Part shown: piece by piece, positions 1 through 64,000 of the stretch
Layout of the letters: every line of letters starts with the position of its first letter
Position numbering within the stretch: position 1 is the stretch's first letter
Origin: a virus
IMG/VR virus record: IMGVR_UViG_3300005573_000071
Span: 1-64,000 of that record
Length of the DNA stretch: 64,000 nucleotides
Strand: one strand, 5' to 3'
Translations under genes and position numbers: made by a program
The notes under the pieces: generated by a model
Told to the model about the DNA's origin: nothing
What the model saw: only the letters and a program-made list of their open reading frames with translations
The model's database searches: none

Positions 1-511
1 ATAGATTAGCTGTGCCTGTGAAGTTATTGTATGGCGTAATAGTGAGCGTTAGATTAGTGGTGCTGTTAGGTGTGGATGTTATGGATGTAGGAACTAGATT
101 AATGGTGAAGTAGGGAGTAGGTGAGCCGCCTATAGTTCCTTCGGCTCTTAGCCTGAGCCAATTCATACCATCGCTTACTATCTCTAAATTTTGAAATTGT
201 TGGAAGAACTCTATACTAGACTCTCCTAGAATATATTGTCCCGGATAAGGAAATATGGTAACGCTATGAGTAGAATCGTCAATCTTCCCTATCAAATAGT
301 GTCTACCTCTACAAGTTCGCGCATCAGGTAGATACACAAACCTATCTCCATCTGTAGCATCCACTAGTACGGCATAATGATTTGCACCTAGCGTAATGTT
401 TTCACTTACTTGTGTAACCGCGACAGCGAAAGAGCCACCACATATAAAGTTACTATTTGATAGATCACTATTGACTTGTACAAATTTTGTGATCAACTCA
501 TTTATATTCAT
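1..511 (-). CDS. Tail fibre/tail-associated protein, N-terminal part (runs off window start)
   Basis: Not in ORF track; translated by hand from ATG 511 (ATGA overlap with upstream stop): MNINELITKF...VLVDATDGDRFVYLPDA...KIDDSTHSVTIFP...LEIVSDGMNW, a typical tail-fibre repeat, then a Thr-rich Ig-like segment; open to position 1. Confidence 0.65.
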   Translation of the reverse strand, partial: MNINELITKFVQVNSDLSNSNFICGGSFAVAVTQVSENITLGANHYAVLVDATDGDRFVYLPDARTCRGRHYLIGKIDDSTHSVTIFPYPGQYILGESSIEFFQQFQNLEIVSDGMNWLRLRAEGTIGGSPTPYFTINLVPTSITSTPNSTTNLTLTITPYNNFTGTANL

Positions 512-813
512 TGTAATGGGCTCCTTACGATGTTTGCTATAAAGTTAATCATACCTGTGGACGACGCCGCAATGAGTGCGTCTCCAGGATCTAATGCTAT
601 ACCTGTTATGTTAATGACATCATTACCTTCAATACGAAAAGGTATTATATTTGTTTCATCAGGTGAAGAACCGTTGGGCACTAAATACAAAGAGACGTCC
701 GCAGGAGAGTCTCCCGTGTTTGCAACAAATAAGCTAACAGCGTTGAACTCATCTGAAGGACAGATATGTATAGTACTATTTTGATTTTGTGTTGGTCTCA
801 CAGCTTTTACCAT
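508..813 (-). CDS. Small tail/baseplate-associated beta-sandwich protein
   Basis: Translationally coupled in the minus-strand tail operon; LFVANTG...VSLYLVP...LDPGDAL pattern. Confidence 0.5.
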   Translation of the reverse strand: MVKAVRPTQNQNSTIHICPSDEFNAVSLFVANTGDSPADVSLYLVPNGSSPDETNIIPFRIEGNDVINITGIALDPGDALIAASSTGMINFIANIVRSPLQ

Positions 814-1496
814 GTTCCTACCTCCATTGCATATATATCAATTTTTGATGGAATTCTACCACGAACACCATGTACGTTACTTGTAGCGTTTATATGATCG
901 CGTATCTCTTGTATTTCTTGTTGTGTAAGTTGTGCAAAATTGATGACTGGAATCCATTCGTCGTACTCCCAACGGTAGAGTATTTTCTCTGTTGTATTGA
1001 GCCAGTATGCGTATTGTGTTATTAGCGGAGACCATCTTTCGTTTGTTGTAGGATCTTGAGAAGAAATAAAGAGAGGCGGTCTCATATCTCTTGTACTCTC
1101 GTCAGATACGACCATCTCATTTCGTACTTGTGCTAATCGGATATAGTAGCTAGGATTTTGTAAGTATAGATCGTTTGTTATAGCTTCTATTTTTGCTTGT
1201 GGTTGTGGCACGTTGTTTTGATGAACAAACGTGAGTACGATATCGTATGTTGTATTCTCTTCAGTTTGTAGAACGAGCTCTTCCTTTATATGAATCACCA
1301 CTCGATCTTTGACTGCAGTGCCTGGTGAGACTTTGTAGAATGCATAGCCATTGTTGTTACATATGTGTGAGACTTGAAGTCCGTATAACACAAATCCGAT
1401 TGATGTATCTGTGATTGCGTATTGTAAAATACGAAGATTGTCAGCCGTTAGATCGGCTTGATATAATGGAAATGTTTCTTGTAAAGGTACAGGCAT
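807..1496 (-). CDS. Putative baseplate/tail-fibre attachment protein
   Basis: AAGGAG RBS, GAACA motif upstream, first gene of an operon leading to the tail fibre gene. Confidence 0.45.
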   Translation of the reverse strand: MPVPLQETFPLYQADLTADNLRILQYAITDTSIGFVLYGLQVSHICNNNGYAFYKVSPGTAVKDRVVIHIKEELVLQTEENTTYDIVLTFVHQNNVPQPQAKIEAITNDLYLQNPSYYIRLAQVRNEMVVSDESTRDMRPPLFISSQDPTTNERWSPLITQYAYWLNTTEKILYRWEYDEWIPVINFAQLTQQEIQEIRDHINATSNVHGVRGRIPSKIDIYAMEVGTW

Positions 1497-1536
1497 TTTC
1501 CTAGATCTCCTTATTAGATTAACGTTTACTTAAGTT

Positions 1537-1559
1537 TGTTCGACGTTAATTTAAGAACA
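1537..1559. promoter_or_regulatory. Divergent pair of putative phage late promoters (GAACA on each strand)
   Basis: TGTTC 1537-1541 points to the gene at 1496; GAACA 1555-1559 points to the gene at 1594. Confidence 0.55.
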
Positions 1560-1593
1560 TTATTATCAGATACATAAAAGGAGGAATGAGTAT

Positions 1594-2280
1594 ATGCGAA
1601 TGTATTTGAGATACGTTCCGTTAACTGTAAATTTTACAGGTGCTGAGTATATTCAGCAGTATATTGACGAGCATTATAAACATGCGGTTACTTGGAATGC
1701 TGTTATTTCAGATGGAGTACACCACTACGGGTATTTATCATCTTCAGATGGAGATATGCTTGCAAAAGCTCTGCAAGCTGTTGAAGGCAGATACTCTGCT
1801 TCCGGACTTACAGAGCAAGAATTTATAGGAGCTTGCTATTTATTGTACAATCCCGCTCCAGCTATGGATCCTTCCAGACCCATACCTACAGTACTAGAGT
1901 TCCTTCAGAATGTTATCGGAAGAGCTGTCGAGGAGACTGAAGCTATAACTGCAGCTAAACAGTTCAAGAGATTTCTATTCAAGGAAGTAGTTCGTAAGCT
2001 ATTCCCTGACTACAACGATTTGATAGCAGATGTTACAAAAAGTGTTGTACTGTTATTGGGCTACAGTAATGAATTGACTTCGGAAGAGCAGGCTACAGTT
2101 GATTCATTGATGGCCACACTAAAACAAGTATATACAAAAGAGATGTGTATAGGTGCTCTACAATCTCTTACGACAAAACTTCAGCAGATTCTTGCTTCTT
2201 ACTATCAAGACGTTGTGAGACTACAGACTGCTGTAACTAAAGAAGAGATAGACGCTATTAAATTGTCTTTGGTATCATAA
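1594..2280 (+). CDS. Hypothetical protein, possibly tail fibre assembly chaperone
   Basis: AGGAGG RBS; helical C-terminus ending TAVTKEEIDAI resembles fibre-assembly chaperones. Confidence 0.4.
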   Translation: MRMYLRYVPLTVNFTGAEYIQQYIDEHYKHAVTWNAVISDGVHHYGYLSSSDGDMLAKALQAVEGRYSASGLTEQEFIGACYLLYNPAPAMDPSRPIPTVLEFLQNVIGRAVEETEAITAAKQFKRFLFKEVVRKLFPDYNDLIADVTKSVVLLLGYSNELTSEEQATVDSLMATLKQVYTKEMCIGALQSLTTKLQQILASYYQDVVRLQTAVTKEEIDAIKLSLVS

Positions 2281-2288
2281 ACAGGTAG

Positions 2289-2771
2289 ATGGCATCTCTT
2301 GAGTTCGTAGGTTTCAAAGGAGTTTCTCTCTTTAGTAAGTTTGTGAAGTTCTTTACAAGAGGAGATTACTCTCATATTGCGGTATTATTGTCCGACGGAG
2401 AGTTGATCGAAGTTTGGAAACGTAGCAGTGGAGTTTACTGGGATTATTCTACCTTACAAAATCATACAAAAGGTACGCCTTATGAAGTCTATTCATTACC
2501 TGTTTCAAGCGAGGTGGCAGAGAAAGCATTATCTTTTTATAGATACCTTGCTTTACGTCGTATACCTTATAATTATTTAGGTGTTATTGGTTTTGTGATA
2601 CCCGTGTTTACATCTAATGGAGGTTATTTCTGTAGTGAGGGATGCTGGGAAGGTCTTGCGTTTGCGTCTCCAGATTTTAGGGATATCGAAGGCTGGCGAG
2701 TTTCTCCCACTACATTCATCAAGCTTATTAGGTTGAGAGGTGCTGAATTGGTACATACGGGAGAAGTATGA
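2289..2771 (+). CDS. Permuted papain-like (NlpC/P60 superfamily) peptidase/amidase
   Basis: YSHIAV His precedes YNY and YFCSE Cys, the permuted order. Confidence 0.7.
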   Translation: MASLEFVGFKGVSLFSKFVKFFTRGDYSHIAVLLSDGELIEVWKRSSGVYWDYSTLQNHTKGTPYEVYSLPVSSEVAEKALSFYRYLALRRIPYNYLGVIGFVIPVFTSNGGYFCSEGCWEGLAFASPDFRDIEGWRVSPTTFIKLIRLRGAELVHTGEV

Positions 2772-3083
2772 ATTGGGATAGTAAGTGGAATCCTTTTGGT
2801 AATTTTCGATGATGGTTTACCAACTCCTATAGTTGAGAGATTCGGAAAGGTAAAAGGATTCATATATTGGTACTTTATTCGTAATCCACTCCACAACTTC
2901 TGTTTCTATTGGATTGGCTTTAAAGATCGTAATCTCGACTATAGTCAAATATGGAATCAGAAGCAATCTTGGAATCTTGTCTTGCCTTTCTTCTCTTATA
3001 GAGGAAAGAAGTGGGAGTTTTACTTTGGTTGGAGACCCGATACTAAAGCTATTGGGTTTGCTCTCAGGAGGATAAAGAAATGA
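2768..3083 (+). CDS. Trp-rich hypothetical protein, frameshifted (+1 T at 2803-2806)
   Basis: ATG 2768 overlaps previous stop; removing one T joins MNWDSKWNPFGN to FDDGLPTP... (104 aa). Confidence 0.6.
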
Positions 3084-3733
3084 ATCTTTCAGTAAGACTT
3101 GCAAATGATGATGTTCTTTCTGTTGTAAACTGGTTTGTCAAATCAAACGAGATAAAGTCTATCTTAGATTTAGGCTGTGGAGATGCTCACTATCATAAAC
3201 ATATTGATGTAGAGCGAATTGTGGGCATAGATAAGATTCCAAATCCGTATGTACTACACGATATTGAAAGCTTTCCATATCCTATCACTGAAACTTTTGA
3301 TATGATAACATTATTGGATGTATTAGAACATACTCGTAGTCCTTACACTGTTCTGAGTAACATCAAACAGTATATTCGTCCACAAGGCTATGTCTTTATC
3401 AGTGTGCCCAATATTGAATGTATTGATGATCTTCTATCACACACAAATATTGCAGTTTACGATCCTAGATTGATAACAACTACGAACGGTCGTTGGTGTG
3501 AGGACCATATACGATTCTTTAATATATCCGCATTAGTAAACTTAGTACAGAGTTGTGGTTATGAGATTGTGTTGCTCACAGGTGCAAATTGGTATGCCTC
3601 CCAATTTGGAAAGCATTTATGTGATCATTTTGCTGGGAGATTAAACTTACCCGTTACACAAATTATAAGACTTTTAGGAGAGACCTTTCCTATGTACTCT
3701 CCTACTCTTGTAACTATTCTGAAGACTGTCTAG
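3080..3733 (+). CDS. Class I SAM-dependent methyltransferase
   Basis: ILDLGCG, VGID, FDMITLLDVLEH, ISVPN motifs. Confidence 0.85.
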   Translation: MNLSVRLANDDVLSVVNWFVKSNEIKSILDLGCGDAHYHKHIDVERIVGIDKIPNPYVLHDIESFPYPITETFDMITLLDVLEHTRSPYTVLSNIKQYIRPQGYVFISVPNIECIDDLLSHTNIAVYDPRLITTTNGRWCEDHIRFFNISALVNLVQSCGYEIVLLTGANWYASQFGKHLCDHFAGRLNLPVTQIIRLLGETFPMYSPTLVTILKTV

Positions 3734-4647
3734 CCTTCTAAGACTGTAGGTCCAGCTTGAGTATAGTAGTTAGTGTACTCCTTTTGCTCTCGTACACTAC
3801 TAAGTTCTTCTAAGAACGAGCGTTTCTCACTTGGGAGTTCAAACATGCCTAATTCGCTTCCGGCAGATTTCCCTATTTTTCGTAGTGTTGTTTCTGCTTT
3901 TACTTGAAGGAGAGACATTACTTGTTGTTTTATGTTACCTTCCTTTTCAATAGCATGTAAGAGCGGAGGTCCATAAAGCAGTTTGTCAAACAAGAAAGTG
4001 ACATTAAGCGTTCTAAAGGAGTAGTTAGAGACGTCCAACTGCATACTATTTAGTGGCACAACTTGTGGAAACGCATTAAGTACTAGTACGGCATATACAA
4101 GCTCAATAGTGGGCGTAAAACTGAGAATTAGTATGTTCCCTTTATATGGTCCCACTAGTTTTGATCTATCGATCTCTTCGAATGAGATTCCGCTTTTGTT
4201 ATCCGCTGGCTTGATAGGACGATAGAGTTTTTGTTGTGTGAGCTTACATCCAGGTAACAATGAGTGCCATGTTGTTAGCAGATTTAAAGTAAAACTGAAT
4301 TCGTCATCGATCAATACTATTTCAAGAGTATGATCGTAGTTGAATTTGTATGTGAATACGTACGTATTATCGTTGTATCCTCGCCATTCTATTGGGTTGT
4401 CATATGTTATGACCGGCAAAGTGATTTGTTGGATGGACCCCACAAAATACCATTGGGAGACATCATCGATCACCTTAGAGATAGCGCCTGTAGTACCCCC
4501 CAATAGCGGTAACTCAAATAGGCAACAATAGAAGCCATCGATATGCGGGACAACAATACTTGAAAGATCAATGAGATTACCCCCTTGATCAGGGGTAATC
4601 ACATAAGGATCTCGTCTTAGCGCCGCGGTTGCTATATCGTTACTCAT
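3730..4647 (-). CDS. Tail tube-like protein (gp19/gp54-like)
   Basis: Directly downstream of sheath; ITLP...YKG...NAFPQ...VTF pattern shared with 9705-10385. Confidence 0.55.
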   Translation of the reverse strand: MSNDIATAALRRDPYVITPDQGGNLIDLSSIVVPHIDGFYCCLFELPLLGGTTGAISKVIDDVSQWYFVGSIQQITLPVITYDNPIEWRGYNDNTYVFTYKFNYDHTLEIVLIDDEFSFTLNLLTTWHSLLPGCKLTQQKLYRPIKPADNKSGISFEEIDRSKLVGPYKGNILILSFTPTIELVYAVLVLNAFPQVVPLNSMQLDVSNYSFRTLNVTFLFDKLLYGPPLLHAIEKEGNIKQQVMSLLQVKAETTLRKIGKSAGSELGMFELPSEKRSFLEELSSVREQKEYTNYYTQAGPTVLEG

Positions 4648-4648
4648 T

Positions 4649-7174
4649 TTATCTCACGATTATGTTGAGAAGTATTTTCTCAGTTGTACGTGTTGGTTTG
4701 ATGATAACGTTAACGTGGAATGATTTCGCTCTTATCTCGTATTCATTAGCTCCTACTTCGACTGCATATTCATAGAGTCCTCTACGTGTGGCAATTTCTG
4801 CGAGTACTCCTTCGGCAGCTCTTCTTGCTTGTGCCCAAGTGAATGCGTCGTTTTGTTCAAATATGAACTCACTAAGTGTTCTCTCAAGTCTCTTTCTGAG
4901 ATAGAGTACTAATCTCACTATATTGATGTCTGAGAGCGCACTAGATTTGCGTTGAGTTGTAAGCTGTCCGTATACCATATATCTCTTATTCTTGTAAATG
5001 ATTGGATTGATCTGATTCAAATATAAGATGTCTAAGTCTCCACCAAATGCGTTGAATAGAAGTTTCTCTGGAGCGGGTATAGTTCCTCTTTGTGGACCCG
5101 CAGGAGCGAACCAAAGTTCTCCTACCATATCACTATAAGGTATGACACTCGCCATAAAGTAAGAAGGAGCTACAGTTATCACTTTACCTTCGAAGAATGA
5201 GTAGACCTTAGTATGTGGTGCATATAGTCCAGCAATATATGTATTGTAAGCAAGTGTGGTGTTACGTGTCTGTACGGCTTGGTTCACGCTTATACACTTA
5301 TCGAGATCTAGCACAGCAAAGCAATCTCCTCTAGATAGACAAAGCTCTATTATCGCATCTTTTACTGCTTTTGGAAATCCTGCATCAAATACTAGAGAGA
5401 TATCATTATCTTCTGTATCGACAACTCTTATGTCATACAAGCCTTTGAGAGCTGCAATGATACATTTTGTCATTACAGCTACATTGATACTATTGTCTTC
5501 TCTGAGTAAGCAGCCTTCGCTTCCTCCTCTGAGAGGTATTGAGAATGCAAAGTCGGAAGAGTTGATCGTTATGTCTACATAGGCGAGAGTGCTCAGAAGT
5601 CTGTCAAGAACTGTTTGTGGTGTTCCGGCTGTGTGGTCATAGTATGTTGTTTCTACTCCGTTTCTTGCGTATGTGAGTACAGGATCTATTGTATTTGCGA
5701 GCTGATTCAATCTATCGATATTGCAGTAACATTTAATGTATGCAGAGTATTTGTTGAGCACATCTTCAACGAATGTTGACAAGCCTGTTCCGTCTACAGT
5801 TCCAGGAACGAAGCTAACTGTGAACACTTCTAAATCTGTTGTTGTATTGAAGAGAGGCTCAGTTGCAGACACACGAATTTCATAGTGTTTATCCATATTG
5901 AGAATAGGTCTTATCTTGATTGACAGATCGTTGTAGTAGTTACCTCTACCTTTGGAAGCAAAGATGATTAGTGGTTCCGTGACACACGGAACTGGAACCT
6001 CTGAGTTAGTTAATGATATGTTATTGTATGTCCAGTAATCTGCTAACCAATCTTTTGTAGCTGGAATCTGACGGAGTGTATATTGATAGTCAAGTATTGT
6101 CCTTAGATTGTGGTCAATTGTTGTATCCGTTACAGGATCAATGAATTTCTCTCTATAGCGGGTTGCAAACACTATTCCTTTCTTCTCTATCTTTACGTAT
6201 TCATTCTCTTGTAAAGTTCTCAAGAGTATTATCCCATTTCCGCCAACCATCTCTTTGTAATCTGTACCGAGGACAAGAGGTGTAGTTCCTCCTCCAGGAG
6301 ACATCAACGTTACTGTTAGCTGTTTCTGTCCGGGTACAAATCTGAATGGTGTATAGATTCCTATAGGCGGAAGTGTCTCTTCTGTTACGGGTGTAGATAG
6401 GAATACTTGATCGTCTGTTATTGTGAACACGTTTTGAGGATCCGCCATAGGATCAGGAAACCTAGGAACTAATGTTGGCCGATCATGAGGATTAGCAATC
6501 GCATACAAACTTGCATAGTTATGGTTTACTTTATATACATAAATTCTACTACCCGCTTCGATTGTACCTGTTATGTGTATTGTTGATGACTGCGTGTTAG
6601 GAGCACCAACTTCTGTATAATCTGTGTAAGGCTCACCATCCACATAAATTCTTAGTTCTTGTCTACCTACAGTATAGAATAAAGGTGTAACATCGAGATC
6701 GAAATTTGTTTGTGATACGTCTAGCACAGTTGTGTATGTGTCTAAAATGACATTCGGATCGAGTTTCATATTCAGCATATCGATGTCTTTCAGATTCACT
6801 AATGTAAGAACTGCGGCAGCAAAAGTAGCTGGCTTATTGACCCAAGGTGTGTATGCCGTCAACGGTGGAGTGAGTGTTCCAGATTCAATAAGTTCTGCCG
6901 TATCTTCTACGGTAGGCAGAGGACGAATTACATAGAGATTACTACTGTAGGTAAGGAAGTTGAAAGCATTGTAGAGCGCTTGGCCATATTTAGATATATT
7001 AGGAGCACCAAATGTGTTGACGAGAGCACCTTGGCTACCTACGAATATAAGTGTATTATCTTCGCCTTTTTTAGAGAGAATAGGAATGAATCCTGTTGTA
7101 CCCGGAATTGGTGTTGCGAAGATCGATTGGTCTATAATTTTTGTGTATACACCTGGCGCTACTTGTGTAGGCAT
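4649..7174 (-). CDS. Contractile tail sheath protein (gp18-like) with inserted domains
   Basis: APGVYTKIID N-terminus; RGDCFAVLD, WFAPAGPQRG, LYLNQINPI, INIVRL, FIFEQND C-terminal motifs. Confidence 0.92.
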   Translation of the reverse strand: MPTQVAPGVYTKIIDQSIFATPIPGTTGFIPILSKKGEDNTLIFVGSQGALVNTFGAPNISKYGQALYNAFNFLTYSSNLYVIRPLPTVEDTAELIESGTLTPPLTAYTPWVNKPATFAAAVLTLVNLKDIDMLNMKLDPNVILDTYTTVLDVSQTNFDLDVTPLFYTVGRQELRIYVDGEPYTDYTEVGAPNTQSSTIHITGTIEAGSRIYVYKVNHNYASLYAIANPHDRPTLVPRFPDPMADPQNVFTITDDQVFLSTPVTEETLPPIGIYTPFRFVPGQKQLTVTLMSPGGGTTPLVLGTDYKEMVGGNGIILLRTLQENEYVKIEKKGIVFATRYREKFIDPVTDTTIDHNLRTILDYQYTLRQIPATKDWLADYWTYNNISLTNSEVPVPCVTEPLIIFASKGRGNYYNDLSIKIRPILNMDKHYEIRVSATEPLFNTTTDLEVFTVSFVPGTVDGTGLSTFVEDVLNKYSAYIKCYCNIDRLNQLANTIDPVLTYARNGVETTYYDHTAGTPQTVLDRLLSTLAYVDITINSSDFAFSIPLRGGSEGCLLREDNSINVAVMTKCIIAALKGLYDIRVVDTEDNDISLVFDAGFPKAVKDAIIELCLSRGDCFAVLDLDKCISVNQAVQTRNTTLAYNTYIAGLYAPHTKVYSFFEGKVITVAPSYFMASVIPYSDMVGELWFAPAGPQRGTIPAPEKLLFNAFGGDLDILYLNQINPIIYKNKRYMVYGQLTTQRKSSALSDINIVRLVLYLRKRLERTLSEFIFEQNDAFTWAQARRAAEGVLAEIATRRGLYEYAVEVGANEYEIRAKSFHVNVIIKPTRTTEKILLNIIVR

Positions 7175-7202
7175 AATACTATTACCTCCCTTTTAAATTT
7201 AC

Positions 7203-7224
7203 TGTTCTTGACTATTTTTTGTTC
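7203..7224 (-). promoter_or_regulatory. Putative late promoter(s), two GAACA copies upstream of sheath
   Basis: TGTTC at 7203-7207 and 7220-7224. Confidence 0.55.
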
Positions 7225-7298
7225 AGTTGCGGGAGGCCGCTTACGCATACACAAACAAGTTTAGAGTAATTCCTACTCTTCTGTGTTTTGTTTCTTTT

Positions 7299-9701
7299 TT
7301 AGCAGATTACGTCTAGTTTCTCTACTACACGTACTACGATATCGTCTATTGACTCAACCCAAATGAACTCTGGTACATAATTACGAATCTCTGTTTTTGG
7401 AATATGTATATTTGGATCGAATTCGTAGTAAATTGGAATTGTTGGATATACAAGTTCTGCACTTAGCACGCCACTAACAGACGTTATGATGTTAAGGAGA
7501 GTTTCTCTGAGTAAGGATTTGTGGATCCCTCCTGTTTTTACTTCGTTCCAGATTGCACTGCGTACATTATTGAGTACTTCTAGTGCGCTCGCATCTTTGC
7601 TTACAACTATATGCACTTCTATTTTTAGTGGTACATTAGGTAGATTGTTTCTGCATTCTGGTGTGTAACAGATTGCTGCTATTGAAGGATTGTAGAGTAG
7701 ATTGCGTATCTTACCATAAGTACGAGCCCAAGCAATATTTACTTTATTTGTGATCATTCGTCTGGAGTCAATCCAATTCTTGAATTGTATGAGATATGAG
7801 AATAAGACTGTATGTATGAGATCTCTCTTCTCGAAATATGATGTTGTTTCAAATACTGGTACATCGTTCATGATAATACATTCAGGACAATCCCCGCTTT
7901 GTGAGGCTATTCTATATCGAATGTTGAAGATACTCGAGAAATCGACTTTCAGATATATACCAGAGGCGTAGCCATCATATAGTGTCTCACGAACACTTAG
8001 AACTTCTCCTTCTATATTTATAGATAGGATATATAAATGTGGCTGTACTAAAGAGTTTGCGAGTGTAGTGTTTAATGTGAAAGTTGTTTGTGTAGATGTT
8101 GATTGGATATCTGAGATCGTCCAAGTTTGAAGTGTATGTATATTGTTTGTGATCGTGTCTTGTAATTTGAGTGTAACTGATGGAAAGAGTTGTCTAATCA
8201 AATCTTCTGTTATCTCTTCATCTTCTTCTACAGTTATTCTGCAGTATAGAGAGATATTGTAAAGTTCGTTTATTCGATCGTAGTCAAAATTGATACTTGC
8301 AACTGTAAACGTAAGCAACGGAGATAGAGAATGAGCAGATCTATATTTCGTCGTAGGACTTAGTCTTACATACGGTGGGATATAGATGTATTGTAGAGCA
8401 TAAGTATCTTTATAGATATCAAACGGTACGATCCAGTTCACGCCTTCGTATGCTATTTGCTGTTCGTATGAGACTAGTTTGTTTGTGTTTGTAGGGGTTG
8501 GTACTACCAAAGGAATAGTAGATACTTTAAGTGGTATGTTATTGATATGTGGTACTAGAAAGAGTGTAGTTTCGTTAGCACTCAAGTCTGACGTTCTTAC
8601 TACCGGAAGAGCGTCAATAGCAAACGAAGGAAACGAGAGTTTGACTAGATCGATTCCATCTGTAGTGCTTACAAGTCTGTCACGAGATCTAAGAGAGCGT
8701 ATAGTGTTGATTCTTATTTCGTTGTAGCTCTCTTCGTCTGTTCCCTTTGGAATATCGATATGAGATGTATACGTTTGAAGCACGCCTTTTGTGAGTACAT
8801 CAATAAGTTGTGTGCTTAATGTGAGTTCGTTAGCAGATACTCCGCCACCGCTTCCTGCTGTAACTTGTAGAGAGATTTTAACAACATTACCTACATCTTC
8901 CTTACGACCAAATATTCCATTGCCTAGATTGATGGTTATACTATCAGCATCTATTTTTGCTACAAATCCAGCTTCTCCTCTAGGTACTTCGAAGATTGAT
9001 CGATAGCTGTTGTATCTAACATTGTTAACAATAACTGTAACCTCTCCAATCTGATATTTCTCAAGCTCATCTGTTGTGAAGTAGTCAAGTAGATTTAGTT
9101 TGATTGTTGGGAGAGCGTAGTCTTGTATGTCTGTATCTTTTATGACGTATGTAATATCAACAGTACGAGCTTGTATAACAGGAACTAAGATCGTCCAAGC
9201 GGAAAATACATTATCTTTATAAGTAACTTGATTAATGTATGATGTAAGTACGTCTTTTGTTATAGGCGTGAATAGCTCTGCAAGAAGTATGTTTCGTTCC
9301 ATATCGAAGTTGAGCTGAATCTCTCCTTCAGATTCGTAGGTGATGAGCGGATCATTAGAGACGAACTCCCATTTCATCTTATCTGTCTTGAATTTGGAGA
9401 GGTTCTCCAATGGTATATGTACTCTTACGATACCTTTTGCTGGCACGGCAGGTTTTGGTGTATAGCCAAGAGAGAGGGCGTGTTCATAGATCGATGATGG
9501 GAGGAGTGCTTTTGTGAGAAAGGTTTCGTTATGTAGGAGATTCAAATAGAAGATCGCATCCTCTCCAAGTACACTAAGTAAGTGTAAGTAGTTACCAAGT
9601 AAAGAAGAATTGTCGATCTCAACAGGAGATCCTAGATTCTTAACTAGTTCAGTTTTGAGATATTCGAATATCTCTTGATACGCTGCAGGATTAGTTAGCA
9701 T
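7299..9701 (-). CDS. Baseplate wedge subunit (gp6-like)
   Basis: ETFLTKA...SIYEHALSLGYTP, LGNGIFG, GTDEES..EIR, RLVSTTD motifs. Confidence 0.85.
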   Translation of the reverse strand: MLTNPAAYQEIFEYLKTELVKNLGSPVEIDNSSLLGNYLHLLSVLGEDAIFYLNLLHNETFLTKALLPSSIYEHALSLGYTPKPAVPAKGIVRVHIPLENLSKFKTDKMKWEFVSNDPLITYESEGEIQLNFDMERNILLAELFTPITKDVLTSYINQVTYKDNVFSAWTILVPVIQARTVDITYVIKDTDIQDYALPTIKLNLLDYFTTDELEKYQIGEVTVIVNNVRYNSYRSIFEVPRGEAGFVAKIDADSITINLGNGIFGRKEDVGNVVKISLQVTAGSGGGVSANELTLSTQLIDVLTKGVLQTYTSHIDIPKGTDEESYNEIRINTIRSLRSRDRLVSTTDGIDLVKLSFPSFAIDALPVVRTSDLSANETTLFLVPHINNIPLKVSTIPLVVPTPTNTNKLVSYEQQIAYEGVNWIVPFDIYKDTYALQYIYIPPYVRLSPTTKYRSAHSLSPLLTFTVASINFDYDRINELYNISLYCRITVEEDEEITEDLIRQLFPSVTLKLQDTITNNIHTLQTWTISDIQSTSTQTTFTLNTTLANSLVQPHLYILSINIEGEVLSVRETLYDGYASGIYLKVDFSSIFNIRYRIASQSGDCPECIIMNDVPVFETTSYFEKRDLIHTVLFSYLIQFKNWIDSRRMITNKVNIAWARTYGKIRNLLYNPSIAAICYTPECRNNLPNVPLKIEVHIVVSKDASALEVLNNVRSAIWNEVKTGGIHKSLLRETLLNIITSVSGVLSAELVYPTIPIYYEFDPNIHIPKTEIRNYVPEFIWVESIDDIVVRVVEKLDVIC

Positions 9702-9704
9702 CTA

Positions 9705-10385
9705 TTAAGATACTGTGAATGGTACTGTGCCTCTATACTGATCGATTGTGGTGCGGGCGATGTCAAGGAGTGCGGCTGCATCTTTGTCCGATGCGTCTGT
9801 TACTACAGAACGGTCTACTGCGAATGTTGAAGAGTACTCGATTAAATCGTTTGTAGCCACATCTGCTGTGTAACCGGAGTATGGAATTGTCTGAGGCCAA
9901 AGTCCGTAGAGTTTGACTGCAAATGCGCAAACGGTTATTGATGGATCTGTTGCGAGAAAGATAGCGTGGCCTTTGTATTGATTCATTGAGAATGCTGTCT
10001 TAGCATCAGCTACGCCTGCGAAATGGTTTCTGATCGAGTTACTCCAAGTAGCAAGTAGTTGAATAATTGGTGGTATAGAATCATCACGTACGATCTCAAG
10101 TAGTCTCACTTCAAACGTTGTTGTCTGCTCTAATGCTGCGGGTACGACAGTTCTTACTCCGCCCAAGCCAATTCTTTCAACTGGAGTGATGTTTACATCA
10201 GGTAGAGTGAGGGCTGTGCATAGAGCCATAAACTGCTTTGATACGAGAGTAGCATCCATTTGCGATAACGCATCTGGAAGCTTCGTAAGTTGAAAGAAGA
10301 AGTAACCAGAAATAAGAGGATCCCACTCATAAGTACCATCTTTGGTAATTGGAGATCGTAGCAATGTGTTAAATACATTCGGCAT
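9705..10385 (-). CDS. Tail tube protein (gp19-like)
   Basis: Size, TLPD, YKG, GLWP..I, STFAVD pattern; strong RBS and GAACA (10416-10420) upstream. Confidence 0.7.
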   Translation of the reverse strand: MPNVFNTLLRSPITKDGTYEWDPLISGYFFFQLTKLPDALSQMDATLVSKQFMALCTALTLPDVNITPVERIGLGGVRTVVPAALEQTTTFEVRLLEIVRDDSIPPIIQLLATWSNSIRNHFAGVADAKTAFSMNQYKGHAIFLATDPSITVCAFAVKLYGLWPQTIPYSGYTADVATNDLIEYSSTFAVDRSVVTDASDKDAAALLDIARTTIDQYRGTVPFTVS

Positions 10386-10418
10386 TTTACTTTCCTCCTA
10401 TAAATATTAATAAATTGT

Positions 10419-10646
10419 TCAGTTAGTTTTCCTACTATGTTTCTTAGCCTCTTTTGGAAGAGATGTTACGGTAGCTGTTGTTTCTTCTTGCTTTTGATGT
10501 GCGTCTTTTATTTGTTGTAGTTGAGTGATATAGGACTCGAGTGTTGTTCTCAATTGATCACACTCGTTTTGCTGCACACGTAATTTCACATAAAGCTCTC
10601 CTATAAGACTCATTAGAAAGTCCATTGAGACGGAGACTTCTCCCAT
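10419..10646 (-). CDS. Small coiled-coil hypothetical protein
   Basis: AAGGAGG RBS; LIGELYVK...coiled coil. Confidence 0.6.
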   Translation of the reverse strand: MGEVSVSMDFLMSLIGELYVKLRVQQNECDQLRTTLESYITQLQQIKDAHQKQEETTATVTSLPKEAKKHSRKTN

Positions 10647-10867
10647 TTTTACCTCCTTTAGCAGTATTCGACTTAAATACGATACGCTCGATTAAGCGAT
10701 CCTTTTATAGGTGTTAGAAATTGTTCGCTTTGGCAGAAGAGAGCATTTTATTAGACATAAAAAATCTTTGATATTTATTGTTTAACGAATTTGTCAGATC
10801 TGATCTCTAGATAGTTAGAGAGGTAGAAACAAAATTTTGATTCTGAGAAAATTGTCTGGGGGGAACG

Positions 10868-11263
10868 ATGTTTGTATCCGTCGTTGAGCTACTGCAAAAA
10901 GAGTTACAATTATTACGTAAGATAGGACAACTATTAGAGCGTAAACTCTCACAAGAAGAGAGAATTCGTCTTTTTATGAAGGTGAAAGACTTCTCGCTTG
11001 TTGAGTTATTAGAAGAGCGTTGGTCTTACGGTTGTGACCTAGAGATCGATTTATGTAGAGTTTTGCAAGCACCTATGAATTGGAGCGTTGATTTGTATGC
11101 AGATCACGTCCGAACTTCTTCAGTAGAAAACGGTGACACTCCAATATCTTCTCACATAACAACGTCTGTTGTCTCTCCTCAAATAGCACACGCTTTTGCA
11201 TTAGTCGAGCAAAAATCGTCGATAACATTTGAAGACGAAATAAAGTACTTATCAAGACTGTAA
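10868..11263 (+). CDS. Hypothetical protein
   Basis: 131-aa ORF, G-rich RBS, precedes nrdD. Confidence 0.55.
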   Translation: MFVSVVELLQKELQLLRKIGQLLERKLSQEERIRLFMKVKDFSLVELLEERWSYGCDLEIDLCRVLQAPMNWSVDLYADHVRTSSVENGDTPISSHITTSVVSPQIAHAFALVEQKSSITFEDEIKYLSRL

Positions 11264-11276
11264 AAGAGGAGGAGCT

Positions 11277-13391
11277 ATGTTTGCTGCTGTTCATTTGCCT
11301 ACAGCTGTACAAAAACGTGATGGTCGTATAGTACCTTTTGATCCAACAAAAATTACGAGTGCTATTGCGCGTGCAGGTCAAGCAACAAACGAATTCGACT
11401 TCGAAGTTGCACAACAACTTACGGAGAAAGTATTAGCTAGAATTGAGTCTATGATTTACACAAACTATCCACACGTAGAAGAGATTCAAGATATTGTTGA
11501 AGATGTATTGCTCTCCAGTCCTTATAAGAAGACTGCGAAAGCTTATATCATCTATAGAGACCAGCATATGAAGATGCGAGAGATAGCTCGTCAGCGTGGA
11601 ATTGATATTGTAGATTCATATCTATCGAAAGTCGATTGGAAAGTGAATGAGAATGCTAACATGAGCTTCTCTCTGCAAGGTCTCAACAACTATATTGCTA
11701 GCGAAGTAAGTAAGATTTATTGGTTGTACAAAATCTATCCACCAGAAGTAAGAGATGCTCACGTAAGTGGAGATTTTCATATTCATGATCTGAATCTGAT
11801 CGCTCCGTATTGTGTAGGCTGGGATCTTTCAGATCTTTTAGTTAGAGGTTTTGGAGGAGTATCCGGAAAGCTAGAGTGTGCTCCGCCAAATCACTTTCGT
11901 TCTGCATTAGGACAGATCGTAAACTTTATGTTTACGTTACAAGGAGAAGCTGCGGGTGCTCAAGCTCTCAGTAATATAGATACATTGCTAGCACCGTTTA
12001 TTGCACACGATAATCTCACATATGAAGAAGTAAAACGTGACGTAAGGAGTTTCGTTTTCAATATGAATGTGCCTACTAGAGTGGGCTTCCAAACTCCGTT
12101 TACGAATATTTCGTTGGACTTAGTACCACCTTCACATCTTAGAGATCAGGCTGTTATTATTGGTGGGAAGCCTCAATCACGTACATACGGAGAGTTTCAG
12201 AGAGAAATGAATCTCTTTAATAGAGCTTTATTCGAAGTGTTGGTTGAAGGCGATGCAAAAGGTAGGGTATTTACATTTCCTATTCCTACTATAAATATAA
12301 CTAAGGATTTTGACTGGGATAGCGATATAGCAAAACTTGTCTTTGAAGCCGCAGCAAAATATGGCATACCATACTTTGCGAACTATATGAACTCCGACTT
12401 GAAGCCAGAAGATGCTCGCTCGATGTGCTGTAGATTGAGACTCGATACAAAAGAGCTGAAATACAGGGGCGGAGGCCTATTTGGTGCATCACCTCTTACA
12501 GGTTCTATAGGTGTTGTGACTCTCAATCTTCCTAGATTAGGTTATCTCAGTACATCAGAAGTGGATTTCTTTGTGCGACTAGAGAAATTGCTAGTGTATG
12601 CAAAAACATCTCTTGAGATAAAGAGAAAGGTACTAGAGCGTTTCACAGATATCGGATTATATCCTTATACAAAAGTATATCTACGGAGTGTAAAGGAACG
12701 CACAGGAAGTTATTGGAGTAACCATTTCTCAACTATCGGTATTCTAGGAATGAATGAAGCACTCTTGAATGCGTCCTTTTTGAAGAGAGTTAACGGATCT
12801 GTGAAAACGTGTGGTATTTGGATGCAACAAGGACGTGATTTTGCTCTCAAAGTGCTAGACTATATACGAGAGAGATTAGTCAAGTTTCAGGAAGAAACTG
12901 GTAACTTCTATAACTTAGAAGCCACACCCGCGGAAGGTACAAGCTATAGACTCGCTAAACTTGATAAAGAGAGATATCCTGATATAGTGACACAGGGTAA
13001 CTCAGTACCATACTATACAAACTCAACTTGGCTTCCTGTGGGCTTTACAGAATCTATTCAGTATATCTTAGATCACCAAGATGAGTTTCAGTGTAAGTAT
13101 ACTGGTGGGACTGTTGTTCATCTTTTTCTTGATAGCTCTCCTAATGTTGCCCAAGTAGGTGCATTTCTGCGGAGTGTTTTCTCAAAGTATAAGCTTCCGT
13201 ATCTTAGTTTGACACCTACCTTTAGTATTTGTCCGGAATGTGGATACCTAAAAGGAAAACAAGAGTTTTGCGAAAAATGTGGCTCACCTACAGAGGTATA
13301 TAGTAGAATCGTTGGCTATCTTAGGCCTGTAAGCAATTGGAATTTAGGTAAGAAAGAAGAGTTCAAGGAGCGTTTGCTAGTAACACTGTAA
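11277..13391 (+). CDS. nrdD: Anaerobic (class III) ribonucleoside-triphosphate reductase with N-terminal ATP cone
   Basis: VQKRDGR ATP cone, FHIHDL, RSMCCRL, EATPAEG, CPECG..CEKCG, glycyl-radical motif YSRIVGYLRP. Confidence 0.97.
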   Translation: MFAAVHLPTAVQKRDGRIVPFDPTKITSAIARAGQATNEFDFEVAQQLTEKVLARIESMIYTNYPHVEEIQDIVEDVLLSSPYKKTAKAYIIYRDQHMKMREIARQRGIDIVDSYLSKVDWKVNENANMSFSLQGLNNYIASEVSKIYWLYKIYPPEVRDAHVSGDFHIHDLNLIAPYCVGWDLSDLLVRGFGGVSGKLECAPPNHFRSALGQIVNFMFTLQGEAAGAQALSNIDTLLAPFIAHDNLTYEEVKRDVRSFVFNMNVPTRVGFQTPFTNISLDLVPPSHLRDQAVIIGGKPQSRTYGEFQREMNLFNRALFEVLVEGDAKGRVFTFPIPTINITKDFDWDSDIAKLVFEAAAKYGIPYFANYMNSDLKPEDARSMCCRLRLDTKELKYRGGGLFGASPLTGSIGVVTLNLPRLGYLSTSEVDFFVRLEKLLVYAKTSLEIKRKVLERFTDIGLYPYTKVYLRSVKERTGSYWSNHFSTIGILGMNEALLNASFLKRVNGSVKTCGIWMQQGRDFALKVLDYIRERLVKFQEETGNFYNLEATPAEGTSYRLAKLDKERYPDIVTQGNSVPYYTNSTWLPVGFTESIQYILDHQDEFQCKYTGGTVVHLFLDSSPNVAQVGAFLRSVFSKYKLPYLSLTPTFSICPECGYLKGKQEFCEKCGSPTEVYSRIVGYLRPVSNWNLGKKEEFKERLLVTL

Positions 13392-13397
13392 GAGTTA

Positions 13398-13446
13398 CCT
13401 CCTATATGCGTACAGGGAACAAATATTGAAGTACGCATATAGGAGG
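13398..13446 (+). promoter_or_regulatory. Perfect 16-bp RBS-sequestering hairpin with GAACA motif in the loop
   Basis: CCTCCTATATGCGTAC (13398-13413) is the exact reverse complement of GTACGCATATAGGAGG (13431-13446); GAACA at 13417-13421. Confidence 0.85.
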
Positions 13447-13451
13447 ACGTA

Positions 13452-13766
13452 GTGGTATACCTAGGAAACGCTTTTAGTATTGACATGTTGCCCTCAAAAC
13501 GAGCATTAGTATACGTTCAGAAAGTATCATTAGGCCGGGTGAAGTTCCTTCTAAAGAAAGACTTCACATCTCTTGTGAAAGATGAGAAGATATGTCAGAT
13601 TTTGTCTAAGCTATTGGAAACTGAAATTCCTGTATCCGATACACGTGTGAAACTGAAAAGAGGAGATAAATTAATTATCGTACGCTTTAGCAAACGAATC
13701 ACTGATATAAATATAGACGATATGACGAGTCTCTCTCCGAGGTTCGCTGTCGTTTACATACACTAA
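13452..13766 (+). CDS. DUF1874/AcrIII-1 (viral ring nuclease) fold protein, catalytic His apparently absent
   Basis: VYLGNAFSIDML N-terminus and VKLKRGDKLIIV..SKR match the family pattern; conserved S.IGH reads SLVKD. Confidence 0.75.
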   Translation: MVYLGNAFSIDMLPSKRALVYVQKVSLGRVKFLLKKDFTSLVKDEKICQILSKLLETEIPVSDTRVKLKRGDKLIIVRFSKRITDINIDDMTSLSPRFAVVYIH

Positions 13767-14473
13767 TAGTTACGAAGAAGGAGATCCGTATAAGGAACGA
13801 TCTCTATTTTAGGGAATTGTGTCTTCACAAGTTCGGTGTCTTCAGTTGTATGTAAAGGAGTTTGGACTATCACGTAATCTGTGGGTATACGTGATTGTTC
13901 AAGTATTGCTATAGTCTGTTGTATCTTACTTATATCAACTTCAGTACGTGTGATAATTTTGTATCTTTCTGCGATGAGAGGCGCCTTAATACTCACAATA
14001 CACGCGTCTATACATTTGTTGTGTACGAGGTCTGTGATGATCTCCGGATGAGTTCCCAATGTGATTAGTACGATTTCTATCTGTGGTGACACAGATTTAG
14101 CACATTGGCAGAACTCCAGTAAGCAAGCTTGTAAGGTAGGCTCACCTCCGACGATATATAGACGTGATATTAGTTTACTACTACTTAGTATCTGAAATAT
14201 CCGTTCGGTGGGTATTATGGTATGATTACATTCATGTATTAAGTATGGAGTTGGACAATAGGCACAATTGAAGTCACAGCCTTGAGTGAATATAGTAAGA
14301 GGAAGACCTTCTCTTGTTTGTTTATGTATTAGAGGTGGGTCGAGTGTGATCCGACTAATGCAGAAATAAGGTTTACTAAAAAGTTGTAGTTTCATCAGTT
14401 TCTCCTTATTCTGAGAGATATCCTTTAATGTTTTGTTAGTGAGCAAAGGTATATCTAGAGTATGTTGCAACAA
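13763..14473 (-). CDS. nrdG: Radical SAM activase of anaerobic RNR
   Basis: FTQGCDFNCAYC (CxxxCxxC), GGEPTLQ, SIKAP; adjacent to nrdD. Confidence 0.8.
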   Translation of the reverse strand: MLQHTLDIPLLTNKTLKDISQNKEKLMKLQLFSKPYFCISRITLDPPLIHKQTREGLPLTIFTQGCDFNCAYCPTPYLIHECNHTIIPTERIFQILSSSKLISRLYIVGGEPTLQACLLEFCQCAKSVSPQIEIVLITLGTHPEIITDLVHNKCIDACIVSIKAPLIAERYKIITRTEVDISKIQQTIAILEQSRIPTDYVIVQTPLHTTEDTELVKTQFPKIEIVPYTDLLLRNY

Positions 14474-14522
14474 TTAAATAGTGTAGGGAAAGAAGTTGCA
14501 TTTTAATTATTAAGAATGAGAG

Positions 14523-14930
14523 GTGAGAGAAAGATATATGCATGCTAAAGTTTTTGTTGGTAGCACGATATTACGACGTGCAAACGTACGCGGGGTAGGA
14601 GTCTTGTTAATTGTAGACGGCAGAGTATACGAGGTATCTCAGCCTATTGGTAGAGCAACATATAGAACCGCGTTGCGGACAGCTATCGACTTCGGATTAA
14701 TGGAAGTACTAAATAGAAATGTAAAGATTGTCGATATTTATATACCATCGCGGGTAGTAGTAGATCAACTACGTCGTAAGGAAGAAAGAAACTGGTCGAA
14801 TACTTTAGCTCTGCTTAAACAATTTGAATATTTCACAATAAACTTTATCATGAATCGTCAGAATAGAGCTGCGTTAGCTCTTACACGTCGTGCCGCGGAA
14901 CTTTCTCTTGCACAATTATCTACAACGTGA
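14523..14930 (+). CDS. RNase HI-fold protein, probably inactive
   Basis: GVGVL..SQPIGRAT...A..GL...V.IY.PS.VVVDQ...NRAA.AL scaffold; catalytic D/E positions replaced. Confidence 0.65.
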   Translation: MRERYMHAKVFVGSTILRRANVRGVGVLLIVDGRVYEVSQPIGRATYRTALRTAIDFGLMEVLNRNVKIVDIYIPSRVVVDQLRRKEERNWSNTLALLKQFEYFTINFIMNRQNRAALALTRRAAELSLAQLSTT

Positions 14931-14950
14931 TACATTTTATTTAATTTATA

Positions 14951-16162
14951 ATGAGGAGTAAGCAAATGAGTACTAAGGTAGTTCTTACGCCAGCAGAGGT
15001 ATTTGGAGCGTTCTTAGACGCCTCTATTCAAGATCTCGTTAGGTTAAATGCATTAATCAAAAAGATTGATTTCACTTATCATCCTCCATTTGATCTTATT
15101 GCAGAAGTATTTACACATTGTGTTGAAGTACACAAGCAATGGACAATTGAGTTACTAACATACCATTTAGGAGATTATGCGGATAGACTGAGTGTATATG
15201 TAGCACTACTAGAGGGAGCTAGAGAGACAGATAAGGAGTATGTTTTTGAACATCTTGTGCACTATCAAACTTCGATCTGGTTAGATAAGTTCAAGGCGGA
15301 GTTAGTACGTGCTAATGGTAATGTGGGTGATGTACTCAAAAAGTTCAGTAGGCAGTTAGGATCTTTAGCTGTATCAACCGCAGGCAAGGTAGAAGCGGTA
15401 ACAGCATCTGAGTTATTGACATCGTATAATGCAACGGATGAGTCTGCGGGATTTAGTTTACCATTGAACTTAGGTTTTGATCAGCAGTTAGGCGGAGGCA
15501 TTCGTCCGGGGGAGATTCTTTTGTTTGTAGGTCCTACTGGTGCAGGAAAGTCAACACTGTTACTTCACAGCTGTTTGGAGTCTATTCGTCACGGACTAAC
15601 AACTGTCTACGTTTCGTTAGAGTTATCTCTAGATCTCGTAAGAGAGAAGTTAGCAGCTCATTCGTCTCTACGAAGACTTGATACTTCTCATTTGGAGAAG
15701 TTACATCTTTTGAAGTTTCCAACCAAAAGTGTAACTCTAGAAGAGATATTTGTGTTCGTAGATCAATGGCATGCTCAAGTAGTTGCAATCGATTATCTCG
15801 ATATTCTTAGTTTTGGTGGCGGTGATAGGTTGTGGCAAACTCTAGAAGACTTGACAGCGAAGTTCAGAGGTTATTGTGAAGAAAGAAAGATTATTGGTCT
15901 AACAGTTTCGCAAGCAAACAGAGAAGGCATAGCAAACAACAAGATCGTCGATATTAATCATGTAGCCTTCAGTTTAGGTAAAGTGTTTACAGCTGACTTT
16001 GTTATCACTCTAACACCACCAGACTTTACGACTGCGGATACGACTGCTGCATTTCTTTATCTGACTAAGAATAGACGAGGGCCGAAATGGTTGCAACCTG
16101 CGAGGATAGATTACGAACATATCATTGTAACACCTATACAAAGTGTAGACTACACACGTTAG
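14951..16162 (+). CDS. DnaB-like (SF4) replicative helicase
   Basis: GPTGAGKS, YVSLEL, IDYLD, TVSQANR, KNRRG; likely start ATG 14966. Confidence 0.8.
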   Translation: MRSKQMSTKVVLTPAEVFGAFLDASIQDLVRLNALIKKIDFTYHPPFDLIAEVFTHCVEVHKQWTIELLTYHLGDYADRLSVYVALLEGARETDKEYVFEHLVHYQTSIWLDKFKAELVRANGNVGDVLKKFSRQLGSLAVSTAGKVEAVTASELLTSYNATDESAGFSLPLNLGFDQQLGGGIRPGEILLFVGPTGAGKSTLLLHSCLESIRHGLTTVYVSLELSLDLVREKLAAHSSLRRLDTSHLEKLHLLKFPTKSVTLEEIFVFVDQWHAQVVAIDYLDILSFGGGDRLWQTLEDLTAKFRGYCEERKIIGLTVSQANREGIANNKIVDINHVAFSLGKVFTADFVITLTPPDFTTADTTAAFLYLTKNRRGPKWLQPARIDYEHIIVTPIQSVDYTR

Positions 16163-16177
16163 AAGGAGGGACGGAAG

Positions 16178-16810
16178 ATGCATAAGGAAGGAGACACAAA
16201 GAAGTTAGTGGAGAAATATGAAGAATTCTTTGCTGAGTTTTGCAAGTTCAGAGGTTTAGATCCTGATAACGATCACCTTAAGGAAACACCATATAGAGTA
16301 GTAAAAGCTCTCTTAGAGGCAACATCTGGTTATGAGACGGAAGCAAAGAGCGTGCTAAGTAAGAGGTTTAAAAAGCTAGATGATGACACTAGTAGTGAAA
16401 CGCTTATCTTAGGTGATGGTATATTGGTGGTACATAACGCTATACCGTTTACGTCTCTTTGTGCCCACCACTTATATCCTTTCTTTGGTTTTATGTATAT
16501 AGGTATGTTATTGAAAGGTGAGATAATTGGACTGTCGAAAGTAACGAGAGTAGTAGACGTCTTTAGTAAAAGACTACAAGTACAAGAAGAGCTAACTTCT
16601 CGAGTTGCTACAGCATTAACCAAACACGTAGAAAGTTGTAGAGGTGTTATTGTCGTTTCAGATGCTATTCATGGCTGTATGTCTTTCAGAGGTGTGCGCA
16701 AGAGTAGTGTAACTACATGTAGTGCTGTAACCGGAGTATTCGTAGAGAACGATAAAGGAATTAAGCAAGAGTTCTTCCATCTAATTAAGAGACAAGATTT
16801 ATATCTTTAG
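16178..16810 (+). CDS. folE: GTP cyclohydrolase I
   Basis: ETPYRV, SLCAHHLYPF, GLSK..R, RLQVQE, HGCMSFRGV. Confidence 0.95.
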   Translation: MHKEGDTKKLVEKYEEFFAEFCKFRGLDPDNDHLKETPYRVVKALLEATSGYETEAKSVLSKRFKKLDDDTSSETLILGDGILVVHNAIPFTSLCAHHLYPFFGFMYIGMLLKGEIIGLSKVTRVVDVFSKRLQVQEELTSRVATALTKHVESCRGVIVVSDAIHGCMSFRGVRKSSVTTCSAVTGVFVENDKGIKQEFFHLIKRQDLYL

Positions 16811-16873
16811 TTAGGCTATGAGTTGCATCCGTGGAACATTACATAGATACCGATTGATAGTGGAGGATGATTT

Positions 16874-17771
16874 ATGTATATATCGTTGTCTGTGGTTACA
16901 CAGCCTTATGGTGCGAGTTACGGATACGTTTGTGGGGGTGGTCCGTATACTCTCTTATCGTGTATTGAGCGCTTCCAATTTCCATTCAATAATGGTACAG
17001 CTAGTCGTGTAGGTAATCTTACGGCAACTCAGTCTGAAGCTGGAGTATGTAATTGTAGTACATATGCTTACGTTTGCGGATACTTTACAAAAGATAGGTT
17101 CCAGTTTCCATTTGATAATGGCACCGCAACGTGTGTTGGTTCCGGTTTAGAGATCTGGGGTCAATGTGGAAACAATTGTAGTACATATGGATACGTTTGT
17201 GGAGGTTCTTCTGGAACAGCGATTCGGCGTCTCCAGTTTCCATTTGAAGATGGTTCGTTGGCTTATGTAGGAGATCTCACTATTAGTTCTTTAATACGAA
17301 TAAGTGCAAACAATTGTAGTACACACGGATATGTTTGTGGGGGTACAGAGTCAAGTTCTCTTTCTTATATCAACAGATTTCAATTTCCATTCAATAGTGG
17401 TACAGCCAATATTATAGGTAATTTAAGCGCAAATTACGGAAAAGGTGTGGGGGCTAATAATTGTAGTATATACGGATATGTTTGTGGTGGAGCGTCGTCT
17501 ATCATAGACCGCTTCCAGTTTCCATTCAATAGTTGGTATAGCTAGTCGTGTGGGTAATTTGAGTGGAGCTCGGTTTATAACGTCTGCTAACAATAGTAGT
17601 GTACATGGGTACGTTTGCTGTGGACAAGTCGACGCCTATGATCGGTCTTCCGTAGATAGGTTTCAGTTTCCTTTTGATAGTGGCGCTGTAACGACTGAAA
17701 GTAATTTAGTCTACGCGGGTAAAGAGCGAGATGCTATCGACGGAGTAGATTTTGTGACTATGTTTACGTAG
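16874..17771 (+). CDS. Cys/Gly-rich six-repeat Kelch-like beta-propeller, frameshifted (+1 T at 17533-17534)
   Basis: Six units of NCS.YGYVCGG...DRFQFPF..G.A..VGNL across ORFs 16874-17545 and 17550-17771; one-base deletion gives a 298-aa ORF; GGAGG RBS, GAACA at 16834. Confidence 0.7.
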
Positions 17772-17793
17772 AAACAGCATATAAGGATAATAA

Positions 17794-19644
17794 GTGAGAC
17801 TTGAAGTTCAGGAATCCACAGAAACTATAATTCTATACGACTTCCCTTACAATAAGTTCTTACGCGCGATACGTAAGCGCGGTTGGGATCCTATATTACT
17901 GTTATTAAAAGTTTTAGAGGGTAGGAAGTTCCTTATCTTTAAGAAGTTTACACTCATGTTCCCCTCGTTCTTCGCATTAGAGTTCTTTGAGATTTTTAGA
18001 CAGTTAGGCGGACGTTGGTTAGACTACGCATTACTCCTGAAGCAGCGTACGTGGATATCTCGTTTGTTCTCCCACCAAATATCACGATTCTTAGACACCT
18101 ACGTAATTCATTCTCGGAAGATAGCACTCAATTCTTACCAAGAGAGATTCATTAATACATATCTTTCGTATGTAGAGAGATTTGATCTACGGGGTAGAGT
18201 AATGTCTTTTGAGCAAGGGCTAGGAAAGACGAGAACGGCTATCGCTCTATTTCTAGCACTCCACAAAAAGCGTGTACTTATAGTATGTCCAAAGAGTCTT
18301 TTGTTTTCTTGGAAAAGTGAACTAGAGAAGTTAGGAGAAACAGATATTAGTATTCTGAGTGAGACGTCTGTGATTGCAAAATGGAATATCATAAATTATG
18401 ATAGACTCTCTTCTCTACCTACTTCGCTGACTCAGACAATAGATGGTATCATAGTTGATGAGACACAGTATATCATTCACTTGAGCGCACAACGTACTAA
18501 ACTAGTAATTGAACTTTGTAAAACGAGTCCTAATGTGCAAGATATACTCTTGTTGAGCGGTACTCCAATCAAGAAGGATCCGGATGAATGGATTCCATAT
18601 TTGTTGATACTCGATCCACATATAACTGCTAAGTTAGCGGGTTTGTTTACACGTATCTTTCTATCTCATCCTAGTTTAATGAAACATATCGCTGCCGTAA
18701 GAATGAGAGGATTAGTAGCTCGAGAGACTAAGAAGTGGTTATCTTTGCCTCCAAAGAAGATTGTTAATATAGAGTGGTCTGTACCAGATCTAACAGAATA
18801 CTTGTGGCCAACTATCGAGCGTGAGATCAGAGAGTTGGTTCCTGTATATATTGAAGAGTATCGACAAGTGTATCTCTCTAATTGGTTGGAGGTTATGGAT
18901 ATTCTATCAACAAAAGGAGTGCCTCGTCAAGAGTTAGATACTTTTGTAGAACTATGCACTCGAGAAACGTTGTCTTTTGAAGAGCAATCGTGGCTCTCAC
19001 AGAAAGCTAAGTATTGGAGTACGTTTGTGGATCACCCAGATCTAAGACATACACTACAGAATATGAGAAAGCTCATTCGATCGTTTGCTCGTATAATCGA
19101 AGCGAAAGTAAGATCTACGATTTTGTATAGTAAGAGAGAGCAATGTTTGATGTCATTGATTCGTTCGAACTGGAAGAAGATTTGTTTGTTTACGAACCTA
19201 ACTGAAAACAAGTCTATTATTTGTGGTACGATTCTTTCTCCGCTACGCTATTTGCATACAATTCTGCCTAAAGAATGTGAAGTACAGAGTGTATATGTAG
19301 ACTCTACAATTCCTAACAGACGTGAAGTGCTCCAACGATTTCAACACGATGACAATATACAAGTATTGGTAGGCTCGGTTGGTGTACTTGGTGTAGGACT
19401 TACGTTGGTAGAAGCAGATAGAGTTTTAATACTTAATCTACCATGGAGATGGGCGGATGCCGAACAGATGATGGATAGAGTACATAGAATTGGACAGAAA
19501 CATCCCGTTACTATTTATATCGTACGTTTACGTTCTCACGAATTGAATGTCCACGATCATATGTCACAGATCGCTCTTCGATCTAAGAAAGAGGTAGATA
19601 GAATGCTACAAGAATTAGTAACTACAACTACGGTTACTCAATAA
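17794..19644 (+). CDS. SNF2-family SF2 helicase
   Basis: EQGLGKT, IVCPKS, IVDETQ, LSGTP, GVGLTL, DRVHRIGQ. Confidence 0.92.
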   Translation: MRLEVQESTETIILYDFPYNKFLRAIRKRGWDPILLLLKVLEGRKFLIFKKFTLMFPSFFALEFFEIFRQLGGRWLDYALLLKQRTWISRLFSHQISRFLDTYVIHSRKIALNSYQERFINTYLSYVERFDLRGRVMSFEQGLGKTRTAIALFLALHKKRVLIVCPKSLLFSWKSELEKLGETDISILSETSVIAKWNIINYDRLSSLPTSLTQTIDGIIVDETQYIIHLSAQRTKLVIELCKTSPNVQDILLLSGTPIKKDPDEWIPYLLILDPHITAKLAGLFTRIFLSHPSLMKHIAAVRMRGLVARETKKWLSLPPKKIVNIEWSVPDLTEYLWPTIEREIRELVPVYIEEYRQVYLSNWLEVMDILSTKGVPRQELDTFVELCTRETLSFEEQSWLSQKAKYWSTFVDHPDLRHTLQNMRKLIRSFARIIEAKVRSTILYSKREQCLMSLIRSNWKKICLFTNLTENKSIICGTILSPLRYLHTILPKECEVQSVYVDSTIPNRREVLQRFQHDDNIQVLVGSVGVLGVGLTLVEADRVLILNLPWRWADAEQMMDRVHRIGQKHPVTIYIVRLRSHELNVHDHMSQIALRSKKEVDRMLQELVTTTTVTQ

Positions 19645-19645
19645 G

Positions 19646-20191
19646 ATGAAGAATCCAAAGCAGAAAGGCACAGATTTCGAGTTAGTAATTGCAAAACGGT
19701 TATCACGTTGGTACGATCCTAACTCGAAGATAGATTATTTCTGGCGGACACATAGTTCGGGTGCAGTAGCTACCATTCGTAAGTCTATGTGTGAAGTAAT
19801 GGAAGGCGATATAATGAGCATTCGTGAAGAGACTCACGAACTCTTTAACTATATAGTAATAGAATGTAAGCGTATGAGAACACTCGACTTAATGTCTTTC
19901 TTAGATAGGAAGGCGTGTGATATTCTATCTCTGTACGAAGTCTCAAGAGTAAAGTTGAGTCAGAACAAGTTCCTTCTTTTAGTTGTGAAACGAGATTATG
20001 GTGAGATACTCGTGCTTACATCATTGTTACTACCAAAGATATCTAAATATATGAAGATAAATAACAACGGACACGCATCTCTCTACTTATACAAACTAGA
20101 AGATATGCTCTCTACGTATACTTTTAATGAGTTTTTACGTAATGTGAAAGAAGAGTTTACTCCAGACCGCTCTTCTTTGCAAGTAGTTTAA
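19646..20191 (+). CDS. Holliday junction resolvase (PD-(D/E)xK, Hjc-like)
   Basis: KG..FE..IAK.L..W, GDI, IECK. Confidence 0.75.
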   Translation: MKNPKQKGTDFELVIAKRLSRWYDPNSKIDYFWRTHSSGAVATIRKSMCEVMEGDIMSIREETHELFNYIVIECKRMRTLDLMSFLDRKACDILSLYEVSRVKLSQNKFLLLVVKRDYGEILVLTSLLLPKISKYMKINNNGHASLYLYKLEDMLSTYTFNEFLRNVKEEFTPDRSSLQVV

Positions 20192-20498
20192 ACACAAACA
20201 GAGCCCAAGAAGCAAGTGAGCTTAGTAGCGTTATCACGAGCATAACTAGTCCTCTGTGGAGTTGACTCCTCAGTTCCTTGACCCAATCTAAATCGGCTGT
20301 CTGTCGTTGTAATGTTAGCATTAGTTGTGTAACATTCTGACAAGAATTCTTGAACTCGGCTTCTAGAGTATTCAAGCGTTGTGTAGTCATGTTTTGTTTC
20401 TCACTCAATGTTGCTACTTGAGCTTTTTGGGATGCCACTTCATTTCTAAGCTCATCAAGTATTTCGAAGATTGTATCTATTGCTTTGTCATCTATCAT
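20157..20498 (-). CDS. Coiled-coil protein with C-terminal TM helix (XhlA-like)
   Basis: Heptad region then LVMLVITLLSSLASWALFV; AAGGAG RBS. Confidence 0.6.
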   Translation of the reverse strand: MIDDKAIDTIFEILDELRNEVASQKAQVATLSEKQNMTTQRLNTLEAEFKNSCQNVTQLMLTLQRQTADLDWVKELRSQLHRGLVMLVITLLSSLASWALFVFKLLAKKSGLE

Positions 20499-20628
20499 AC
20501 GTATTTACTCCTTTACTAATTGATTATGTATTGTCTGAATTTTTGTTATGCAGTATAGGTAGAAGACAGTGTTCGATAGAACACCGAACAAATTTGAGAT
20601 ATAGAGATAAAAATAGGGAGGTAGAAGA

Positions 20629-21609
20629 ATGGATTACGCGCAAATGTTACACGATGTATCTCGTGTTCTTAATGATAGATCTACTGCACAAACACATCTG
20701 GAGTTAATTCAGCGTATAGGTGGAGGAGACACAAAAGCCGTTCTGTCTTTGTTGCCTATGGAGTTTAAGGATGACGATCAACGAAGGAGATTTCTTCAGG
20801 TTGTAAATAATATCTATGTTCGTGCACGTAGAAATGCAGAGCAACTCTATCATACCTCTTTAGCTGAAGTACAGATTTATCAAGAGATAGAGCAAATTTG
20901 GACTGAAGATGATGAGCTTGATGGTCTACTAAACCGTATGTCGTCTCAGAGTCAACTCAATCTTCTTACACACGAGTTGATTTCTCGTGTAGGGGAAAAG
21001 GAGGCGCAAAAGATACTTCGGAAGATGGGTGGTATGCCAGAGGAAAAGAAGATACAACAACTTAAAAGATTAGTAGATAAGTTTAGTGGAAAAAGTAGTA
21101 CGTCTTCATCGCAGGAATCTAAAGAAAAAACGACTACACAGAGTGGAACACTACCTCCACAGCCTCCTACTAGTAGTGGCACAGTTTCATCTAAAGATTA
21201 TAGTGACAAAAGAGACATAAAGGTTCCAAGAGTATCATCTAAAGTTCGTAAGTGGGTATGGGTTGGACTTATATGTGGTGTTCTAGTTGTGTTCTCTCTT
21301 CTTATTATCATTTATTATGTACGCCAAAAAAGAAGATGGGGAGACGTATATTCTCTCGACGATTTACTGCGAGATCTTTGGAGAATGTTTAAATCTGCAC
21401 TTAGATCTTTTGTTGACGAACTTATGCGTGCTCTCGTAAAAGTTCTTGCGACAGTTATTGTTGTCACTATTTGTTGTATGATTGTTATCTATCTACTCCC
21501 ACCCGTAGATCAGCAGAAACTGAACTCACCTGTAAGGTGGCTTGTCGCGAAGATACAATCTCTCCTAACAAAGAGTAGTATAGAAGCTGTTACAACACAA
21601 AATACGTAA
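20629..21609 (+). CDS. Membrane protein, two C-terminal TM helices, probable late/virion protein
   Basis: GGGAGG RBS, GAACA at 20586; S/T/P linker; two hydrophobic spans. Confidence 0.6.
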   Translation: MDYAQMLHDVSRVLNDRSTAQTHLELIQRIGGGDTKAVLSLLPMEFKDDDQRRRFLQVVNNIYVRARRNAEQLYHTSLAEVQIYQEIEQIWTEDDELDGLLNRMSSQSQLNLLTHELISRVGEKEAQKILRKMGGMPEEKKIQQLKRLVDKFSGKSSTSSSQESKEKTTTQSGTLPPQPPTSSGTVSSKDYSDKRDIKVPRVSSKVRKWVWVGLICGVLVVFSLLIIIYYVRQKRRWGDVYSLDDLLRDLWRMFKSALRSFVDELMRALVKVLATVIVVTICCMIVIYLLPPVDQQKLNSPVRWLVAKIQSLLTKSSIEAVTTQNT

Positions 21610-21614
21610 GATAT

Positions 21615-22166
21615 ATGCTCGATAGGATACGAGCGTGCAGATCTGTAGTATCCCAACCTCTATTCACACGTTATTGTATAAACACTCGTGTAAATTTATC
21701 TTGTTTAGAGGACTTCGTTCTAGACACAGTAGTCGATGATGATTGGCTACGTACGAGTTTAGATCCTAAATTCTTTAATTATATCGAGAAGCGTGAAGCT
21801 CTTAAAGCTGTTTTCTATATAGCTGCGAGATCAAAAGATAGAGAGACTATCGAAGAGTGTATGTTGTTGTATAATTCCGTTCTTTATTTTTACTTATTCT
21901 ACAAGTACTTTCCTAAGTGTGACTCATACACTTTAGATGCCGTATATCGTTTATTGCGTAAGGATGCGTTACTCTCTCGGTTTAACTCACATTACCGAGT
22001 TGTTAAGTATGCTGTAGAAAGTCAGTTAGCAACACCTCTAGCAACGGACTTCTGTAACGATTTATATAAGAGATTTGTCAGAGTTAAGAATACGTTGAAT
22101 CAAGCACTACGTAGTTTAGCTGTAGCATATTATCGTGTGCGTAAAAGTGAGCATAGTATTTTATAA
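21615..22166 (+). CDS. Hypothetical alpha-helical protein
   Basis: 183-aa ORF closely following 20629-21609. Confidence 0.6.
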   Translation: MLDRIRACRSVVSQPLFTRYCINTRVNLSCLEDFVLDTVVDDDWLRTSLDPKFFNYIEKREALKAVFYIAARSKDRETIEECMLLYNSVLYFYLFYKYFPKCDSYTLDAVYRLLRKDALLSRFNSHYRVVKYAVESQLATPLATDFCNDLYKRFVRVKNTLNQALRSLAVAYYRVRKSEHSIL

Positions 22167-22205
22167 GCTCTTAAAAAAGAAGAAAATAGGAAGGAGGGTA
22201 AGAGT

Positions 22206-22667
22206 ATGGACAAAACTCGTCTATTTATTGATGAGTCAAAAGCAATCATTGTAGAGAAAGGTTGGGACATTGACCTGGATTGGCTTACACCTGAAGCTCT
22301 ACATGTACCTTATGTAGATTCGTTTATAGCTGCATTCACTAAACTTTGTAACGAGCAGACAGAATTGACTCAGGAGAACGCATCTAGACTATTTGATGTA
22401 CTTAAGTGCTTTATAGATGATATTAGAGTTTGTAAATACAAAGAACTGCTCTCAATGAGATACGACCCACAACTCTATATGACGGATGACGAACTGAAGT
22501 TTGCTTTATCTGATGTCCTTGATAAGAAGCTTAGAGAAGCTATTGGTGCATCCCAACAAGAAGATGATATGGGTATGGAAGGCTTGATGAAGATGTTTAT
22601 GGCAATGCAACAGCCTAAATTACATCAGTACGCAAAAAAGAAGAAGGCGAAAGTCGCTCGGAAGTAA
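22206..22667 (+). CDS. Hypothetical protein
   Basis: AGGAGG RBS; basic C-terminal tail. Confidence 0.65.
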   Translation: MDKTRLFIDESKAIIVEKGWDIDLDWLTPEALHVPYVDSFIAAFTKLCNEQTELTQENASRLFDVLKCFIDDIRVCKYKELLSMRYDPQLYMTDDELKFALSDVLDKKLREAIGASQQEDDMGMEGLMKMFMAMQQPKLHQYAKKKKAKVARK

Positions 22668-22680
22668 GTCTCTCAGTGCC

Positions 22681-22702
22681 GTTTGTTCCTATCGGAACAA
22701 AC
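22681..22702. promoter_or_regulatory. 9-bp inverted repeat carrying GAACA on both strands, upstream of RNAP-1 operon
   Basis: GTTTGTTCC-TATC-GGAACAAAC. Confidence 0.6.
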
Positions 22703-22723
22703 TAAAGTAAGAGGAGGTCATAA

Positions 22724-23056
22724 ATGTATGGTAAAATAAAGGATCACATAACGTGTGCATTCTGTGCGAAATATAAAGGCGTGTGCGTACCTATTACATA
22801 CGAAGATGATCGTTATTATCGTCTTTCGTTTCCTGATGGTACGTCATTGTATCTTTTGAAAGAAAATGTGGAGCTAGTACGTCCTCCGAGCGTACGTTCA
22901 AAGTTAGGAGAGCAAATTTCTGTAACGGATCGTATTGACATAAAAGAGGAACACGTTGACAAACCACAGAGTTCTAGAGTTAGAGAAAAGAGTTCTGAGC
23001 CAAAAGTAGACGTTAGTGTCGAGGAGGGTAAGAATGATTCTTCCTCAGAAAGCTAA
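22724..23056 (+). CDS. Small protein, CxxC plus SH3-like N-terminus, disordered tail
   Basis: GAGGAGG RBS; first gene of RNAP-1 operon. Confidence 0.6.
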   Translation: MYGKIKDHITCAFCAKYKGVCVPITYEDDRYYRLSFPDGTSLYLLKENVELVRPPSVRSKLGEQISVTDRIDIKEEHVDKPQSSRVREKSSEPKVDVSVEEGKNDSSSES

Positions 23057-23507
23057 TTTGTTAAGTATTTACAATACATTAGAGCCTTTAGATACGCTTA
23101 TATCTCGTAACGATATCATTCTAAAGTCACTTATATTGACTAAGGGTGATTACACATTAAGTGGAGCTCGCTTCTCGTATAGAACAATTCCGGAGCTTAG
23201 AGATGTGAAGTGTGCGGAGGCAACAATCAATTTAGTTAGAGTTCAAATTCCTGTTGACTTGAACGTTTTGTGTGTATACGATAATACGTTCTTCTGGAAG
23301 CAAGCTCTTAACTTAACAGAGGGAGATTACGTGTTTGGTATTACAAATAGTGTAGTACATTCGTTTCCTGTACAAAATGTGGGGTTTGTGACTCTGGCAG
23401 ATTCTCAGGTTGAACTAACAAATACTGAATCGGACTCCACAATAGTGTTTATAGGATCTTATTTGGCAAACCTATCTCAGCGATATGTTGCAGTTGCCAT
23501 TAGATGA
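23034..23507 (+). CDS. Stand-alone Hint (intein-like) fold protein, probably non-splicing
   Basis: GAGGAGG RBS before ATG 23034; ILPQKANLLS..TLEPLDTLI..NDIIL (block A-like), WKQALNLTEGDYV, FIGSYLAN (block G-like). Confidence 0.5.
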   Translation: MILPQKANLLSIYNTLEPLDTLISRNDIILKSLILTKGDYTLSGARFSYRTIPELRDVKCAEATINLVRVQIPVDLNVLCVYDNTFFWKQALNLTEGDYVFGITNSVVHSFPVQNVGFVTLADSQVELTNTESDSTIVFIGSYLANLSQRYVAVAIR

Positions 23508-26431
23508 AACTATCTATCATCGATATTGATGCGTATGCATCTCAACTCACGGAAATCAAGCATGCAAGAGTTTTTGCACGTCCACTAATTTTAGATCCAG
23601 ACGGGTTACATTCTCCGTCAATTTACGCTACAGATCAAGATAGACGTACTAAGGTCTGCTTCTTTGATTTAGGCAGACCTTATGTGCATCCGTTCATTCT
23701 TTATGTTGCTCGTCGTAGATCGAAAGTACTATATGAAGGTATTCTAGGCAAGACGCCTCTATCGATTTCTGGTAAGACGTTAGTAAGTGACTTCGAGAAC
23801 GGACTACGTGGAACAGAACTTGTACGTGCTATCTTTGAGAAGCGTAGAGAGCTAGACATCTCTCCTACTTTAGTGAGGACTTTAGAGGGCGTAACATCCG
23901 TTAATACATTGCTTCCGACTAAAGTGCTTATAATACCGCCAGTCTTTCGACCTATAGCTCTTATAGGGGAGAATGAAGAGCAACATATTCATCCACTAGA
24001 TTTACTGTATTCACAATTAGAGAGTATAAGGGATGCAACAGAAGAAGTTCTTCATTCTCTAATGGATAAGATTGTTGTTTCTACAGTAGAAGCATTAAGA
24101 GGTAAAAGCGGAATTCTTAGGAGTACGTTACTTACACGTAGATTGGATTTTACAGCGAGATTGGTTATAACTGTTGATCCTACTTTACCTATAGATTATG
24201 CTCGACTTCCTTATCCCGTTCTTGCATTGTTGTTTGCTCCGTTCTTAGTTCGAGCACTCTTAGTTCCGCCTATGGAGTTGAAGCGAGCATTACAAGACGT
24301 AGGTATTTCTCTTAAGACTCCGGCACAAGCTGTCGCTCTAGTAGAAGCTTTCTATAGACGTAAATTACCTGCGAAAGTAACTTCTGCACTTACTTATTTC
24401 GTAGATTTTGTTGTGAAGGATAAAGTGATTATAGCAAAACGAGATCCTGTATTACATTGGGGCGGTGTGTTTGCATTTCGTCCTATTGGTTTCACATCTT
24501 CTACAGGTACTGAAGTTTATACGATGGCGATCTCTCCTTACATTACTACACCTATTGGTGGAGACTTCGATGGAGATACTATGGCAGTATTCGTACCACA
24601 TACTATTGAAGCACAAAGAGAGGCACAGCACTTACTTCCTTCTCGGAATAGATTTAACGTTAGTATAAATAAATGTCATTTCACTCCAAAGTTAGATTAC
24701 TTGCTTGCTCTATATATCTTAACGACGTCTGAGTTATCCGTTCTTCGTTCGCCGTTGCCAACAACTTCTCTTACTTTGAAGTATCCCAAACAGGAGCAAC
24801 CAACATCTCTTAGCAATGAGCTCAAAGATATTTCGTATCAAACTCCTGTATACGTGAGTTTGGTAAACAGTGGTAAAGTAGTTAGGTCTACTTACGGAAA
24901 ATATCTATTCAATTTATGTCATAATACAAATGAGTATTTCAACGAAACGATTACGAAGAAGAACTATTCTGAGATCTTTGATAAAATTGCTCGTATACTG
25001 AACGATCGTGCATTCTCCACTTTTCTGCAGAATTTGAATACTCTAGTGACGGAAGTTCTTAAGCGTTATCCGTTGAGTTTTATTTTGGAGAAGTGTGCTC
25101 CTCCAGACGAATTATTCTCTCCACTCAAGAAGGCGAAAGACGATCAACAGTTTGCTAAACTAGTGAAAGAAGCTACCACAAACTATATGAAGCATCTCAA
25201 GAAGAGTGATCCTTCTCTCTCGATCTATCTTGAGAGTGGAGCACGAGGTAGTGAGGACACACTAAGACAATTGTTTGTAGCTAGAGGCTATGTTGAAGAT
25301 GTACATGGTGCTATATCTGCTGTCGTTAGAGGCAACTACTTCGCAGGTCTTTCTGCGGAAGATATCTATAACTCTGCTCCAGGATGGCGTAAAGGTATCA
25401 TTGATAAGTCTATTGGTGTATCTAGCTCAGGTTATCTCACTCGTAAATTGATATATCTTTTAGAGAGTGTGACTTTAGGAGGTAGAGATTGCAGAACTAC
25501 TTCTGGTTTATCTTTGGATGTTTCACAAGTTGATAAGAGAAGTTTGTATGGCCGCCGTTTGATGGATAAGACAGTCATTACATCCGAGACGAATTTATCA
25601 GGTACGGTCGTGTTGCGATCTCCGTTTTATTGTGTAGATCCTAAAGGCATTTGTGAAGTTTGTTATGGAGAAGCAGTGGCTAGAGCAACCGCGATCGGAT
25701 TACTAGCAGCACAGACATTAGGAGAGCGAAGCACACAGCTTACGTTCAAGGCATGGCATAGTGGTGGTGTGAAAGGTACTGCAGAAGTAGTTGAGTTACC
25801 TCCGCCATTCAGAGTTGATAAAGGTGTAGTTTACGCAACTAAATCCTTCTCTTTAGTTGTAGATATAGATGATGAAAATACTAAAGCAACTGCTGTAGGT
25901 GTTATTTTGTATCCACAAGTTCTTAATCTCGTTGTCGAGAAAGGTAAGAGTAAGAAAGTAGATCTACCCACTACTCTACAACTCTCAACTCATATACCAA
26001 AGATTGTTGAGTCTGCTACACGTATCATCTACACGTTCAGGAAAGATGATATCGTAGGTAGTTTGTTGGGTTATGCTAGTGGTGTAATAAGTGTAGTCGA
26101 TCGGATTCACAAGCTTTTGGATACTCCATTAGAGTCTGCAACCGAACTCTTGTTTGAGTTATATAATATGTATAGAAGTGTAGCTATCTTACCGTTAGTT
26201 CATTTTGAGATCGTCACTATGGCATTAACTCGTTCTTCACGTGATCCAAATCTTGCATGGAGACTTGACCAGACGAGTAAGCCTGTAGTCGTGCCATTTA
26301 AGAAAGCTATACTATACAATTCTCCACTTGTTGCATTTCTCTTCTCTGATCCAGGGACTGGACTGCTCCAAATGGTAGATAAAGAGATTGATATTCATAA
26401 ACAAGGTGTGTTAGGGAGATCTGTGCTATGA
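23504..26431 (+). CDS. rpoC: Multisubunit RNA polymerase beta' subunit, copy 1 (putative virion RNAP)
   Basis: GKSGILRS.LL.RRLDFTAR, KRDPVLH, catalytic GGDFDGD, SGARGS, SGYLTRKL, GERSTQLTFKAWH; N-terminal Zn-finger cysteines absent. Confidence 0.93.
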   Translation: MKLSIIDIDAYASQLTEIKHARVFARPLILDPDGLHSPSIYATDQDRRTKVCFFDLGRPYVHPFILYVARRRSKVLYEGILGKTPLSISGKTLVSDFENGLRGTELVRAIFEKRRELDISPTLVRTLEGVTSVNTLLPTKVLIIPPVFRPIALIGENEEQHIHPLDLLYSQLESIRDATEEVLHSLMDKIVVSTVEALRGKSGILRSTLLTRRLDFTARLVITVDPTLPIDYARLPYPVLALLFAPFLVRALLVPPMELKRALQDVGISLKTPAQAVALVEAFYRRKLPAKVTSALTYFVDFVVKDKVIIAKRDPVLHWGGVFAFRPIGFTSSTGTEVYTMAISPYITTPIGGDFDGDTMAVFVPHTIEAQREAQHLLPSRNRFNVSINKCHFTPKLDYLLALYILTTSELSVLRSPLPTTSLTLKYPKQEQPTSLSNELKDISYQTPVYVSLVNSGKVVRSTYGKYLFNLCHNTNEYFNETITKKNYSEIFDKIARILNDRAFSTFLQNLNTLVTEVLKRYPLSFILEKCAPPDELFSPLKKAKDDQQFAKLVKEATTNYMKHLKKSDPSLSIYLESGARGSEDTLRQLFVARGYVEDVHGAISAVVRGNYFAGLSAEDIYNSAPGWRKGIIDKSIGVSSSGYLTRKLIYLLESVTLGGRDCRTTSGLSLDVSQVDKRSLYGRRLMDKTVITSETNLSGTVVLRSPFYCVDPKGICEVCYGEAVARATAIGLLAAQTLGERSTQLTFKAWHSGGVKGTAEVVELPPPFRVDKGVVYATKSFSLVVDIDDENTKATAVGVILYPQVLNLVVEKGKSKKVDLPTTLQLSTHIPKIVESATRIIYTFRKDDIVGSLLGYASGVISVVDRIHKLLDTPLESATELLFELYNMYRSVAILPLVHFEIVTMALTRSSRDPNLAWRLDQTSKPVVVPFKKAILYNSPLVAFLFSDPGTGLLQMVDKEIDIHKQGVLGRSVL

Positions 26432-29400
26432 GATTATCATCGTTACGATTAGGAATGATTGCAAATAATATCTATGTAGATCCATACGATAATATGTTGA
26501 TCGTTCTCTCTGACATAGATATGCCACCAATCTCTGATCTTGCGCCACACTTTCGGTTTGCTAAGTTGTTGTATGCTCCTTCTGTCGTCACATTAAATCG
26601 TACATGGCCACTTCGTGTTCCTTCTGTTAGTAAGCTGCGTGTAGTTCGAAATCTGAACACGTTGAATTCTACAAAATTGAGCGCAATATTTGATCTGCAG
26701 CCTGTTCTTAAACAAGCTGTCGCATTCTATGGAGATAACTTTATACGATCTCCGTATAAAACTTTTGCTCATACGTTGCTTCGTTACAGTAGAGAGTTTA
26801 GACGTCCGTATCGTTGGTTCGTATTTCTCACGGATACGAAAAAATGGAACGAGATGAATGTGAATCTTACGACACTACGTAGAAGCGTTCTCTATCTTTG
26901 CACTTACTTATTAGGCGTTGATGTAGAGAGTGAAGACGAGAGTTTGAGCGAAGTAAGTGTGAAAGGTATAGAAGGTATGCTTGTGGGTGTCTATGATCAA
27001 GCATCTAATAAGATCACGTTTTTCTGTGTTTATAGACATAATAGAAGTGTGTTTCCGCGTGTGCCTACATTTATCAGAAATGTTATCCATGGAGAACACG
27101 CTCCAGAAGAACTTGCTACGTCTTCACCTTCATCTCCACCAAAAACGGAGTCTGTAAGTGTTGCAACTCGTAAGTTCTCGAACTTACCGATAAGTAAGAA
27201 AGCCGTAGTTGATTCGATAGTAAAAGACGCCATTGATGTTGTTGGTGACTTTCTTGAGGAGCCTAGTACGACATCTCGAGTAAAAGATACTGTGGTAGGG
27301 AAAGCTCTTACGTGGGCACTCACAGGTAAGAAAAGAGAGATAACTCCGCAAGAAACGAAAGAACTCGTTTCTTTTGTTGCTAAACTAGATACGCCTACGT
27401 TAAAACTTGTGAAAGCGAGGACTGAACTATCAACACGTATATCTAACACGTTCGGTCCTCCTGTTACTGTAGGCGTCTTGACGAGGAAGGATAGCCACCT
27501 TAAAGCTGCTCTCGAATCTTTTCGACTGCCAAAAGGTATTGGTTGGGTAGTAGAAGATATCTCTGTGAAGCCTTATACATCTACTACAGAAGTTGCACGA
27601 TCTACATTAGATTTAGGCACAATCATCTTCAAAAACGAAGAGACGAATCAACGAGTAGCTGTGGAGCTCTTCATTCCTCGTATAGACAAAGACGGCTTCT
27701 TCTATTATAACGGAAACAAATATGTTTTTAGACATGTGCTTATACCTAAAACAATAACTGCACCTAGACTACTCACAGCAAAGTTTAACAATACTGTTAC
27801 TTTCTTCGAGATCTATCTAAGACGTATTCAGTCTCATACTACATTCTACCTAAACATGCTAGGTAACAGACTACCGTTGATTCAAGTTTTACTTGCATTA
27901 TTTCCGTTACGAGATATATTGAATACGTTCGGTATAAAACACTTACTCGCAGAACGTGAGTTAAAGATAGGAAAAGATACACTAATCATAGATTCTGCGT
28001 TATGTGAGTTTCTGTTCAACGGGCTTGAGATCGGTGGGAAGACTCCTAAAACACTAGATCAGGGTGAATGGTCTCAGTTCTTGGTGTCTAAGACACGTGA
28101 CACGAGTATCTTACGGAAGCTTGCTAGAGAGTTCAGTTTGATATTCGACAACGTGTTTGCGTTTGAAGCTAAATCTCTGGATCTATCAACACCTCTAGAT
28201 GTTGTGAAGTATATGTGCGAGCTTGCTATAAGTGGTGAAATGACGTCATCAACTGAGTTAAGCAACTATCGTATACGTACGTCGGGTCTAGACGAAGCTT
28301 TGATTCGTATGTTAGCTAGATTCTTTGCTAGTATGCCTTCTATAGAAAAGTTGCCCACTAGTAGATTTGCATTGATTAGATATCTATTACGTGAAGGCTG
28401 GTTGATGTCTGCTTCTGAAGGTAATCCGTTGGAGCTCCTTAGAGATTTATGCAGTGTAACAAACGTAAGTGTGGGAAGTTTTGCGACACCTATGGTAAGG
28501 AGTTTCCATCCGTCTTATAGAGGTGTTCTAGATCCCGTTGATACACCTAGTGGTGATACTATCGGCGTAGTTCAGCGATTAACGCTTACGAGTAGGATTA
28601 CGCCCACACTTGAACTAGACACAACTACTACATCTTATCCTTTTAGTTGGGCTGTATCAACTGTTCCTTTTGCAAGATTTAACGATGGTAATAGATTGCA
28701 GATGGCCGCAAACCACGTTCGACAAGCTGTACCATTGACGTATGCTGAACCACCATACGTAATTACAGGCATCGAGAGTGTAATACGAAAAGTGGCTGGA
28801 CTTGATATTCGTACAACTGTTGATGGAGTTGTTGAGAGTATTAAGCCAGAAGATGTACTCGTGATTAAAACTCCAACAAATAGAAGGTTTGAGTTCCGTC
28901 TTACACCTTTCGTTACAAGTCACAATTTCGTAGTACATTGGATGCCCACCATAAAGATTGGTACGAAAGTAAAGGCAGGAGACATAATTGCTACCGCTGA
29001 AGAACTTCATTTCAGAGATGATCTTACTCTAGGTACGAATTTGTATACTGCATTTATACCTTCATTGGACGTATTCGAAGATGCTGTAATGATTAGTGAA
29101 AGTGCAGCAGAAAGACTTACGGTTACAAAAGGTAACAAAGTTGTGCTCAAACTCCCTTCAGATAGTGTATTACTGCATGTCGCATCAGATAAGAAAATTA
29201 AGAAAGGAGATGCTCTTGTAGTTCTGGCTGGAAAAGGATTGCGTGTAGATACTTTGCTTGACGAGTTTGAGAAACAAGATGTTGTATTTGAGACGCAAGA
29301 GCGAAAAGTGTTTGTACGAGTTCCGGAAGATGTAGATGTTATGAGAGTGATGGTACATACAACTGCGAACTATCTTTCTGCAAACAAGATTCTAGCAGAT

Positions 29401-30303
29401 TATGTTAAACAGTTACCTGCAGACGACTTCACAGTACGTAATGCATTGACTTACAAAGGTGATCGTTATGGTTGTGTCATTTACTTCTACATAAAATGGA
29501 AAGCACCGATGACATTAGGAGATAAGCTAACAAATCGGCATGGTAATAAAGGTGTGGTATGTAAGATACAATCTCTACAAGAGATGCCAAGAGATGAGAA
29601 AGGAAGACCTTTTGAGCTTGTACTAAATCCATTAGGTGTTGTTGGTAGGATGAACTTAGGGCAAATGTTAGAGTTATATGCTTCGAATATCGTTCGCTAC
29701 TATAATGATTTGCTTATGAAAGAGAATTATTCTCAGAAAGCTATCACTACACTTGAGCGTATTCTTACAGCTCTGGATAAGACACCGAATAAAGCTGTTG
29801 TTGCTTATGGTCTCAGTAAAGCAAAACAGAAAGCGTTTATTCCTCTTGTAGTTCCTATGTTTAAGGAGCCCTCATGGAATGACCTACGTAGAATTGTACG
29901 TGATCTTGGAATCCCAACAACATCTCATATAGTCTGGAAAGACACACAAAGCTATACAGAAGTTCCTATTGGCTATATGTATGTATACAAGTTATATCAT
30001 GAATCGAGCTCGAAGGAGTCAGCAAGAGCAATAGGTGGATATCAGACGTTAGGTCATGCGATGCGAGGTAGATCACGAATTGGAGGACAGAAGATCGATG
30101 AGCAAATGTCTTGGACGCTATTAGGTAGAGATTTAGGTGCGATCACAAAAGAGCTGTTTGCTTATCCTGCAGATGTAGGTCCTCAGATCTTCAATAAGAT
30201 TGTTGAGAACGGCAGTGTTAGTTTAGCTGAGCTCTCGATTCCTAATAGAAACAGAGAATATCTACAATCGATTCTAGTCTCTTTAGGCGTAGAGCTGAAA
30301 TGA
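26428..30303 (+). CDS. rpoB: Multisubunit RNA polymerase beta subunit, copy 1, long N-terminal extension
   Basis: HPSYRG.LDPVDTP, NDGNRLQMAAN..RQA, FEDA, GDKLTNRHGNKG, LNPLGVVGRMN.GQ, GYMYVYKL.H, GGQK. Confidence 0.93.
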   Translation: MRLSSLRLGMIANNIYVDPYDNMLIVLSDIDMPPISDLAPHFRFAKLLYAPSVVTLNRTWPLRVPSVSKLRVVRNLNTLNSTKLSAIFDLQPVLKQAVAFYGDNFIRSPYKTFAHTLLRYSREFRRPYRWFVFLTDTKKWNEMNVNLTTLRRSVLYLCTYLLGVDVESEDESLSEVSVKGIEGMLVGVYDQASNKITFFCVYRHNRSVFPRVPTFIRNVIHGEHAPEELATSSPSSPPKTESVSVATRKFSNLPISKKAVVDSIVKDAIDVVGDFLEEPSTTSRVKDTVVGKALTWALTGKKREITPQETKELVSFVAKLDTPTLKLVKARTELSTRISNTFGPPVTVGVLTRKDSHLKAALESFRLPKGIGWVVEDISVKPYTSTTEVARSTLDLGTIIFKNEETNQRVAVELFIPRIDKDGFFYYNGNKYVFRHVLIPKTITAPRLLTAKFNNTVTFFEIYLRRIQSHTTFYLNMLGNRLPLIQVLLALFPLRDILNTFGIKHLLAERELKIGKDTLIIDSALCEFLFNGLEIGGKTPKTLDQGEWSQFLVSKTRDTSILRKLAREFSLIFDNVFAFEAKSLDLSTPLDVVKYMCELAISGEMTSSTELSNYRIRTSGLDEALIRMLARFFASMPSIEKLPTSRFALIRYLLREGWLMSASEGNPLELLRDLCSVTNVSVGSFATPMVRSFHPSYRGVLDPVDTPSGDTIGVVQRLTLTSRITPTLELDTTTTSYPFSWAVSTVPFARFNDGNRLQMAANHVRQAVPLTYAEPPYVITGIESVIRKVAGLDIRTTVDGVVESIKPEDVLVIKTPTNRRFEFRLTPFVTSHNFVVHWMPTIKIGTKVKAGDIIATAEELHFRDDLTLGTNLYTAFIPSLDVFEDAVMISESAAERLTVTKGNKVVLKLPSDSVLLHVASDKKIKKGDALVVLAGKGLRVDTLLDEFEKQDVVFETQERKVFVRVPEDVDVMRVMVHTTANYLSANKILADYVKQLPADDFTVRNALTYKGDRYGCVIYFYIKWKAPMTLGDKLTNRHGNKGVVCKIQSLQEMPRDEKGRPFELVLNPLGVVGRMNLGQMLELYASNIVRYYNDLLMKENYSQKAITTLERILTALDKTPNKAVVAYGLSKAKQKAFIPLVVPMFKEPSWNDLRRIVRDLGIPTTSHIVWKDTQSYTEVPIGYMYVYKLYHESSSKESARAIGGYQTLGHAMRGRSRIGGQKIDEQMSWTLLGRDLGAITKELFAYPADVGPQIFNKIVENGSVSLAELSIPNRNREYLQSILVSLGVELK

Positions 30304-30662
30304 TGGGAGTAGCATACAATCTCAAGCAAGTGTATGCTCTTGTGACGACTACACTTTCGTTCGTTCACGATAAAGTCTTTGCTTTCGAGGATACACAACG
30401 TGTTGATACTACGTTGACACAACCAATGAGTTATTACATAGATCGTTTTTGTGATTTATTAGGTAGCGTGGTTGAGAAGTACAATGTTCGTATGAGTGTA
30501 GCTAGTATGTTGGACTCTACATATCCTGAGCTTAGTGAGTATATAAGGTCTTTAGAGGATGTGGAGTTTATCGCCGTAATTAAGACAATAATGGAGGAGA
30601 ACATATGGCTCTTACTCTCTCCAGAAGTTCTTCGTATGTTGCTACACCTGAGTCGCTCGTAG
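30300..30662 (+). CDS. Hypothetical protein
   Basis: ATGA-coupled to RNAP beta. Confidence 0.55.
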   Translation: MMGVAYNLKQVYALVTTTLSFVHDKVFAFEDTQRVDTTLTQPMSYYIDRFCDLLGSVVEKYNVRMSVASMLDSTYPELSEYIRSLEDVEFIAVIKTIMEENIWLLLSPEVLRMLLHLSRS

Positions 30663-31222
30663 TTTACTATAAGTATGTAGCAACTATGCCTGTGTATCAG
30701 AAAACGATGAATGCGTTTATTGAGAGCGTAAGCTCGAAATGGAGAGAGTTTGTTAGTCAGAAGATAGAGTTGCATGTCTCTCCTTTCTACAAATATAAAG
30801 GTATGTTAGTGTGGCAGCCTACATTTGATTTTGATGGTGATCTGAGTAAAGTAGATCTTATACGTTTTTGTGAAAGTGAGATCATAGATGCTTATAATTG
30901 GTATGTCGAAGAGACAAAGGATGGCTACCATTTGTATAGTTGTGCGGGTTATAGTGGTCTTCGATTACGAGATATAGGAAAGTTACGAGACTTACTCACG
31001 AGTAAGTATAAATCTTATACGTCTCTCGATATTCGATCGTCTATTCGTCATTTACCTATTCGGAGACTTGCACTTTTGCAAGTTCCTGTACCAATAAGGA
31101 GATTTGGAAGTAAGCCAGAAGATATAAAAGATGAACTTCATTTTGCAAGCGTGTTACAGAAGTTTGTAGTTCCTACAAAAATGTATGAGTTTGATCGTGA
31201 GATCTTCCGAACATTAAGATAG
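30605..31222 (+). CDS. Archaeo-eukaryotic primase (AEP/PrimPol)-like catalytic domain
   Basis: FDFDG (DxD), ETKDGYHLY (His motif), LD...IRRL (third acidic motif); GGAGGA RBS. Confidence 0.55.
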   Translation: MALTLSRSSSYVATPESLVVYYKYVATMPVYQKTMNAFIESVSSKWREFVSQKIELHVSPFYKYKGMLVWQPTFDFDGDLSKVDLIRFCESEIIDAYNWYVEETKDGYHLYSCAGYSGLRLRDIGKLRDLLTSKYKSYTSLDIRSSIRHLPIRRLALLQVPVPIRRFGSKPEDIKDELHFASVLQKFVVPTKMYEFDREIFRTLR

Positions 31223-31223
31223 T

Positions 31224-31928
31224 ATGTTAACAAGAACATTTTTGTTCAATTATATCAAGACGAGACTAGGTCATCCTTATCTAGGTATTGAGATATCGGA
31301 TGATATGCTATGGGATATTGTTGTTCATCATACAATTCCTACATTTTCTTCGTATGTACCTACAGTCGCTTTCAAGGAGTTAACAGCCGCAGATCGAGAT
31401 CCTCAGAATCCTACACTTTATTACTTGAATGATGAAGACGGTGTGATAACTGTAAAGGATGTTGTGCTGCCTATGTCGAGTGCATTCGTCGTAGGACATC
31501 CTTGGATATTCATTCCTAGTTTCGAAGATCTGCCAGATCAAATTATGGATATTATGAAAGCACGTACTGTAGAGAGATACTCACTCTTTAGACACCAATG
31601 GGAGTTTATACCGCCAAATAAACTATATATCTATCCTACAAGGTTAACAGGATTTACAGCAACATTCTACGTTAGATACGAGAAGAATCATCCTTCAGAT
31701 TTAAGTACGATACCCACAGACTTTATACGTGATTTTTGTGATCTTGCTCTTGCAGATATATATGACGTTATAGCAGATATGAGGTCAAAGTATGCGACAC
31801 TGAATACTCCGTTTGGCGAGATCACATTGAATGCGGATGCACTTTCAGCAAAAGCAACTGAACTAAGAGATAGAATAATAGAGAGACTACAGTCTCTACC
31901 TCCTAATACAATCGTAGAAGTCGTTTAG
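31224..31928 (+). CDS. Neck/head-tail connector protein (gp13-like)
   Basis: YIKTRLGHP..IEI.D N-terminus; RSKY...P.GEITLNAD C-terminus. Confidence 0.75.
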   Translation: MLTRTFLFNYIKTRLGHPYLGIEISDDMLWDIVVHHTIPTFSSYVPTVAFKELTAADRDPQNPTLYYLNDEDGVITVKDVVLPMSSAFVVGHPWIFIPSFEDLPDQIMDIMKARTVERYSLFRHQWEFIPPNKLYIYPTRLTGFTATFYVRYEKNHPSDLSTIPTDFIRDFCDLALADIYDVIADMRSKYATLNTPFGEITLNADALSAKATELRDRIIERLQSLPPNTIVEVV

Positions 31929-31942
31929 AAAGGAGAGGAATC

Positions 31943-32980
31943 GTGGGCGAAACTGTATTTTCAGATATTCTAGGTGAGAAGGTAGAAGAGATGGCTCAGG
32001 AATCTTCACTTCGGAGTCAGATTGTTCAAGTTTTTGGGAGACTATCGCAACAAGTTGAGCAGATATACAAAAATTGGAAGAGATATGCTATCGCGAGCGC
32101 AGTTGTGGGAGCAGCACTTTTTGCGTTCTACAAGTTTCTAAAGAGATATGAACTACGGGCAGCAACCCGAGTAGAGAAAGTGTTTAATTCTGTTGAGGAT
32201 AAGTATAAAGCGTTTGTTTTGCAATCCGTTCTTAGCGATCTTACGCGCAGACAATCTGCTACAAGAGAGTTCTTATACGCAGTTTTCGCCACTGGAAATG
32301 TAACTCCTAGTAACTACCAAGAAAAAGTAACGCAAACTGCTGCCGCTTACGGTTTAGCTACTAGTGATCCTAGATATCTTGCGGTTAGTGCATTGGGCTA
32401 TACTGCAGCGTTAAAGTTGTATAAGTTAGGTGATGAGATAAAAGAGCCATTTATTCGTAGTATACTTAGTCCAACGTTATCGAAGAAGATTCGTATGGTA
32501 TTGAAAGCTGCTTTTTGGTTGTTTATTGGTGTCGTCGTCTTCGTGTTAGTATTTCCTATTTTGCGTAAGTTAGTAGGGTCGATAGAAAACACACGTACAG
32601 AAGAGCAAACGTCTACTAGTCAGCAGATTACTATGGAACACACAATTTTGTTAGAAACTGCTGTCAGTAGCGGCAAAATTAAGAGTGTGTTCTCGAAGCT
32701 TTGGGATTGGATTAGTAGAAAGAAGAAGAAAGAAAATGAGTTGGTAGAGAGTATATGCAAGATGAAATGGAGTGCGTTTGTGTTGACAGCTGTAGGTATT
32801 GGAGCTCTTTTTATACTTATACGAAGTTATAAACGGTCATCATATCGTAATGTAAGGGAGTTCTTGTCTAACTTCTGGTCTAATGTAGTTCAGGTAGGCA
32901 AAGATAAAGGTGTGGTCGTTCTTCTTTCGGTTGGTATGCTTTCAAGTATCTTTTTCCTGAAGAGTATATATAAACGATGA
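31943..32980 (+). CDS. Multi-TM membrane protein, possibly virion-associated
   Basis: About 4-5 hydrophobic spans in two similar modules; AAGGAG RBS. Confidence 0.6.
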   Translation: MGETVFSDILGEKVEEMAQESSLRSQIVQVFGRLSQQVEQIYKNWKRYAIASAVVGAALFAFYKFLKRYELRAATRVEKVFNSVEDKYKAFVLQSVLSDLTRRQSATREFLYAVFATGNVTPSNYQEKVTQTAAAYGLATSDPRYLAVSALGYTAALKLYKLGDEIKEPFIRSILSPTLSKKIRMVLKAAFWLFIGVVVFVLVFPILRKLVGSIENTRTEEQTSTSQQITMEHTILLETAVSSGKIKSVFSKLWDWISRKKKKENELVESICKMKWSAFVLTAVGIGALFILIRSYKRSSYRNVREFLSNFWSNVVQVGKDKGVVVLLSVGMLSSIFFLKSIYKR

Positions 32981-33567
32981 ATATTATTGATGTATCCTAT
33001 GCAGAGATCCTACGGTTGCGCAGATCCTTGAATCTGCCTATCCGTTTTGAAGATATCGATGGACGTATATTTCTGTATCTGACGACATCTTGTAATACTT
33101 ATAGAGCTGAAGTTGTGACTGAAGAAGAGAAAGCTGATTTTGAGCAGAAGAAGCAATATATGAATTGCTCTATAGAAGTTGAGCCGTTTGTGTTAGTGAC
33201 TCCTAATCTGTTAACTACATACGAGTTCTCATTTAGCTCTCCCACATTTACGTGTGTAAATATAAAGGAGTGTTGGTTAGCATGTAGTCAGCTTTCTTCG
33301 CTTCCGCATGTAACTATTAGTACGCACAACGGACACGGTCATAAACAAGTAGTATTACCATCTAATTTTCTTGATTGCTTTTTTCTAGCAGAGCAGATTG
33401 AGAGCATAGATTTAGGCTTTAGTGTTGCTTTCAAGTTCAAGTTTGGCTTGCGGTATTCATTACACTCAAAGTGTTTTCTACACGTAACGGTAGATAAAAA
33501 TACGATAGAAGATACTACAGGCAATCTTGTAGTTGTTTTTAGAGGGGAGGCCACATGGGACTTTTAA
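32977..33567 (+). CDS. Hypothetical protein
   Basis: ATGA-coupled 196-aa ORF. Confidence 0.55.
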   Translation: MNIIDVSYAEILRLRRSLNLPIRFEDIDGRIFLYLTTSCNTYRAEVVTEEEKADFEQKKQYMNCSIEVEPFVLVTPNLLTTYEFSFSSPTFTCVNIKECWLACSQLSSLPHVTISTHNGHGHKQVVLPSNFLDCFFLAEQIESIDLGFSVAFKFKFGLRYSLHSKCFLHVTVDKNTIEDTTGNLVVVFRGEATWDF

Positions 33568-34097
33568 GAGGCATAGACTTTTCAGCGTGTAAGCATCGTT
33601 TTGTTGTACAATTACATGATGCCGAACGTGCTGGTAGACATTTCGATTTACGACTTGAGGCTTACGACAATGAGTCAAAGCAATGTGTACTCGTATCTTG
33701 GGCTACCCGAAAGTTAGATCAATTAATGTCAAGTAAAGTATCTCGTGTTGGACTATTCCGAACGGAAGATCATGAGCTAAAATGGTTGACTTTCAAAGGT
33801 GAGATTCGTGGAGGTTACGGGAAGGGTATAGTTAAGATACTAGATAAAGGTCAGTTTGAGGTTATAGAAGATAAACAGGATGTTTTAGCTGTGAAATTCT
33901 TGGGAGAAGTTTTGTCGGGTTCGTATGCGTTTGTGAAGCTATCGAACGAGAACTTTCTTCTTGTGAAGATGAAGTCTCAGAGTGAGTTTAATATGGCTGC
34001 AAGTATCTATCCGTATGCATGTTTGTTTTGTAGGAGACCACAACGATTACGTAGAATCAGAAGAGTAAGGAGGTTCAGAAATGAAGTCAATCCTTAG
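33555..34097 (+). CDS. Stand-alone LigD-type 3'-phosphoesterase (PE) domain
   Basis: RFVVQLH.A...HFDLRLE, LVSWA, TEDH, F.GEI.GGYG.G.V...DKG. Confidence 0.9.
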   Translation: MGLLRGIDFSACKHRFVVQLHDAERAGRHFDLRLEAYDNESKQCVLVSWATRKLDQLMSSKVSRVGLFRTEDHELKWLTFKGEIRGGYGKGIVKILDKGQFEVIEDKQDVLAVKFLGEVLSGSYAFVKLSNENFLLVKMKSQSEFNMAASIYPYACLFCRRPQRLRRIRRVRRFRNEVNP

Positions 34098-34353
34098 TAG
34101 GCTTAGTGTAGATTTACTTATCTTTTTAGTATTAGGTGTTGTTGCCATACTTGGTTTGTATCAAGAAATGCTACCTTCTCAAGAAGGAACACTACGTAGT
34201 ATTTTTCTTTATAGTTTAGCTACTCTGCATTGGTATGTTTCTAGAAGAGCGTTTATTGGTAAGATCGATTGGTTGTCAGAAGGAGATAAATGGAGAAAGA
34301 TACTCGCGTTTGTTATGCTTGCGGGTTCTTATCTTATCTACTCAAAAGCATAG
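34081..34353 (+). CDS. Holin (about three TM segments)
   Basis: 90 aa, hydrophobic spans, directly upstream of endolysin. Confidence 0.65.
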   Translation: MKSILSRLSVDLLIFLVLGVVAILGLYQEMLPSQEGTLRSIFLYSLATLHWYVSRRAFIGKIDWLSEGDKWRKILAFVMLAGSYLIYSKA

Positions 34354-34359
34354 AACAGT

Positions 34360-35007
34360 ATGAAGCTCATTTGCATTTTATTATTAGTAATGTGTATAGT
34401 ATCGGTAGGAGATACACGTGATTACTGTATCAATAATTATGGTGATTATGTAAAGAAGTATTCCACTAGATACTTTGGCGTAGACTTTCCTTATTGGTAT
34501 TCGATTGGAGTGCTAAAGACTGAAAGTAATTGTGTATGGATTCGAAGTAAGGATGGCCATAGGAGTATAGGTGTTGCACAAATAACTCCGAAGTGGTGGG
34601 ATGAAGAGTTGGTGAGAGCAGGATATGGTAAGTATGCAACCGATCCTGCGACTCATATAGGCGCATTCAAGTATATGTTGTTTCAGGTGTATACGCGTGT
34701 TATAGATACGTGTAGGACTCCAGAGAATACAAAAAAGCTATGGATTACTTATCAAGGACACAATCGTAGTATAGGTAAGTTGAATAGAGAGGTTCAGCAA
34801 GCGGGTGTTTGTTTGTACGATCTCTGGAGACTACTATGTAAAGAGAAAGATGTTTGTGTGTGGAGATTGCCAGATGGTTCTTGTAAACAGTGGAAAAATG
34901 GTTGCGACATAAATGGCAGTTATAGTCGTAAGGTTTACTACTACGGTAATCGGTATAAAAGATTTTTAGGTATCGATAGCTTCGAAACGAGGTACATATT
35001 TTGGTAG
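34360..35007 (+). CDS. Endolysin, lytic transglycosylase (SLT-like) with N-terminal signal/SAR
   Basis: Hydrophobic N-terminus, catalytic TES, GVAQIT motif; between holin and spanins. Confidence 0.8.
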   Translation: MKLICILLLVMCIVSVGDTRDYCINNYGDYVKKYSTRYFGVDFPYWYSIGVLKTESNCVWIRSKDGHRSIGVAQITPKWWDEELVRAGYGKYATDPATHIGAFKYMLFQVYTRVIDTCRTPENTKKLWITYQGHNRSIGKLNREVQQAGVCLYDLWRLLCKEKDVCVWRLPDGSCKQWKNGCDINGSYSRKVYYYGNRYKRFLGIDSFETRYIFW

Positions 35008-35010
35008 GAG

Positions 35011-35514
35011 GTGATGATGATGTTACCTAGTTTATCTAATCTAAAGATTGTAAGTATATTTGCAGTTCTACTTATAGTTCTTGGTTTAGGTGCTGGCCTA
35101 TTGTATTACAAGCAGAAGACGTATACGCTTACAGCTAATCTTGAGACTAAGAATATAGAGTTACAACGTGCAGCAGAACAGATTGCAGCTTTGAAGAGTC
35201 AGCAAGAGCATTTAGTGAAAAATGCGGGTGAGCTGAAAGCGTATTACGAAAAGATAGTTCAGAGAAAAGAAACAGAGATTAAGACACTTGTAAAACTTTG
35301 TATGAAAAAGGAGGGAGGTAATGTTAGTATTGAAAACAATACTAGCTCAGAAGCGGGTGATGGTAAAGGCGGTCAGCAAGTTAGTAGTGGTGATGAATTG
35401 CTTGATCTTCTGCGTAGCATGTTCAACGACTTCTCAGACACACGTAGCAATAGAACCAACTCCAGTAGTACTCCCATCAATACCAGAACGGCCGCAACTG
35501 AGTACCGATATTAA
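35011..35514 (+). CDS. Inner-membrane spanin (Rz-like)
   Basis: N-terminal TM plus coiled coil, after endolysin. Confidence 0.7.
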   Translation: MMMMLPSLSNLKIVSIFAVLLIVLGLGAGLLYYKQKTYTLTANLETKNIELQRAAEQIAALKSQQEHLVKNAGELKAYYEKIVQRKETEIKTLVKLCMKKEGGNVSIENNTSSEAGDGKGGQQVSSGDELLDLLRSMFNDFSDTRSNRTNSSSTPINTRTAATEYRY

Positions 35515-35680
35515 TTGGTTCAAAGATTCCGAAGGCAATTATTGTGTGACAGCAGAAGACGCACGCCGCTTATACCTAAACATTCGATTGTTAAGGAATT
35601 ACGCAGACGACTTAAACGATTTTGCTATTGCGGTTACAAGCATTTGTGGAGTAGAGAAAAATGGCGATTCCCACAAATAA
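35321..35680 (+). CDS. Outer-membrane spanin lipoprotein (Rz1-like), overlapping i-spanin
   Basis: GGGAGG RBS, lipobox-like CVAC-S, Pro-rich segment, +1 overlap. Confidence 0.7.
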   Translation: MLVLKTILAQKRVMVKAVSKLVVVMNCLIFCVACSTTSQTHVAIEPTPVVLPSIPERPQLSTDINWFKDSEGNYCVTAEDARRLYLNIRLLRNYADDLNDFAIAVTSICGVEKNGDSHK

Positions 35681-36050
35681 GATACGGGAGATCCAACGAC
35701 TGATTGCTGTACTTCGTACGAAACGAATCTCAAAGAGTGAAGCTGTATATATTCTCGATGAGTTGGAATACGCTTTTCGCTCAATTGCCGAACAAAGAGA
35801 AGTTAAGCCTACAACGAGTACTTTTCAGGAGCTTGCCGACCAACTTAACGGTCTTGTTGAGTCTCTTGTTTCTTTATCCAAGCAACCCGAGAATGAATCT
35901 GTCGTCACCAATATTGCAACTCAAGCAATAGTATTACTTGGGAAAAATAAGATGTCTCTTGTTGATACTACACGTGATAAACAATTGTTAGAGCAGTTGG
36001 AGAAAAGCGATAGAACGAAACGACTGTTGGCTAGATTCGCACGACGTTAA
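35661..36050 (+). CDS. Hypothetical helical protein
   Basis: 129-aa ORF overlapping the o-spanin end. Confidence 0.55.
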   Translation: MAIPTNKIREIQRLIAVLRTKRISKSEAVYILDELEYAFRSIAEQREVKPTTSTFQELADQLNGLVESLVSLSKQPENESVVTNIATQAIVLLGKNKMSLVDTTRDKQLLEQLEKSDRTKRLLARFARR

Positions 36051-36105
36051 CATAACAAACTACTATATAAAATATTTTTGTATACTTCTAGATTAGGAGG
36101 GAGGC

Positions 36106-39009
36106 GTGATAATATTATCAAGTTGGGAAGTATCTTCGTCTGAAATTCTTTTGCGAAAAGGTATCTTCCATCCTTTTGGTCTGTTCTCTGAGCAAATCTT
36201 CGGACCTAGAAAAGATTATAGATGTCAGTGCGGCAAGTTACAAGGCTTAGATTACCTTGGTAAGAGGTGTGATGAGTGTAACGTACTTGTCGCACCTTCA
36301 CTACTTCGTCGATATACGATGTCTCATATTCATCTGCCTTTCTCTATTATTCATCCTATGGCTATTATCTATCTGATGCCTCCCAGCAAGACTAATCTTT
36401 TACGGAATGTTGGAGACACTAAGACATATCAGATTTTGGAGGATTATATTCAATCAAATCCTTCTAAGTTTGCACAGTTCCAACGTTCGTTTCCGCTCTA
36501 CTTAGATAAGATACCTGTATTGCCACCTACACTACGTCCTGTTACTTTTACAGCGAGCAATAGAATAAAGGATTTAGATCGCTTGAACACTTACTATCTC
36601 AATATTCTTAACATTCTAGAAAAGTATATTGTGACGGATGACGAAGCGGTTGTTAATTTTACGAAACTCTCGATTCTGAAGGTTGCAGTTTCTTTGTATA
36701 AGTTGATTATACAGAAATTGACAAAGAAGGAAGGGTTGATACGTCAAAGTATACTTGGTAAGCGTAATGACTTCACAGGGCGTTCTGTTATAACTGTCGA
36801 TCCTACTTTGACGGCAGATACTGCGAAGATTCCTTACAGAATACTAGTATCGTTATTCCAGCTATATGTTGTGAATGAGTTAGCTCAAACTCGAGGAATG
36901 CTTACGGCTAGAGAAGCTGTAGATTCGTTTATACGAAATCCGCAGCTCTTATCTCTATCTGTCCGGGAAGAGATCAAAGAGATTGTTGACCGATTGTGCG
37001 CACAACACTTTATTCTTCTGAATAGACAGCCTACCTTACATCTATCTTCGATACGTGCATTCCGTCCTATAGGTACAGATGCTGACGCGATAGGCATACC
37101 TATGATTGTTACTCCGGGCTATAATGCGGATTTTGATGGTGACACAATGGCTGTGTACGCACCCCTTACAAAAGCAGCATTGATGGAAGCATCGTATATG
37201 ACGTTTGATCAGTATCCGTACGCACCTGGCTCACGTAGATTCAACGCTGTCACACAAGATATCGTTGTGGGATTGTGGTACGTTACAAAAGATGTTGTAA
37301 GTTCAAATGGTACAAGTGTTGTTGAAGTTACGAATGATGTCGTGTTAGAGGAATTACATCCGCATACATCTGTCTTTTGGAGAGGCAAAACAACGACTGC
37401 GGGAAGAGCATATATAGAGAGTTTATTGGATATTCCTATTAGTAAGCAACTATCGAAGTCTGCAATTTCGGAGTTACTTACAAATTGGATTGCGAAAGCA
37501 TCGTCTGACACAATTGTGCCTACACTATATAAACTACAACGATACGCATTGAAGTATGCCGCGTGTGTCACTATCTCGATTGACGATCTGATCGAAGGAG
37601 ATCTTACTTGGAAGCGTAAGTATGAACATGTTTCAAAGTGGTCTATACCTACAGTTAAAGCATTTAGTAGTGATGCGAAACACGCAGTAGAAACGTTATC
37701 ACTGAGTGAGAATATCGCTCCATTGTTACAATCGGGTGCTAGAGGTAAGCTGTCACAGTGGTCACAAGTTGTTGCGCTTAGAGGCCTTGTAAGAAATAGT
37801 TTAGGTAAGTTGATCTTGCCACCCATACTATCTTCTCTTGTTGAGGGTTATACGCCTTCTGAGATGATACGGTCTGCTGCAGGAAATAGAAAGGGCGCTG
37901 TCGATAAAGCATTAAATACTGCTGTATCAGGTTATCTAGCACGTAAACTAGTGTTCTCTCTACAACATCTTATGCTTGGAGATACAGACGATTGTGGTAC
38001 GAATATCTATCTTCCTTTCTTAGTAACTCCTCAGAATTACAAATCAATTATTGGGCGATATTTAGATGACGGAACTTATGTTACATATGAGAACGTCTCT
38101 TCGCTCATAGATCAAGAAGTAAGATTAAGATCTCCTATTGGGTGTAAGTCTGTTGATTTCTGCAAGAAGTGTTATCCGTATGATTGGGGGAGATCTAAGT
38201 TTGTAGGTATAATTAGTGCACAATGTATTTCCGAGGTTGCTACACAGTTAGTAATGCGTACGTTCCATTTAGGAGGTGCAGCTACAGATACTAAGTTTAT
38301 GAGTCTACCCGCGTGTGTTGATATTACAGATGACGATATTGTTGTAACAAACCAACCCGTAAGGATTGAGTTGCCTTCCAGTGTTCCTGTTGATCCTGCG
38401 GGATACGTGATCGAAGAGTTTGACGTCAAGCTACATACAGATACGGACATCTCTGTGATAACGATTTCGGAAGGCACACGATGGCTGCTAGACACAGACA
38501 AAGATATGTTACCTCCTCAAACTCCTCTCTTTGTTATCTCTGTTAAGACAACAGATCTAGCTACCGATCTTTCACACGTATCTAGACTTCTCAATAGCAC
38601 ATATATGACTACACTAGGTGACGCTCTGAACCAACTTACGAAGTTAGAAGAGACGTATGCTAGATATCAGCAGCTCTTATCTATTCATTTTGAAGTTTTG
38701 TGGAGTGAACGGTTGCGGGATGTAACTAGAACGGATCAAGCCCTACGCTTCTCTCTTACGGATTTTGCTGTAGACAAACAGGTAAGACTAGAGAGCGTAG
38801 CAAATCTACCACACCAACGTTTGTTATTGAGTTTGTGTTTTGAGAACTTTAGAAAATTCTTTACTTGTATGTTATCGTCGCAAGGTGGGAGTAAGATTTC
38901 TCCGCTGGAATATCTAATTCAGTCGAATCTAAGAGGACTTCAAGAGGATTTTGGGGCAGATGTAGTTGAAGAAAGTAAAGTAAGTATGTCACGAGAGGCA
39001 AGTGTATGA
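36106..39009 (+). CDS. rpoC: Multisubunit RNA polymerase beta' subunit, copy 2 (putative non-virion RNAP)
   Basis: GLFSEQIFGP..DYRCQCGK...CDECNV Zn finger, LGKRNDFTGRSVI, NRQPTLH, YNADFDGD, SGYLARKL, TQLVMRTFH.GG. Confidence 0.95.
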   Translation: MIILSSWEVSSSEILLRKGIFHPFGLFSEQIFGPRKDYRCQCGKLQGLDYLGKRCDECNVLVAPSLLRRYTMSHIHLPFSIIHPMAIIYLMPPSKTNLLRNVGDTKTYQILEDYIQSNPSKFAQFQRSFPLYLDKIPVLPPTLRPVTFTASNRIKDLDRLNTYYLNILNILEKYIVTDDEAVVNFTKLSILKVAVSLYKLIIQKLTKKEGLIRQSILGKRNDFTGRSVITVDPTLTADTAKIPYRILVSLFQLYVVNELAQTRGMLTAREAVDSFIRNPQLLSLSVREEIKEIVDRLCAQHFILLNRQPTLHLSSIRAFRPIGTDADAIGIPMIVTPGYNADFDGDTMAVYAPLTKAALMEASYMTFDQYPYAPGSRRFNAVTQDIVVGLWYVTKDVVSSNGTSVVEVTNDVVLEELHPHTSVFWRGKTTTAGRAYIESLLDIPISKQLSKSAISELLTNWIAKASSDTIVPTLYKLQRYALKYAACVTISIDDLIEGDLTWKRKYEHVSKWSIPTVKAFSSDAKHAVETLSLSENIAPLLQSGARGKLSQWSQVVALRGLVRNSLGKLILPPILSSLVEGYTPSEMIRSAAGNRKGAVDKALNTAVSGYLARKLVFSLQHLMLGDTDDCGTNIYLPFLVTPQNYKSIIGRYLDDGTYVTYENVSSLIDQEVRLRSPIGCKSVDFCKKCYPYDWGRSKFVGIISAQCISEVATQLVMRTFHLGGAATDTKFMSLPACVDITDDDIVVTNQPVRIELPSSVPVDPAGYVIEEFDVKLHTDTDISVITISEGTRWLLDTDKDMLPPQTPLFVISVKTTDLATDLSHVSRLLNSTYMTTLGDALNQLTKLEETYARYQQLLSIHFEVLWSERLRDVTRTDQALRFSLTDFAVDKQVRLESVANLPHQRLLLSLCFENFRKFFTCMLSSQGGSKISPLEYLIQSNLRGLQEDFGADVVEESKVSMSREASV

Positions 39010-40193
39010 ATGTATTAGAATGGCGAAAAGATGAAGTATCGGTTTGTTTAAGCTCTTTCTTACCACGTATTCTGGAGTGGTTTGCAGATAGTTGTAAGGA
39101 TAAGTTGAAGACGTGGAAGTTGCGTCCAATTTCTGTACAGCATTCTACATACGGATTTCATTTTACTAATGTAGTACTTGTTGTGTGCGAAACTGAGAAC
39201 TCTCAACAATTCTCGTTTAAGTTACCTATACCTAATGAGGATGATGTTTTCATTGTTAATGATATAGCATGGATATTAGTGAATGAGTTAACCGATCAGT
39301 TAGTATCCTATCGTTATATTCCTGAGGATAAATTGTTGATCAGATGGCAGGGTTCATTGTTTGCGGTTGTCGGAGATGAAAATGGTATACTGAGGATTAA
39401 AGACGAGAAAGTTCCTTTTTGGGTTCTACTCTACAATATCTTTACGAAAGATGAGCTCATTCAGAACGGACTGTATTTTGAGTTTGTGGATACTGAAAAG
39501 GTTGATTCGAAGTTCGCACGTTCTTTAGTATCTCAACCAAATTTGAGTGTGAAGTTGCCTACCCGCTACGAGTTTCTTACACCAATTCAACAGTTAGTGG
39601 TAAACTCGATGGTTCGGACACCTATTAAAGCGAAAGCGAAACTAAAGCAAGTTCCTAAACTGAATACAGACGTAGTTGAGTTTATTGAGCGGGAGTTGTT
39701 GGATCCTATTACGAGAGAGATTTACAATGTACGGACTGTGAAAGATCTACTTTATTTTACTATAAATGTGACGGAAGGAAAGCCGAAGACGACATTAACA
39801 GGTAGTAACTTGTACTTCAAGCGTGTAAGATCTTATGAGACGATAATGATAGCTCTTTATGAGAAATTGAGGGAGAACCAACAACAGCAGAAATATCAAA
39901 AGAAAGTCAAGATTGCTTCCGACTTTCTTTTGAAACGGCTCTTCACTTCACCTCAACTTCAACGTCTCTTTGAGTACTTTGACCAAACGAATATGTTTAA
40001 GGAGATATCTCTACGATATAAGGTTGTTGTTCCTCTTGAGTACATTCCATACGATATGCGAGATGTACACTATACTATGAGTAGTAACGTTTGTGTATAT
40101 GATACTCCTGACGATGAGGGAATTGGTGCTAAGTTACAGTTTGCTGTTGATTGTGAGTTACAGCGTAATGGTATTTTTGTATTGAAGAATTAG
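39006..40193 (+). CDS. rpoB: RNA polymerase beta subunit copy 2, N-terminal fragment
   Basis: L..KRVR, MRDVHY...VCVYDTP..IG; coupled to beta'. Confidence 0.8.
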   Translation: MNVLEWRKDEVSVCLSSFLPRILEWFADSCKDKLKTWKLRPISVQHSTYGFHFTNVVLVVCETENSQQFSFKLPIPNEDDVFIVNDIAWILVNELTDQLVSYRYIPEDKLLIRWQGSLFAVVGDENGILRIKDEKVPFWVLLYNIFTKDELIQNGLYFEFVDTEKVDSKFARSLVSQPNLSVKLPTRYEFLTPIQQLVVNSMVRTPIKAKAKLKQVPKLNTDVVEFIERELLDPITREIYNVRTVKDLLYFTINVTEGKPKTTLTGSNLYFKRVRSYETIMIALYEKLRENQQQQKYQKKVKIASDFLLKRLFTSPQLQRLFEYFDQTNMFKEISLRYKVVVPLEYIPYDMRDVHYTMSSNVCVYDTPDDEGIGAKLQFAVDCELQRNGIFVLKN

Positions 40194-40207
40194 AGGGAGG
40201 TGAAGGT

Positions 40208-41971
40208 GTGATAATGAAGTCGGTATTGAGTAGCGCGTTAAGTTGTGTGCCGTTTTGTGCGCATGATGATGGTAATAGACTACAGATGGCAGCTAACTTC
40301 TTACGACAGAGCTTAGTTTTAGTGAATCCGCAACTTCCATACATAAGTACGTCTTATTTACAAGAAGTTACAAAACTTACTACTTTTCTGAAGCAGGCAG
40401 CTGAAGATATACAGATCTTATATCGTAATGAAGAAATTGTTGTGTATAAATCATTGACCACAGGTAAAGTCTATTTATATAGGATACCGTCCTCACTTTG
40501 GTCTGTATCTGTACAAGACACTGTTAAGGAAGGAGAGGTATTTGCACAACACACTGCCGTAAAGTTTGGTAGATATTGTGCTGGAGCGAACCTGAAAGTT
40601 GTATTCGCTCCTTACGAAGGTTGGAACTATGAAGACGCTATTGTTGTGAGCGAAAGTGGTGCTCAGAAACTAACAAGTCAGTATGTTAAGTCTTTCGAGT
40701 TGATATTAGAACCTAACGAAGTTCTTATGAAGTATCCTATAGTTGGAAGATTCTATAAGAAAGGTGAGATACTATTCGAGTGGACGAGTGCTCCTAAGAA
40801 TCCGATCAATGTTCTTTGCACCTCTGTAGATAAACGAAGAATTTTCGCGGATGCAGACTTAGTTATCGAGCGGGTGTCTACGTATTATAAAAGTGAGAAG
40901 TATTTGGATTTGCATAAATCATCTCCGACAGTTCTTAAGTGGATAAAAGAGCATAACAAGCCGAAAGCTGTCAAGACTTTGTTATCGTCTATCGATCCAT
41001 CAATTGCTAAAGTTACTCCATTATACTTTCCTGAGAGCTACGAGTTAGTAGGCAATCAAGACGCAATAGTTATAGTGGCACAAGCAAAAATAGTTCGTTC
41101 ATTTTGTGTAGGGGATAAACTAGGTAATAGACACGGTAATAAGGGAGTTTGCTCTATAATTGTACCAGATCGTTATGTAACAAGTAAAGATGGTTGGGTT
41201 CCAGATCTAGTTCTAAATCCATTAGGCGTTATCTCTCGTATGAATATTGGACAGATCTTCGAGATGCATCTAGGAGAGGTATGTAGAGTTGTAGAAGAAA
41301 GAGTACGAGAGTTAGTAGAGTTTGAGAAATACGACGAAGCATTCAAGCTCTTACAGTCAATCGAGAAGATCACAAAAGGGACAATTCCATATCTACACTT
41401 GAAACTATCTGTGAAGGAACGATTGGCTCTACTACTTGAATTTGGTTTCACATTAGAGTTACCACTATACACACGTTCACCAAAAGAGATGATACGAAAA
41501 TGTATGAAGCTGCTTGGAGTATCTCCTACTAAAGTATGGCGAATGGGTGCACTTGAGAGAGATTTTGGTTATGGTACTATGTATTTCATGTCGTTGGTAC
41601 ATACAGTGGAGTCAAAGTTTAGTACTCGTGCAGACGGACCGTATCATATTAAGACATTACAGCCGTGTGATGACGAGTGTCATAGTTCTGGCCAACGATT
41701 AGGAGAAATGGAGATTTGGAACTTACTTGCATACGGAGCTATACATAATGTTGTCGAAACATTAGGATTCAAAGCGGATGATATAATTGCAAAAGAGAAT
41801 ATGATTTCACACTGTTTGAAAGTAGGTGAGCCACCCGTAGCTCCCGACTCGGTCTATACAAACCACTCTTTATATTTGTATCTATACGCTCTTGGCGTAA
41901 ACGTAGGAGGAGTATCCGTTTTATCTGATACGGATGTTGCACAGAAATGTCTTGAGTGGGGAGATTTGTAG
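40208..41971 (+). CDS. rpoB: RNA polymerase beta subunit copy 2, C-terminal fragment
   Basis: HDDGNRLQMAAN..RQ, GWNYEDAI, GDKLGNRHGNKG, NPLGVISRMNIGQ, GQRLGEMEIW; own GGGAGG RBS. Confidence 0.93.
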   Translation: MIMKSVLSSALSCVPFCAHDDGNRLQMAANFLRQSLVLVNPQLPYISTSYLQEVTKLTTFLKQAAEDIQILYRNEEIVVYKSLTTGKVYLYRIPSSLWSVSVQDTVKEGEVFAQHTAVKFGRYCAGANLKVVFAPYEGWNYEDAIVVSESGAQKLTSQYVKSFELILEPNEVLMKYPIVGRFYKKGEILFEWTSAPKNPINVLCTSVDKRRIFADADLVIERVSTYYKSEKYLDLHKSSPTVLKWIKEHNKPKAVKTLLSSIDPSIAKVTPLYFPESYELVGNQDAIVIVAQAKIVRSFCVGDKLGNRHGNKGVCSIIVPDRYVTSKDGWVPDLVLNPLGVISRMNIGQIFEMHLGEVCRVVEERVRELVEFEKYDEAFKLLQSIEKITKGTIPYLHLKLSVKERLALLLEFGFTLELPLYTRSPKEMIRKCMKLLGVSPTKVWRMGALERDFGYGTMYFMSLVHTVESKFSTRADGPYHIKTLQPCDDECHSSGQRLGEMEIWNLLAYGAIHNVVETLGFKADDIIAKENMISHCLKVGEPPVAPDSVYTNHSLYLYLYALGVNVGGVSVLSDTDVAQKCLEWGDL

Positions 41972-43083
41972 CAATGGCTTCCGGATTTGAGATAACCGGA
42001 TATACAAAGAACGGCAATCCTATTTTGCTTACAAACAGAGTTATGAGTCTGATGATCTTGAAGTCATCTGACTTAATCTCTCCTACTTTTGTGTTTACTT
42101 TTAAGCTTGATGACGATTTGCAGATTTCTCGAGACTTCTTTATGCTCAAAGAGATAGAGATTTTTTGGACGATTCCAAAGAGTCTCTCTTTTGCAGAGAA
42201 AGATGAGTTCGTAACTGCAAAGTTATATGTTGCGGACGTCTCATCTCAATCTGTAGGGATGCTTACAAGTACGGATACAGATACTAAACGTAGTGATGAA
42301 AGTACTCCTAGATATCTAGATGCAAATGTTACTTGTTATTTGCAAGACTCGTTAATAGCGAAAGAGAGTATATCTTTGTTTAGTGAGCAAGTTAGTACGG
42401 AGAAATTGCTACGAGATATTGTGAAACGACCAAAGTATATCTCTCCTCCCGTAGTGCCTACGCTGAAGAATGTTTTCATCCCTAGTGTAGATAGATTACA
42501 AGCACTTTCGTATGTCGTATGTACATATGGTGTTTACGATACACCTGTTTTTGCGTCTTACGATATAGACGGCTTTTATCTGTATTCTTTGAAGGATACA
42601 GCACCTCCTAAACTTAAATTAGCGTATTTACCAAATCCTAACACTTCTAGAATTCCTCAAGATAGTATTATTGTGCAGTATGCGCAAGCATCTTACTCTG
42701 CAGCATCTCGCTCGTTTTATGCTCCTGCGTTTATACCTACCGTTGATTATGCGCATAACGTTCTCTATGCAACAAAAGATCTAAGGTATCAACAACAACA
42801 TTTACACGATTCGTTGATTGGATCAAGAGAGTTCGGTTCATCCTCCAACCTAAAGCATCTCTATGACGAACTATTTCTAGAAGGATGTACATTAGTCACA
42901 CGAACAGAATTTATGATAGATCCTCGAGTGTTAGTGTTGGGCACGAAAGTTGAGTTCTTTACGGACGAGACACGATTTGTACATCTACAAGGTACTTATA
43001 CATTGACAACTGTTACTTATTCTTTATTATTATCTGGACGGCCTAGAGCTAGAGTAGAGATGAAGTTAAATAGACAGGAGTAG
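41956..43083 (+). CDS. Putative baseplate hub/tail protein
   Basis: Beta-rich 375 aa ending G..V....G.Y...V.Y......L.R as in gp27/gpD-like hubs; likely start ATG 41974. Confidence 0.45.
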   Translation: MGRFVAMASGFEITGYTKNGNPILLTNRVMSLMILKSSDLISPTFVFTFKLDDDLQISRDFFMLKEIEIFWTIPKSLSFAEKDEFVTAKLYVADVSSQSVGMLTSTDTDTKRSDESTPRYLDANVTCYLQDSLIAKESISLFSEQVSTEKLLRDIVKRPKYISPPVVPTLKNVFIPSVDRLQALSYVVCTYGVYDTPVFASYDIDGFYLYSLKDTAPPKLKLAYLPNPNTSRIPQDSIIVQYAQASYSAASRSFYAPAFIPTVDYAHNVLYATKDLRYQQQHLHDSLIGSREFGSSSNLKHLYDELFLEGCTLVTRTEFMIDPRVLVLGTKVEFFTDETRFVHLQGTYTLTTVTYSLLLSGRPRARVEMKLNRQE

Positions 43084-43089
43084 TAGTAG

Positions 43090-44730
43090 ATGCAAATTAA
43101 GAATGAGTATATCGTCGAATATCTAAAGTGCAAGAATGATCCCGTATACTTCATAACACATTATTGCCGGGATTACACTTTGCCCGATAAACCTATTATC
43201 TCGAATTTGTATCCCAAACAACTAGAGATACTAGAAAAGTTTCTCAAAGATCATCGTGTTATACTATTGGGCTCTAGACAGGTAGGTAAGACAGTTTTGA
43301 TTGTGTTTTTATGTTGTTGGTTATTATTATTCTTTCCTAATTATACAATAGCTGTTCTGTCTAGAAAGCAAGAGCATACGAATACGCTTGTTAAAGAGAT
43401 TAGACTTGCTTTGGAAGCTCTACGTCCACCTTTTACTATTGATTTTAGTAATAAGGAACACGTTGTAAAGAAGATTGAGTCGTATATTGAACTTGCTAAC
43501 GGTTCGAATGTAATTGCTATCTCAGTTCCAAAAGAGAATCCTGAAGAGGCTGGTAGAGGATTGAGAGCAGGCTTTATCTTTATAGACGAAGCTGCACATA
43601 TCGTAAACTTAAAGAGAATCTTATCTGGTTTAACATATACTACAAATCGAATGTTTCTTAGGTACGAGCAAACCTCAGTACCGTACGGAATTGTAATCGG
43701 TAGCACGCCAAATAGAATGACGGGTGTAGGAGAAGTCTTCTTCCGAATGTGGCTAGAAGCTTCGAACGGTACTTCGAATTACGTACCCGTACGATTTCAT
43801 TGGAAGGATGTTCCAGATTACAACGACGATTGGTACAAAGCAGTTACAAAAGATAAAGATCCTAGGGAAGTTGCTCAAGAATTGGATCTTATCTTCTTAG
43901 GCGATGAGTCGAGTTTCTTTCCAGATGATATTTTGATCAAACTGCAGCAAATTGAAGCCGTTGATCCTGCAGAAGAAGTTCTCGTTGATGGCTTTCCTAT
44001 TATTTTGTATGAACCTCGATCGACTATAAACCGCGATGAGATTTATGTAGTTGGTGTTGATACCGCAACACGTACTGGAGACTCAAAGAGTGCTATTTAT
44101 GTTATCAGATATTCAGACAAACAAATTGTTGCCGAGTTTGTGCATAAATGTTCGACTACTACGTTGTGTAGAGCCGTAGAGAGACTTGCGCAGATATATA
44201 GAAGGTGTGCGATAATTGTAGAGTCAAATGGTGTCGGAAATCAAGTTGTGGAGTATTGTTTAGAACACGAGTTTCTAAAACAACGTTTATTCTATACAAA
44301 GATCCGAAAAGGGAAGAAGGTAGAGACTCATTATGGTTGGGTCAACTCTACTAATGTAAGAGATCAGGTATTGAGTTGCATATATTCTTATGTATCAGAT
44401 AACGTAGATACTCTCAGATCTTCTGTCTTAAGCCGTCAGCTAATGACTTTACGAAATCGTGGGGGAAAGATTGTGGGTTCTCCAGATGATGCCGTTTTTG
44501 CGTTGGGAATGACTCTTTGGGCAACAAAGTATGCATCCGATACAATATTACGTTTAGTTGGCGATGAAAGTAAGATAACTACACCATTAGGTGGTGTAGA
44601 AGAACTATTTGCATATAGATATAGTAAAGGTGAAGATGAGATGATTACTACTACGAAAGACGAACGTCCGAGTGTAGATTTACTTGATGCTTTCTTTGAG
44701 AGTTTCACAGGAAGTAGGGAGATCCCATAA
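43090..44730 (+). CDS. Terminase large subunit (gp17-like)
   Basis: EYLKCKNDPVYF, SRQVGKT, FIDEAA, STPN, GVDTA, IVESN, DDAVFA. Confidence 0.95.
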   Translation: MQIKNEYIVEYLKCKNDPVYFITHYCRDYTLPDKPIISNLYPKQLEILEKFLKDHRVILLGSRQVGKTVLIVFLCCWLLLFFPNYTIAVLSRKQEHTNTLVKEIRLALEALRPPFTIDFSNKEHVVKKIESYIELANGSNVIAISVPKENPEEAGRGLRAGFIFIDEAAHIVNLKRILSGLTYTTNRMFLRYEQTSVPYGIVIGSTPNRMTGVGEVFFRMWLEASNGTSNYVPVRFHWKDVPDYNDDWYKAVTKDKDPREVAQELDLIFLGDESSFFPDDILIKLQQIEAVDPAEEVLVDGFPIILYEPRSTINRDEIYVVGVDTATRTGDSKSAIYVIRYSDKQIVAEFVHKCSTTTLCRAVERLAQIYRRCAIIVESNGVGNQVVEYCLEHEFLKQRLFYTKIRKGKKVETHYGWVNSTNVRDQVLSCIYSYVSDNVDTLRSSVLSRQLMTLRNRGGKIVGSPDDAVFALGMTLWATKYASDTILRLVGDESKITTPLGGVEELFAYRYSKGEDEMITTTKDERPSVDLLDAFFESFTGSREIP

Positions 44731-47429
44731 TGGCACTCTCAGACGTATTCAGACGAATAGCTGAGACGACGACAACACCCGAAGCGAGTATATTTGCTCC
44801 CACAACTACTTTCTCTGCTGTAGGAGAGTTAGTCCGCACATATAGTAAGCCGATGAGAGTTGTTTTGGGAAGTTTCAGAAAGGGAGCATCAGTAGAAGAA
44901 ACTGTTAAAGGACTTTCGAAGGCTTTTAAGAAGTCGACGCCGATTGATATGTTACGGTTACAGAGAGAAGTTTTGAAGATAGTACCGAAAGAACTAGCGA
45001 GACTTCTAGAGCAGTTCTTTCATTCTCATTTGTTTAAAAATACAGAGATGTTTAGACAAAAAGCGTTCGCTCGTTTAGCGGATACTGCTGAGTCTATAGA
45101 AGACACGTATGCAAGAACACTTCCACATTTAGTCGAAGATCAACAAGCATTCCACGAAGGTATGTTAACTGCGGTGTCGCCTTTAGGAATACTTACTAAG
45201 CCGCTTTTAGATATCATTAATACACCTCTTTTCAAGAAACCTTTAAGTTGGATATTCAAGCAGGTGAAAGAGAAGTTAGGTCTAGATAAGCTTTTTAAGG
45301 AGAAACTACCTTCTTTGTTAGGTACAGTTTTGGGAGGCGAGAAGACTTTCATCGGTAGATTCTTGAAAGATTTTAGTAAGTCTGCGGAGCGAAAACGTGA
45401 GGTAATGCAGCTAGAGAAGATCGCGTCAGCGATTAAAGATTACTTGCCTCCGCAAATGCAGCAAGCATTTAGTTTAGCTCTGCAAGGTTACTACTATAGA
45501 GTCGACGAGCATTTTAGAAAACTAATCAATATCTTTACTAAACCACGAAAAGAAGAAGAAGAACAAAAATCGCTCTTAGAGAAGATCTTTGGTGCTCTTA
45601 AAGATCAAGGAGGTGCACTCGATGTAGGTAAACTTCTAGGAGTTGGTGAACCTACGAAAACTGTTCCTGTTACAGATAAACTAGAAGGAGTTCGAGAGCC
45701 GTTGAAGAAAGTTTTGGAAAGTTTGCAGTCAGAACGACGATTCGATAAAGAGGCGTTAAGAGAGTTACTAGAGAAAACTGTCGAGTCGTTGAAGAAAGTT
45801 TCGGAGGGCGTGCAACTAGAACAGCGATTCGATAAAGAGACGTTAGGTAAGTTGTTAGAGAAAACTGTCGAGTCGTTGAAGAAAGTTTCGGAGGGCGTGC
45901 AACTAGAACAGCGATTCGATAAAGAGACGTTAGGTAAGTTGTTAGAGAAAACTGTCGAGTCGTTGAAGAAAGTTTCGGAGGGCGTGCAACTAGAACAGCG
46001 ATTCGATAAAGAGACGTTAGGTAAGTTGTTAGAGAAAACTGTCGAGTCTTGGAAGAACGTGGGTGGACAAGTCTCCGACGAAGTGAAGACTATAATTAAG
46101 TATGTTACGGGTAGAGATTTAGCAAAAATTGATAAAGCTGCTCTCGTAGTTGAAAAGATTGCGGATATAATGAAACAAGAGCAAATCACTAAAGAAGACG
46201 TTATGAAAGTTCTGAAGACAGTGTTAGAACCAGAACCTATTGCTACTACGACTACTGTTTCAGCTCCTACGGCTACTTCGGTTTCTGCGGCTACGACTAC
46301 ATTTACGGTTCCTGAGAGCGTAACAAGTGTGCTCAACACTATTCACGAAGAGTTAACTGCGATCAAAGACAAAGTGTTTAAGATTGATATGTCTGTTGAA
46401 CGTTCGCAACGTGTTGACGAGAAGAAAGGTAAAGAAGAAAGGAAATGGAGAGCGTCACTGAAGAAGTCTTTCGAACCTCTTAAGAAGCTTGAAGGGTTAC
46501 ATAAGTTGCTTGATAAGATAGGAACGCTCCTTACGTTTAAGGGTGTCTTTGATGTAGCTACGAAAGGTGTGAGTGGACTTACGAGTCTGCTTTCTGCGGG
46601 AGCAGGACTACTCTTTGGGAAAACTTTGTTTCGTAAGAAAGGAGTAGCTACGGCTGTTGAAACAGCAGCTGGTGTTGGAGCTGCTGCCGCGGGTGCTGAA
46701 ACAGCTGCAGGCGCAGCACGTGCTTCAAAAGTGGGTAAGTTCTTACGATTTTTAGGTAAGGCTGGAAAACTCGGCTTTATCACAGCTCTTCTTTATGGAG
46801 GATCGCAACTTTTATTTGGTGATGGTGACGAAACTGCTTCAGGCGCAGAAGCTGGTGGCACTACTACGGGTAGACCTAGTTTAGGAAAGATACTTGGAGG
46901 CTTAGGAGGTGAGTTAGTCGGGGGTGCTATTGGAGGTAGAGTTATTGGTGGTCTAGCAGGACGTGTTCTCGGAGGCGCTTTAGGCACGTTCTTAGGGCCG
47001 GTAGGAACAATTGCGGGTTGGGCTATCGGTGGTTACTTAGGTAGTAAGTTAGGGGGTTTCTTAGGTGAGAAAGTAGGAGAACTTTTTAAAGGTTCAGAGG
47101 CTGAAGCATCAACAAGCGGGGGCGTGTTAAGTAGAACTGGTCAGCTACCTATAGAGAGGCCTGTCCAGACTGCAGAGAGCGTTACAACGGGTGCGATGAT
47201 CTCGAACATCGAGCGGCCGCCAACAGAAATGTCTACGACACCGATGACACTTACGAGAGAAGATATTAGTGCGGCGATTGAACAAGCTTTGATAAACGTT
47301 ATCACTCGATTCGGGTTTGATCAGTGGCCTAAACAACAATCTTTACAGATGCGACCTGTTATGGGACCTTCGATTCTACCTATTCCTTTGGATAGTCTTC
47401 TACAGTATACGCCCTTTGTTCGTTGGTGA
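44730..47429 (+). CDS. Tape measure-like protein
   Basis: 899 aa helical, internal repeats, C-terminal glycine-zipper (GG..GG..GT.LGP.GT.AG). Confidence 0.6.
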   Translation: MALSDVFRRIAETTTTPEASIFAPTTTFSAVGELVRTYSKPMRVVLGSFRKGASVEETVKGLSKAFKKSTPIDMLRLQREVLKIVPKELARLLEQFFHSHLFKNTEMFRQKAFARLADTAESIEDTYARTLPHLVEDQQAFHEGMLTAVSPLGILTKPLLDIINTPLFKKPLSWIFKQVKEKLGLDKLFKEKLPSLLGTVLGGEKTFIGRFLKDFSKSAERKREVMQLEKIASAIKDYLPPQMQQAFSLALQGYYYRVDEHFRKLINIFTKPRKEEEEQKSLLEKIFGALKDQGGALDVGKLLGVGEPTKTVPVTDKLEGVREPLKKVLESLQSERRFDKEALRELLEKTVESLKKVSEGVQLEQRFDKETLGKLLEKTVESLKKVSEGVQLEQRFDKETLGKLLEKTVESLKKVSEGVQLEQRFDKETLGKLLEKTVESWKNVGGQVSDEVKTIIKYVTGRDLAKIDKAALVVEKIADIMKQEQITKEDVMKVLKTVLEPEPIATTTTVSAPTATSVSAATTTFTVPESVTSVLNTIHEELTAIKDKVFKIDMSVERSQRVDEKKGKEERKWRASLKKSFEPLKKLEGLHKLLDKIGTLLTFKGVFDVATKGVSGLTSLLSAGAGLLFGKTLFRKKGVATAVETAAGVGAAAAGAETAAGAARASKVGKFLRFLGKAGKLGFITALLYGGSQLLFGDGDETASGAEAGGTTTGRPSLGKILGGLGGELVGGAIGGRVIGGLAGRVLGGALGTFLGPVGTIAGWAIGGYLGSKLGGFLGEKVGELFKGSEAEASTSGGVLSRTGQLPIERPVQTAESVTTGAMISNIERPPTEMSTTPMTLTREDISAAIEQALINVITRFGFDQWPKQQSLQMRPVMGPSILPIPLDSLLQYTPFVRW
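45700..46057 (+). repeat. 87-bp (29-aa) tandem repeat, about 4 copies, three identical
   Basis: GAGAAAACTGTCGAGTC recurs at 45771, 45858, 45945, 46032. Confidence 0.95.
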
Positions 47430-47493
47430 AGTTCATGTATTAGAAGTAAGAACATAAATTAGGCGTAGTAATTGAAAAGGAGGTATTTCGGAA

Positions 47494-48315
47494 ATGAAGA
47501 AATTTAAGACGTTCGATTTAGATGAACCACAAGAGTCTATCACGAAGAAAAATATCGTATCTAGTGGCGAGAAACTGTTCACACAACTTACTCCAGCAGA
47601 AGAAGAGATCCTTTCTGAGGTCTTTAGTACTCTCGAATATGTAGATAGTTTAGATGAGTTGAATACTGAAGTTTGGGACGACGAGAATCTTTTCGTAGAA
47701 ACAGATGAGGATAGTTCGACTGATAAGGGACTTGGTAAATCTCTTCTTTCTCGTGAGTTCTTCGAAACTGCATTAACTGAGGAAGATGAAGACTTTGAAG
47801 CAGAAGAGGAGGAGGAGGAGCTCGGGTTTGGTGAAGAAGAACCAGAAGCTGGGGAGGAAGACGAAGAACTCAAAATAGACGGGGAAGAAGAAGAGCCCGA
47901 AATAGGTGAAGAAGAAGAGACTGAAGAAGACGAACTTTCTGAAAGCTTGTTGTTCGAAGAAGAATCCGAAGAGGAATACGAAAGCGGTGAAGACTTCGAA
48001 CCTGAAGAGCCCGAAATAGGTGAAGAAGAAGAGACTGAAGAAGAGCCCGAAATAGGTGAAGAAGAAGAGACTGAAGAAGACGAACTTTCTGAAAGCTTGT
48101 TGTTCGAAGAAGAATCCGAAGAAGAGCCCGAGATAGAAGAAGAGCATGAAGAGGAAGAGCTCGAGCTTGGCGAAGATGAAGACCTTGAGAAAGAAGAAGA
48201 GCATGAAGAGGTGGAGCTCGGGTTTGGTGAAGAGGAACCAGAAGTTGAAGAAGAAGACGAAGGACTCAAAATAGACGAGGAAGAAGAAGAGACTGAAGAA
48301 GAGTCTTTAGGGTAA
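47494..48315 (+). CDS. Extremely Glu-rich protein with internal repeats (prohead core/scaffold candidate)
   Basis: AAGGAGG RBS, GAACA at 47450; repeated EEPEIGEEEETEE units; near portal. Confidence 0.7.
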   Translation: MKKFKTFDLDEPQESITKKNIVSSGEKLFTQLTPAEEEILSEVFSTLEYVDSLDELNTEVWDDENLFVETDEDSSTDKGLGKSLLSREFFETALTEEDEDFEAEEEEEELGFGEEEPEAGEEDEELKIDGEEEEPEIGEEEETEEDELSESLLFEEESEEEYESGEDFEPEEPEIGEEEETEEEPEIGEEEETEEDELSESLLFEEESEEEPEIEEEHEEEELELGEDEDLEKEEEHEEVELGFGEEEPEVEEEDEGLKIDEEEEETEEESLG

Positions 48316-48318
48316 AAC

Positions 48319-48717
48319 ATGTTTGATAATTCACTTAACGTGGCACTAGTTTGTGCCACGTTACTATTATTGTATATATTTATAGCACGTTTTGTTACTA
48401 AACTCGCTGCGTTTCTACGCGTAAAACATATTTTGGTAGATCTTCAGTTGTTGTTTGATAGTGTTTGGAGAGCTTATAGTGTGAAACATATTGCTCCGCT
48501 ATTTGTAGTGAACGGTATTGAGAGCGAGAATTTAGAGGAGTTGCGTAGCCGATTCGTGAGGGAAGTCCTTTTGGTTCTGTCTCCGTCCTATAAGAAATTC
48601 TTACTACAGTGTTTTACACAAGAAGGTTTTGTTATCTACATCGGTAAGTATTTCGATAGTAGATTATCAGATTATTTAGTAGAGAAAGAGGCTAACAATG
48701 TTGGAGAGATTACGTAA
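48319..48717 (+). CDS. Hypothetical protein with N-terminal TM helix
   Basis: Overlaps portal start. Confidence 0.6.
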   Translation: MFDNSLNVALVCATLLLLYIFIARFVTKLAAFLRVKHILVDLQLLFDSVWRAYSVKHIAPLFVVNGIESENLEELRSRFVREVLLVLSPSYKKFLLQCFTQEGFVIYIGKYFDSRLSDYLVEKEANNVGEIT

Positions 48718-50488
48718 ACTAATATTTAAAGCAGACGAGGATATAGAACAAACGTTACGAGACGTTAGTTCATATCTTGTCGATTATCGTTCAACAAGAT
48801 ATGAAACGTTATTTCGTGTAATTCGTCGTTTGTCGACTCAGGCTACAGATACGTCTACTACTACAAGTTTAGACGTGTTTAGTAAGTTGTTGACTAGTGT
48901 TCGTGTTGAGCGTGATCGTCTTGACAGATATCGTCTGATCCGAGAGCTCTTACAACGTCTGCCAGAGCTTGGGCAAGCTCTTCAGACTTATGTTGATAAT
49001 GTATTATCTCCAGATGATTATTTAAAGGAGTCTCTCACTATACATACGGACGATAGCGAAATGAGGATTCTCGTACGTGAGTTACTAGACAAGTACGAAA
49101 TCGAAGATCAATTAAATGTTATCGTAGCAAAAACGTTAGCATTTGGAGATTTCTTTGTAGAGATACGAGAGGCGGATCCTCTTGTGTCTCTTTCAGATAC
49201 TGACGTCCTTGTATTCGACAAGGAAGGAAATACACAACTTACGACATTGAAAGAAGCGTTCTATCCTATACGAGAAGCTGATAATAACGATTCGGAAATG
49301 AAGTTCAGGTTCTTAGTGTTTTGGGAACCAGATAATGTTGTACCTATAATTTATAAAAATAGTGTAATCTGTTTTGTGGTAGTAAAGCCTTTAGGTAGGA
49401 CTGCAACTTCTGCATCTCCAATGAGTGGAACGAACTCGTCTAACGAGCCGGTTATAAACGACTTTGTTTCGAAGATCATAAGTTTTGTTAGCACTAAAGA
49501 TCCTCGGATTGTTAATGCTATACGCGAGAATCCACAATTGCACGTTGATCTTGCTACTTTGGTAAGTAATTATTTGCTCGATAAAACATTGAATGAGAAT
49601 AGTGTCTATGTTGTAATGCCTGAGAAGATGGAATACTTTAGACTACCGTCGGCTGTTCATTATCCGTACGGTGAGTCTATTTTTGCGCACATTTTAACAG
49701 CCGCAAGAAACTTAAGTATTTCTGAGTTAGCTATGTTGATCTATAGGCTTACACGTGCTCCTGAACGTCGTATCTTCAAAGTTGAAGTAGGCGGAGATAG
49801 GAATGTCACTAACTATATTCAGCAAGTAATCAGAAAGACGAAACAAAAAGAGGTATACCTGCAAAACCCACTTAGCATAGATCTTCTGGTGAGTGAGATG
49901 TCTTTCTTCGAGGACTATTATGTACCCGTAAAGGATGGTAAAGAGTTCTTCACTGTCGATACGACTCCCAGTGGAGATTTAGCTGCACGTATCGATGATA
50001 TTGAATACCAACGTAAAAAAGTGATAAGTGGTACAGGTATACCACCTATCTATCTTATACAAGAGGATACATCTGAGTCTAAATATACATTATCACAAGA
50101 GAATGTCAAGTTTGCTCGCACTATTGTACGCCTGCAAAAAGTGTTTAGTGCTCGTCTTACGTCGTTAGTAAGGAAATTAGGTGCTCTTACATTTCCAGAT
50201 AAAGCATCTCGTCTTCAGACTGTGACTCTCGCATTTAGGCCACCTTTACAGATTCAGTTAGCTGTTCTGCAAGAGATCTTTACGTCTGTAAGCGAAATCG
50301 TAAATGCGTTGAGTGAGCTTCTTCCTGATGTCGAGAAGTCGAAGTTAGTAGAAAAGTATTTGTCATCGTTCGTGAGTACGGATGAGATACAAGAGTGGAA
50401 GCGAACAACAAAAATAGATAGTTTACTTGGTAAGAAACCATCAGGTGGAGGAGAAGCGGCGGAAGGAGGCGAAGAGGTAACATTCTAA
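48698..50488 (+). CDS. Portal protein (T4 gp20-like)
   Basis: MLIYRLTRAPERRIFKV, EDYYVP, IDDIEY..KK, GIPP.YL, KFARTI.RLQ. Confidence 0.93.
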   Translation: MLERLRKLIFKADEDIEQTLRDVSSYLVDYRSTRYETLFRVIRRLSTQATDTSTTTSLDVFSKLLTSVRVERDRLDRYRLIRELLQRLPELGQALQTYVDNVLSPDDYLKESLTIHTDDSEMRILVRELLDKYEIEDQLNVIVAKTLAFGDFFVEIREADPLVSLSDTDVLVFDKEGNTQLTTLKEAFYPIREADNNDSEMKFRFLVFWEPDNVVPIIYKNSVICFVVVKPLGRTATSASPMSGTNSSNEPVINDFVSKIISFVSTKDPRIVNAIRENPQLHVDLATLVSNYLLDKTLNENSVYVVMPEKMEYFRLPSAVHYPYGESIFAHILTAARNLSISELAMLIYRLTRAPERRIFKVEVGGDRNVTNYIQQVIRKTKQKEVYLQNPLSIDLLVSEMSFFEDYYVPVKDGKEFFTVDTTPSGDLAARIDDIEYQRKKVISGTGIPPIYLIQEDTSESKYTLSQENVKFARTIVRLQKVFSARLTSLVRKLGALTFPDKASRLQTVTLAFRPPLQIQLAVLQEIFTSVSEIVNALSELLPDVEKSKLVEKYLSSFVSTDEIQEWKRTTKIDSLLGKKPSGGGEAAEGGEEVTF

Positions 50489-50733
50489 TGACTAGAGATA
50501 CTGTTCAGAAACTTCAACGGATTTATAAGTATTCCAAACAATTATTGGAAGTCGCCAAATTAGTTCACGGTCTTGATCCTGAGTTGTATATGTCAATTAT
50601 TGAATACCATAATTTGGTGTGTGTATTGATAGATAATATCGAGATTTATGAAGATGCAGAACTAAACGAGATTATTGCAGAATTAGATATAACGCTTAGA
50701 TCCCTTGTTCGTAGAATGCAACAGGAGGTATAG
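50488..50733 (+). CDS. Small protein between portal and protease (prohead core-like)
   Basis: Position equivalent to T4 gp67/68; coupled. Confidence 0.5.
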   Translation: MTRDTVQKLQRIYKYSKQLLEVAKLVHGLDPELYMSIIEYHNLVCVLIDNIEIYEDAELNEIIAELDITLRSLVRRMQQEV

Positions 50734-50735
50734 AT

Positions 50736-51455
50736 ATGCAACCAAATAGTCGTACCGTCTTCATATCCGAAGTGACATCAGTTCAAGTACCCGAGGTTAT
50801 CAAAGAATCAAAGGAAGGCAAAAGTCGTAAGCTGACGTTCGTTGCTTGCTTACAGACCTGTGATATTGTGAATTCTAATAGACGGATCTATCCTACTGAA
50901 GTAATGAAGCCTGTTATCGAAGCTGCTAAACAACGTGCACAAGGACGTAGTCTACTTGGTGAGTTAGATCATCCTCTCGACGAGTCGCCAAATCGGCAGG
51001 TTGTCGTATCATTGTCACAGGCTTCTCATTTGATTACATCTTTATGGTTCTCAGGAAATGAGATTCTAGGAAAGGGTGAAACGTTAACGACACCAAATGG
51101 CGCTATTATGTATTCTCTTATCAAGGATAAAGTGCCTGTAGGTTTCTCGTTACGTGCTCTTGGTAACCTCGAACCTAGTAAAGAACAGGATGGAGTATTC
51201 GTTGTTTCAAATCCTCTCTTTTTAGTAACTTATGACGCTGTTAGTAAACCATCACATCCAGAAGCAGTTATTAGACAAGTTATGACGGAGAGCTATAGAG
51301 TTTGTACAAATGGAATTTGTACAGAATATGACGCAGATGGATACTTAGACTTTCTCTTCCACCAATTTTTGCGCGAAGAGTTAAGGAAGTATGGCTCGTC
51401 ATCTAAGTTTGAGTCTCCTAGGTTTCGAACAAAATACGATAGACTAATACTTTAA
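50736..51455 (+). CDS. Prohead maturation protease (gp21-like)
   Basis: N.NRRIYP, LGELDHP, SH.I, TPNG, GFSLRALG, YDAV..PS. Confidence 0.93.
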   Translation: MQPNSRTVFISEVTSVQVPEVIKESKEGKSRKLTFVACLQTCDIVNSNRRIYPTEVMKPVIEAAKQRAQGRSLLGELDHPLDESPNRQVVVSLSQASHLITSLWFSGNEILGKGETLTTPNGAIMYSLIKDKVPVGFSLRALGNLEPSKEQDGVFVVSNPLFLVTYDAVSKPSHPEAVIRQVMTESYRVCTNGICTEYDADGYLDFLFHQFLREELRKYGSSSKFESPRFRTKYDRLIL

Positions 51456-51473
51456 AAAGGAGGTAATTAGGCA

Positions 51474-52952
51474 ATGAACCTTTTCGAGACTAAAGAACTG
51501 CTCAAGGAATCGTATGCGTTCGTACGAGAGAACTACTCTATCGATCCGATCAAAGATGGTACAAAAATTTATAAGCAGTCAAGTGCATATGGTGCATACG
51601 TAGATGCACTTGCACAAGGATTGTCTCCCAGAGACGAAGCAATGTTCAGACAGCTCGCAAAGAATTTAAGAGAGTATGTCTTACAGGAGGTTAATGTCAC
51701 TCCTAACTATACTGCGTATAACCAGCTTTTGTTACCATTGCTCAGAATCTTCTTCCCAAGACTTGTTGCTAGAGAAGCAATCACAGTAGATCCTATCGAT
51801 AAGCCATTCACAATTAAGTACTTCATTAAAGCTGTAGCAAAAACATCATCTGGAACACACGAGCTTCCAGATTACTCCGGACGAGTTTCCTCAGGCCCAA
51901 TCATTCCGTTTACAACTCCAATTCCTGTTACAAGCGGTTCAGGAAGTGGAAATCTTGTTACACTCGCAGGACTTACTTCTGGTAGTGTACAGAGAGATGT
52001 AATCATTGTAAGCGTAACAGACGGTACAGATACTGTTACAGTTAATGTAGTTCCAGATAATTTAAGTGGTGCTGCTACATTCTCAGTTACATATCCTACA
52101 TCTGGAAACACAGATGATTTGATCGTAAACATTAATTTTGCTAACGGAGATGTAAGCATCATTTCTCGTGATGGTTACACTACAGGTGTATATTTTACTG
52201 GATCAGTTGCAATGGAGTCTAACGAGAATATGTCTGAAGTTGAGTTGAAGTTAGAGCCATATCAGATTTCGGCTTTAACTCGTAAACTCAACGTCAAATG
52301 GTCAATCGAATTTGAACAGGATGTAAAGGCTCTCTTTGATCTTGATGCACAAGCTCAGATGCTCAATATCTTAGGAGCTCAGATTGCAACAGATATCGAC
52401 AAAGAGATCTTAAGTGACTTAATTGCAGCAACAAACTTAAGTGGTGGAATTCAGGCTTCATTCCCAAAGACACCACCTTCAGGATTCGCATTCGGTCCGA
52501 AACAGTGGTATGAGAACGTTGTTGTGCCTATTGATGCTATCGCAGGTAAGATCTATGACAAGACTGCAATCGCACCCGCTAACACAATTATCTGCAATCC
52601 ATTAGATGCTGCTATCTTCCAAGCAACGGGTGAGTACAGCAAAACAGGAGATCTAACTGGTGGAGAATATGTAGGTACAACACCATATAAAGTAGGAGAG
52701 CTTGGTAACCAGTACAAGTTTCTCACTACACAGTTAATGCCCCAAGGAACAGCTCTTGTAATTCTCAACCCAGTTGAGCCTACAGCTGCAGTGTATGCAT
52801 ATATGCCATATATTCCTGTCACGATTTATCCTTGGCCAATGACTAACGTACCATCCGTTACATACATGACCAGATACGCAAAAAGAGTATTCAGACCGTT
52901 CGGTGTTGGTCGTTTGAACATTACACAGAGCGGACAGATCGTGCTCCCATAG
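51474..52952 (+). CDS. Major capsid protein (gp23-like)
   Basis: LPLLR..FP.L.A, TRKL..KWS.E..QD, IATDIDKEIL, YMPYIP, MTRYA; strong RBS, GAACA at 51427, terminator after. Confidence 0.92.
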   Translation: MNLFETKELLKESYAFVRENYSIDPIKDGTKIYKQSSAYGAYVDALAQGLSPRDEAMFRQLAKNLREYVLQEVNVTPNYTAYNQLLLPLLRIFFPRLVAREAITVDPIDKPFTIKYFIKAVAKTSSGTHELPDYSGRVSSGPIIPFTTPIPVTSGSGSGNLVTLAGLTSGSVQRDVIIVSVTDGTDTVTVNVVPDNLSGAATFSVTYPTSGNTDDLIVNINFANGDVSIISRDGYTTGVYFTGSVAMESNENMSEVELKLEPYQISALTRKLNVKWSIEFEQDVKALFDLDAQAQMLNILGAQIATDIDKEILSDLIAATNLSGGIQASFPKTPPSGFAFGPKQWYENVVVPIDAIAGKIYDKTAIAPANTIICNPLDAAIFQATGEYSKTGDLTGGEYVGTTPYKVGELGNQYKFLTTQLMPQGTALVILNPVEPTAAVYAYMPYIPVTIYPWPMTNVPSVTYMTRYAKRVFRPFGVGRLNITQSGQIVLP

Positions 52953-52983
52953 TAATACTAGCCGGTATCATCACCTCTCTTGT

Positions 52984-53014
52984 AGCCCTCCTTGCCCTCC
53001 AGGAGGGCTTTTTT
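52984..53014 (+). terminator. Intrinsic terminator after capsid gene
   Basis: AGCCCTCCT/AGGAGGGCT stem followed by T tract. Confidence 0.85.
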
Positions 53015-53075
53015 CTTTGCATTAGAACAAATAGTTAGATAAGAAACGAATGAAAACTTTCGGAGGTAGAATAGA

Positions 53076-54050
53076 ATGTACAGTATACTTTTGTTGGAAC
53101 AGCCAGTATCATCACAAGACAGAAGAGCTGCAGTAGAGACAAGAGCTGTTATTCGATTTATTGACGATATAGGAAAGATGGTATCTAGGCAAGCTCTTAG
53201 TAAAGGTATAGTACACGTTGTTGGATCTGGCGTCACAAAAACAGGCGTAGCTACAGGAGGAATGATGGCTGCAACAGGCGCCTTCTTTAGATCAGTTCTT
53301 GGATCGCTGCGAAGAGAGTTAGTAGGTAAACAAGTGAAGTTTTTTAATGGTTATATGACATTGAGTTCGAATATAGCGAGTAAGATACGTGCGGAGGTCA
53401 GAGAACAAGCTGATGACGAATACGGTGAGTATTCTTCTGAACCTACTCCAGGAGGACAAAGTTGGTTGCGTCGTATATGGCGATTTATACTCAAGTTTGG
53501 ATTATATTACGTTCTAGTATTCGTTATTGGTTTGGCTATTTTCATAGCTTTGCCTCTTCTGGGTTTAGGAGATCTAGCTAAAAAAATAGTAAATAAAGCT
53601 AGACGTTTTGCGGGTTGGCTAGCGGGGATAGAGAAAGAGAAGGTAGATAAACTGCAGAAAGAAGACATAGATAAGATAGGATCTAAATTAGCTCGTGGAT
53701 TAATAAAGGCTCTTGCTACGTTAGAAACGTTTATGAACGATCTTATGGAGAAGTGGAAAGAGAAGTTGGAAGAGCTTAAGACAAATAACGCTTACAAGGA
53801 AGCGGGATTTCTAAAAGCTCTCTGGTTAACGGCAAATGCATATTTTGGAGTGGTTGCTGATAGACTTTCGACGGTTAAAGATGAGAAAGCTAAAACAGTT
53901 GGTTACCTCTTAGTCGCTCCTTTCATATTTCTAGCGATGTTGTTGAGAAAAGTACTACCGTTAGGTATTATCAAGAAGCTTTTTGGGAGTGAGAAAGGGC
54001 AAGAAGGAACGTTAGAGAAAGAGCAAAAGCAAAACGAAACTAAGATATAG
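53076..54050 (+). CDS. Membrane protein, probable late/virion protein
   Basis: GAACA at 53025, GGAGG RBS, TM spans with basic amphipathic helices. Confidence 0.6.
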   Translation: MYSILLLEQPVSSQDRRAAVETRAVIRFIDDIGKMVSRQALSKGIVHVVGSGVTKTGVATGGMMAATGAFFRSVLGSLRRELVGKQVKFFNGYMTLSSNIASKIRAEVREQADDEYGEYSSEPTPGGQSWLRRIWRFILKFGLYYVLVFVIGLAIFIALPLLGLGDLAKKIVNKARRFAGWLAGIEKEKVDKLQKEDIDKIGSKLARGLIKALATLETFMNDLMEKWKEKLEELKTNNAYKEAGFLKALWLTANAYFGVVADRLSTVKDEKAKTVGYLLVAPFIFLAMLLRKVLPLGIIKKLFGSEKGQEGTLEKEQKQNETKI

Positions 54051-54084
54051 AGTCTTCTCGAATTAAGAAGTAGTCGTAAGTACG

Positions 54085-54124
54085 AGTTACAGTGATCTTA
54101 AGATAAGGATCACTGTAACTTTTT
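54085..54124 (+). terminator. Intrinsic terminator closing the structural region
   Basis: AGTTACAGTGATC/GATCACTGTAACT 13-bp stem plus TTTT. Confidence 0.8.
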
Positions 54125-54617
54125 GTGTCGTTTGTAGATTGGGTTTGAGCGATATATATTTTAATATAAGAAGTAGAGTCTACCTATTCCGTCTCGGGTA
54201 GGTAGACTTAGAAAGGAGGTGTGTGTGATAGAATCAACGAAATCGGTTGTAACAAAAGAGAAGAAGATAAAACAACTCGCCCGCAAAAAGCGGGCTTTAA
54301 TAAGAGAAGCTTTTTGCGTCGGCTTCCGTATAAAATTTAATAGGAGGGGTAAAATGGAGAGTTTCTAGACTGTGTCTTGTTATGCGGGCTATGTCTGCTA
54401 GCTCAGTTCCGCTTCGGTCGAGTTAGGAAGACAGCAACCGAAAAGCCCAATTTTTACAACTAAGAGGCGAACAGCGGTAGAAATCAATTTACTAAAAGAG
54501 ATCGAGATCCCTGTGCTAACTGATATTTTAGAGATTGCTCCGCTTACGAAAACAATAGAAAAATTTATTATCAAGAAAGTCGTTAGTAGTTCAAAAAAAA
54601 ACAAAAAGGAGGACAAT

Positions 54618-54849
54618 ATGTACGCATTTTTTAATAAGTGAAGAAGACGGTTACCAAGTTATTCGAGTGGTTAAACTGAAAGACGTAGAGATAGAAATAG
54701 AAGAAGACGGAGATTACGATGGTTACTACGACGAAGAAAGTATCGAGGATAAAATAGAAGAGGAAATAGGTATTTTCTATGCCGATGGGACTATTGACAG
54801 TAAATATCCTGTTTATGTAGACAAGTTTCTCGTGGAACGGGATGAGTAA
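54618..54849 (+). CDS. Small acidic protein, frameshifted (+1 T at 54627-54632)
   Basis: AGGAGG RBS before ATG 54618; removing one T gives MYAFLISEEDG... continuous with ORF 54667-54849. Confidence 0.6.
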
Positions 54850-54875
54850 TTACCAACTTTACATAGGAGTGAATA

Positions 54876-56447
54876 ATGATAGACATCAATCTATTAAAAG
54901 AGATCGAGATTGAACTTCGATCTCAAAGTACGTTATCACGGGCTACGTGGGAAAAGCTTTCCGATTTGACAGATTGGGAGCTACGAATAGTTCAAGATTT
55001 TATGTTACGCGTAGAGCTCGCGAAACAGCATAACGATCTCAACTTCGTATACCGTAGATACGACATCGAACAGCCTCGTAGACGAGATATACCACCTAAA
55101 GATCTTCTTATAGTTACGCTCAAACGAAATGAGAAGGACACCGCTCTAACAGACGCCACTAATCGTCTTGTAGTTCCTACACATCTTAAATTTGACACAC
55201 TCACTATATGGGGTATGTCGGTGACTGCTGGCAGAAACTTTGCTATAGAACACGCGTTGATTCACAATTTCGATCACGTACTCTTTATAGACGACGATAT
55301 TATTGCTCCTAATACTGCTTTAATACAACTCTGGGATTTGATGTACAATATAGATTTACCTCCAGAGGTTCTTAAGTGCACGAACGGTAGACCATTAGTA
55401 GTAGCTGCTAACTACTACAGAAAATGCGAACCACTAGTAAGTGCGCATGTCTACGAACAAGTGAGTGAGACACTAGGAGTATGCACTTCTGTCTGTGCTA
55501 TGGGCTTCACACTCATTAACGTTAACGAGATCGCACGTTCCGTACCTCTACCATTATTTTGGGAGTTTGGTGCTCCCGATGGTTATTGGACAATGGGCGA
55601 AGACGCATTCTTCACGAAAAATCTGATAGAGCGCATTCATACTTATCCCATCGTAGACCTCTCGACTGAATGTCTCCACTACGATAAGCAGTGGAAAAGA
55701 GTCTTTGGTCGTAGAGATCCCAATATTACGTATGCTACTGGAATGATACTCGACTTCGAGACTATTCGTGTACCTCCCGCATATCCGCTAATTCTTATTG
55801 GTATACCTACACGTACGTCTACATCTCCGATAGCTGTAAACTTAGCGAAGATGGAGTTGCTACGTGGATACAGAACTGACGTAGTTAGAGTTAGTAATTA
55901 TCCGGTGGATGAAGCACGCAATATACTTGCCCGAAAAGCGTTAGAAATGGGAGCTGAATATCTCTTATTCATCGACGACGATATTATTCCACCTACGGAA
56001 GGTCTCAATAATCTGATTCGGCATATTGAACAAGATAAGTCGATAGGAATGGTAGTCGGAGAATATACTACGAAAGGAGCAGACCCTTGGAGTGCTCATT
56101 TGATTCTACATCCTGAGACAGGTATCGTTACAGAGGTAGATCGCGTGTATACTTCTGGTGTTGTAGAGTGTAATTGGCTTACAGGACTTGGATTTGCACT
56201 TATTCGTACAGAAGTATTCAGACAGCTTACATATCCGTGGTTCAAATGTATTACTCATCGCGGAGACAAAGAATTGAACGAGGATGCCTGGTTCTGTGAG
56301 AAGCTGCTCCACAACGGATATAGAATTCTGATAGATATGGATGCACCTTGTCTTCATGTAAATTGGAATACAGGACAAGTGTTTTATCCACGAAATATGA
56401 ACGAAGTATCTGGTATATGGGCTACGAATATTACCTATAAAGACTGA
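54876..56447 (+). CDS. Tandem two-domain GT-A (GT2-like) glycosyltransferase
   Basis: Two copies of RN...LFIDDDII...G(F/L)..I...ED..F. Confidence 0.85.
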   Translation: MIDINLLKEIEIELRSQSTLSRATWEKLSDLTDWELRIVQDFMLRVELAKQHNDLNFVYRRYDIEQPRRRDIPPKDLLIVTLKRNEKDTALTDATNRLVVPTHLKFDTLTIWGMSVTAGRNFAIEHALIHNFDHVLFIDDDIIAPNTALIQLWDLMYNIDLPPEVLKCTNGRPLVVAANYYRKCEPLVSAHVYEQVSETLGVCTSVCAMGFTLINVNEIARSVPLPLFWEFGAPDGYWTMGEDAFFTKNLIERIHTYPIVDLSTECLHYDKQWKRVFGRRDPNITYATGMILDFETIRVPPAYPLILIGIPTRTSTSPIAVNLAKMELLRGYRTDVVRVSNYPVDEARNILARKALEMGAEYLLFIDDDIIPPTEGLNNLIRHIEQDKSIGMVVGEYTTKGADPWSAHLILHPETGIVTEVDRVYTSGVVECNWLTGLGFALIRTEVFRQLTYPWFKCITHRGDKELNEDAWFCEKLLHNGYRILIDMDAPCLHVNWNTGQVFYPRNMNEVSGIWATNITYKD

Positions 56448-56462
56448 AAAGGAGATGATATA

Positions 56463-56909
56463 ATGTACGCTTTCTTAGTAGACGAAGGAGATATAAAAGA
56501 GGATACAATGAACACTCCAGAAAAAAACTTATTGCAGGAGACGTTAAAAGAATTAAAAAAATATCATAGAACGGAGAAGGATGTCTTGTGGGTAGGAAGC
56601 GAAAGTTTCGGATGGTTCACGTGGAAAGACTTCGAAGAGCTAGCTGATACAGAATACAATTCGGGGCATGGAACTCAAGAAGTTGCATGTGATCTATTGA
56701 TTGTTGGCAGAGACTTTTGGTTGGAGAGAAAAGACTACGACGGCGCAGAATGTTGGACGTTTAAAACTATGCCGAGCAGACCTGAAAATTACAGGAAGCC
56801 TGTTGTTTTGACGGTAACGCAAGCTAGAAAGAAGTTCAGAAAAGATATAAGGGGTTGGGCAACTTTAACGGAATTACATGATACAGAGATATGGGAAGAC
56901 ATTAAATAA
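56463..56909 (+). CDS. Conserved-looking phage hypothetical protein
   Basis: 148-aa ORF; alternative start ATG 56508. Confidence 0.6.
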   Translation: MYAFLVDEGDIKEDTMNTPEKNLLQETLKELKKYHRTEKDVLWVGSESFGWFTWKDFEELADTEYNSGHGTQEVACDLLIVGRDFWLERKDYDGAECWTFKTMPSRPENYRKPVVLTVTQARKKFRKDIRGWATLTELHDTEIWEDIK

Positions 56910-56965
56910 TACTCCCTGAATTGAGGGAGAACTATAGAAAGTAATAAACTAGAGAGGATGTAAAA

Positions 56966-57304
56966 ATGAAAAAAGAGGAGGAGAAGAAGTACTTAATTGA
57001 TCAAGTTTATGCGTTAATGGCAGTGATAGAAAAAGAGTTTTTACAGGAAGAAACAAATAAGGAAGAATCGGATGAATTTGTTGATATCTTTAAGGAGATT
57101 TGTAAAAGTGGAATACCTTTTAGCTTTAGTATGACACCAAGTCGGCTGGTTACGGTATATTTATACGATAAAGACCGGAATAAAATATGGGATGGAAGTG
57201 GACTATTGAATGATTATAATGAGTTAATACGAAAGTTTATTGAGGCCATTCTGGAGTTTTATCCCGACAGTGAGTTTGCAATGAGGTTAAACAACCAAAA
57301 GTAG
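56966..57304 (+). CDS. Hypothetical protein
   Basis: GAGGA RBS. Confidence 0.6.
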   Translation: MKKEEEKKYLIDQVYALMAVIEKEFLQEETNKEESDEFVDIFKEICKSGIPFSFSMTPSRLVTVYLYDKDRNKIWDGSGLLNDYNELIRKFIEAILEFYPDSEFAMRLNNQK

Positions 57305-57371
57305 TTTAATTGTTTGTTTGGAGGAGAGGAATAGAAAATGAAAAGATGTGCAGAAAAGGGGGTAGATTGAT

Positions 57372-57677
57372 ATGTTAGCACTATGGGCAGTTACAGCTAG
57401 ATTAAATACAGATCCTCAAATCAGCGTACCAAAGGATCTAAGAAGTTGGGCGTTATCTCAAGTAGCTATAGCAACTTCGGATTGTCCCGGAGTCTTTAAA
57501 GTAGACGAGAACGGTATCTACTTCGTTGGGATCAAAGACAACGACTTCAGAAACTGTTTCGGTTGGTTACCGTTGAGTATGTCGTATGCCGATCCTTATC
57601 AAGCGATTCCTCAAGGAGACACTAAATGGTTCATACATCTTCTGACTACAAAAGGTTTCAAGGACGTATCGAGATAG
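57372..57677 (+). CDS. Hypothetical protein
   Basis: 101-aa ORF. Confidence 0.55.
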   Translation: MLALWAVTARLNTDPQISVPKDLRSWALSQVAIATSDCPGVFKVDENGIYFVGIKDNDFRNCFGWLPLSMSYADPYQAIPQGDTKWFIHLLTTKGFKDVSR

Positions 57678-57884
57678 TAAGGGGGACAGATGCGCAAAAA
57701 AATTAAGGAGGTCAAAAAGACGGAAGAAATGAAAAAAGACAATAATGTTAATGTTTCTGAAGAACTTTCTAAAAAATTCCGGAATATGGGTATGGGCATA
57801 CTATAACTATATAAAGGTAATTAAAGACGCGATTAAAGATATAGAAAGTAAGAATAATTATCAAAAATAGGAGGAGGAATTTCA

Positions 57885-58058
57885 ATGAAAGAGATGGTAG
57901 ATCCTGCAGTTATTCAAGAATTAGTAGTGTACGATCCCGATGTCGTAGATATGTCTTCTAAAGAACTCTGTCAACTTGTCGAAGCGTTGTACTCCACGGG
58001 GAAGCTCAACGAGACAGAGTATGAACGATATCAGATTCTAATAAGTGGGGGACTATGA
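57885..58058 (+). CDS. Small hypothetical protein (57 aa)
   Basis: Hand-translated; GGAGGAGG RBS; stop overlaps next ATG. Confidence 0.55.
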   Translation: MKEMVDPAVIQELVVYDPDVVDMSSKELCQLVEALYSTGKLNETEYERYQILISGGL

Positions 58059-58210
58059 AAATGAAAAAGAAACACAAAATAAAGTTAGGACCTGACGTAG
58101 TATTGAGTATGAGACGCGGTAGGATATTTGTAGACAAGAAGAAGCAACACGATCGTATATGGTGTAGATGTAAAGACCGAAAAAGCTTATACGGAGTGAA
58201 GAATCTATGA
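58055..58210 (+). CDS. Small basic protein (51 aa)
   Basis: Hand-translated; ATGA overlaps at both ends. Confidence 0.5.
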   Translation: MKMKKKHKIKLGPDVVLSMRRGRIFVDKKKQHDRIWCRCKDRKSLYGVKNL

Positions 58211-59277
58211 AACCATACACGGTTCTGTTTGTCGATACTGGTCTTCGGTTGGAACCGAAGGTCTATCAAGTTAAACCAATTGGTGGTAGTGAGCTCTCGT
58301 TGCTACTATTAGCTGAAGGATTATGCGCACTAGGACACAGAACGATTATTCTGCAACCAGAGCAACGTTACTATTGTAATGATCAATTCATAATAGATGA
58401 TCTACGTAAACTGACCGAATACATACCGACAGCAGATCTCTTAGTACTTAATCGTGCACATATTGATCTCACGTTGATTCCAACTACACTCCCAATCTTC
58501 TATTTCTCACACGATGCTTACGACCAACAGATTCTGGATTGGCTTTCGTTTCCTAATGTCATATCTCGACTAACGAAAATAATATGTGTAAGCGAATGGC
58601 AAGCGTACACGTTCAGGTTATATAGGAATATTCCCGCTGAAAAGCTTACTGTAGTTCCGAATGCGTGCTTTAAAGCTGAATGGTGTTGGGGGCATGAGCG
58701 TTCACAGAAGAATAACATATTGACATACGCATCGATTCCGTTCAAAGGGTTGCATATGTTGCCCGATCTATTTTTCGATATTTGTATGAATACAAAAAGA
58801 GACGACCTAGAGTTGTGGATATTTTCTAGTTACAAACTGTACGATCGAGAAGACGATGCTAAGACACACGCCGTGTTGAGTCAACTACGAAGAATGAAAG
58901 GCGTAAAACTTTTTCCACTACTCCCACCATCTGAACTCATAAACATGTTTAAGAAGGCACACGTCTATGTTCATCCGCAAACATACCACGAAACTTTTGG
59001 GATGGTTATAGCACAAGCAATGGCTACAGGCATGATACCCGTAAGTACATCAAAAGGTGCTCTTCCAGAGCTTATCTCGCACAACGAAAATGGATTACTG
59101 ACTACAGGGCCTAATATAGAAGAGTATGATACGTGGGCAGAATTTGTAGATCTTGTGGCTACTGCTCTCGAGCCTTCTTCATATAAACTTTCACTGAAAG
59201 CTCAACGAGTTGTAGAGAAGTTCGATTATGTAAGAGTGGCAAATCAGTTTCTCACAACAATAGGAGGATATATATGA
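58207..59277 (+). CDS. GT-B (GT4-like) glycosyltransferase
   Basis: GGSE, CVSEWQ, KGL, ETFGMV..QAMATG, GALPE. Confidence 0.9.
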   Translation: MKPYTVLFVDTGLRLEPKVYQVKPIGGSELSLLLLAEGLCALGHRTIILQPEQRYYCNDQFIIDDLRKLTEYIPTADLLVLNRAHIDLTLIPTTLPIFYFSHDAYDQQILDWLSFPNVISRLTKIICVSEWQAYTFRLYRNIPAEKLTVVPNACFKAEWCWGHERSQKNNILTYASIPFKGLHMLPDLFFDICMNTKRDDLELWIFSSYKLYDREDDAKTHAVLSQLRRMKGVKLFPLLPPSELINMFKKAHVYVHPQTYHETFGMVIAQAMATGMIPVSTSKGALPELISHNENGLLTTGPNIEEYDTWAEFVDLVATALEPSSYKLSLKAQRVVEKFDYVRVANQFLTTIGGYI

Positions 59278-60395
59278 TTAGCATCCGACGTCAGAAGATA
59301 ATTTACCAATTAGAACACGAATACGCATGCGATAACACGTTCAGCGAATTCGGAGAGAGCTTCGACGTTGCGAAGAACATACTTGTAGTTGGAGCTCCTG
59401 CGTATCGTGAGAAAGGAAAGGATGTAAAAGGAAGCGTATTCGTTTACACGAATGGAACACTAGATGAACAGATGTCAATGGTATCTACTTTCTCTGGTCT
59501 TGGTGCAGCTGTAGCGATCTCTCCAAATGGATATAGAATCGCAGCTCTAGCCCGAGAGAGGAATCGGTCTACAATCTTGATCTTTCGAAAGAAAGAGACT
59601 TGGACTCTAGAAGGTATCGTTCCTTTAGCAGGAGAGAACGTGTCTCGTTGTTCGTTGTTCTTCTCTTCAGATAGTACGCGTTTGCATGTTGTGCAGCCTG
59701 TTTACAAATACGATGAGGGGACTCGAAGTTGGATCGGTATGATACACGTATATCGATTAGCGGGCACGAAGTGGAAAGCTGAAACTGAGATAACCGAAGA
59801 AGGAGTACCCGAGTTAGGTTGGTTCAGTTCTCGTTTAGATATGACGACACTATTACTATCGAGTAGAGAAGGAGATAGGCTATACACGTATGATACGGAT
59901 ACAAAATCGCTTAAGTTGCTGCAGCAGTTAGAGAAGAAAGCGTGGCGCCATTACTTTCATGTCACCGATGATTGGTTAGCAGCGTCTTATCCTTTACAAA
60001 TGAAGAGTACAACAAACGAGGTTGGCGAAGTACATCTCTACCGAAGAGAAGGGAGCAACTACATTCCGTATACTATACTTACAGATGCGAACATAGGTTT
60101 CGGATCTTGTGTGCATATACACAAAAACTATTTACTTGTCGGAGCGCCTAATTACCGCGCTCATGGCTTCCACGATTTAGGTGCTATTATTGTATATGAC
60201 CTGTCACAGCCTCAAGTTACACCTCTCCAACTTGTTGTAGTTCCAAATTTAGGTAAAAGTGCGCTATTCGGTGCTTGGTTCAAACACTACAATAACACCC
60301 TCTTCGTAGCTACACCATTTGTACGTAATTGGTCTGGCTCAGTTCTCAAATTCAGATGTATCGAGAACGTGAAGCGGACTGAGGCGCAAAAATAA
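59274..60395 (+). CDS. FG-GAP repeat beta-propeller protein
   Basis: FGESF...LVVGAP, LGAAVAIS, FGSCV...LLVGAP repeats. Confidence 0.8.
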   Translation: MISIRRQKIIYQLEHEYACDNTFSEFGESFDVAKNILVVGAPAYREKGKDVKGSVFVYTNGTLDEQMSMVSTFSGLGAAVAISPNGYRIAALARERNRSTILIFRKKETWTLEGIVPLAGENVSRCSLFFSSDSTRLHVVQPVYKYDEGTRSWIGMIHVYRLAGTKWKAETEITEEGVPELGWFSSRLDMTTLLLSSREGDRLYTYDTDTKSLKLLQQLEKKAWRHYFHVTDDWLAASYPLQMKSTTNEVGEVHLYRREGSNYIPYTILTDANIGFGSCVHIHKNYLLVGAPNYRAHGFHDLGAIIVYDLSQPQVTPLQLVVVPNLGKSALFGAWFKHYNNTLFVATPFVRNWSGSVLKFRCIENVKRTEAQK

Positions 60396-60423
60396 TGATA
60401 AGAGAATAAATAGGGGGTATATT

Positions 60424-60774
60424 ATGTTATCTGTTATGTTTGTTAAAGACAGTGTCAAAATCGATAGGGAAAGAGCAAACAAACTTGAAGAGTTCTTTGC
60501 AGATGCTTCAGGTTCTCGCGGTGTAGAAATCATAACAGACGATAACGGAAACTTAGTTAACATTGAACTCCACGAGTCTTGGGAACCTGATGATGCTATC
60601 CTATTCACAACCAAGTTGCAGACGTGCATAATTTCGGGTATTGTCGATCTGTATTTTGAGGACGAATACGGAAACAGAGATTGGATTAGAGTTTTTCCAA
60701 GAGATCTAGAGAAATCTCTTCACTTACGGCAAGAGTGGGTTTATACAGGCTCAATTTGGATGGACGAACTATAA
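60424..60774 (+). CDS. Acidic hypothetical protein (paralog of 60797-61156)
   Basis: Shared VKIDR..A..LEEFFA, ISG.VDLYFE. Confidence 0.7.
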   Translation: MLSVMFVKDSVKIDRERANKLEEFFADASGSRGVEIITDDNGNLVNIELHESWEPDDAILFTTKLQTCIISGIVDLYFEDEYGNRDWIRVFPRDLEKSLHLRQEWVYTGSIWMDEL

Positions 60775-60796
60775 AAAATGAGAAAGGAGTTTTGCT

Positions 60797-61156
60797 ATGA
60801 ATGCATATCTGAAATTTGAATTTGCTGATAACGTAAAAATAGACAGAGCAAAAGCAGACGAACTTGAAGAGTTCTTTGCTAGTAACAATACAGGCGTCTC
60901 AGGTTTTCGTGGTGTGAAAATCATAACAGACATCGACGAAAATTTGATTGATATTGAACTCGACGAGTACTGGAACGACTTTACAGACGCATATGTGTTC
61001 GCAAAGAAATTACAGGAGTGTGTAATCTCCGGTTTTGTCGATCTATATTTTGAGTACGAAGACGGAGACAGTGAGTGGATTCGCATTCTACCAAAGGATT
61101 TAAGTGACCTCCTTCATTTCCGCAGAGAATGGACTTTTGCTGGAAGAATTTATTAA
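60797..61156 (+). CDS. Acidic hypothetical protein (paralog of 60424-60774)
   Basis: AAGGAG RBS; full-length similarity to neighbour. Confidence 0.7.
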   Translation: MNAYLKFEFADNVKIDRAKADELEEFFASNNTGVSGFRGVKIITDIDENLIDIELDEYWNDFTDAYVFAKKLQECVISGFVDLYFEYEDGDSEWIRILPKDLSDLLHFRREWTFAGRIY

Positions 61157-61206
61157 GGATATTTAGAACTATTTTGTTGACAAACTAAAAAGAAAGGAGG
61201 TGAGAT

Positions 61207-61455
61207 ATGATAAACTTTCGGGATTTTTTAGAAGAGCAATTCAAAGATGAAGAATCTAAGATGAAGTTCAATGAAGGACTTAGAAAGCTACGTATTAAGG
61301 TAGGACTAGAATATCGCCGAGAGAGGGGTGCTCGAACAGAAGAAATTAAAAGAAGAAATTTAATGAGAAAAATGAGACTAAGGGATAAGTTTTTTGAAAA
61401 AAGAATGAAGGAAAGGGAGGTTAAAAGTGGAGAAAGACAACGTTCAGAGGAATGA
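61207..61455 (+). CDS. Small charged protein
   Basis: AAGGAGG RBS; N-terminus (NFRDFLEEQFKD.E) resembles the start of HTH antitoxin-like proteins. Confidence 0.5.
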   Translation: MINFRDFLEEQFKDEESKMKFNEGLRKLRIKVGLEYRRERGARTEEIKRRNLMRKMRLRDKFFEKRMKEREVKSGERQRSEE

Positions 61456-61607
61456 TGTCTTGTCTATTCCGAATTCTGAAATTCAGGAGAACCTAGAGGA
61501 AATTAGTAGCTCACTTTATTTATGGGCGCACTATGTAAAAACAATTTAAGATATGGAAGATAAGAAGAGTAAGAAGAACGCGAACAAAAGATAGAAGGGA
61601 GGTACTA

Positions 61608-61941
61608 TTGGAACTTAAGTCTATTACACTTTCTCTTGGTCCGCTTTTAGGTGTTCATAAAGAGTATGAGCCCGTAGCAAAGTCTATCGTGAAGAATATA
61701 TTGAGTAAATTCGGGGTTCGACACTTCGTTTGTAGACAAACTCGTTTCTATCAGAATCGATGGTAAGTTAGTAGTAGCAGTTTATGACCTCTCTGAGATG
61801 TTAGTTATCGACATAGAATCTATCCTTTCGGACGGCACGTTGCCTTCGCAATTGACTACCGATAAATTCGAGTGTAAGATTCGGTTCTCTACAGCACATA
61901 CATTAGAACTCACAATAAAAGAGAATGCAGCTAAATCTTAA
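61608..61941 (+). CDS. Hypothetical protein, frameshifted (+1 G at 61713-61716)
   Basis: GGGAGG RBS, TTG 61608; removing one G gives a 110-aa ORF whose stop overlaps the cheY 5' end. Confidence 0.55.
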
Positions 61942-62329
61942 GGTTAGAGTTCTTGTTGTTGATGATTTTCCGACGATGAGAAGGATCGTCAGAAACCTTC
62001 TTAGACAGTTAGGTTTCGAGAATGTTGACGAAGCAGAAAATGGAGAAGATGCTCTCAAGAAACTTCGAAGTGCTGAGTATGGACTTGTAGTATCAGACTG
62101 GAACATGCCAGTTATGGAAGGCATAGAACTTTTAAAAAATGTTAGAAGTGACCCACAGCTTAAAGATATACCTTTCTTAATGGTCACAGCAGAAGCCGAA
62201 AAAGAAAAAGTAATTGAAGCAATAAAATCAGGAGTTGATAACTATATTGTTAAACCTTTCACAGGAGAAGTTTTAAAGGAAAAGCTTGAAAAAATTGCTC
62301 AGAAGAAGAGCGTACTGAGGTGTGATTGA
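61925..62329 (+). CDS. cheY: Chemotaxis response regulator CheY
   Basis: LVVDDFPTMRRIV, SDWNMP.M.G, LMVTAEA, YIVKPFT: all active-site residues intact. Confidence 0.93.
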   Translation: MQLNLKVRVLVVDDFPTMRRIVRNLLRQLGFENVDEAENGEDALKKLRSAEYGLVVSDWNMPVMEGIELLKNVRSDPQLKDIPFLMVTAEAEKEKVIEAIKSGVDNYIVKPFTGEVLKEKLEKIAQKKSVLRCD

Positions 62330-62555
62330 TATGAGACGCTTACAGCGGTATGTTGCATTAGTTGTGGTAGAAGATAGTTCAGGAAGATCGAAGATACTTC
62401 GAGTTATCGACAGTATAGACGAAGAGGCTGTTTACGAATGCCTCGCCAATGAGTATCAAGATTTTATGTTAGCTGCAGTAGTTCTAACTGTGGATGAGTT
62501 TCGGAGACTGCAATCCTTGAATCCTGACGAGACACTTCTCCTATCCGTCAACTAA
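62322..62555 (+). CDS. Hypothetical protein
   Basis: Coupled to cheY, GAGG RBS. Confidence 0.55.
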   Translation: MIDMRRLQRYVALVVVEDSSGRSKILRVIDSIDEEAVYECLANEYQDFMLAAVVLTVDEFRRLQSLNPDETLLLSVN

Positions 62556-62623
62556 CAACAAACGTATAAGAAAAATAACTATGCCTTCGTTGAAGGCATA
62601 TATCTTTTATATGGAGGTATAGT

Positions 62624-62965
62624 ATGAGTGGAGTAAAGAAGCAATTAGTTAAAAGTGCGTACCTTGCACTTAAAGATTGCTTAAGTGCTTGGTTACGTAT
62701 TGACATAAGCAAAGAGGAAGAAGCGGAAGTCAGGGACACTTATAACTTCTTGTCGGAAGTCGTAGTTCTAATAGAAAGAGATGAAGCAGACCTGGAGAAG
62801 TTAGTGCACCAATTGTTAGCTAGCCGTAAAAACTATGCTACACAACTTCAGACGTTGAAAAAGAATGTAGAACAGAAGCAGATTCAGCATAAGATGGTAG
62901 ATCAGCTTGTTAAGAGCTACGAGACGTTGCTTCAACGAATCGATATGTTAAGGATGTCACGATGA
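62624..62965 (+). CDS. Coiled-coil hypothetical protein
   Basis: GGAGG RBS; coupled to ATPase gene. Confidence 0.6.
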   Translation: MSGVKKQLVKSAYLALKDCLSAWLRIDISKEEEAEVRDTYNFLSEVVVLIERDEADLEKLVHQLLASRKNYATQLQTLKKNVEQKQIQHKMVDQLVKSYETLLQRIDMLRMSR

Positions 62966-64000
62966 AGCTTACTTTGAGGAATTTCCAGTGTCATAAGCAT
63001 GCGGAGTTAGAACTGAGTCCTCTAACGTTCTTAATAGGTCCAAGTAATACGGGTAAGAGTGCATACGTTCGTGCTATCGGATTTCTTACGGGTCAACTTT
63101 CGTTAGGCGCTAGCCGACTTGTCACTCGTGGACAGAAAACGATGTCGGTGAGCCTACAAACAGATTCACATATATACGAGCGGATGCTCGACAAAGACGG
63201 TGTGCACTGTAAGCTTGACGATACAGTGTACCCTCGAATGGGAGTTAACGTACCAGATGAGTTCACAAAACTCGCAACTATTCAGTTTCAGTTCGAGCCG
63301 TTCTTCTTAGTAACAGATGCACCATCTGATGTATTCAAAAAGATATCTACTGTACTGGATCTCGAGAAGTTGGATAATCTCACGAAATTGATTACATCTG
63401 ACGTCAACGCTCTAAGATCCTCTTTGAAAGTAGACATTGAGTCTTATCAAGAACTTACACAACGCTTACATATTGTTGAGAACATTCACAATCAATATAG
63501 AGTACTAGAACAGATTAAGTTCGCTACACTACTTTCGCTTACCAACGACTTTCGGAAGAGGCTGATCGATCTATATAGAACTAAACTTCAACTTCTCAAA
63601 CAACTCTGGAAGACGCACGTATACTATATCTACACTAAGTTACTCTTTCTGCTGAAAGCACTCCAGCAGTTACGGTACTGGAAGACTATTGTACTAACGC
63701 AGAAGCTACGATTGTTGAATCAGCTGTATGCCCACATAAAAGTGTTGCACGTCTACAAACTACGAATCTGGATCTATAGATGTTGTATGCTTATACATCT
63801 ATTTGATCGAGTACAGAGTCTGATAAAAGCGATTATACACAGTCGAGTATTGTTAAACTTACGGAAACTACTGTTATATTTAGTCTACATAAAACAGCGT
63901 GAGAAATATGTTGGCCTTCGACTTTCCTACGGAATTTACGGTTTATATTTACACTTGTTACGTCTAACTCAGACCGCTCAACTCGAACGGCTTGAGGATT
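62962..64000 (+). CDS. SbcC/Rad50/gp46-like ATPase, N-terminal part (runs off window)
   Basis: Hand-translated MKLTLRNFQCHK...LIGPSNTGKS; Q-loop QFQFEPFFL; open to end of window. Confidence 0.8.
   Translation, partial: MKLTLRNFQCHKHAELELSPLTFLIGPSNTGKSAYVRAIGFLTGQLSLGASRLVTRGQKTMSVSLQTDSHIYERMLDKDGVHCKLDDTVYPRMGVNVPDEFTKLATIQFQFEPFFLVTDAPSDVFKKISTVLDLEKLDNLTKLITSDVNALRSSLKVDIESYQELTQRLHIVENIHNQYRVLEQIKFATLLSLTNDFRKRLIDLYRTKLQLLKQLWKTHVYYIYTKLLFLLKALQQLRYWKTIVLTQKLRLLNQLYAHIKVLHVYKLRIWIYRCCMLIHLFDRVQSLIKAIIHSRVLLNLRKLLLYLVYIKQREKYVGLRLSYGIYGLYLHLLRLTQTAQLERLED

Follow-up and report, generated by a model that had tools for sequence, protein, structure and literature searches.

Two strongly diverged bacterial-type RNA polymerases in a phage with T4-type head genes are probable uncut counterparts of the phiKZ/AR9 polymerase pair

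The DNA analyzed here (the window) is the first 64,000 nucleotides of a 99-kb viral record that originates from hot-spring and microbial-mat metagenomes. The phage is uncultured and its genome is probably of jumbo size; CheckV gives the record a completeness of 35%, that is, it is a fragment, hence absences of genes carry little weight. The record encodes a Gp23 capsid protein (PF07068, E 1.1e-33), a Gp20 portal, a T4-type TerL, an S77 (gp21-type) prohead protease, and a tail sheath, along with a family A DNA polymerase (PolA) fused to UDG. Two PF00623 and two PF00562 loci mark two separate sets of RNA polymerase (RNAP) genes, all on the + strand, as are the other features located below. In both sets the gene for beta' precedes and is coupled to that for beta, the opposite of the rpoBC order. 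Profiles for sigma70 region 2/4 (PF04542, PF04545) and alpha (PF01000) found zero matches in the entire 99-kb record (35% complete). The original prediction had proposed this combination of two RNAPs, T4-type head and tail genes, and no alpha or recognizable sigma, and it holds over the record. A sigma-like reading of record positions 71373–72248 is unsupported by Pfam, PHROGs, or PDB sequences.

Set 1 comprises a beta' gene (23504–26431, 975 aa), which is a single ORF without internal stops, and an unsplit beta gene (26428–30303, 1291 aa) that is translationally coupled to it. GGDFDGD lies at residue 354 of the beta' protein, and KRDPVLH replaces NRQPTLH; a CxC...CxxC zinc finger is missing from the first 160 residues, but the second zinc site (C663/C710/C717/C720) is retained. 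In beta, NRHGNKG lies at residue 1037 and DEQMSW is found where GEME is expected. Its N-terminal extension of ~370 aa (26428 to about 27540) is real, since homology to other beta subunits begins near residue 362–371. The extension had just three relatives among 1.84 billion representatives and gave no ESM Atlas match and no recognizable fold or family, and its AF2 model (pLDDT 41) was unusable. Residues 474–1074 of this beta align with the beta of the RP12 virion RNAP at 98.3% probability (hhalign); between the extension and that of RP12 ORF041, homology was not detectable (second hhalign match, 14.7% probability). Cysteine makes up 0.5–0.8% of the set 1 proteins, similar to the capsid and portal, and 1.3–2.0% of those of set 2, with a genome mean of 1.3%.

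The set 1 genes are the last two of an overlapping operon, orf28-orf29-beta'-beta. It is headed by orf28 (22724–23056, 110 aa), whose weak match to the CarD/TRCF RNAP-interacting domain (E 0.017) is below cut-off; orf29 (23016–23507, 163 aa) overlaps both orf28 and beta' (ATGA junction). Neither orf28 nor orf29 has a PHROG match. Directly after set 1 come orf32, orf33, and orf34 (30300–31928) in a late-gene context. The first two also adjoin set 1 in a syntenic relative (L185), and orf34 encodes a virion structural or neck-type protein (phrog_18911, E 2e-29).

Set 1 had been placed behind a GAACA motif. Such a motif does head the operon, but it sits before orf28 and not directly before beta'. 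It lies at 22695–22699 within a TGTTCC-TATC-GGAACA palindrome (22684–22699), 29 nt before orf28, which is a candidate late promoter or operator. GAACA(A/T) also stands 29–51 nt ahead of the genes for tail sheath and capsid and of nine others; GAACA precedes no replication gene and, as predicted, is absent upstream of set 2. In the region 25–55 nt ahead of gene starts it is modestly enriched (14 versus 6.2 in shuffled sequences, p about 0.003); its anagrams AACGA and AAACG, at 13, come close to the same count. The TGTTC-N-GAACA palindrome is not above chance (two found, a number reached by 16 of 100 shuffles), and GAACA is not conserved before the RNAP genes of three distant relatives (G001–G003, below) or before set 2 in L185. 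The GAACA that set 1 has in common with tail sheath and capsid, together with the structural gene just 3', gives set 1 a late-looking context.

Set 2 begins with a beta' gene (36106–39009, 967 aa) that encodes NADFDGD at residue 342, NRQPTLH, and an N-terminal zinc finger (C40/C42/C55/C58). Its beta is divided between two genes. The N-terminal gene (39006–40193, 395 aa) ends just past the Rpb2_3 (fork) domain and is 47% identical to residues 3–389 of its L185 counterpart, an unsplit beta of 976 aa; the C-terminal gene (40208–41971, 587 aa) starts 20 aa ahead of the DGNRLQM motif and includes NRHGNKG and GEME. Upon inspection of the split point (40174–40207), we found a T5 run (40174–40178), a TAG stop (40191–40193), a GGGAGG ribosome site, and GTG and ATG starts at 40208 and 40214. 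The split is a frame change at the T5 run, where T6 would yield a single ORF. A contig from an RNA library of another sample bridges the run gap-free, and the split is present in a second strain. It falls at the site at which the non-virion beta of phiKZ/AR9 is split. Since the syntenic relative has one 976-aa beta gene, the split is, as judged from this comparison, a recent and local event and not a feature of the system. The genes flanking set 2 are of late type: a spanin precedes it, and a baseplate-hub-like gene and TerL follow. For orf46 (41974–43083), the role of a fifth RNAP subunit, which in phiKZ/AR9-type non-virion enzymes is phage-specific (phiKZ gp68, AR9 gp226), had been considered and was rejected: its ESM Atlas neighbors are baseplate GpP/gp44/gpD-like proteins, and its AF2 model (pLDDT 30) was useless.

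The two sets are 28% identical in beta' (E 1e-50) and 26% in the C part of beta (E 1e-34), and share the strings VITVDPTL (beta') and DGNRLQMAAN (beta). All this agrees with the description in the original prediction: two sets with intact DFDGD centers and no internal stops, the first with GGDFDGD, no N-terminal zinc finger, and a beta extended by roughly 370 aa, the second with NADFDGD, a zinc finger, and a beta in two genes with their own starts. The window thus encodes two complete, strongly diverged cores of bacterial type that are apparently active, judging from their sequences. Contigs ~95% identical to the window from four hot-spring or mat metatranscriptome libraries cover parts of both sets; contigs of this kind say nothing about whether, from which strand, or how strongly the genes are transcribed, and the libraries may include DNA.

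Next, we placed both enzymes among bacterial and phage RNAPs using a tree of the beta' N-terminal part (44 rows, 427 columns, LG+C20+F+G4). A FastTree tree (75 x 1006) served as a first look only, and the AR9 non-virion pieces were assigned by identity to PDB 7S00. Bacteria were monophyletic (100/100) with both sets outside, so neither set nests in a host clade, an outcome that would have spoken against the original prediction. Set 1, its counterparts in the three distant relatives (set A, below), and the virion beta'N of AR9-like phages, RP12, SPN3US, and JD-Fnp4 formed a clade (UFBoot 98, aLRT 97). A window-type clade excluding the virion beta'N was rejected by the AU test (p 0.0014), as was one uniting all phiKZ-type pieces (p 0.015); these groups were named after inspection of the tree, and the branches are long. 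G014, whose best match is the AR9 non-virion beta'N, was nevertheless placed in the virion clade, and set 2 did not group with the phiKZ-type non-virion beta'N. As for the N-terminal zinc finger, set 1, set A, and all virion-type beta'N lack it; it is present in bacteria, set 2, the second set of the distant relatives (set B), and several non-virion beta'N. In RP12 and SPN3US, the virion-type beta directly follows beta'N and also has a long N-terminal extension. The deep nodes of the beta tree are open, so that this tree supports neither side of a grouping of set 1 with virion beta, and a tree of the beta' C-terminal part (below) does not recover the topology of the N-terminal one. One alignment block and one rare character, the loss of the zinc finger, suggest the link between set 1 and the virion RNAP. 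With the virion beta'N lying inside set 1/set A and the AU test at p 0.0014, the window and phiKZ/AR9 pairs appear to be related and not of independent origin.

Both sets also occur elsewhere. L185 has the same gene order and both sets at 37–55% identity. Each of the three distant phages, low-GC genomes from IMG/VR (G001–G003), carries two sets as well. In set A, beta' measures about 1005 aa and beta, which has the extension, about 1365 aa; for set B the lengths are about 905 aa (beta') and about 1010 aa (beta). Reciprocal best hits pair set 1 with set A and set 2 with set B; further orthologues of the set 1 beta' are P0001–P0005. The capsid protein of G002 likewise matches PF07068, and PF04542 found no match in these three relatives. 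Any duplication must predate the split from G001–G003 and hence was not local: on the strength of these orthologues, the RNAP pair is old and widespread. The proposal that a distinct dual-RNAP system had arisen by duplication within the phage lineage is therefore not supported, given separate orthologues of both sets in these relatives and virion beta'N inside set 1/set A.

We then compared the window phage with described systems. The mReC are uncultured Caudovirales encoding a multimeric RNAP, some over 200 kb (Weinheimer & Aylward, 2020, Nat Commun 11:4506, PMC7481178). The window phage resembles them in its Gp23-family capsid (PF07068) and in beta and beta' branching outside bacteria, and would be counted among them by both features, with the separation from cellular homologues judged in the trees made here. 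The common fused beta-beta' enzymes of mReC type lie nearer to bacteria in our trees than either window set. In Supplementary Data 1 of that study, the contig 3300000243 SA_S2_NOR18_50m is entered with two genes of COG0085 and three of COG0086, hence two sets; the contig ids of the window are absent from its tables. The text handles one RNAP per phage and is without two sets, virion and non-virion roles, or links to phiKZ (PMC7481178). Prior description of relatives, which would have told against the original prediction, thus applies in part: the mReC were published in 2020 with a two-set contig in a table, but their text never mentions two sets. The dual layout is real, but was already present, unremarked, in the 2020 supplementary data.

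The phiKZ/AR9-type phages (Yakunina, 2015; Lavysh, 2016/2017; Sokolova, 2020; PMC7598289; PMC5312081) also have two beta/beta' sets. They lack alpha, omega, and sigma; in the window record (35% complete), sigma and alpha profiles gave no matches. To the grouping of set 1 with virion beta'N and the shared lack of the zinc finger can be added the position of virion-type beta after beta'N and its long N-terminal extension, as in set 1, as well as the split of the set 2 beta at the non-virion position. Furthermore, GAACA resembles the AR9 late promoter, AACA-N6-T(A/G), which is read by the AR9 non-virion enzyme (PMC5312081). By contrast, each phiKZ/AR9 enzyme consists of four to five pieces, whereas the window encodes whole subunits bar one recent beta split; those phages have a divergent PolB and the window phage a PolA with UDG fusion; neither chimallin, PhuZ, nor a fifth RNAP subunit was identified in the window record (35% complete); and set 2 stands apart from the non-virion beta'N. 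The earlier statement that phiKZ/AR9 morphogenesis is not T4-like was too strong, as an AR9-like capsid gene exceeds the Gp23 Pfam cut-off. The cultured Fusobacterium phage JD-Fnp4 (ON464764.1, 180 kb) likewise encodes a virion-type beta' as one protein without the zinc finger (JDFnp4_84, 930 aa) and a second, non-virion-type beta'N that keeps it. It differs in its DLDGD motif and split non-virion beta' (482-aa N piece), has no Gp23 or PF00562 match in its record, and is remote to set 1 (E 4e-9).

Other large myoviruses (Cobetia phage Carin-5, Yersinia phage YerA41, Vibrio phage Va2, and the Kleczkowskaviridae phage RHph_TM30 of Rhizobium) also have a bacterial-type beta', which in Carin-5 and YerA41 precedes beta and in TM30 has PolA nearby. 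However, they carry a single set on the bacterial side of the tree; in Carin-5 a sigma gene adjoins beta', and TM30 has no PF00562 beta match. With T4-like (Straboviridae-type) phages the window phage shares Gp23, Gp20, T4-type TerL, and the gp21-type prohead protease. There, a family B DNA polymerase is combined with a host RNAP redirected by the sigma factors gp55/gp33; here, the polymerase is of family A with UDG and sigma was not detected.

A two-polymerase strategy, in which one enzyme is injected with the DNA and one is made later, frees phiKZ/AR9-type phages from host transcription. The two window sets are probably uncut counterparts of these particle-carried and later-made polymerases, and we infer their roles from this correspondence. 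Set 1 would be the virion RNAP. Produced late, along with the proteins of head and tail, it would be packaged in the capsid and, once injected, would transcribe the first genes of the following infection; it is distinguished by a derived beta' that lacks the zinc finger and by a beta whose long N-terminal extension is private to it. Set 2, recognizable by a beta' that keeps both the zinc finger and the canonical motifs, would be the non-virion enzyme, made after injection and transcribing middle and late genes, set 1 included. Late genes might be read from a short GAACA-type promoter similar to that of AR9. Against early synthesis of set 2 speak its late-type flanks and the absence of an early promoter motif, the AT-rich element before it being without a second copy in the 99-kb record. 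A programme of this kind, run by (almost) uncut enzymes, would follow phiKZ/AR9 in what is packaged, in timing, in the promoters used, and in its independence of host RNAP. We consider the case for this evenly balanced.

A possible but rather unlikely alternative is that neither enzyme is packaged: host RNAP or an injected factor would start transcription, set 2 would serve middle genes, and set 1 would be a late-only polymerase. The 55-nt intergenic region before set 2 (36047–36105), which has no GAACA and includes an AT-rich stretch, contains a weak sigma70-like match, TTAACA-18-AATATT (36047–36076), from which a host enzyme might start. Yet sigma70-like matches are depleted overall (30 versus 55.6, sd 8.3). 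Both sets lie among late-type genes, packaging of set 1 is itself an inference, and the sigma gene adjoining beta' in single-set Carin-5 points to a more bacterial-like use. Against this, set 1 falls in one clade with known virion-borne enzymes, has lost the zinc finger as they have, and is low in cysteine like virion proteins, and a late-only enzyme would need neither such a derived beta' nor a private beta extension.

Less probable still is a duplication inside the T4-type (mReC-like) lineage, independent of phiKZ/AR9, which would make the grouping with virion beta'N an artefact of long branches or convergence. Deep branching in RNAP trees is notorious for its instability (PMC7598289). Sets 1 and 2 lie on the same side of the beta' N-terminal tree (85/85) and share the short strings noted above. 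The beta' C-terminal tree weakly places set 1, set 2, and P0026-type sequences together (aLRT 92, polytomy), with set B nearer to bacteria; it contains just one virion-type sequence since Pfam detects only non-virion beta'C. This reading is opposed by the N-terminal tree and AU test, which put virion beta'N within set 1/set A, by the zinc-finger loss common to both, and by the age of any duplication, older than the divergence from G001–G003.

Recent capture of one set from a bacterial host is highly improbable: set 2 has the canonical NADFDGD, NRQPTLH, GEME, and zinc finger and about 30% identity to bacterial beta', but this identity is flat (27–32%) over many phyla, the scores of sets 1 and 2 are far below the equivalog cut-offs (230.8 and 340 versus 963.5 for beta', TIGR02386; 198.7 and 215.2 versus 801.15 for beta, TIGR02013), the bacterial clade excludes both sets, and the gene order is the reverse of rpoBC. 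That one set is a decaying, non-functional paralogue is scarcely credible, despite the departures of set 1 at GGDFDGD, KRDPVLH, and DEQMSW and the frame change in the set 2 beta, as all five ORFs (395–1291 aa) are open with the catalytic Asp triad and RHGNKG lysines kept, orthologues of both sets are conserved across very large distances, and the split has a strong ribosome site, a position tolerated in phiKZ/AR9, and a second strain that bears it.

If the window sets are indeed the uncut counterparts of the phiKZ/AR9 enzymes, the Gp23-capsid phages might keep the ancestral form of that system. One ancient whole-gene duplication of beta'/beta in a tailed-phage ancestor would then have been followed by fragmentation, and the window would show fragmentation in progress at the non-virion beta split site. 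We regard this extension as tentative and somewhat doubtful. In either case, the recent split at the phiKZ/AR9 site shows how easily a gene fragments at a permissive linker. A 2026 review of jumbo phages states that it is not known whether both enzymes originated by duplication or by two acquisitions (PMC13282480); the ancestral reading, if true, would answer this question. Two-chain cores are simpler targets for expression and structure work, and whole beta' and beta subunits of both enzymes beside a T4-type head provide less scrambled, more alignable sequences with which the origin of the two polymerases may be approached.

The viral record is a single contig of 99,356 bases, classed as linear, whose first 64 kb form the window. 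Given its low completeness (35%, CheckV), we take it to be a fragment of a probably jumbo-sized phage; hot-spring and microbial-mat metagenomes contain near-identical DNA. The record encodes a capsid protein (Gp23, E 1e-33) and large terminase of T4 type, a Gp20 portal, a prohead protease of family S77, a baseplate wedge and a tail sheath, together with anaerobic NrdD, DnaB, a ligase, 7-deazaguanine synthesis genes, and a 908-aa family A DNA polymerase (72239-74965 of the whole record, G000; L001:10239-12965), a single protein that also has a 3'-5' exonuclease and, at its N-terminus, a uracil-DNA glycosylase domain. Two beta'/beta sets of multisubunit RNA polymerase (RNAP), bearing the predicted motifs and free of internal stops (Pfam and NCBIfam), lie on the same record, and the original reading of a dual RNAP in a T4-type phage is right.

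Set 1 comprises a beta' gene (23504-26431; GGDFDGD and KRDPVLH), in which the second zinc site is kept and the N-terminal CxC...CxxC zinc finger is missing, and an unsplit beta gene (26428-30303) joined to it by an ATGA overlap. Set 2 comprises a beta' gene (36106-39009; NADFDGD, NRQPTLH and a zinc finger) and a beta in two genes (39006-40193 and 40208-41971). The two sets are 28% and 26% identical to each other, score far under the NCBIfam equivalog cut-offs for bacterial rpoB/rpoC, and place beta' ahead of beta, opposite to the order in bacterial rpoBC. Similarity of the set 1 beta to other beta subunits begins near residue 365, so its N-terminal extension is real. Profile searches of this 35% complete record found no sigma70 region 2, sigma70 region 4 or alpha. 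Small overlapping orf28 and orf29 directly precede set 1. We noted that orf28 (22724-23056 of the window), the first gene of the operon, has no PHROG match but weakly resembles, below threshold (E 0.017), the RNAP-interacting domain of CarD/TRCF, a domain that binds bacterial beta.

A metagenome contig of 43.5% GC (L185) has the same gene order as the window: set 1 beta' and beta, homologues of orf32, orf33, orf35 and orf37, set 2 beta' and beta, an orf46 homologue, and TerL. Protein identity is 24-55% overall and 37-55% for the polymerase and terminase genes, and its set 1 beta (1312 aa) includes the extension. In IMG/VR, three phages that are distant and low in GC (G001-G003, up to 244 kb in size; G002 also with a Gp23 capsid) each carry two sets, termed A (beta' ~1005 aa; beta ~1365 aa with extension) and B (beta' ~905 aa; beta ~1010 aa). 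By reciprocal best BLAST match, set A is the partner of set 1, and set B that of set 2. Since these relatives carry both sets, the pair is old and widespread, and the duplication is not local to the lineage of the window. Separately, many viral contigs (L065-L070, IMG/VR contigs of 100-190 kb) have a single set in which one ORF of 2000-2500 aa holds both beta and beta'; these are placed next to bacteria in the tree.

The set 2 beta of L185 is one 976-aa protein, to which the two genes of the window match at residues 3-389 and 396-967. The frame changes at a T5 run (40174-40178), where a T6 run would leave the ORF undivided; beyond it come a TAG stop, then the ribosome site GGGAGG, then a start at GTG/ATG. 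An RNA-library contig of another sample, ~96% identical, crosses the T5 run without a gap. Together with the unsplit L185 beta, this suggests that the split is real and recent. It falls 20 residues before the DGNRLQM motif, and the non-virion betaC pieces of AR9, G024 (another phage genome), RP12 and SPN3US start 20-50 residues before it; either a permissive linker was struck twice, or there is a shared tendency.

Next, we consider the origin of the two sets. Descent from a host enzyme is contradicted by the tree, in which bacteria form a clade (100/100) with both sets outside, so neither is host-derived; the identity of set 2 to bacterial beta' stays within 27-32% across many phyla. In a tree of beta' N-terminal sequence up to 75 residues beyond the catalytic motif (44 rows, 427 columns, LG+C20+F+G4), a single clade (UFBoot 98, aLRT 97) unites set 1 and set A with the beta'N of virion RNAPs from AR9-like phages, RP12, SPN3US and Fusobacterium phage JD-Fnp4. 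Set 2 joins metagenomic sequences of the P0026 type (99/98) and, with weak support (75/82), set B; the phiKZ-type non-virion beta'N pieces are monophyletic (99/98) on the bacterial/mReC side. As a check on the labels virion and non-virion, the pieces of the AR9 non-virion enzyme were compared with the PDB 7S00 chains and agree letter for letter, and other pieces differ. AU tests reject a window-type clade without phiKZ-type pieces (p 0.0014) and also the union of every phiKZ-type piece in one clade (p 0.015), with the caveat of long branches and of groups defined once the tree was known. One piece of phage genome G014, whose best match is AR9 non-virion beta'N, sits in the virion clade, and the beta' C-terminal and beta trees neither reproduced nor resolved the N-terminal result. 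The prediction thus held in that neither set nests in a host clade, but set 1 groups with virion beta'N and set 2 with P0026-type sequences; with orthologous pairs in G001-G003, an independent, lineage-internal duplication is not supported.

Independent characters also link set 1 to virion enzymes. Set 1, set A and every virion-type beta'N lack the N-terminal zinc finger, which occurs in bacteria, in single-set phages, in sets 2 and B, and in several non-virion beta'N. Cysteine is lower in set 1 and set A beta' than in set 2 and set B beta', resembling capsid and portal proteins. Directly after their virion beta'N gene, RP12 and SPN3US have a beta gene of 1400-1480 aa whose homologous part starts only near residue 795 (hhalign probability 98.3%), hence this beta too has a long N-terminal extension, with no detectable homology to that of set 1. 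Two cultured phages show further variants. JD-Fnp4 (L167, ON464764.1, 180 kb) encodes an unsplit 930-aa virion-type beta' (9951-12743; annotated 'subunit alpha') with DLDGD in place of DFDGD, and its non-virion beta'N keeps the zinc finger. Rhizobium phage RHph_TM30 (L058, NC_070966.1, 208 kb, Kleczkowskaviridae) has a gene for a 1127-aa beta' beside PolA and no PF00562 beta match anywhere in its genome, so this beta' stands alone.

GAACA(A/T) lies 29-51 nt upstream of 12 genes, among them those for capsid and tail sheath and the first gene of the set 1 operon, orf28, but not upstream of replication genes or of set 2. Its enrichment is modest: 14 cases were observed and shuffles give 6.2 (p about 0.003), and each of two anagrams reaches 13. 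Its resemblance to the AR9 late promoter, AACA-N6-T(A/G), read by the AR9 non-virion enzyme (PMC5312081), is suggestive only. At the orf25 and orf28 operon heads (20570-20583 and 22684-22699 of the window), GAACA forms the right half of a palindrome, TGTTC-N4/6-GAACA, whose count is not above chance; besides a promoter, such a palindrome would equally fit a hairpin or the site of a dimeric regulator. Sigma70-like sites are depleted to about half (30 vs 55.6, sd 8.3, in dinucleotide shuffles; 20000-39900 of the window), with one weak site upstream of set 2. A virion structural gene comes after set 1. Set 2, predicted to be early, has a spanin-like gene on one side and a baseplate-hub-like gene, then TerL, on the other, a context that is not 'early'. 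On either side of set 2, L185 has a GC-rich hairpin with a T run behind it, terminator-like in form (15765-15840 and 9930-9965); the window has none at matching places.

The dual RNAP system of phiKZ/AR9 is already well described, and Gp23-capsid phages with deep-branching beta/beta' were published in 2020 (mReC). As to whether relatives were already known to have this arrangement, Supplementary Data 1 of that study lists one contig with two beta and three beta' genes, but its text refers to a single RNAP and nowhere mentions two sets; the later papers and reviews within reach of our literature search hold no description of unsplit dual sets. With 28.5 bits (E 6e-8), the capsid gene of the AR9-like phage Goe21 (OM728297.1, 99925-100608) scores above the Pfam cut-off for Gp23, so 'T4-type' and 'phiKZ/AR9-type' heads are less sharply divided than is commonly said. 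The most likely model, to which we give about an even chance from sequence comparison, is an uncut version of the virion/non-virion RNAP programme, with putative packaging and timing. Lastly, GTP cyclohydrolase I (16178-16810 of the window) and a glutamine-amidotransferase/QueC-like protein (G000 66798-68282; L001:4798-6282) together suggest 7-deazaguanine modification of the phage DNA which, if true, could be one reason why the phage carries its own polymerases.
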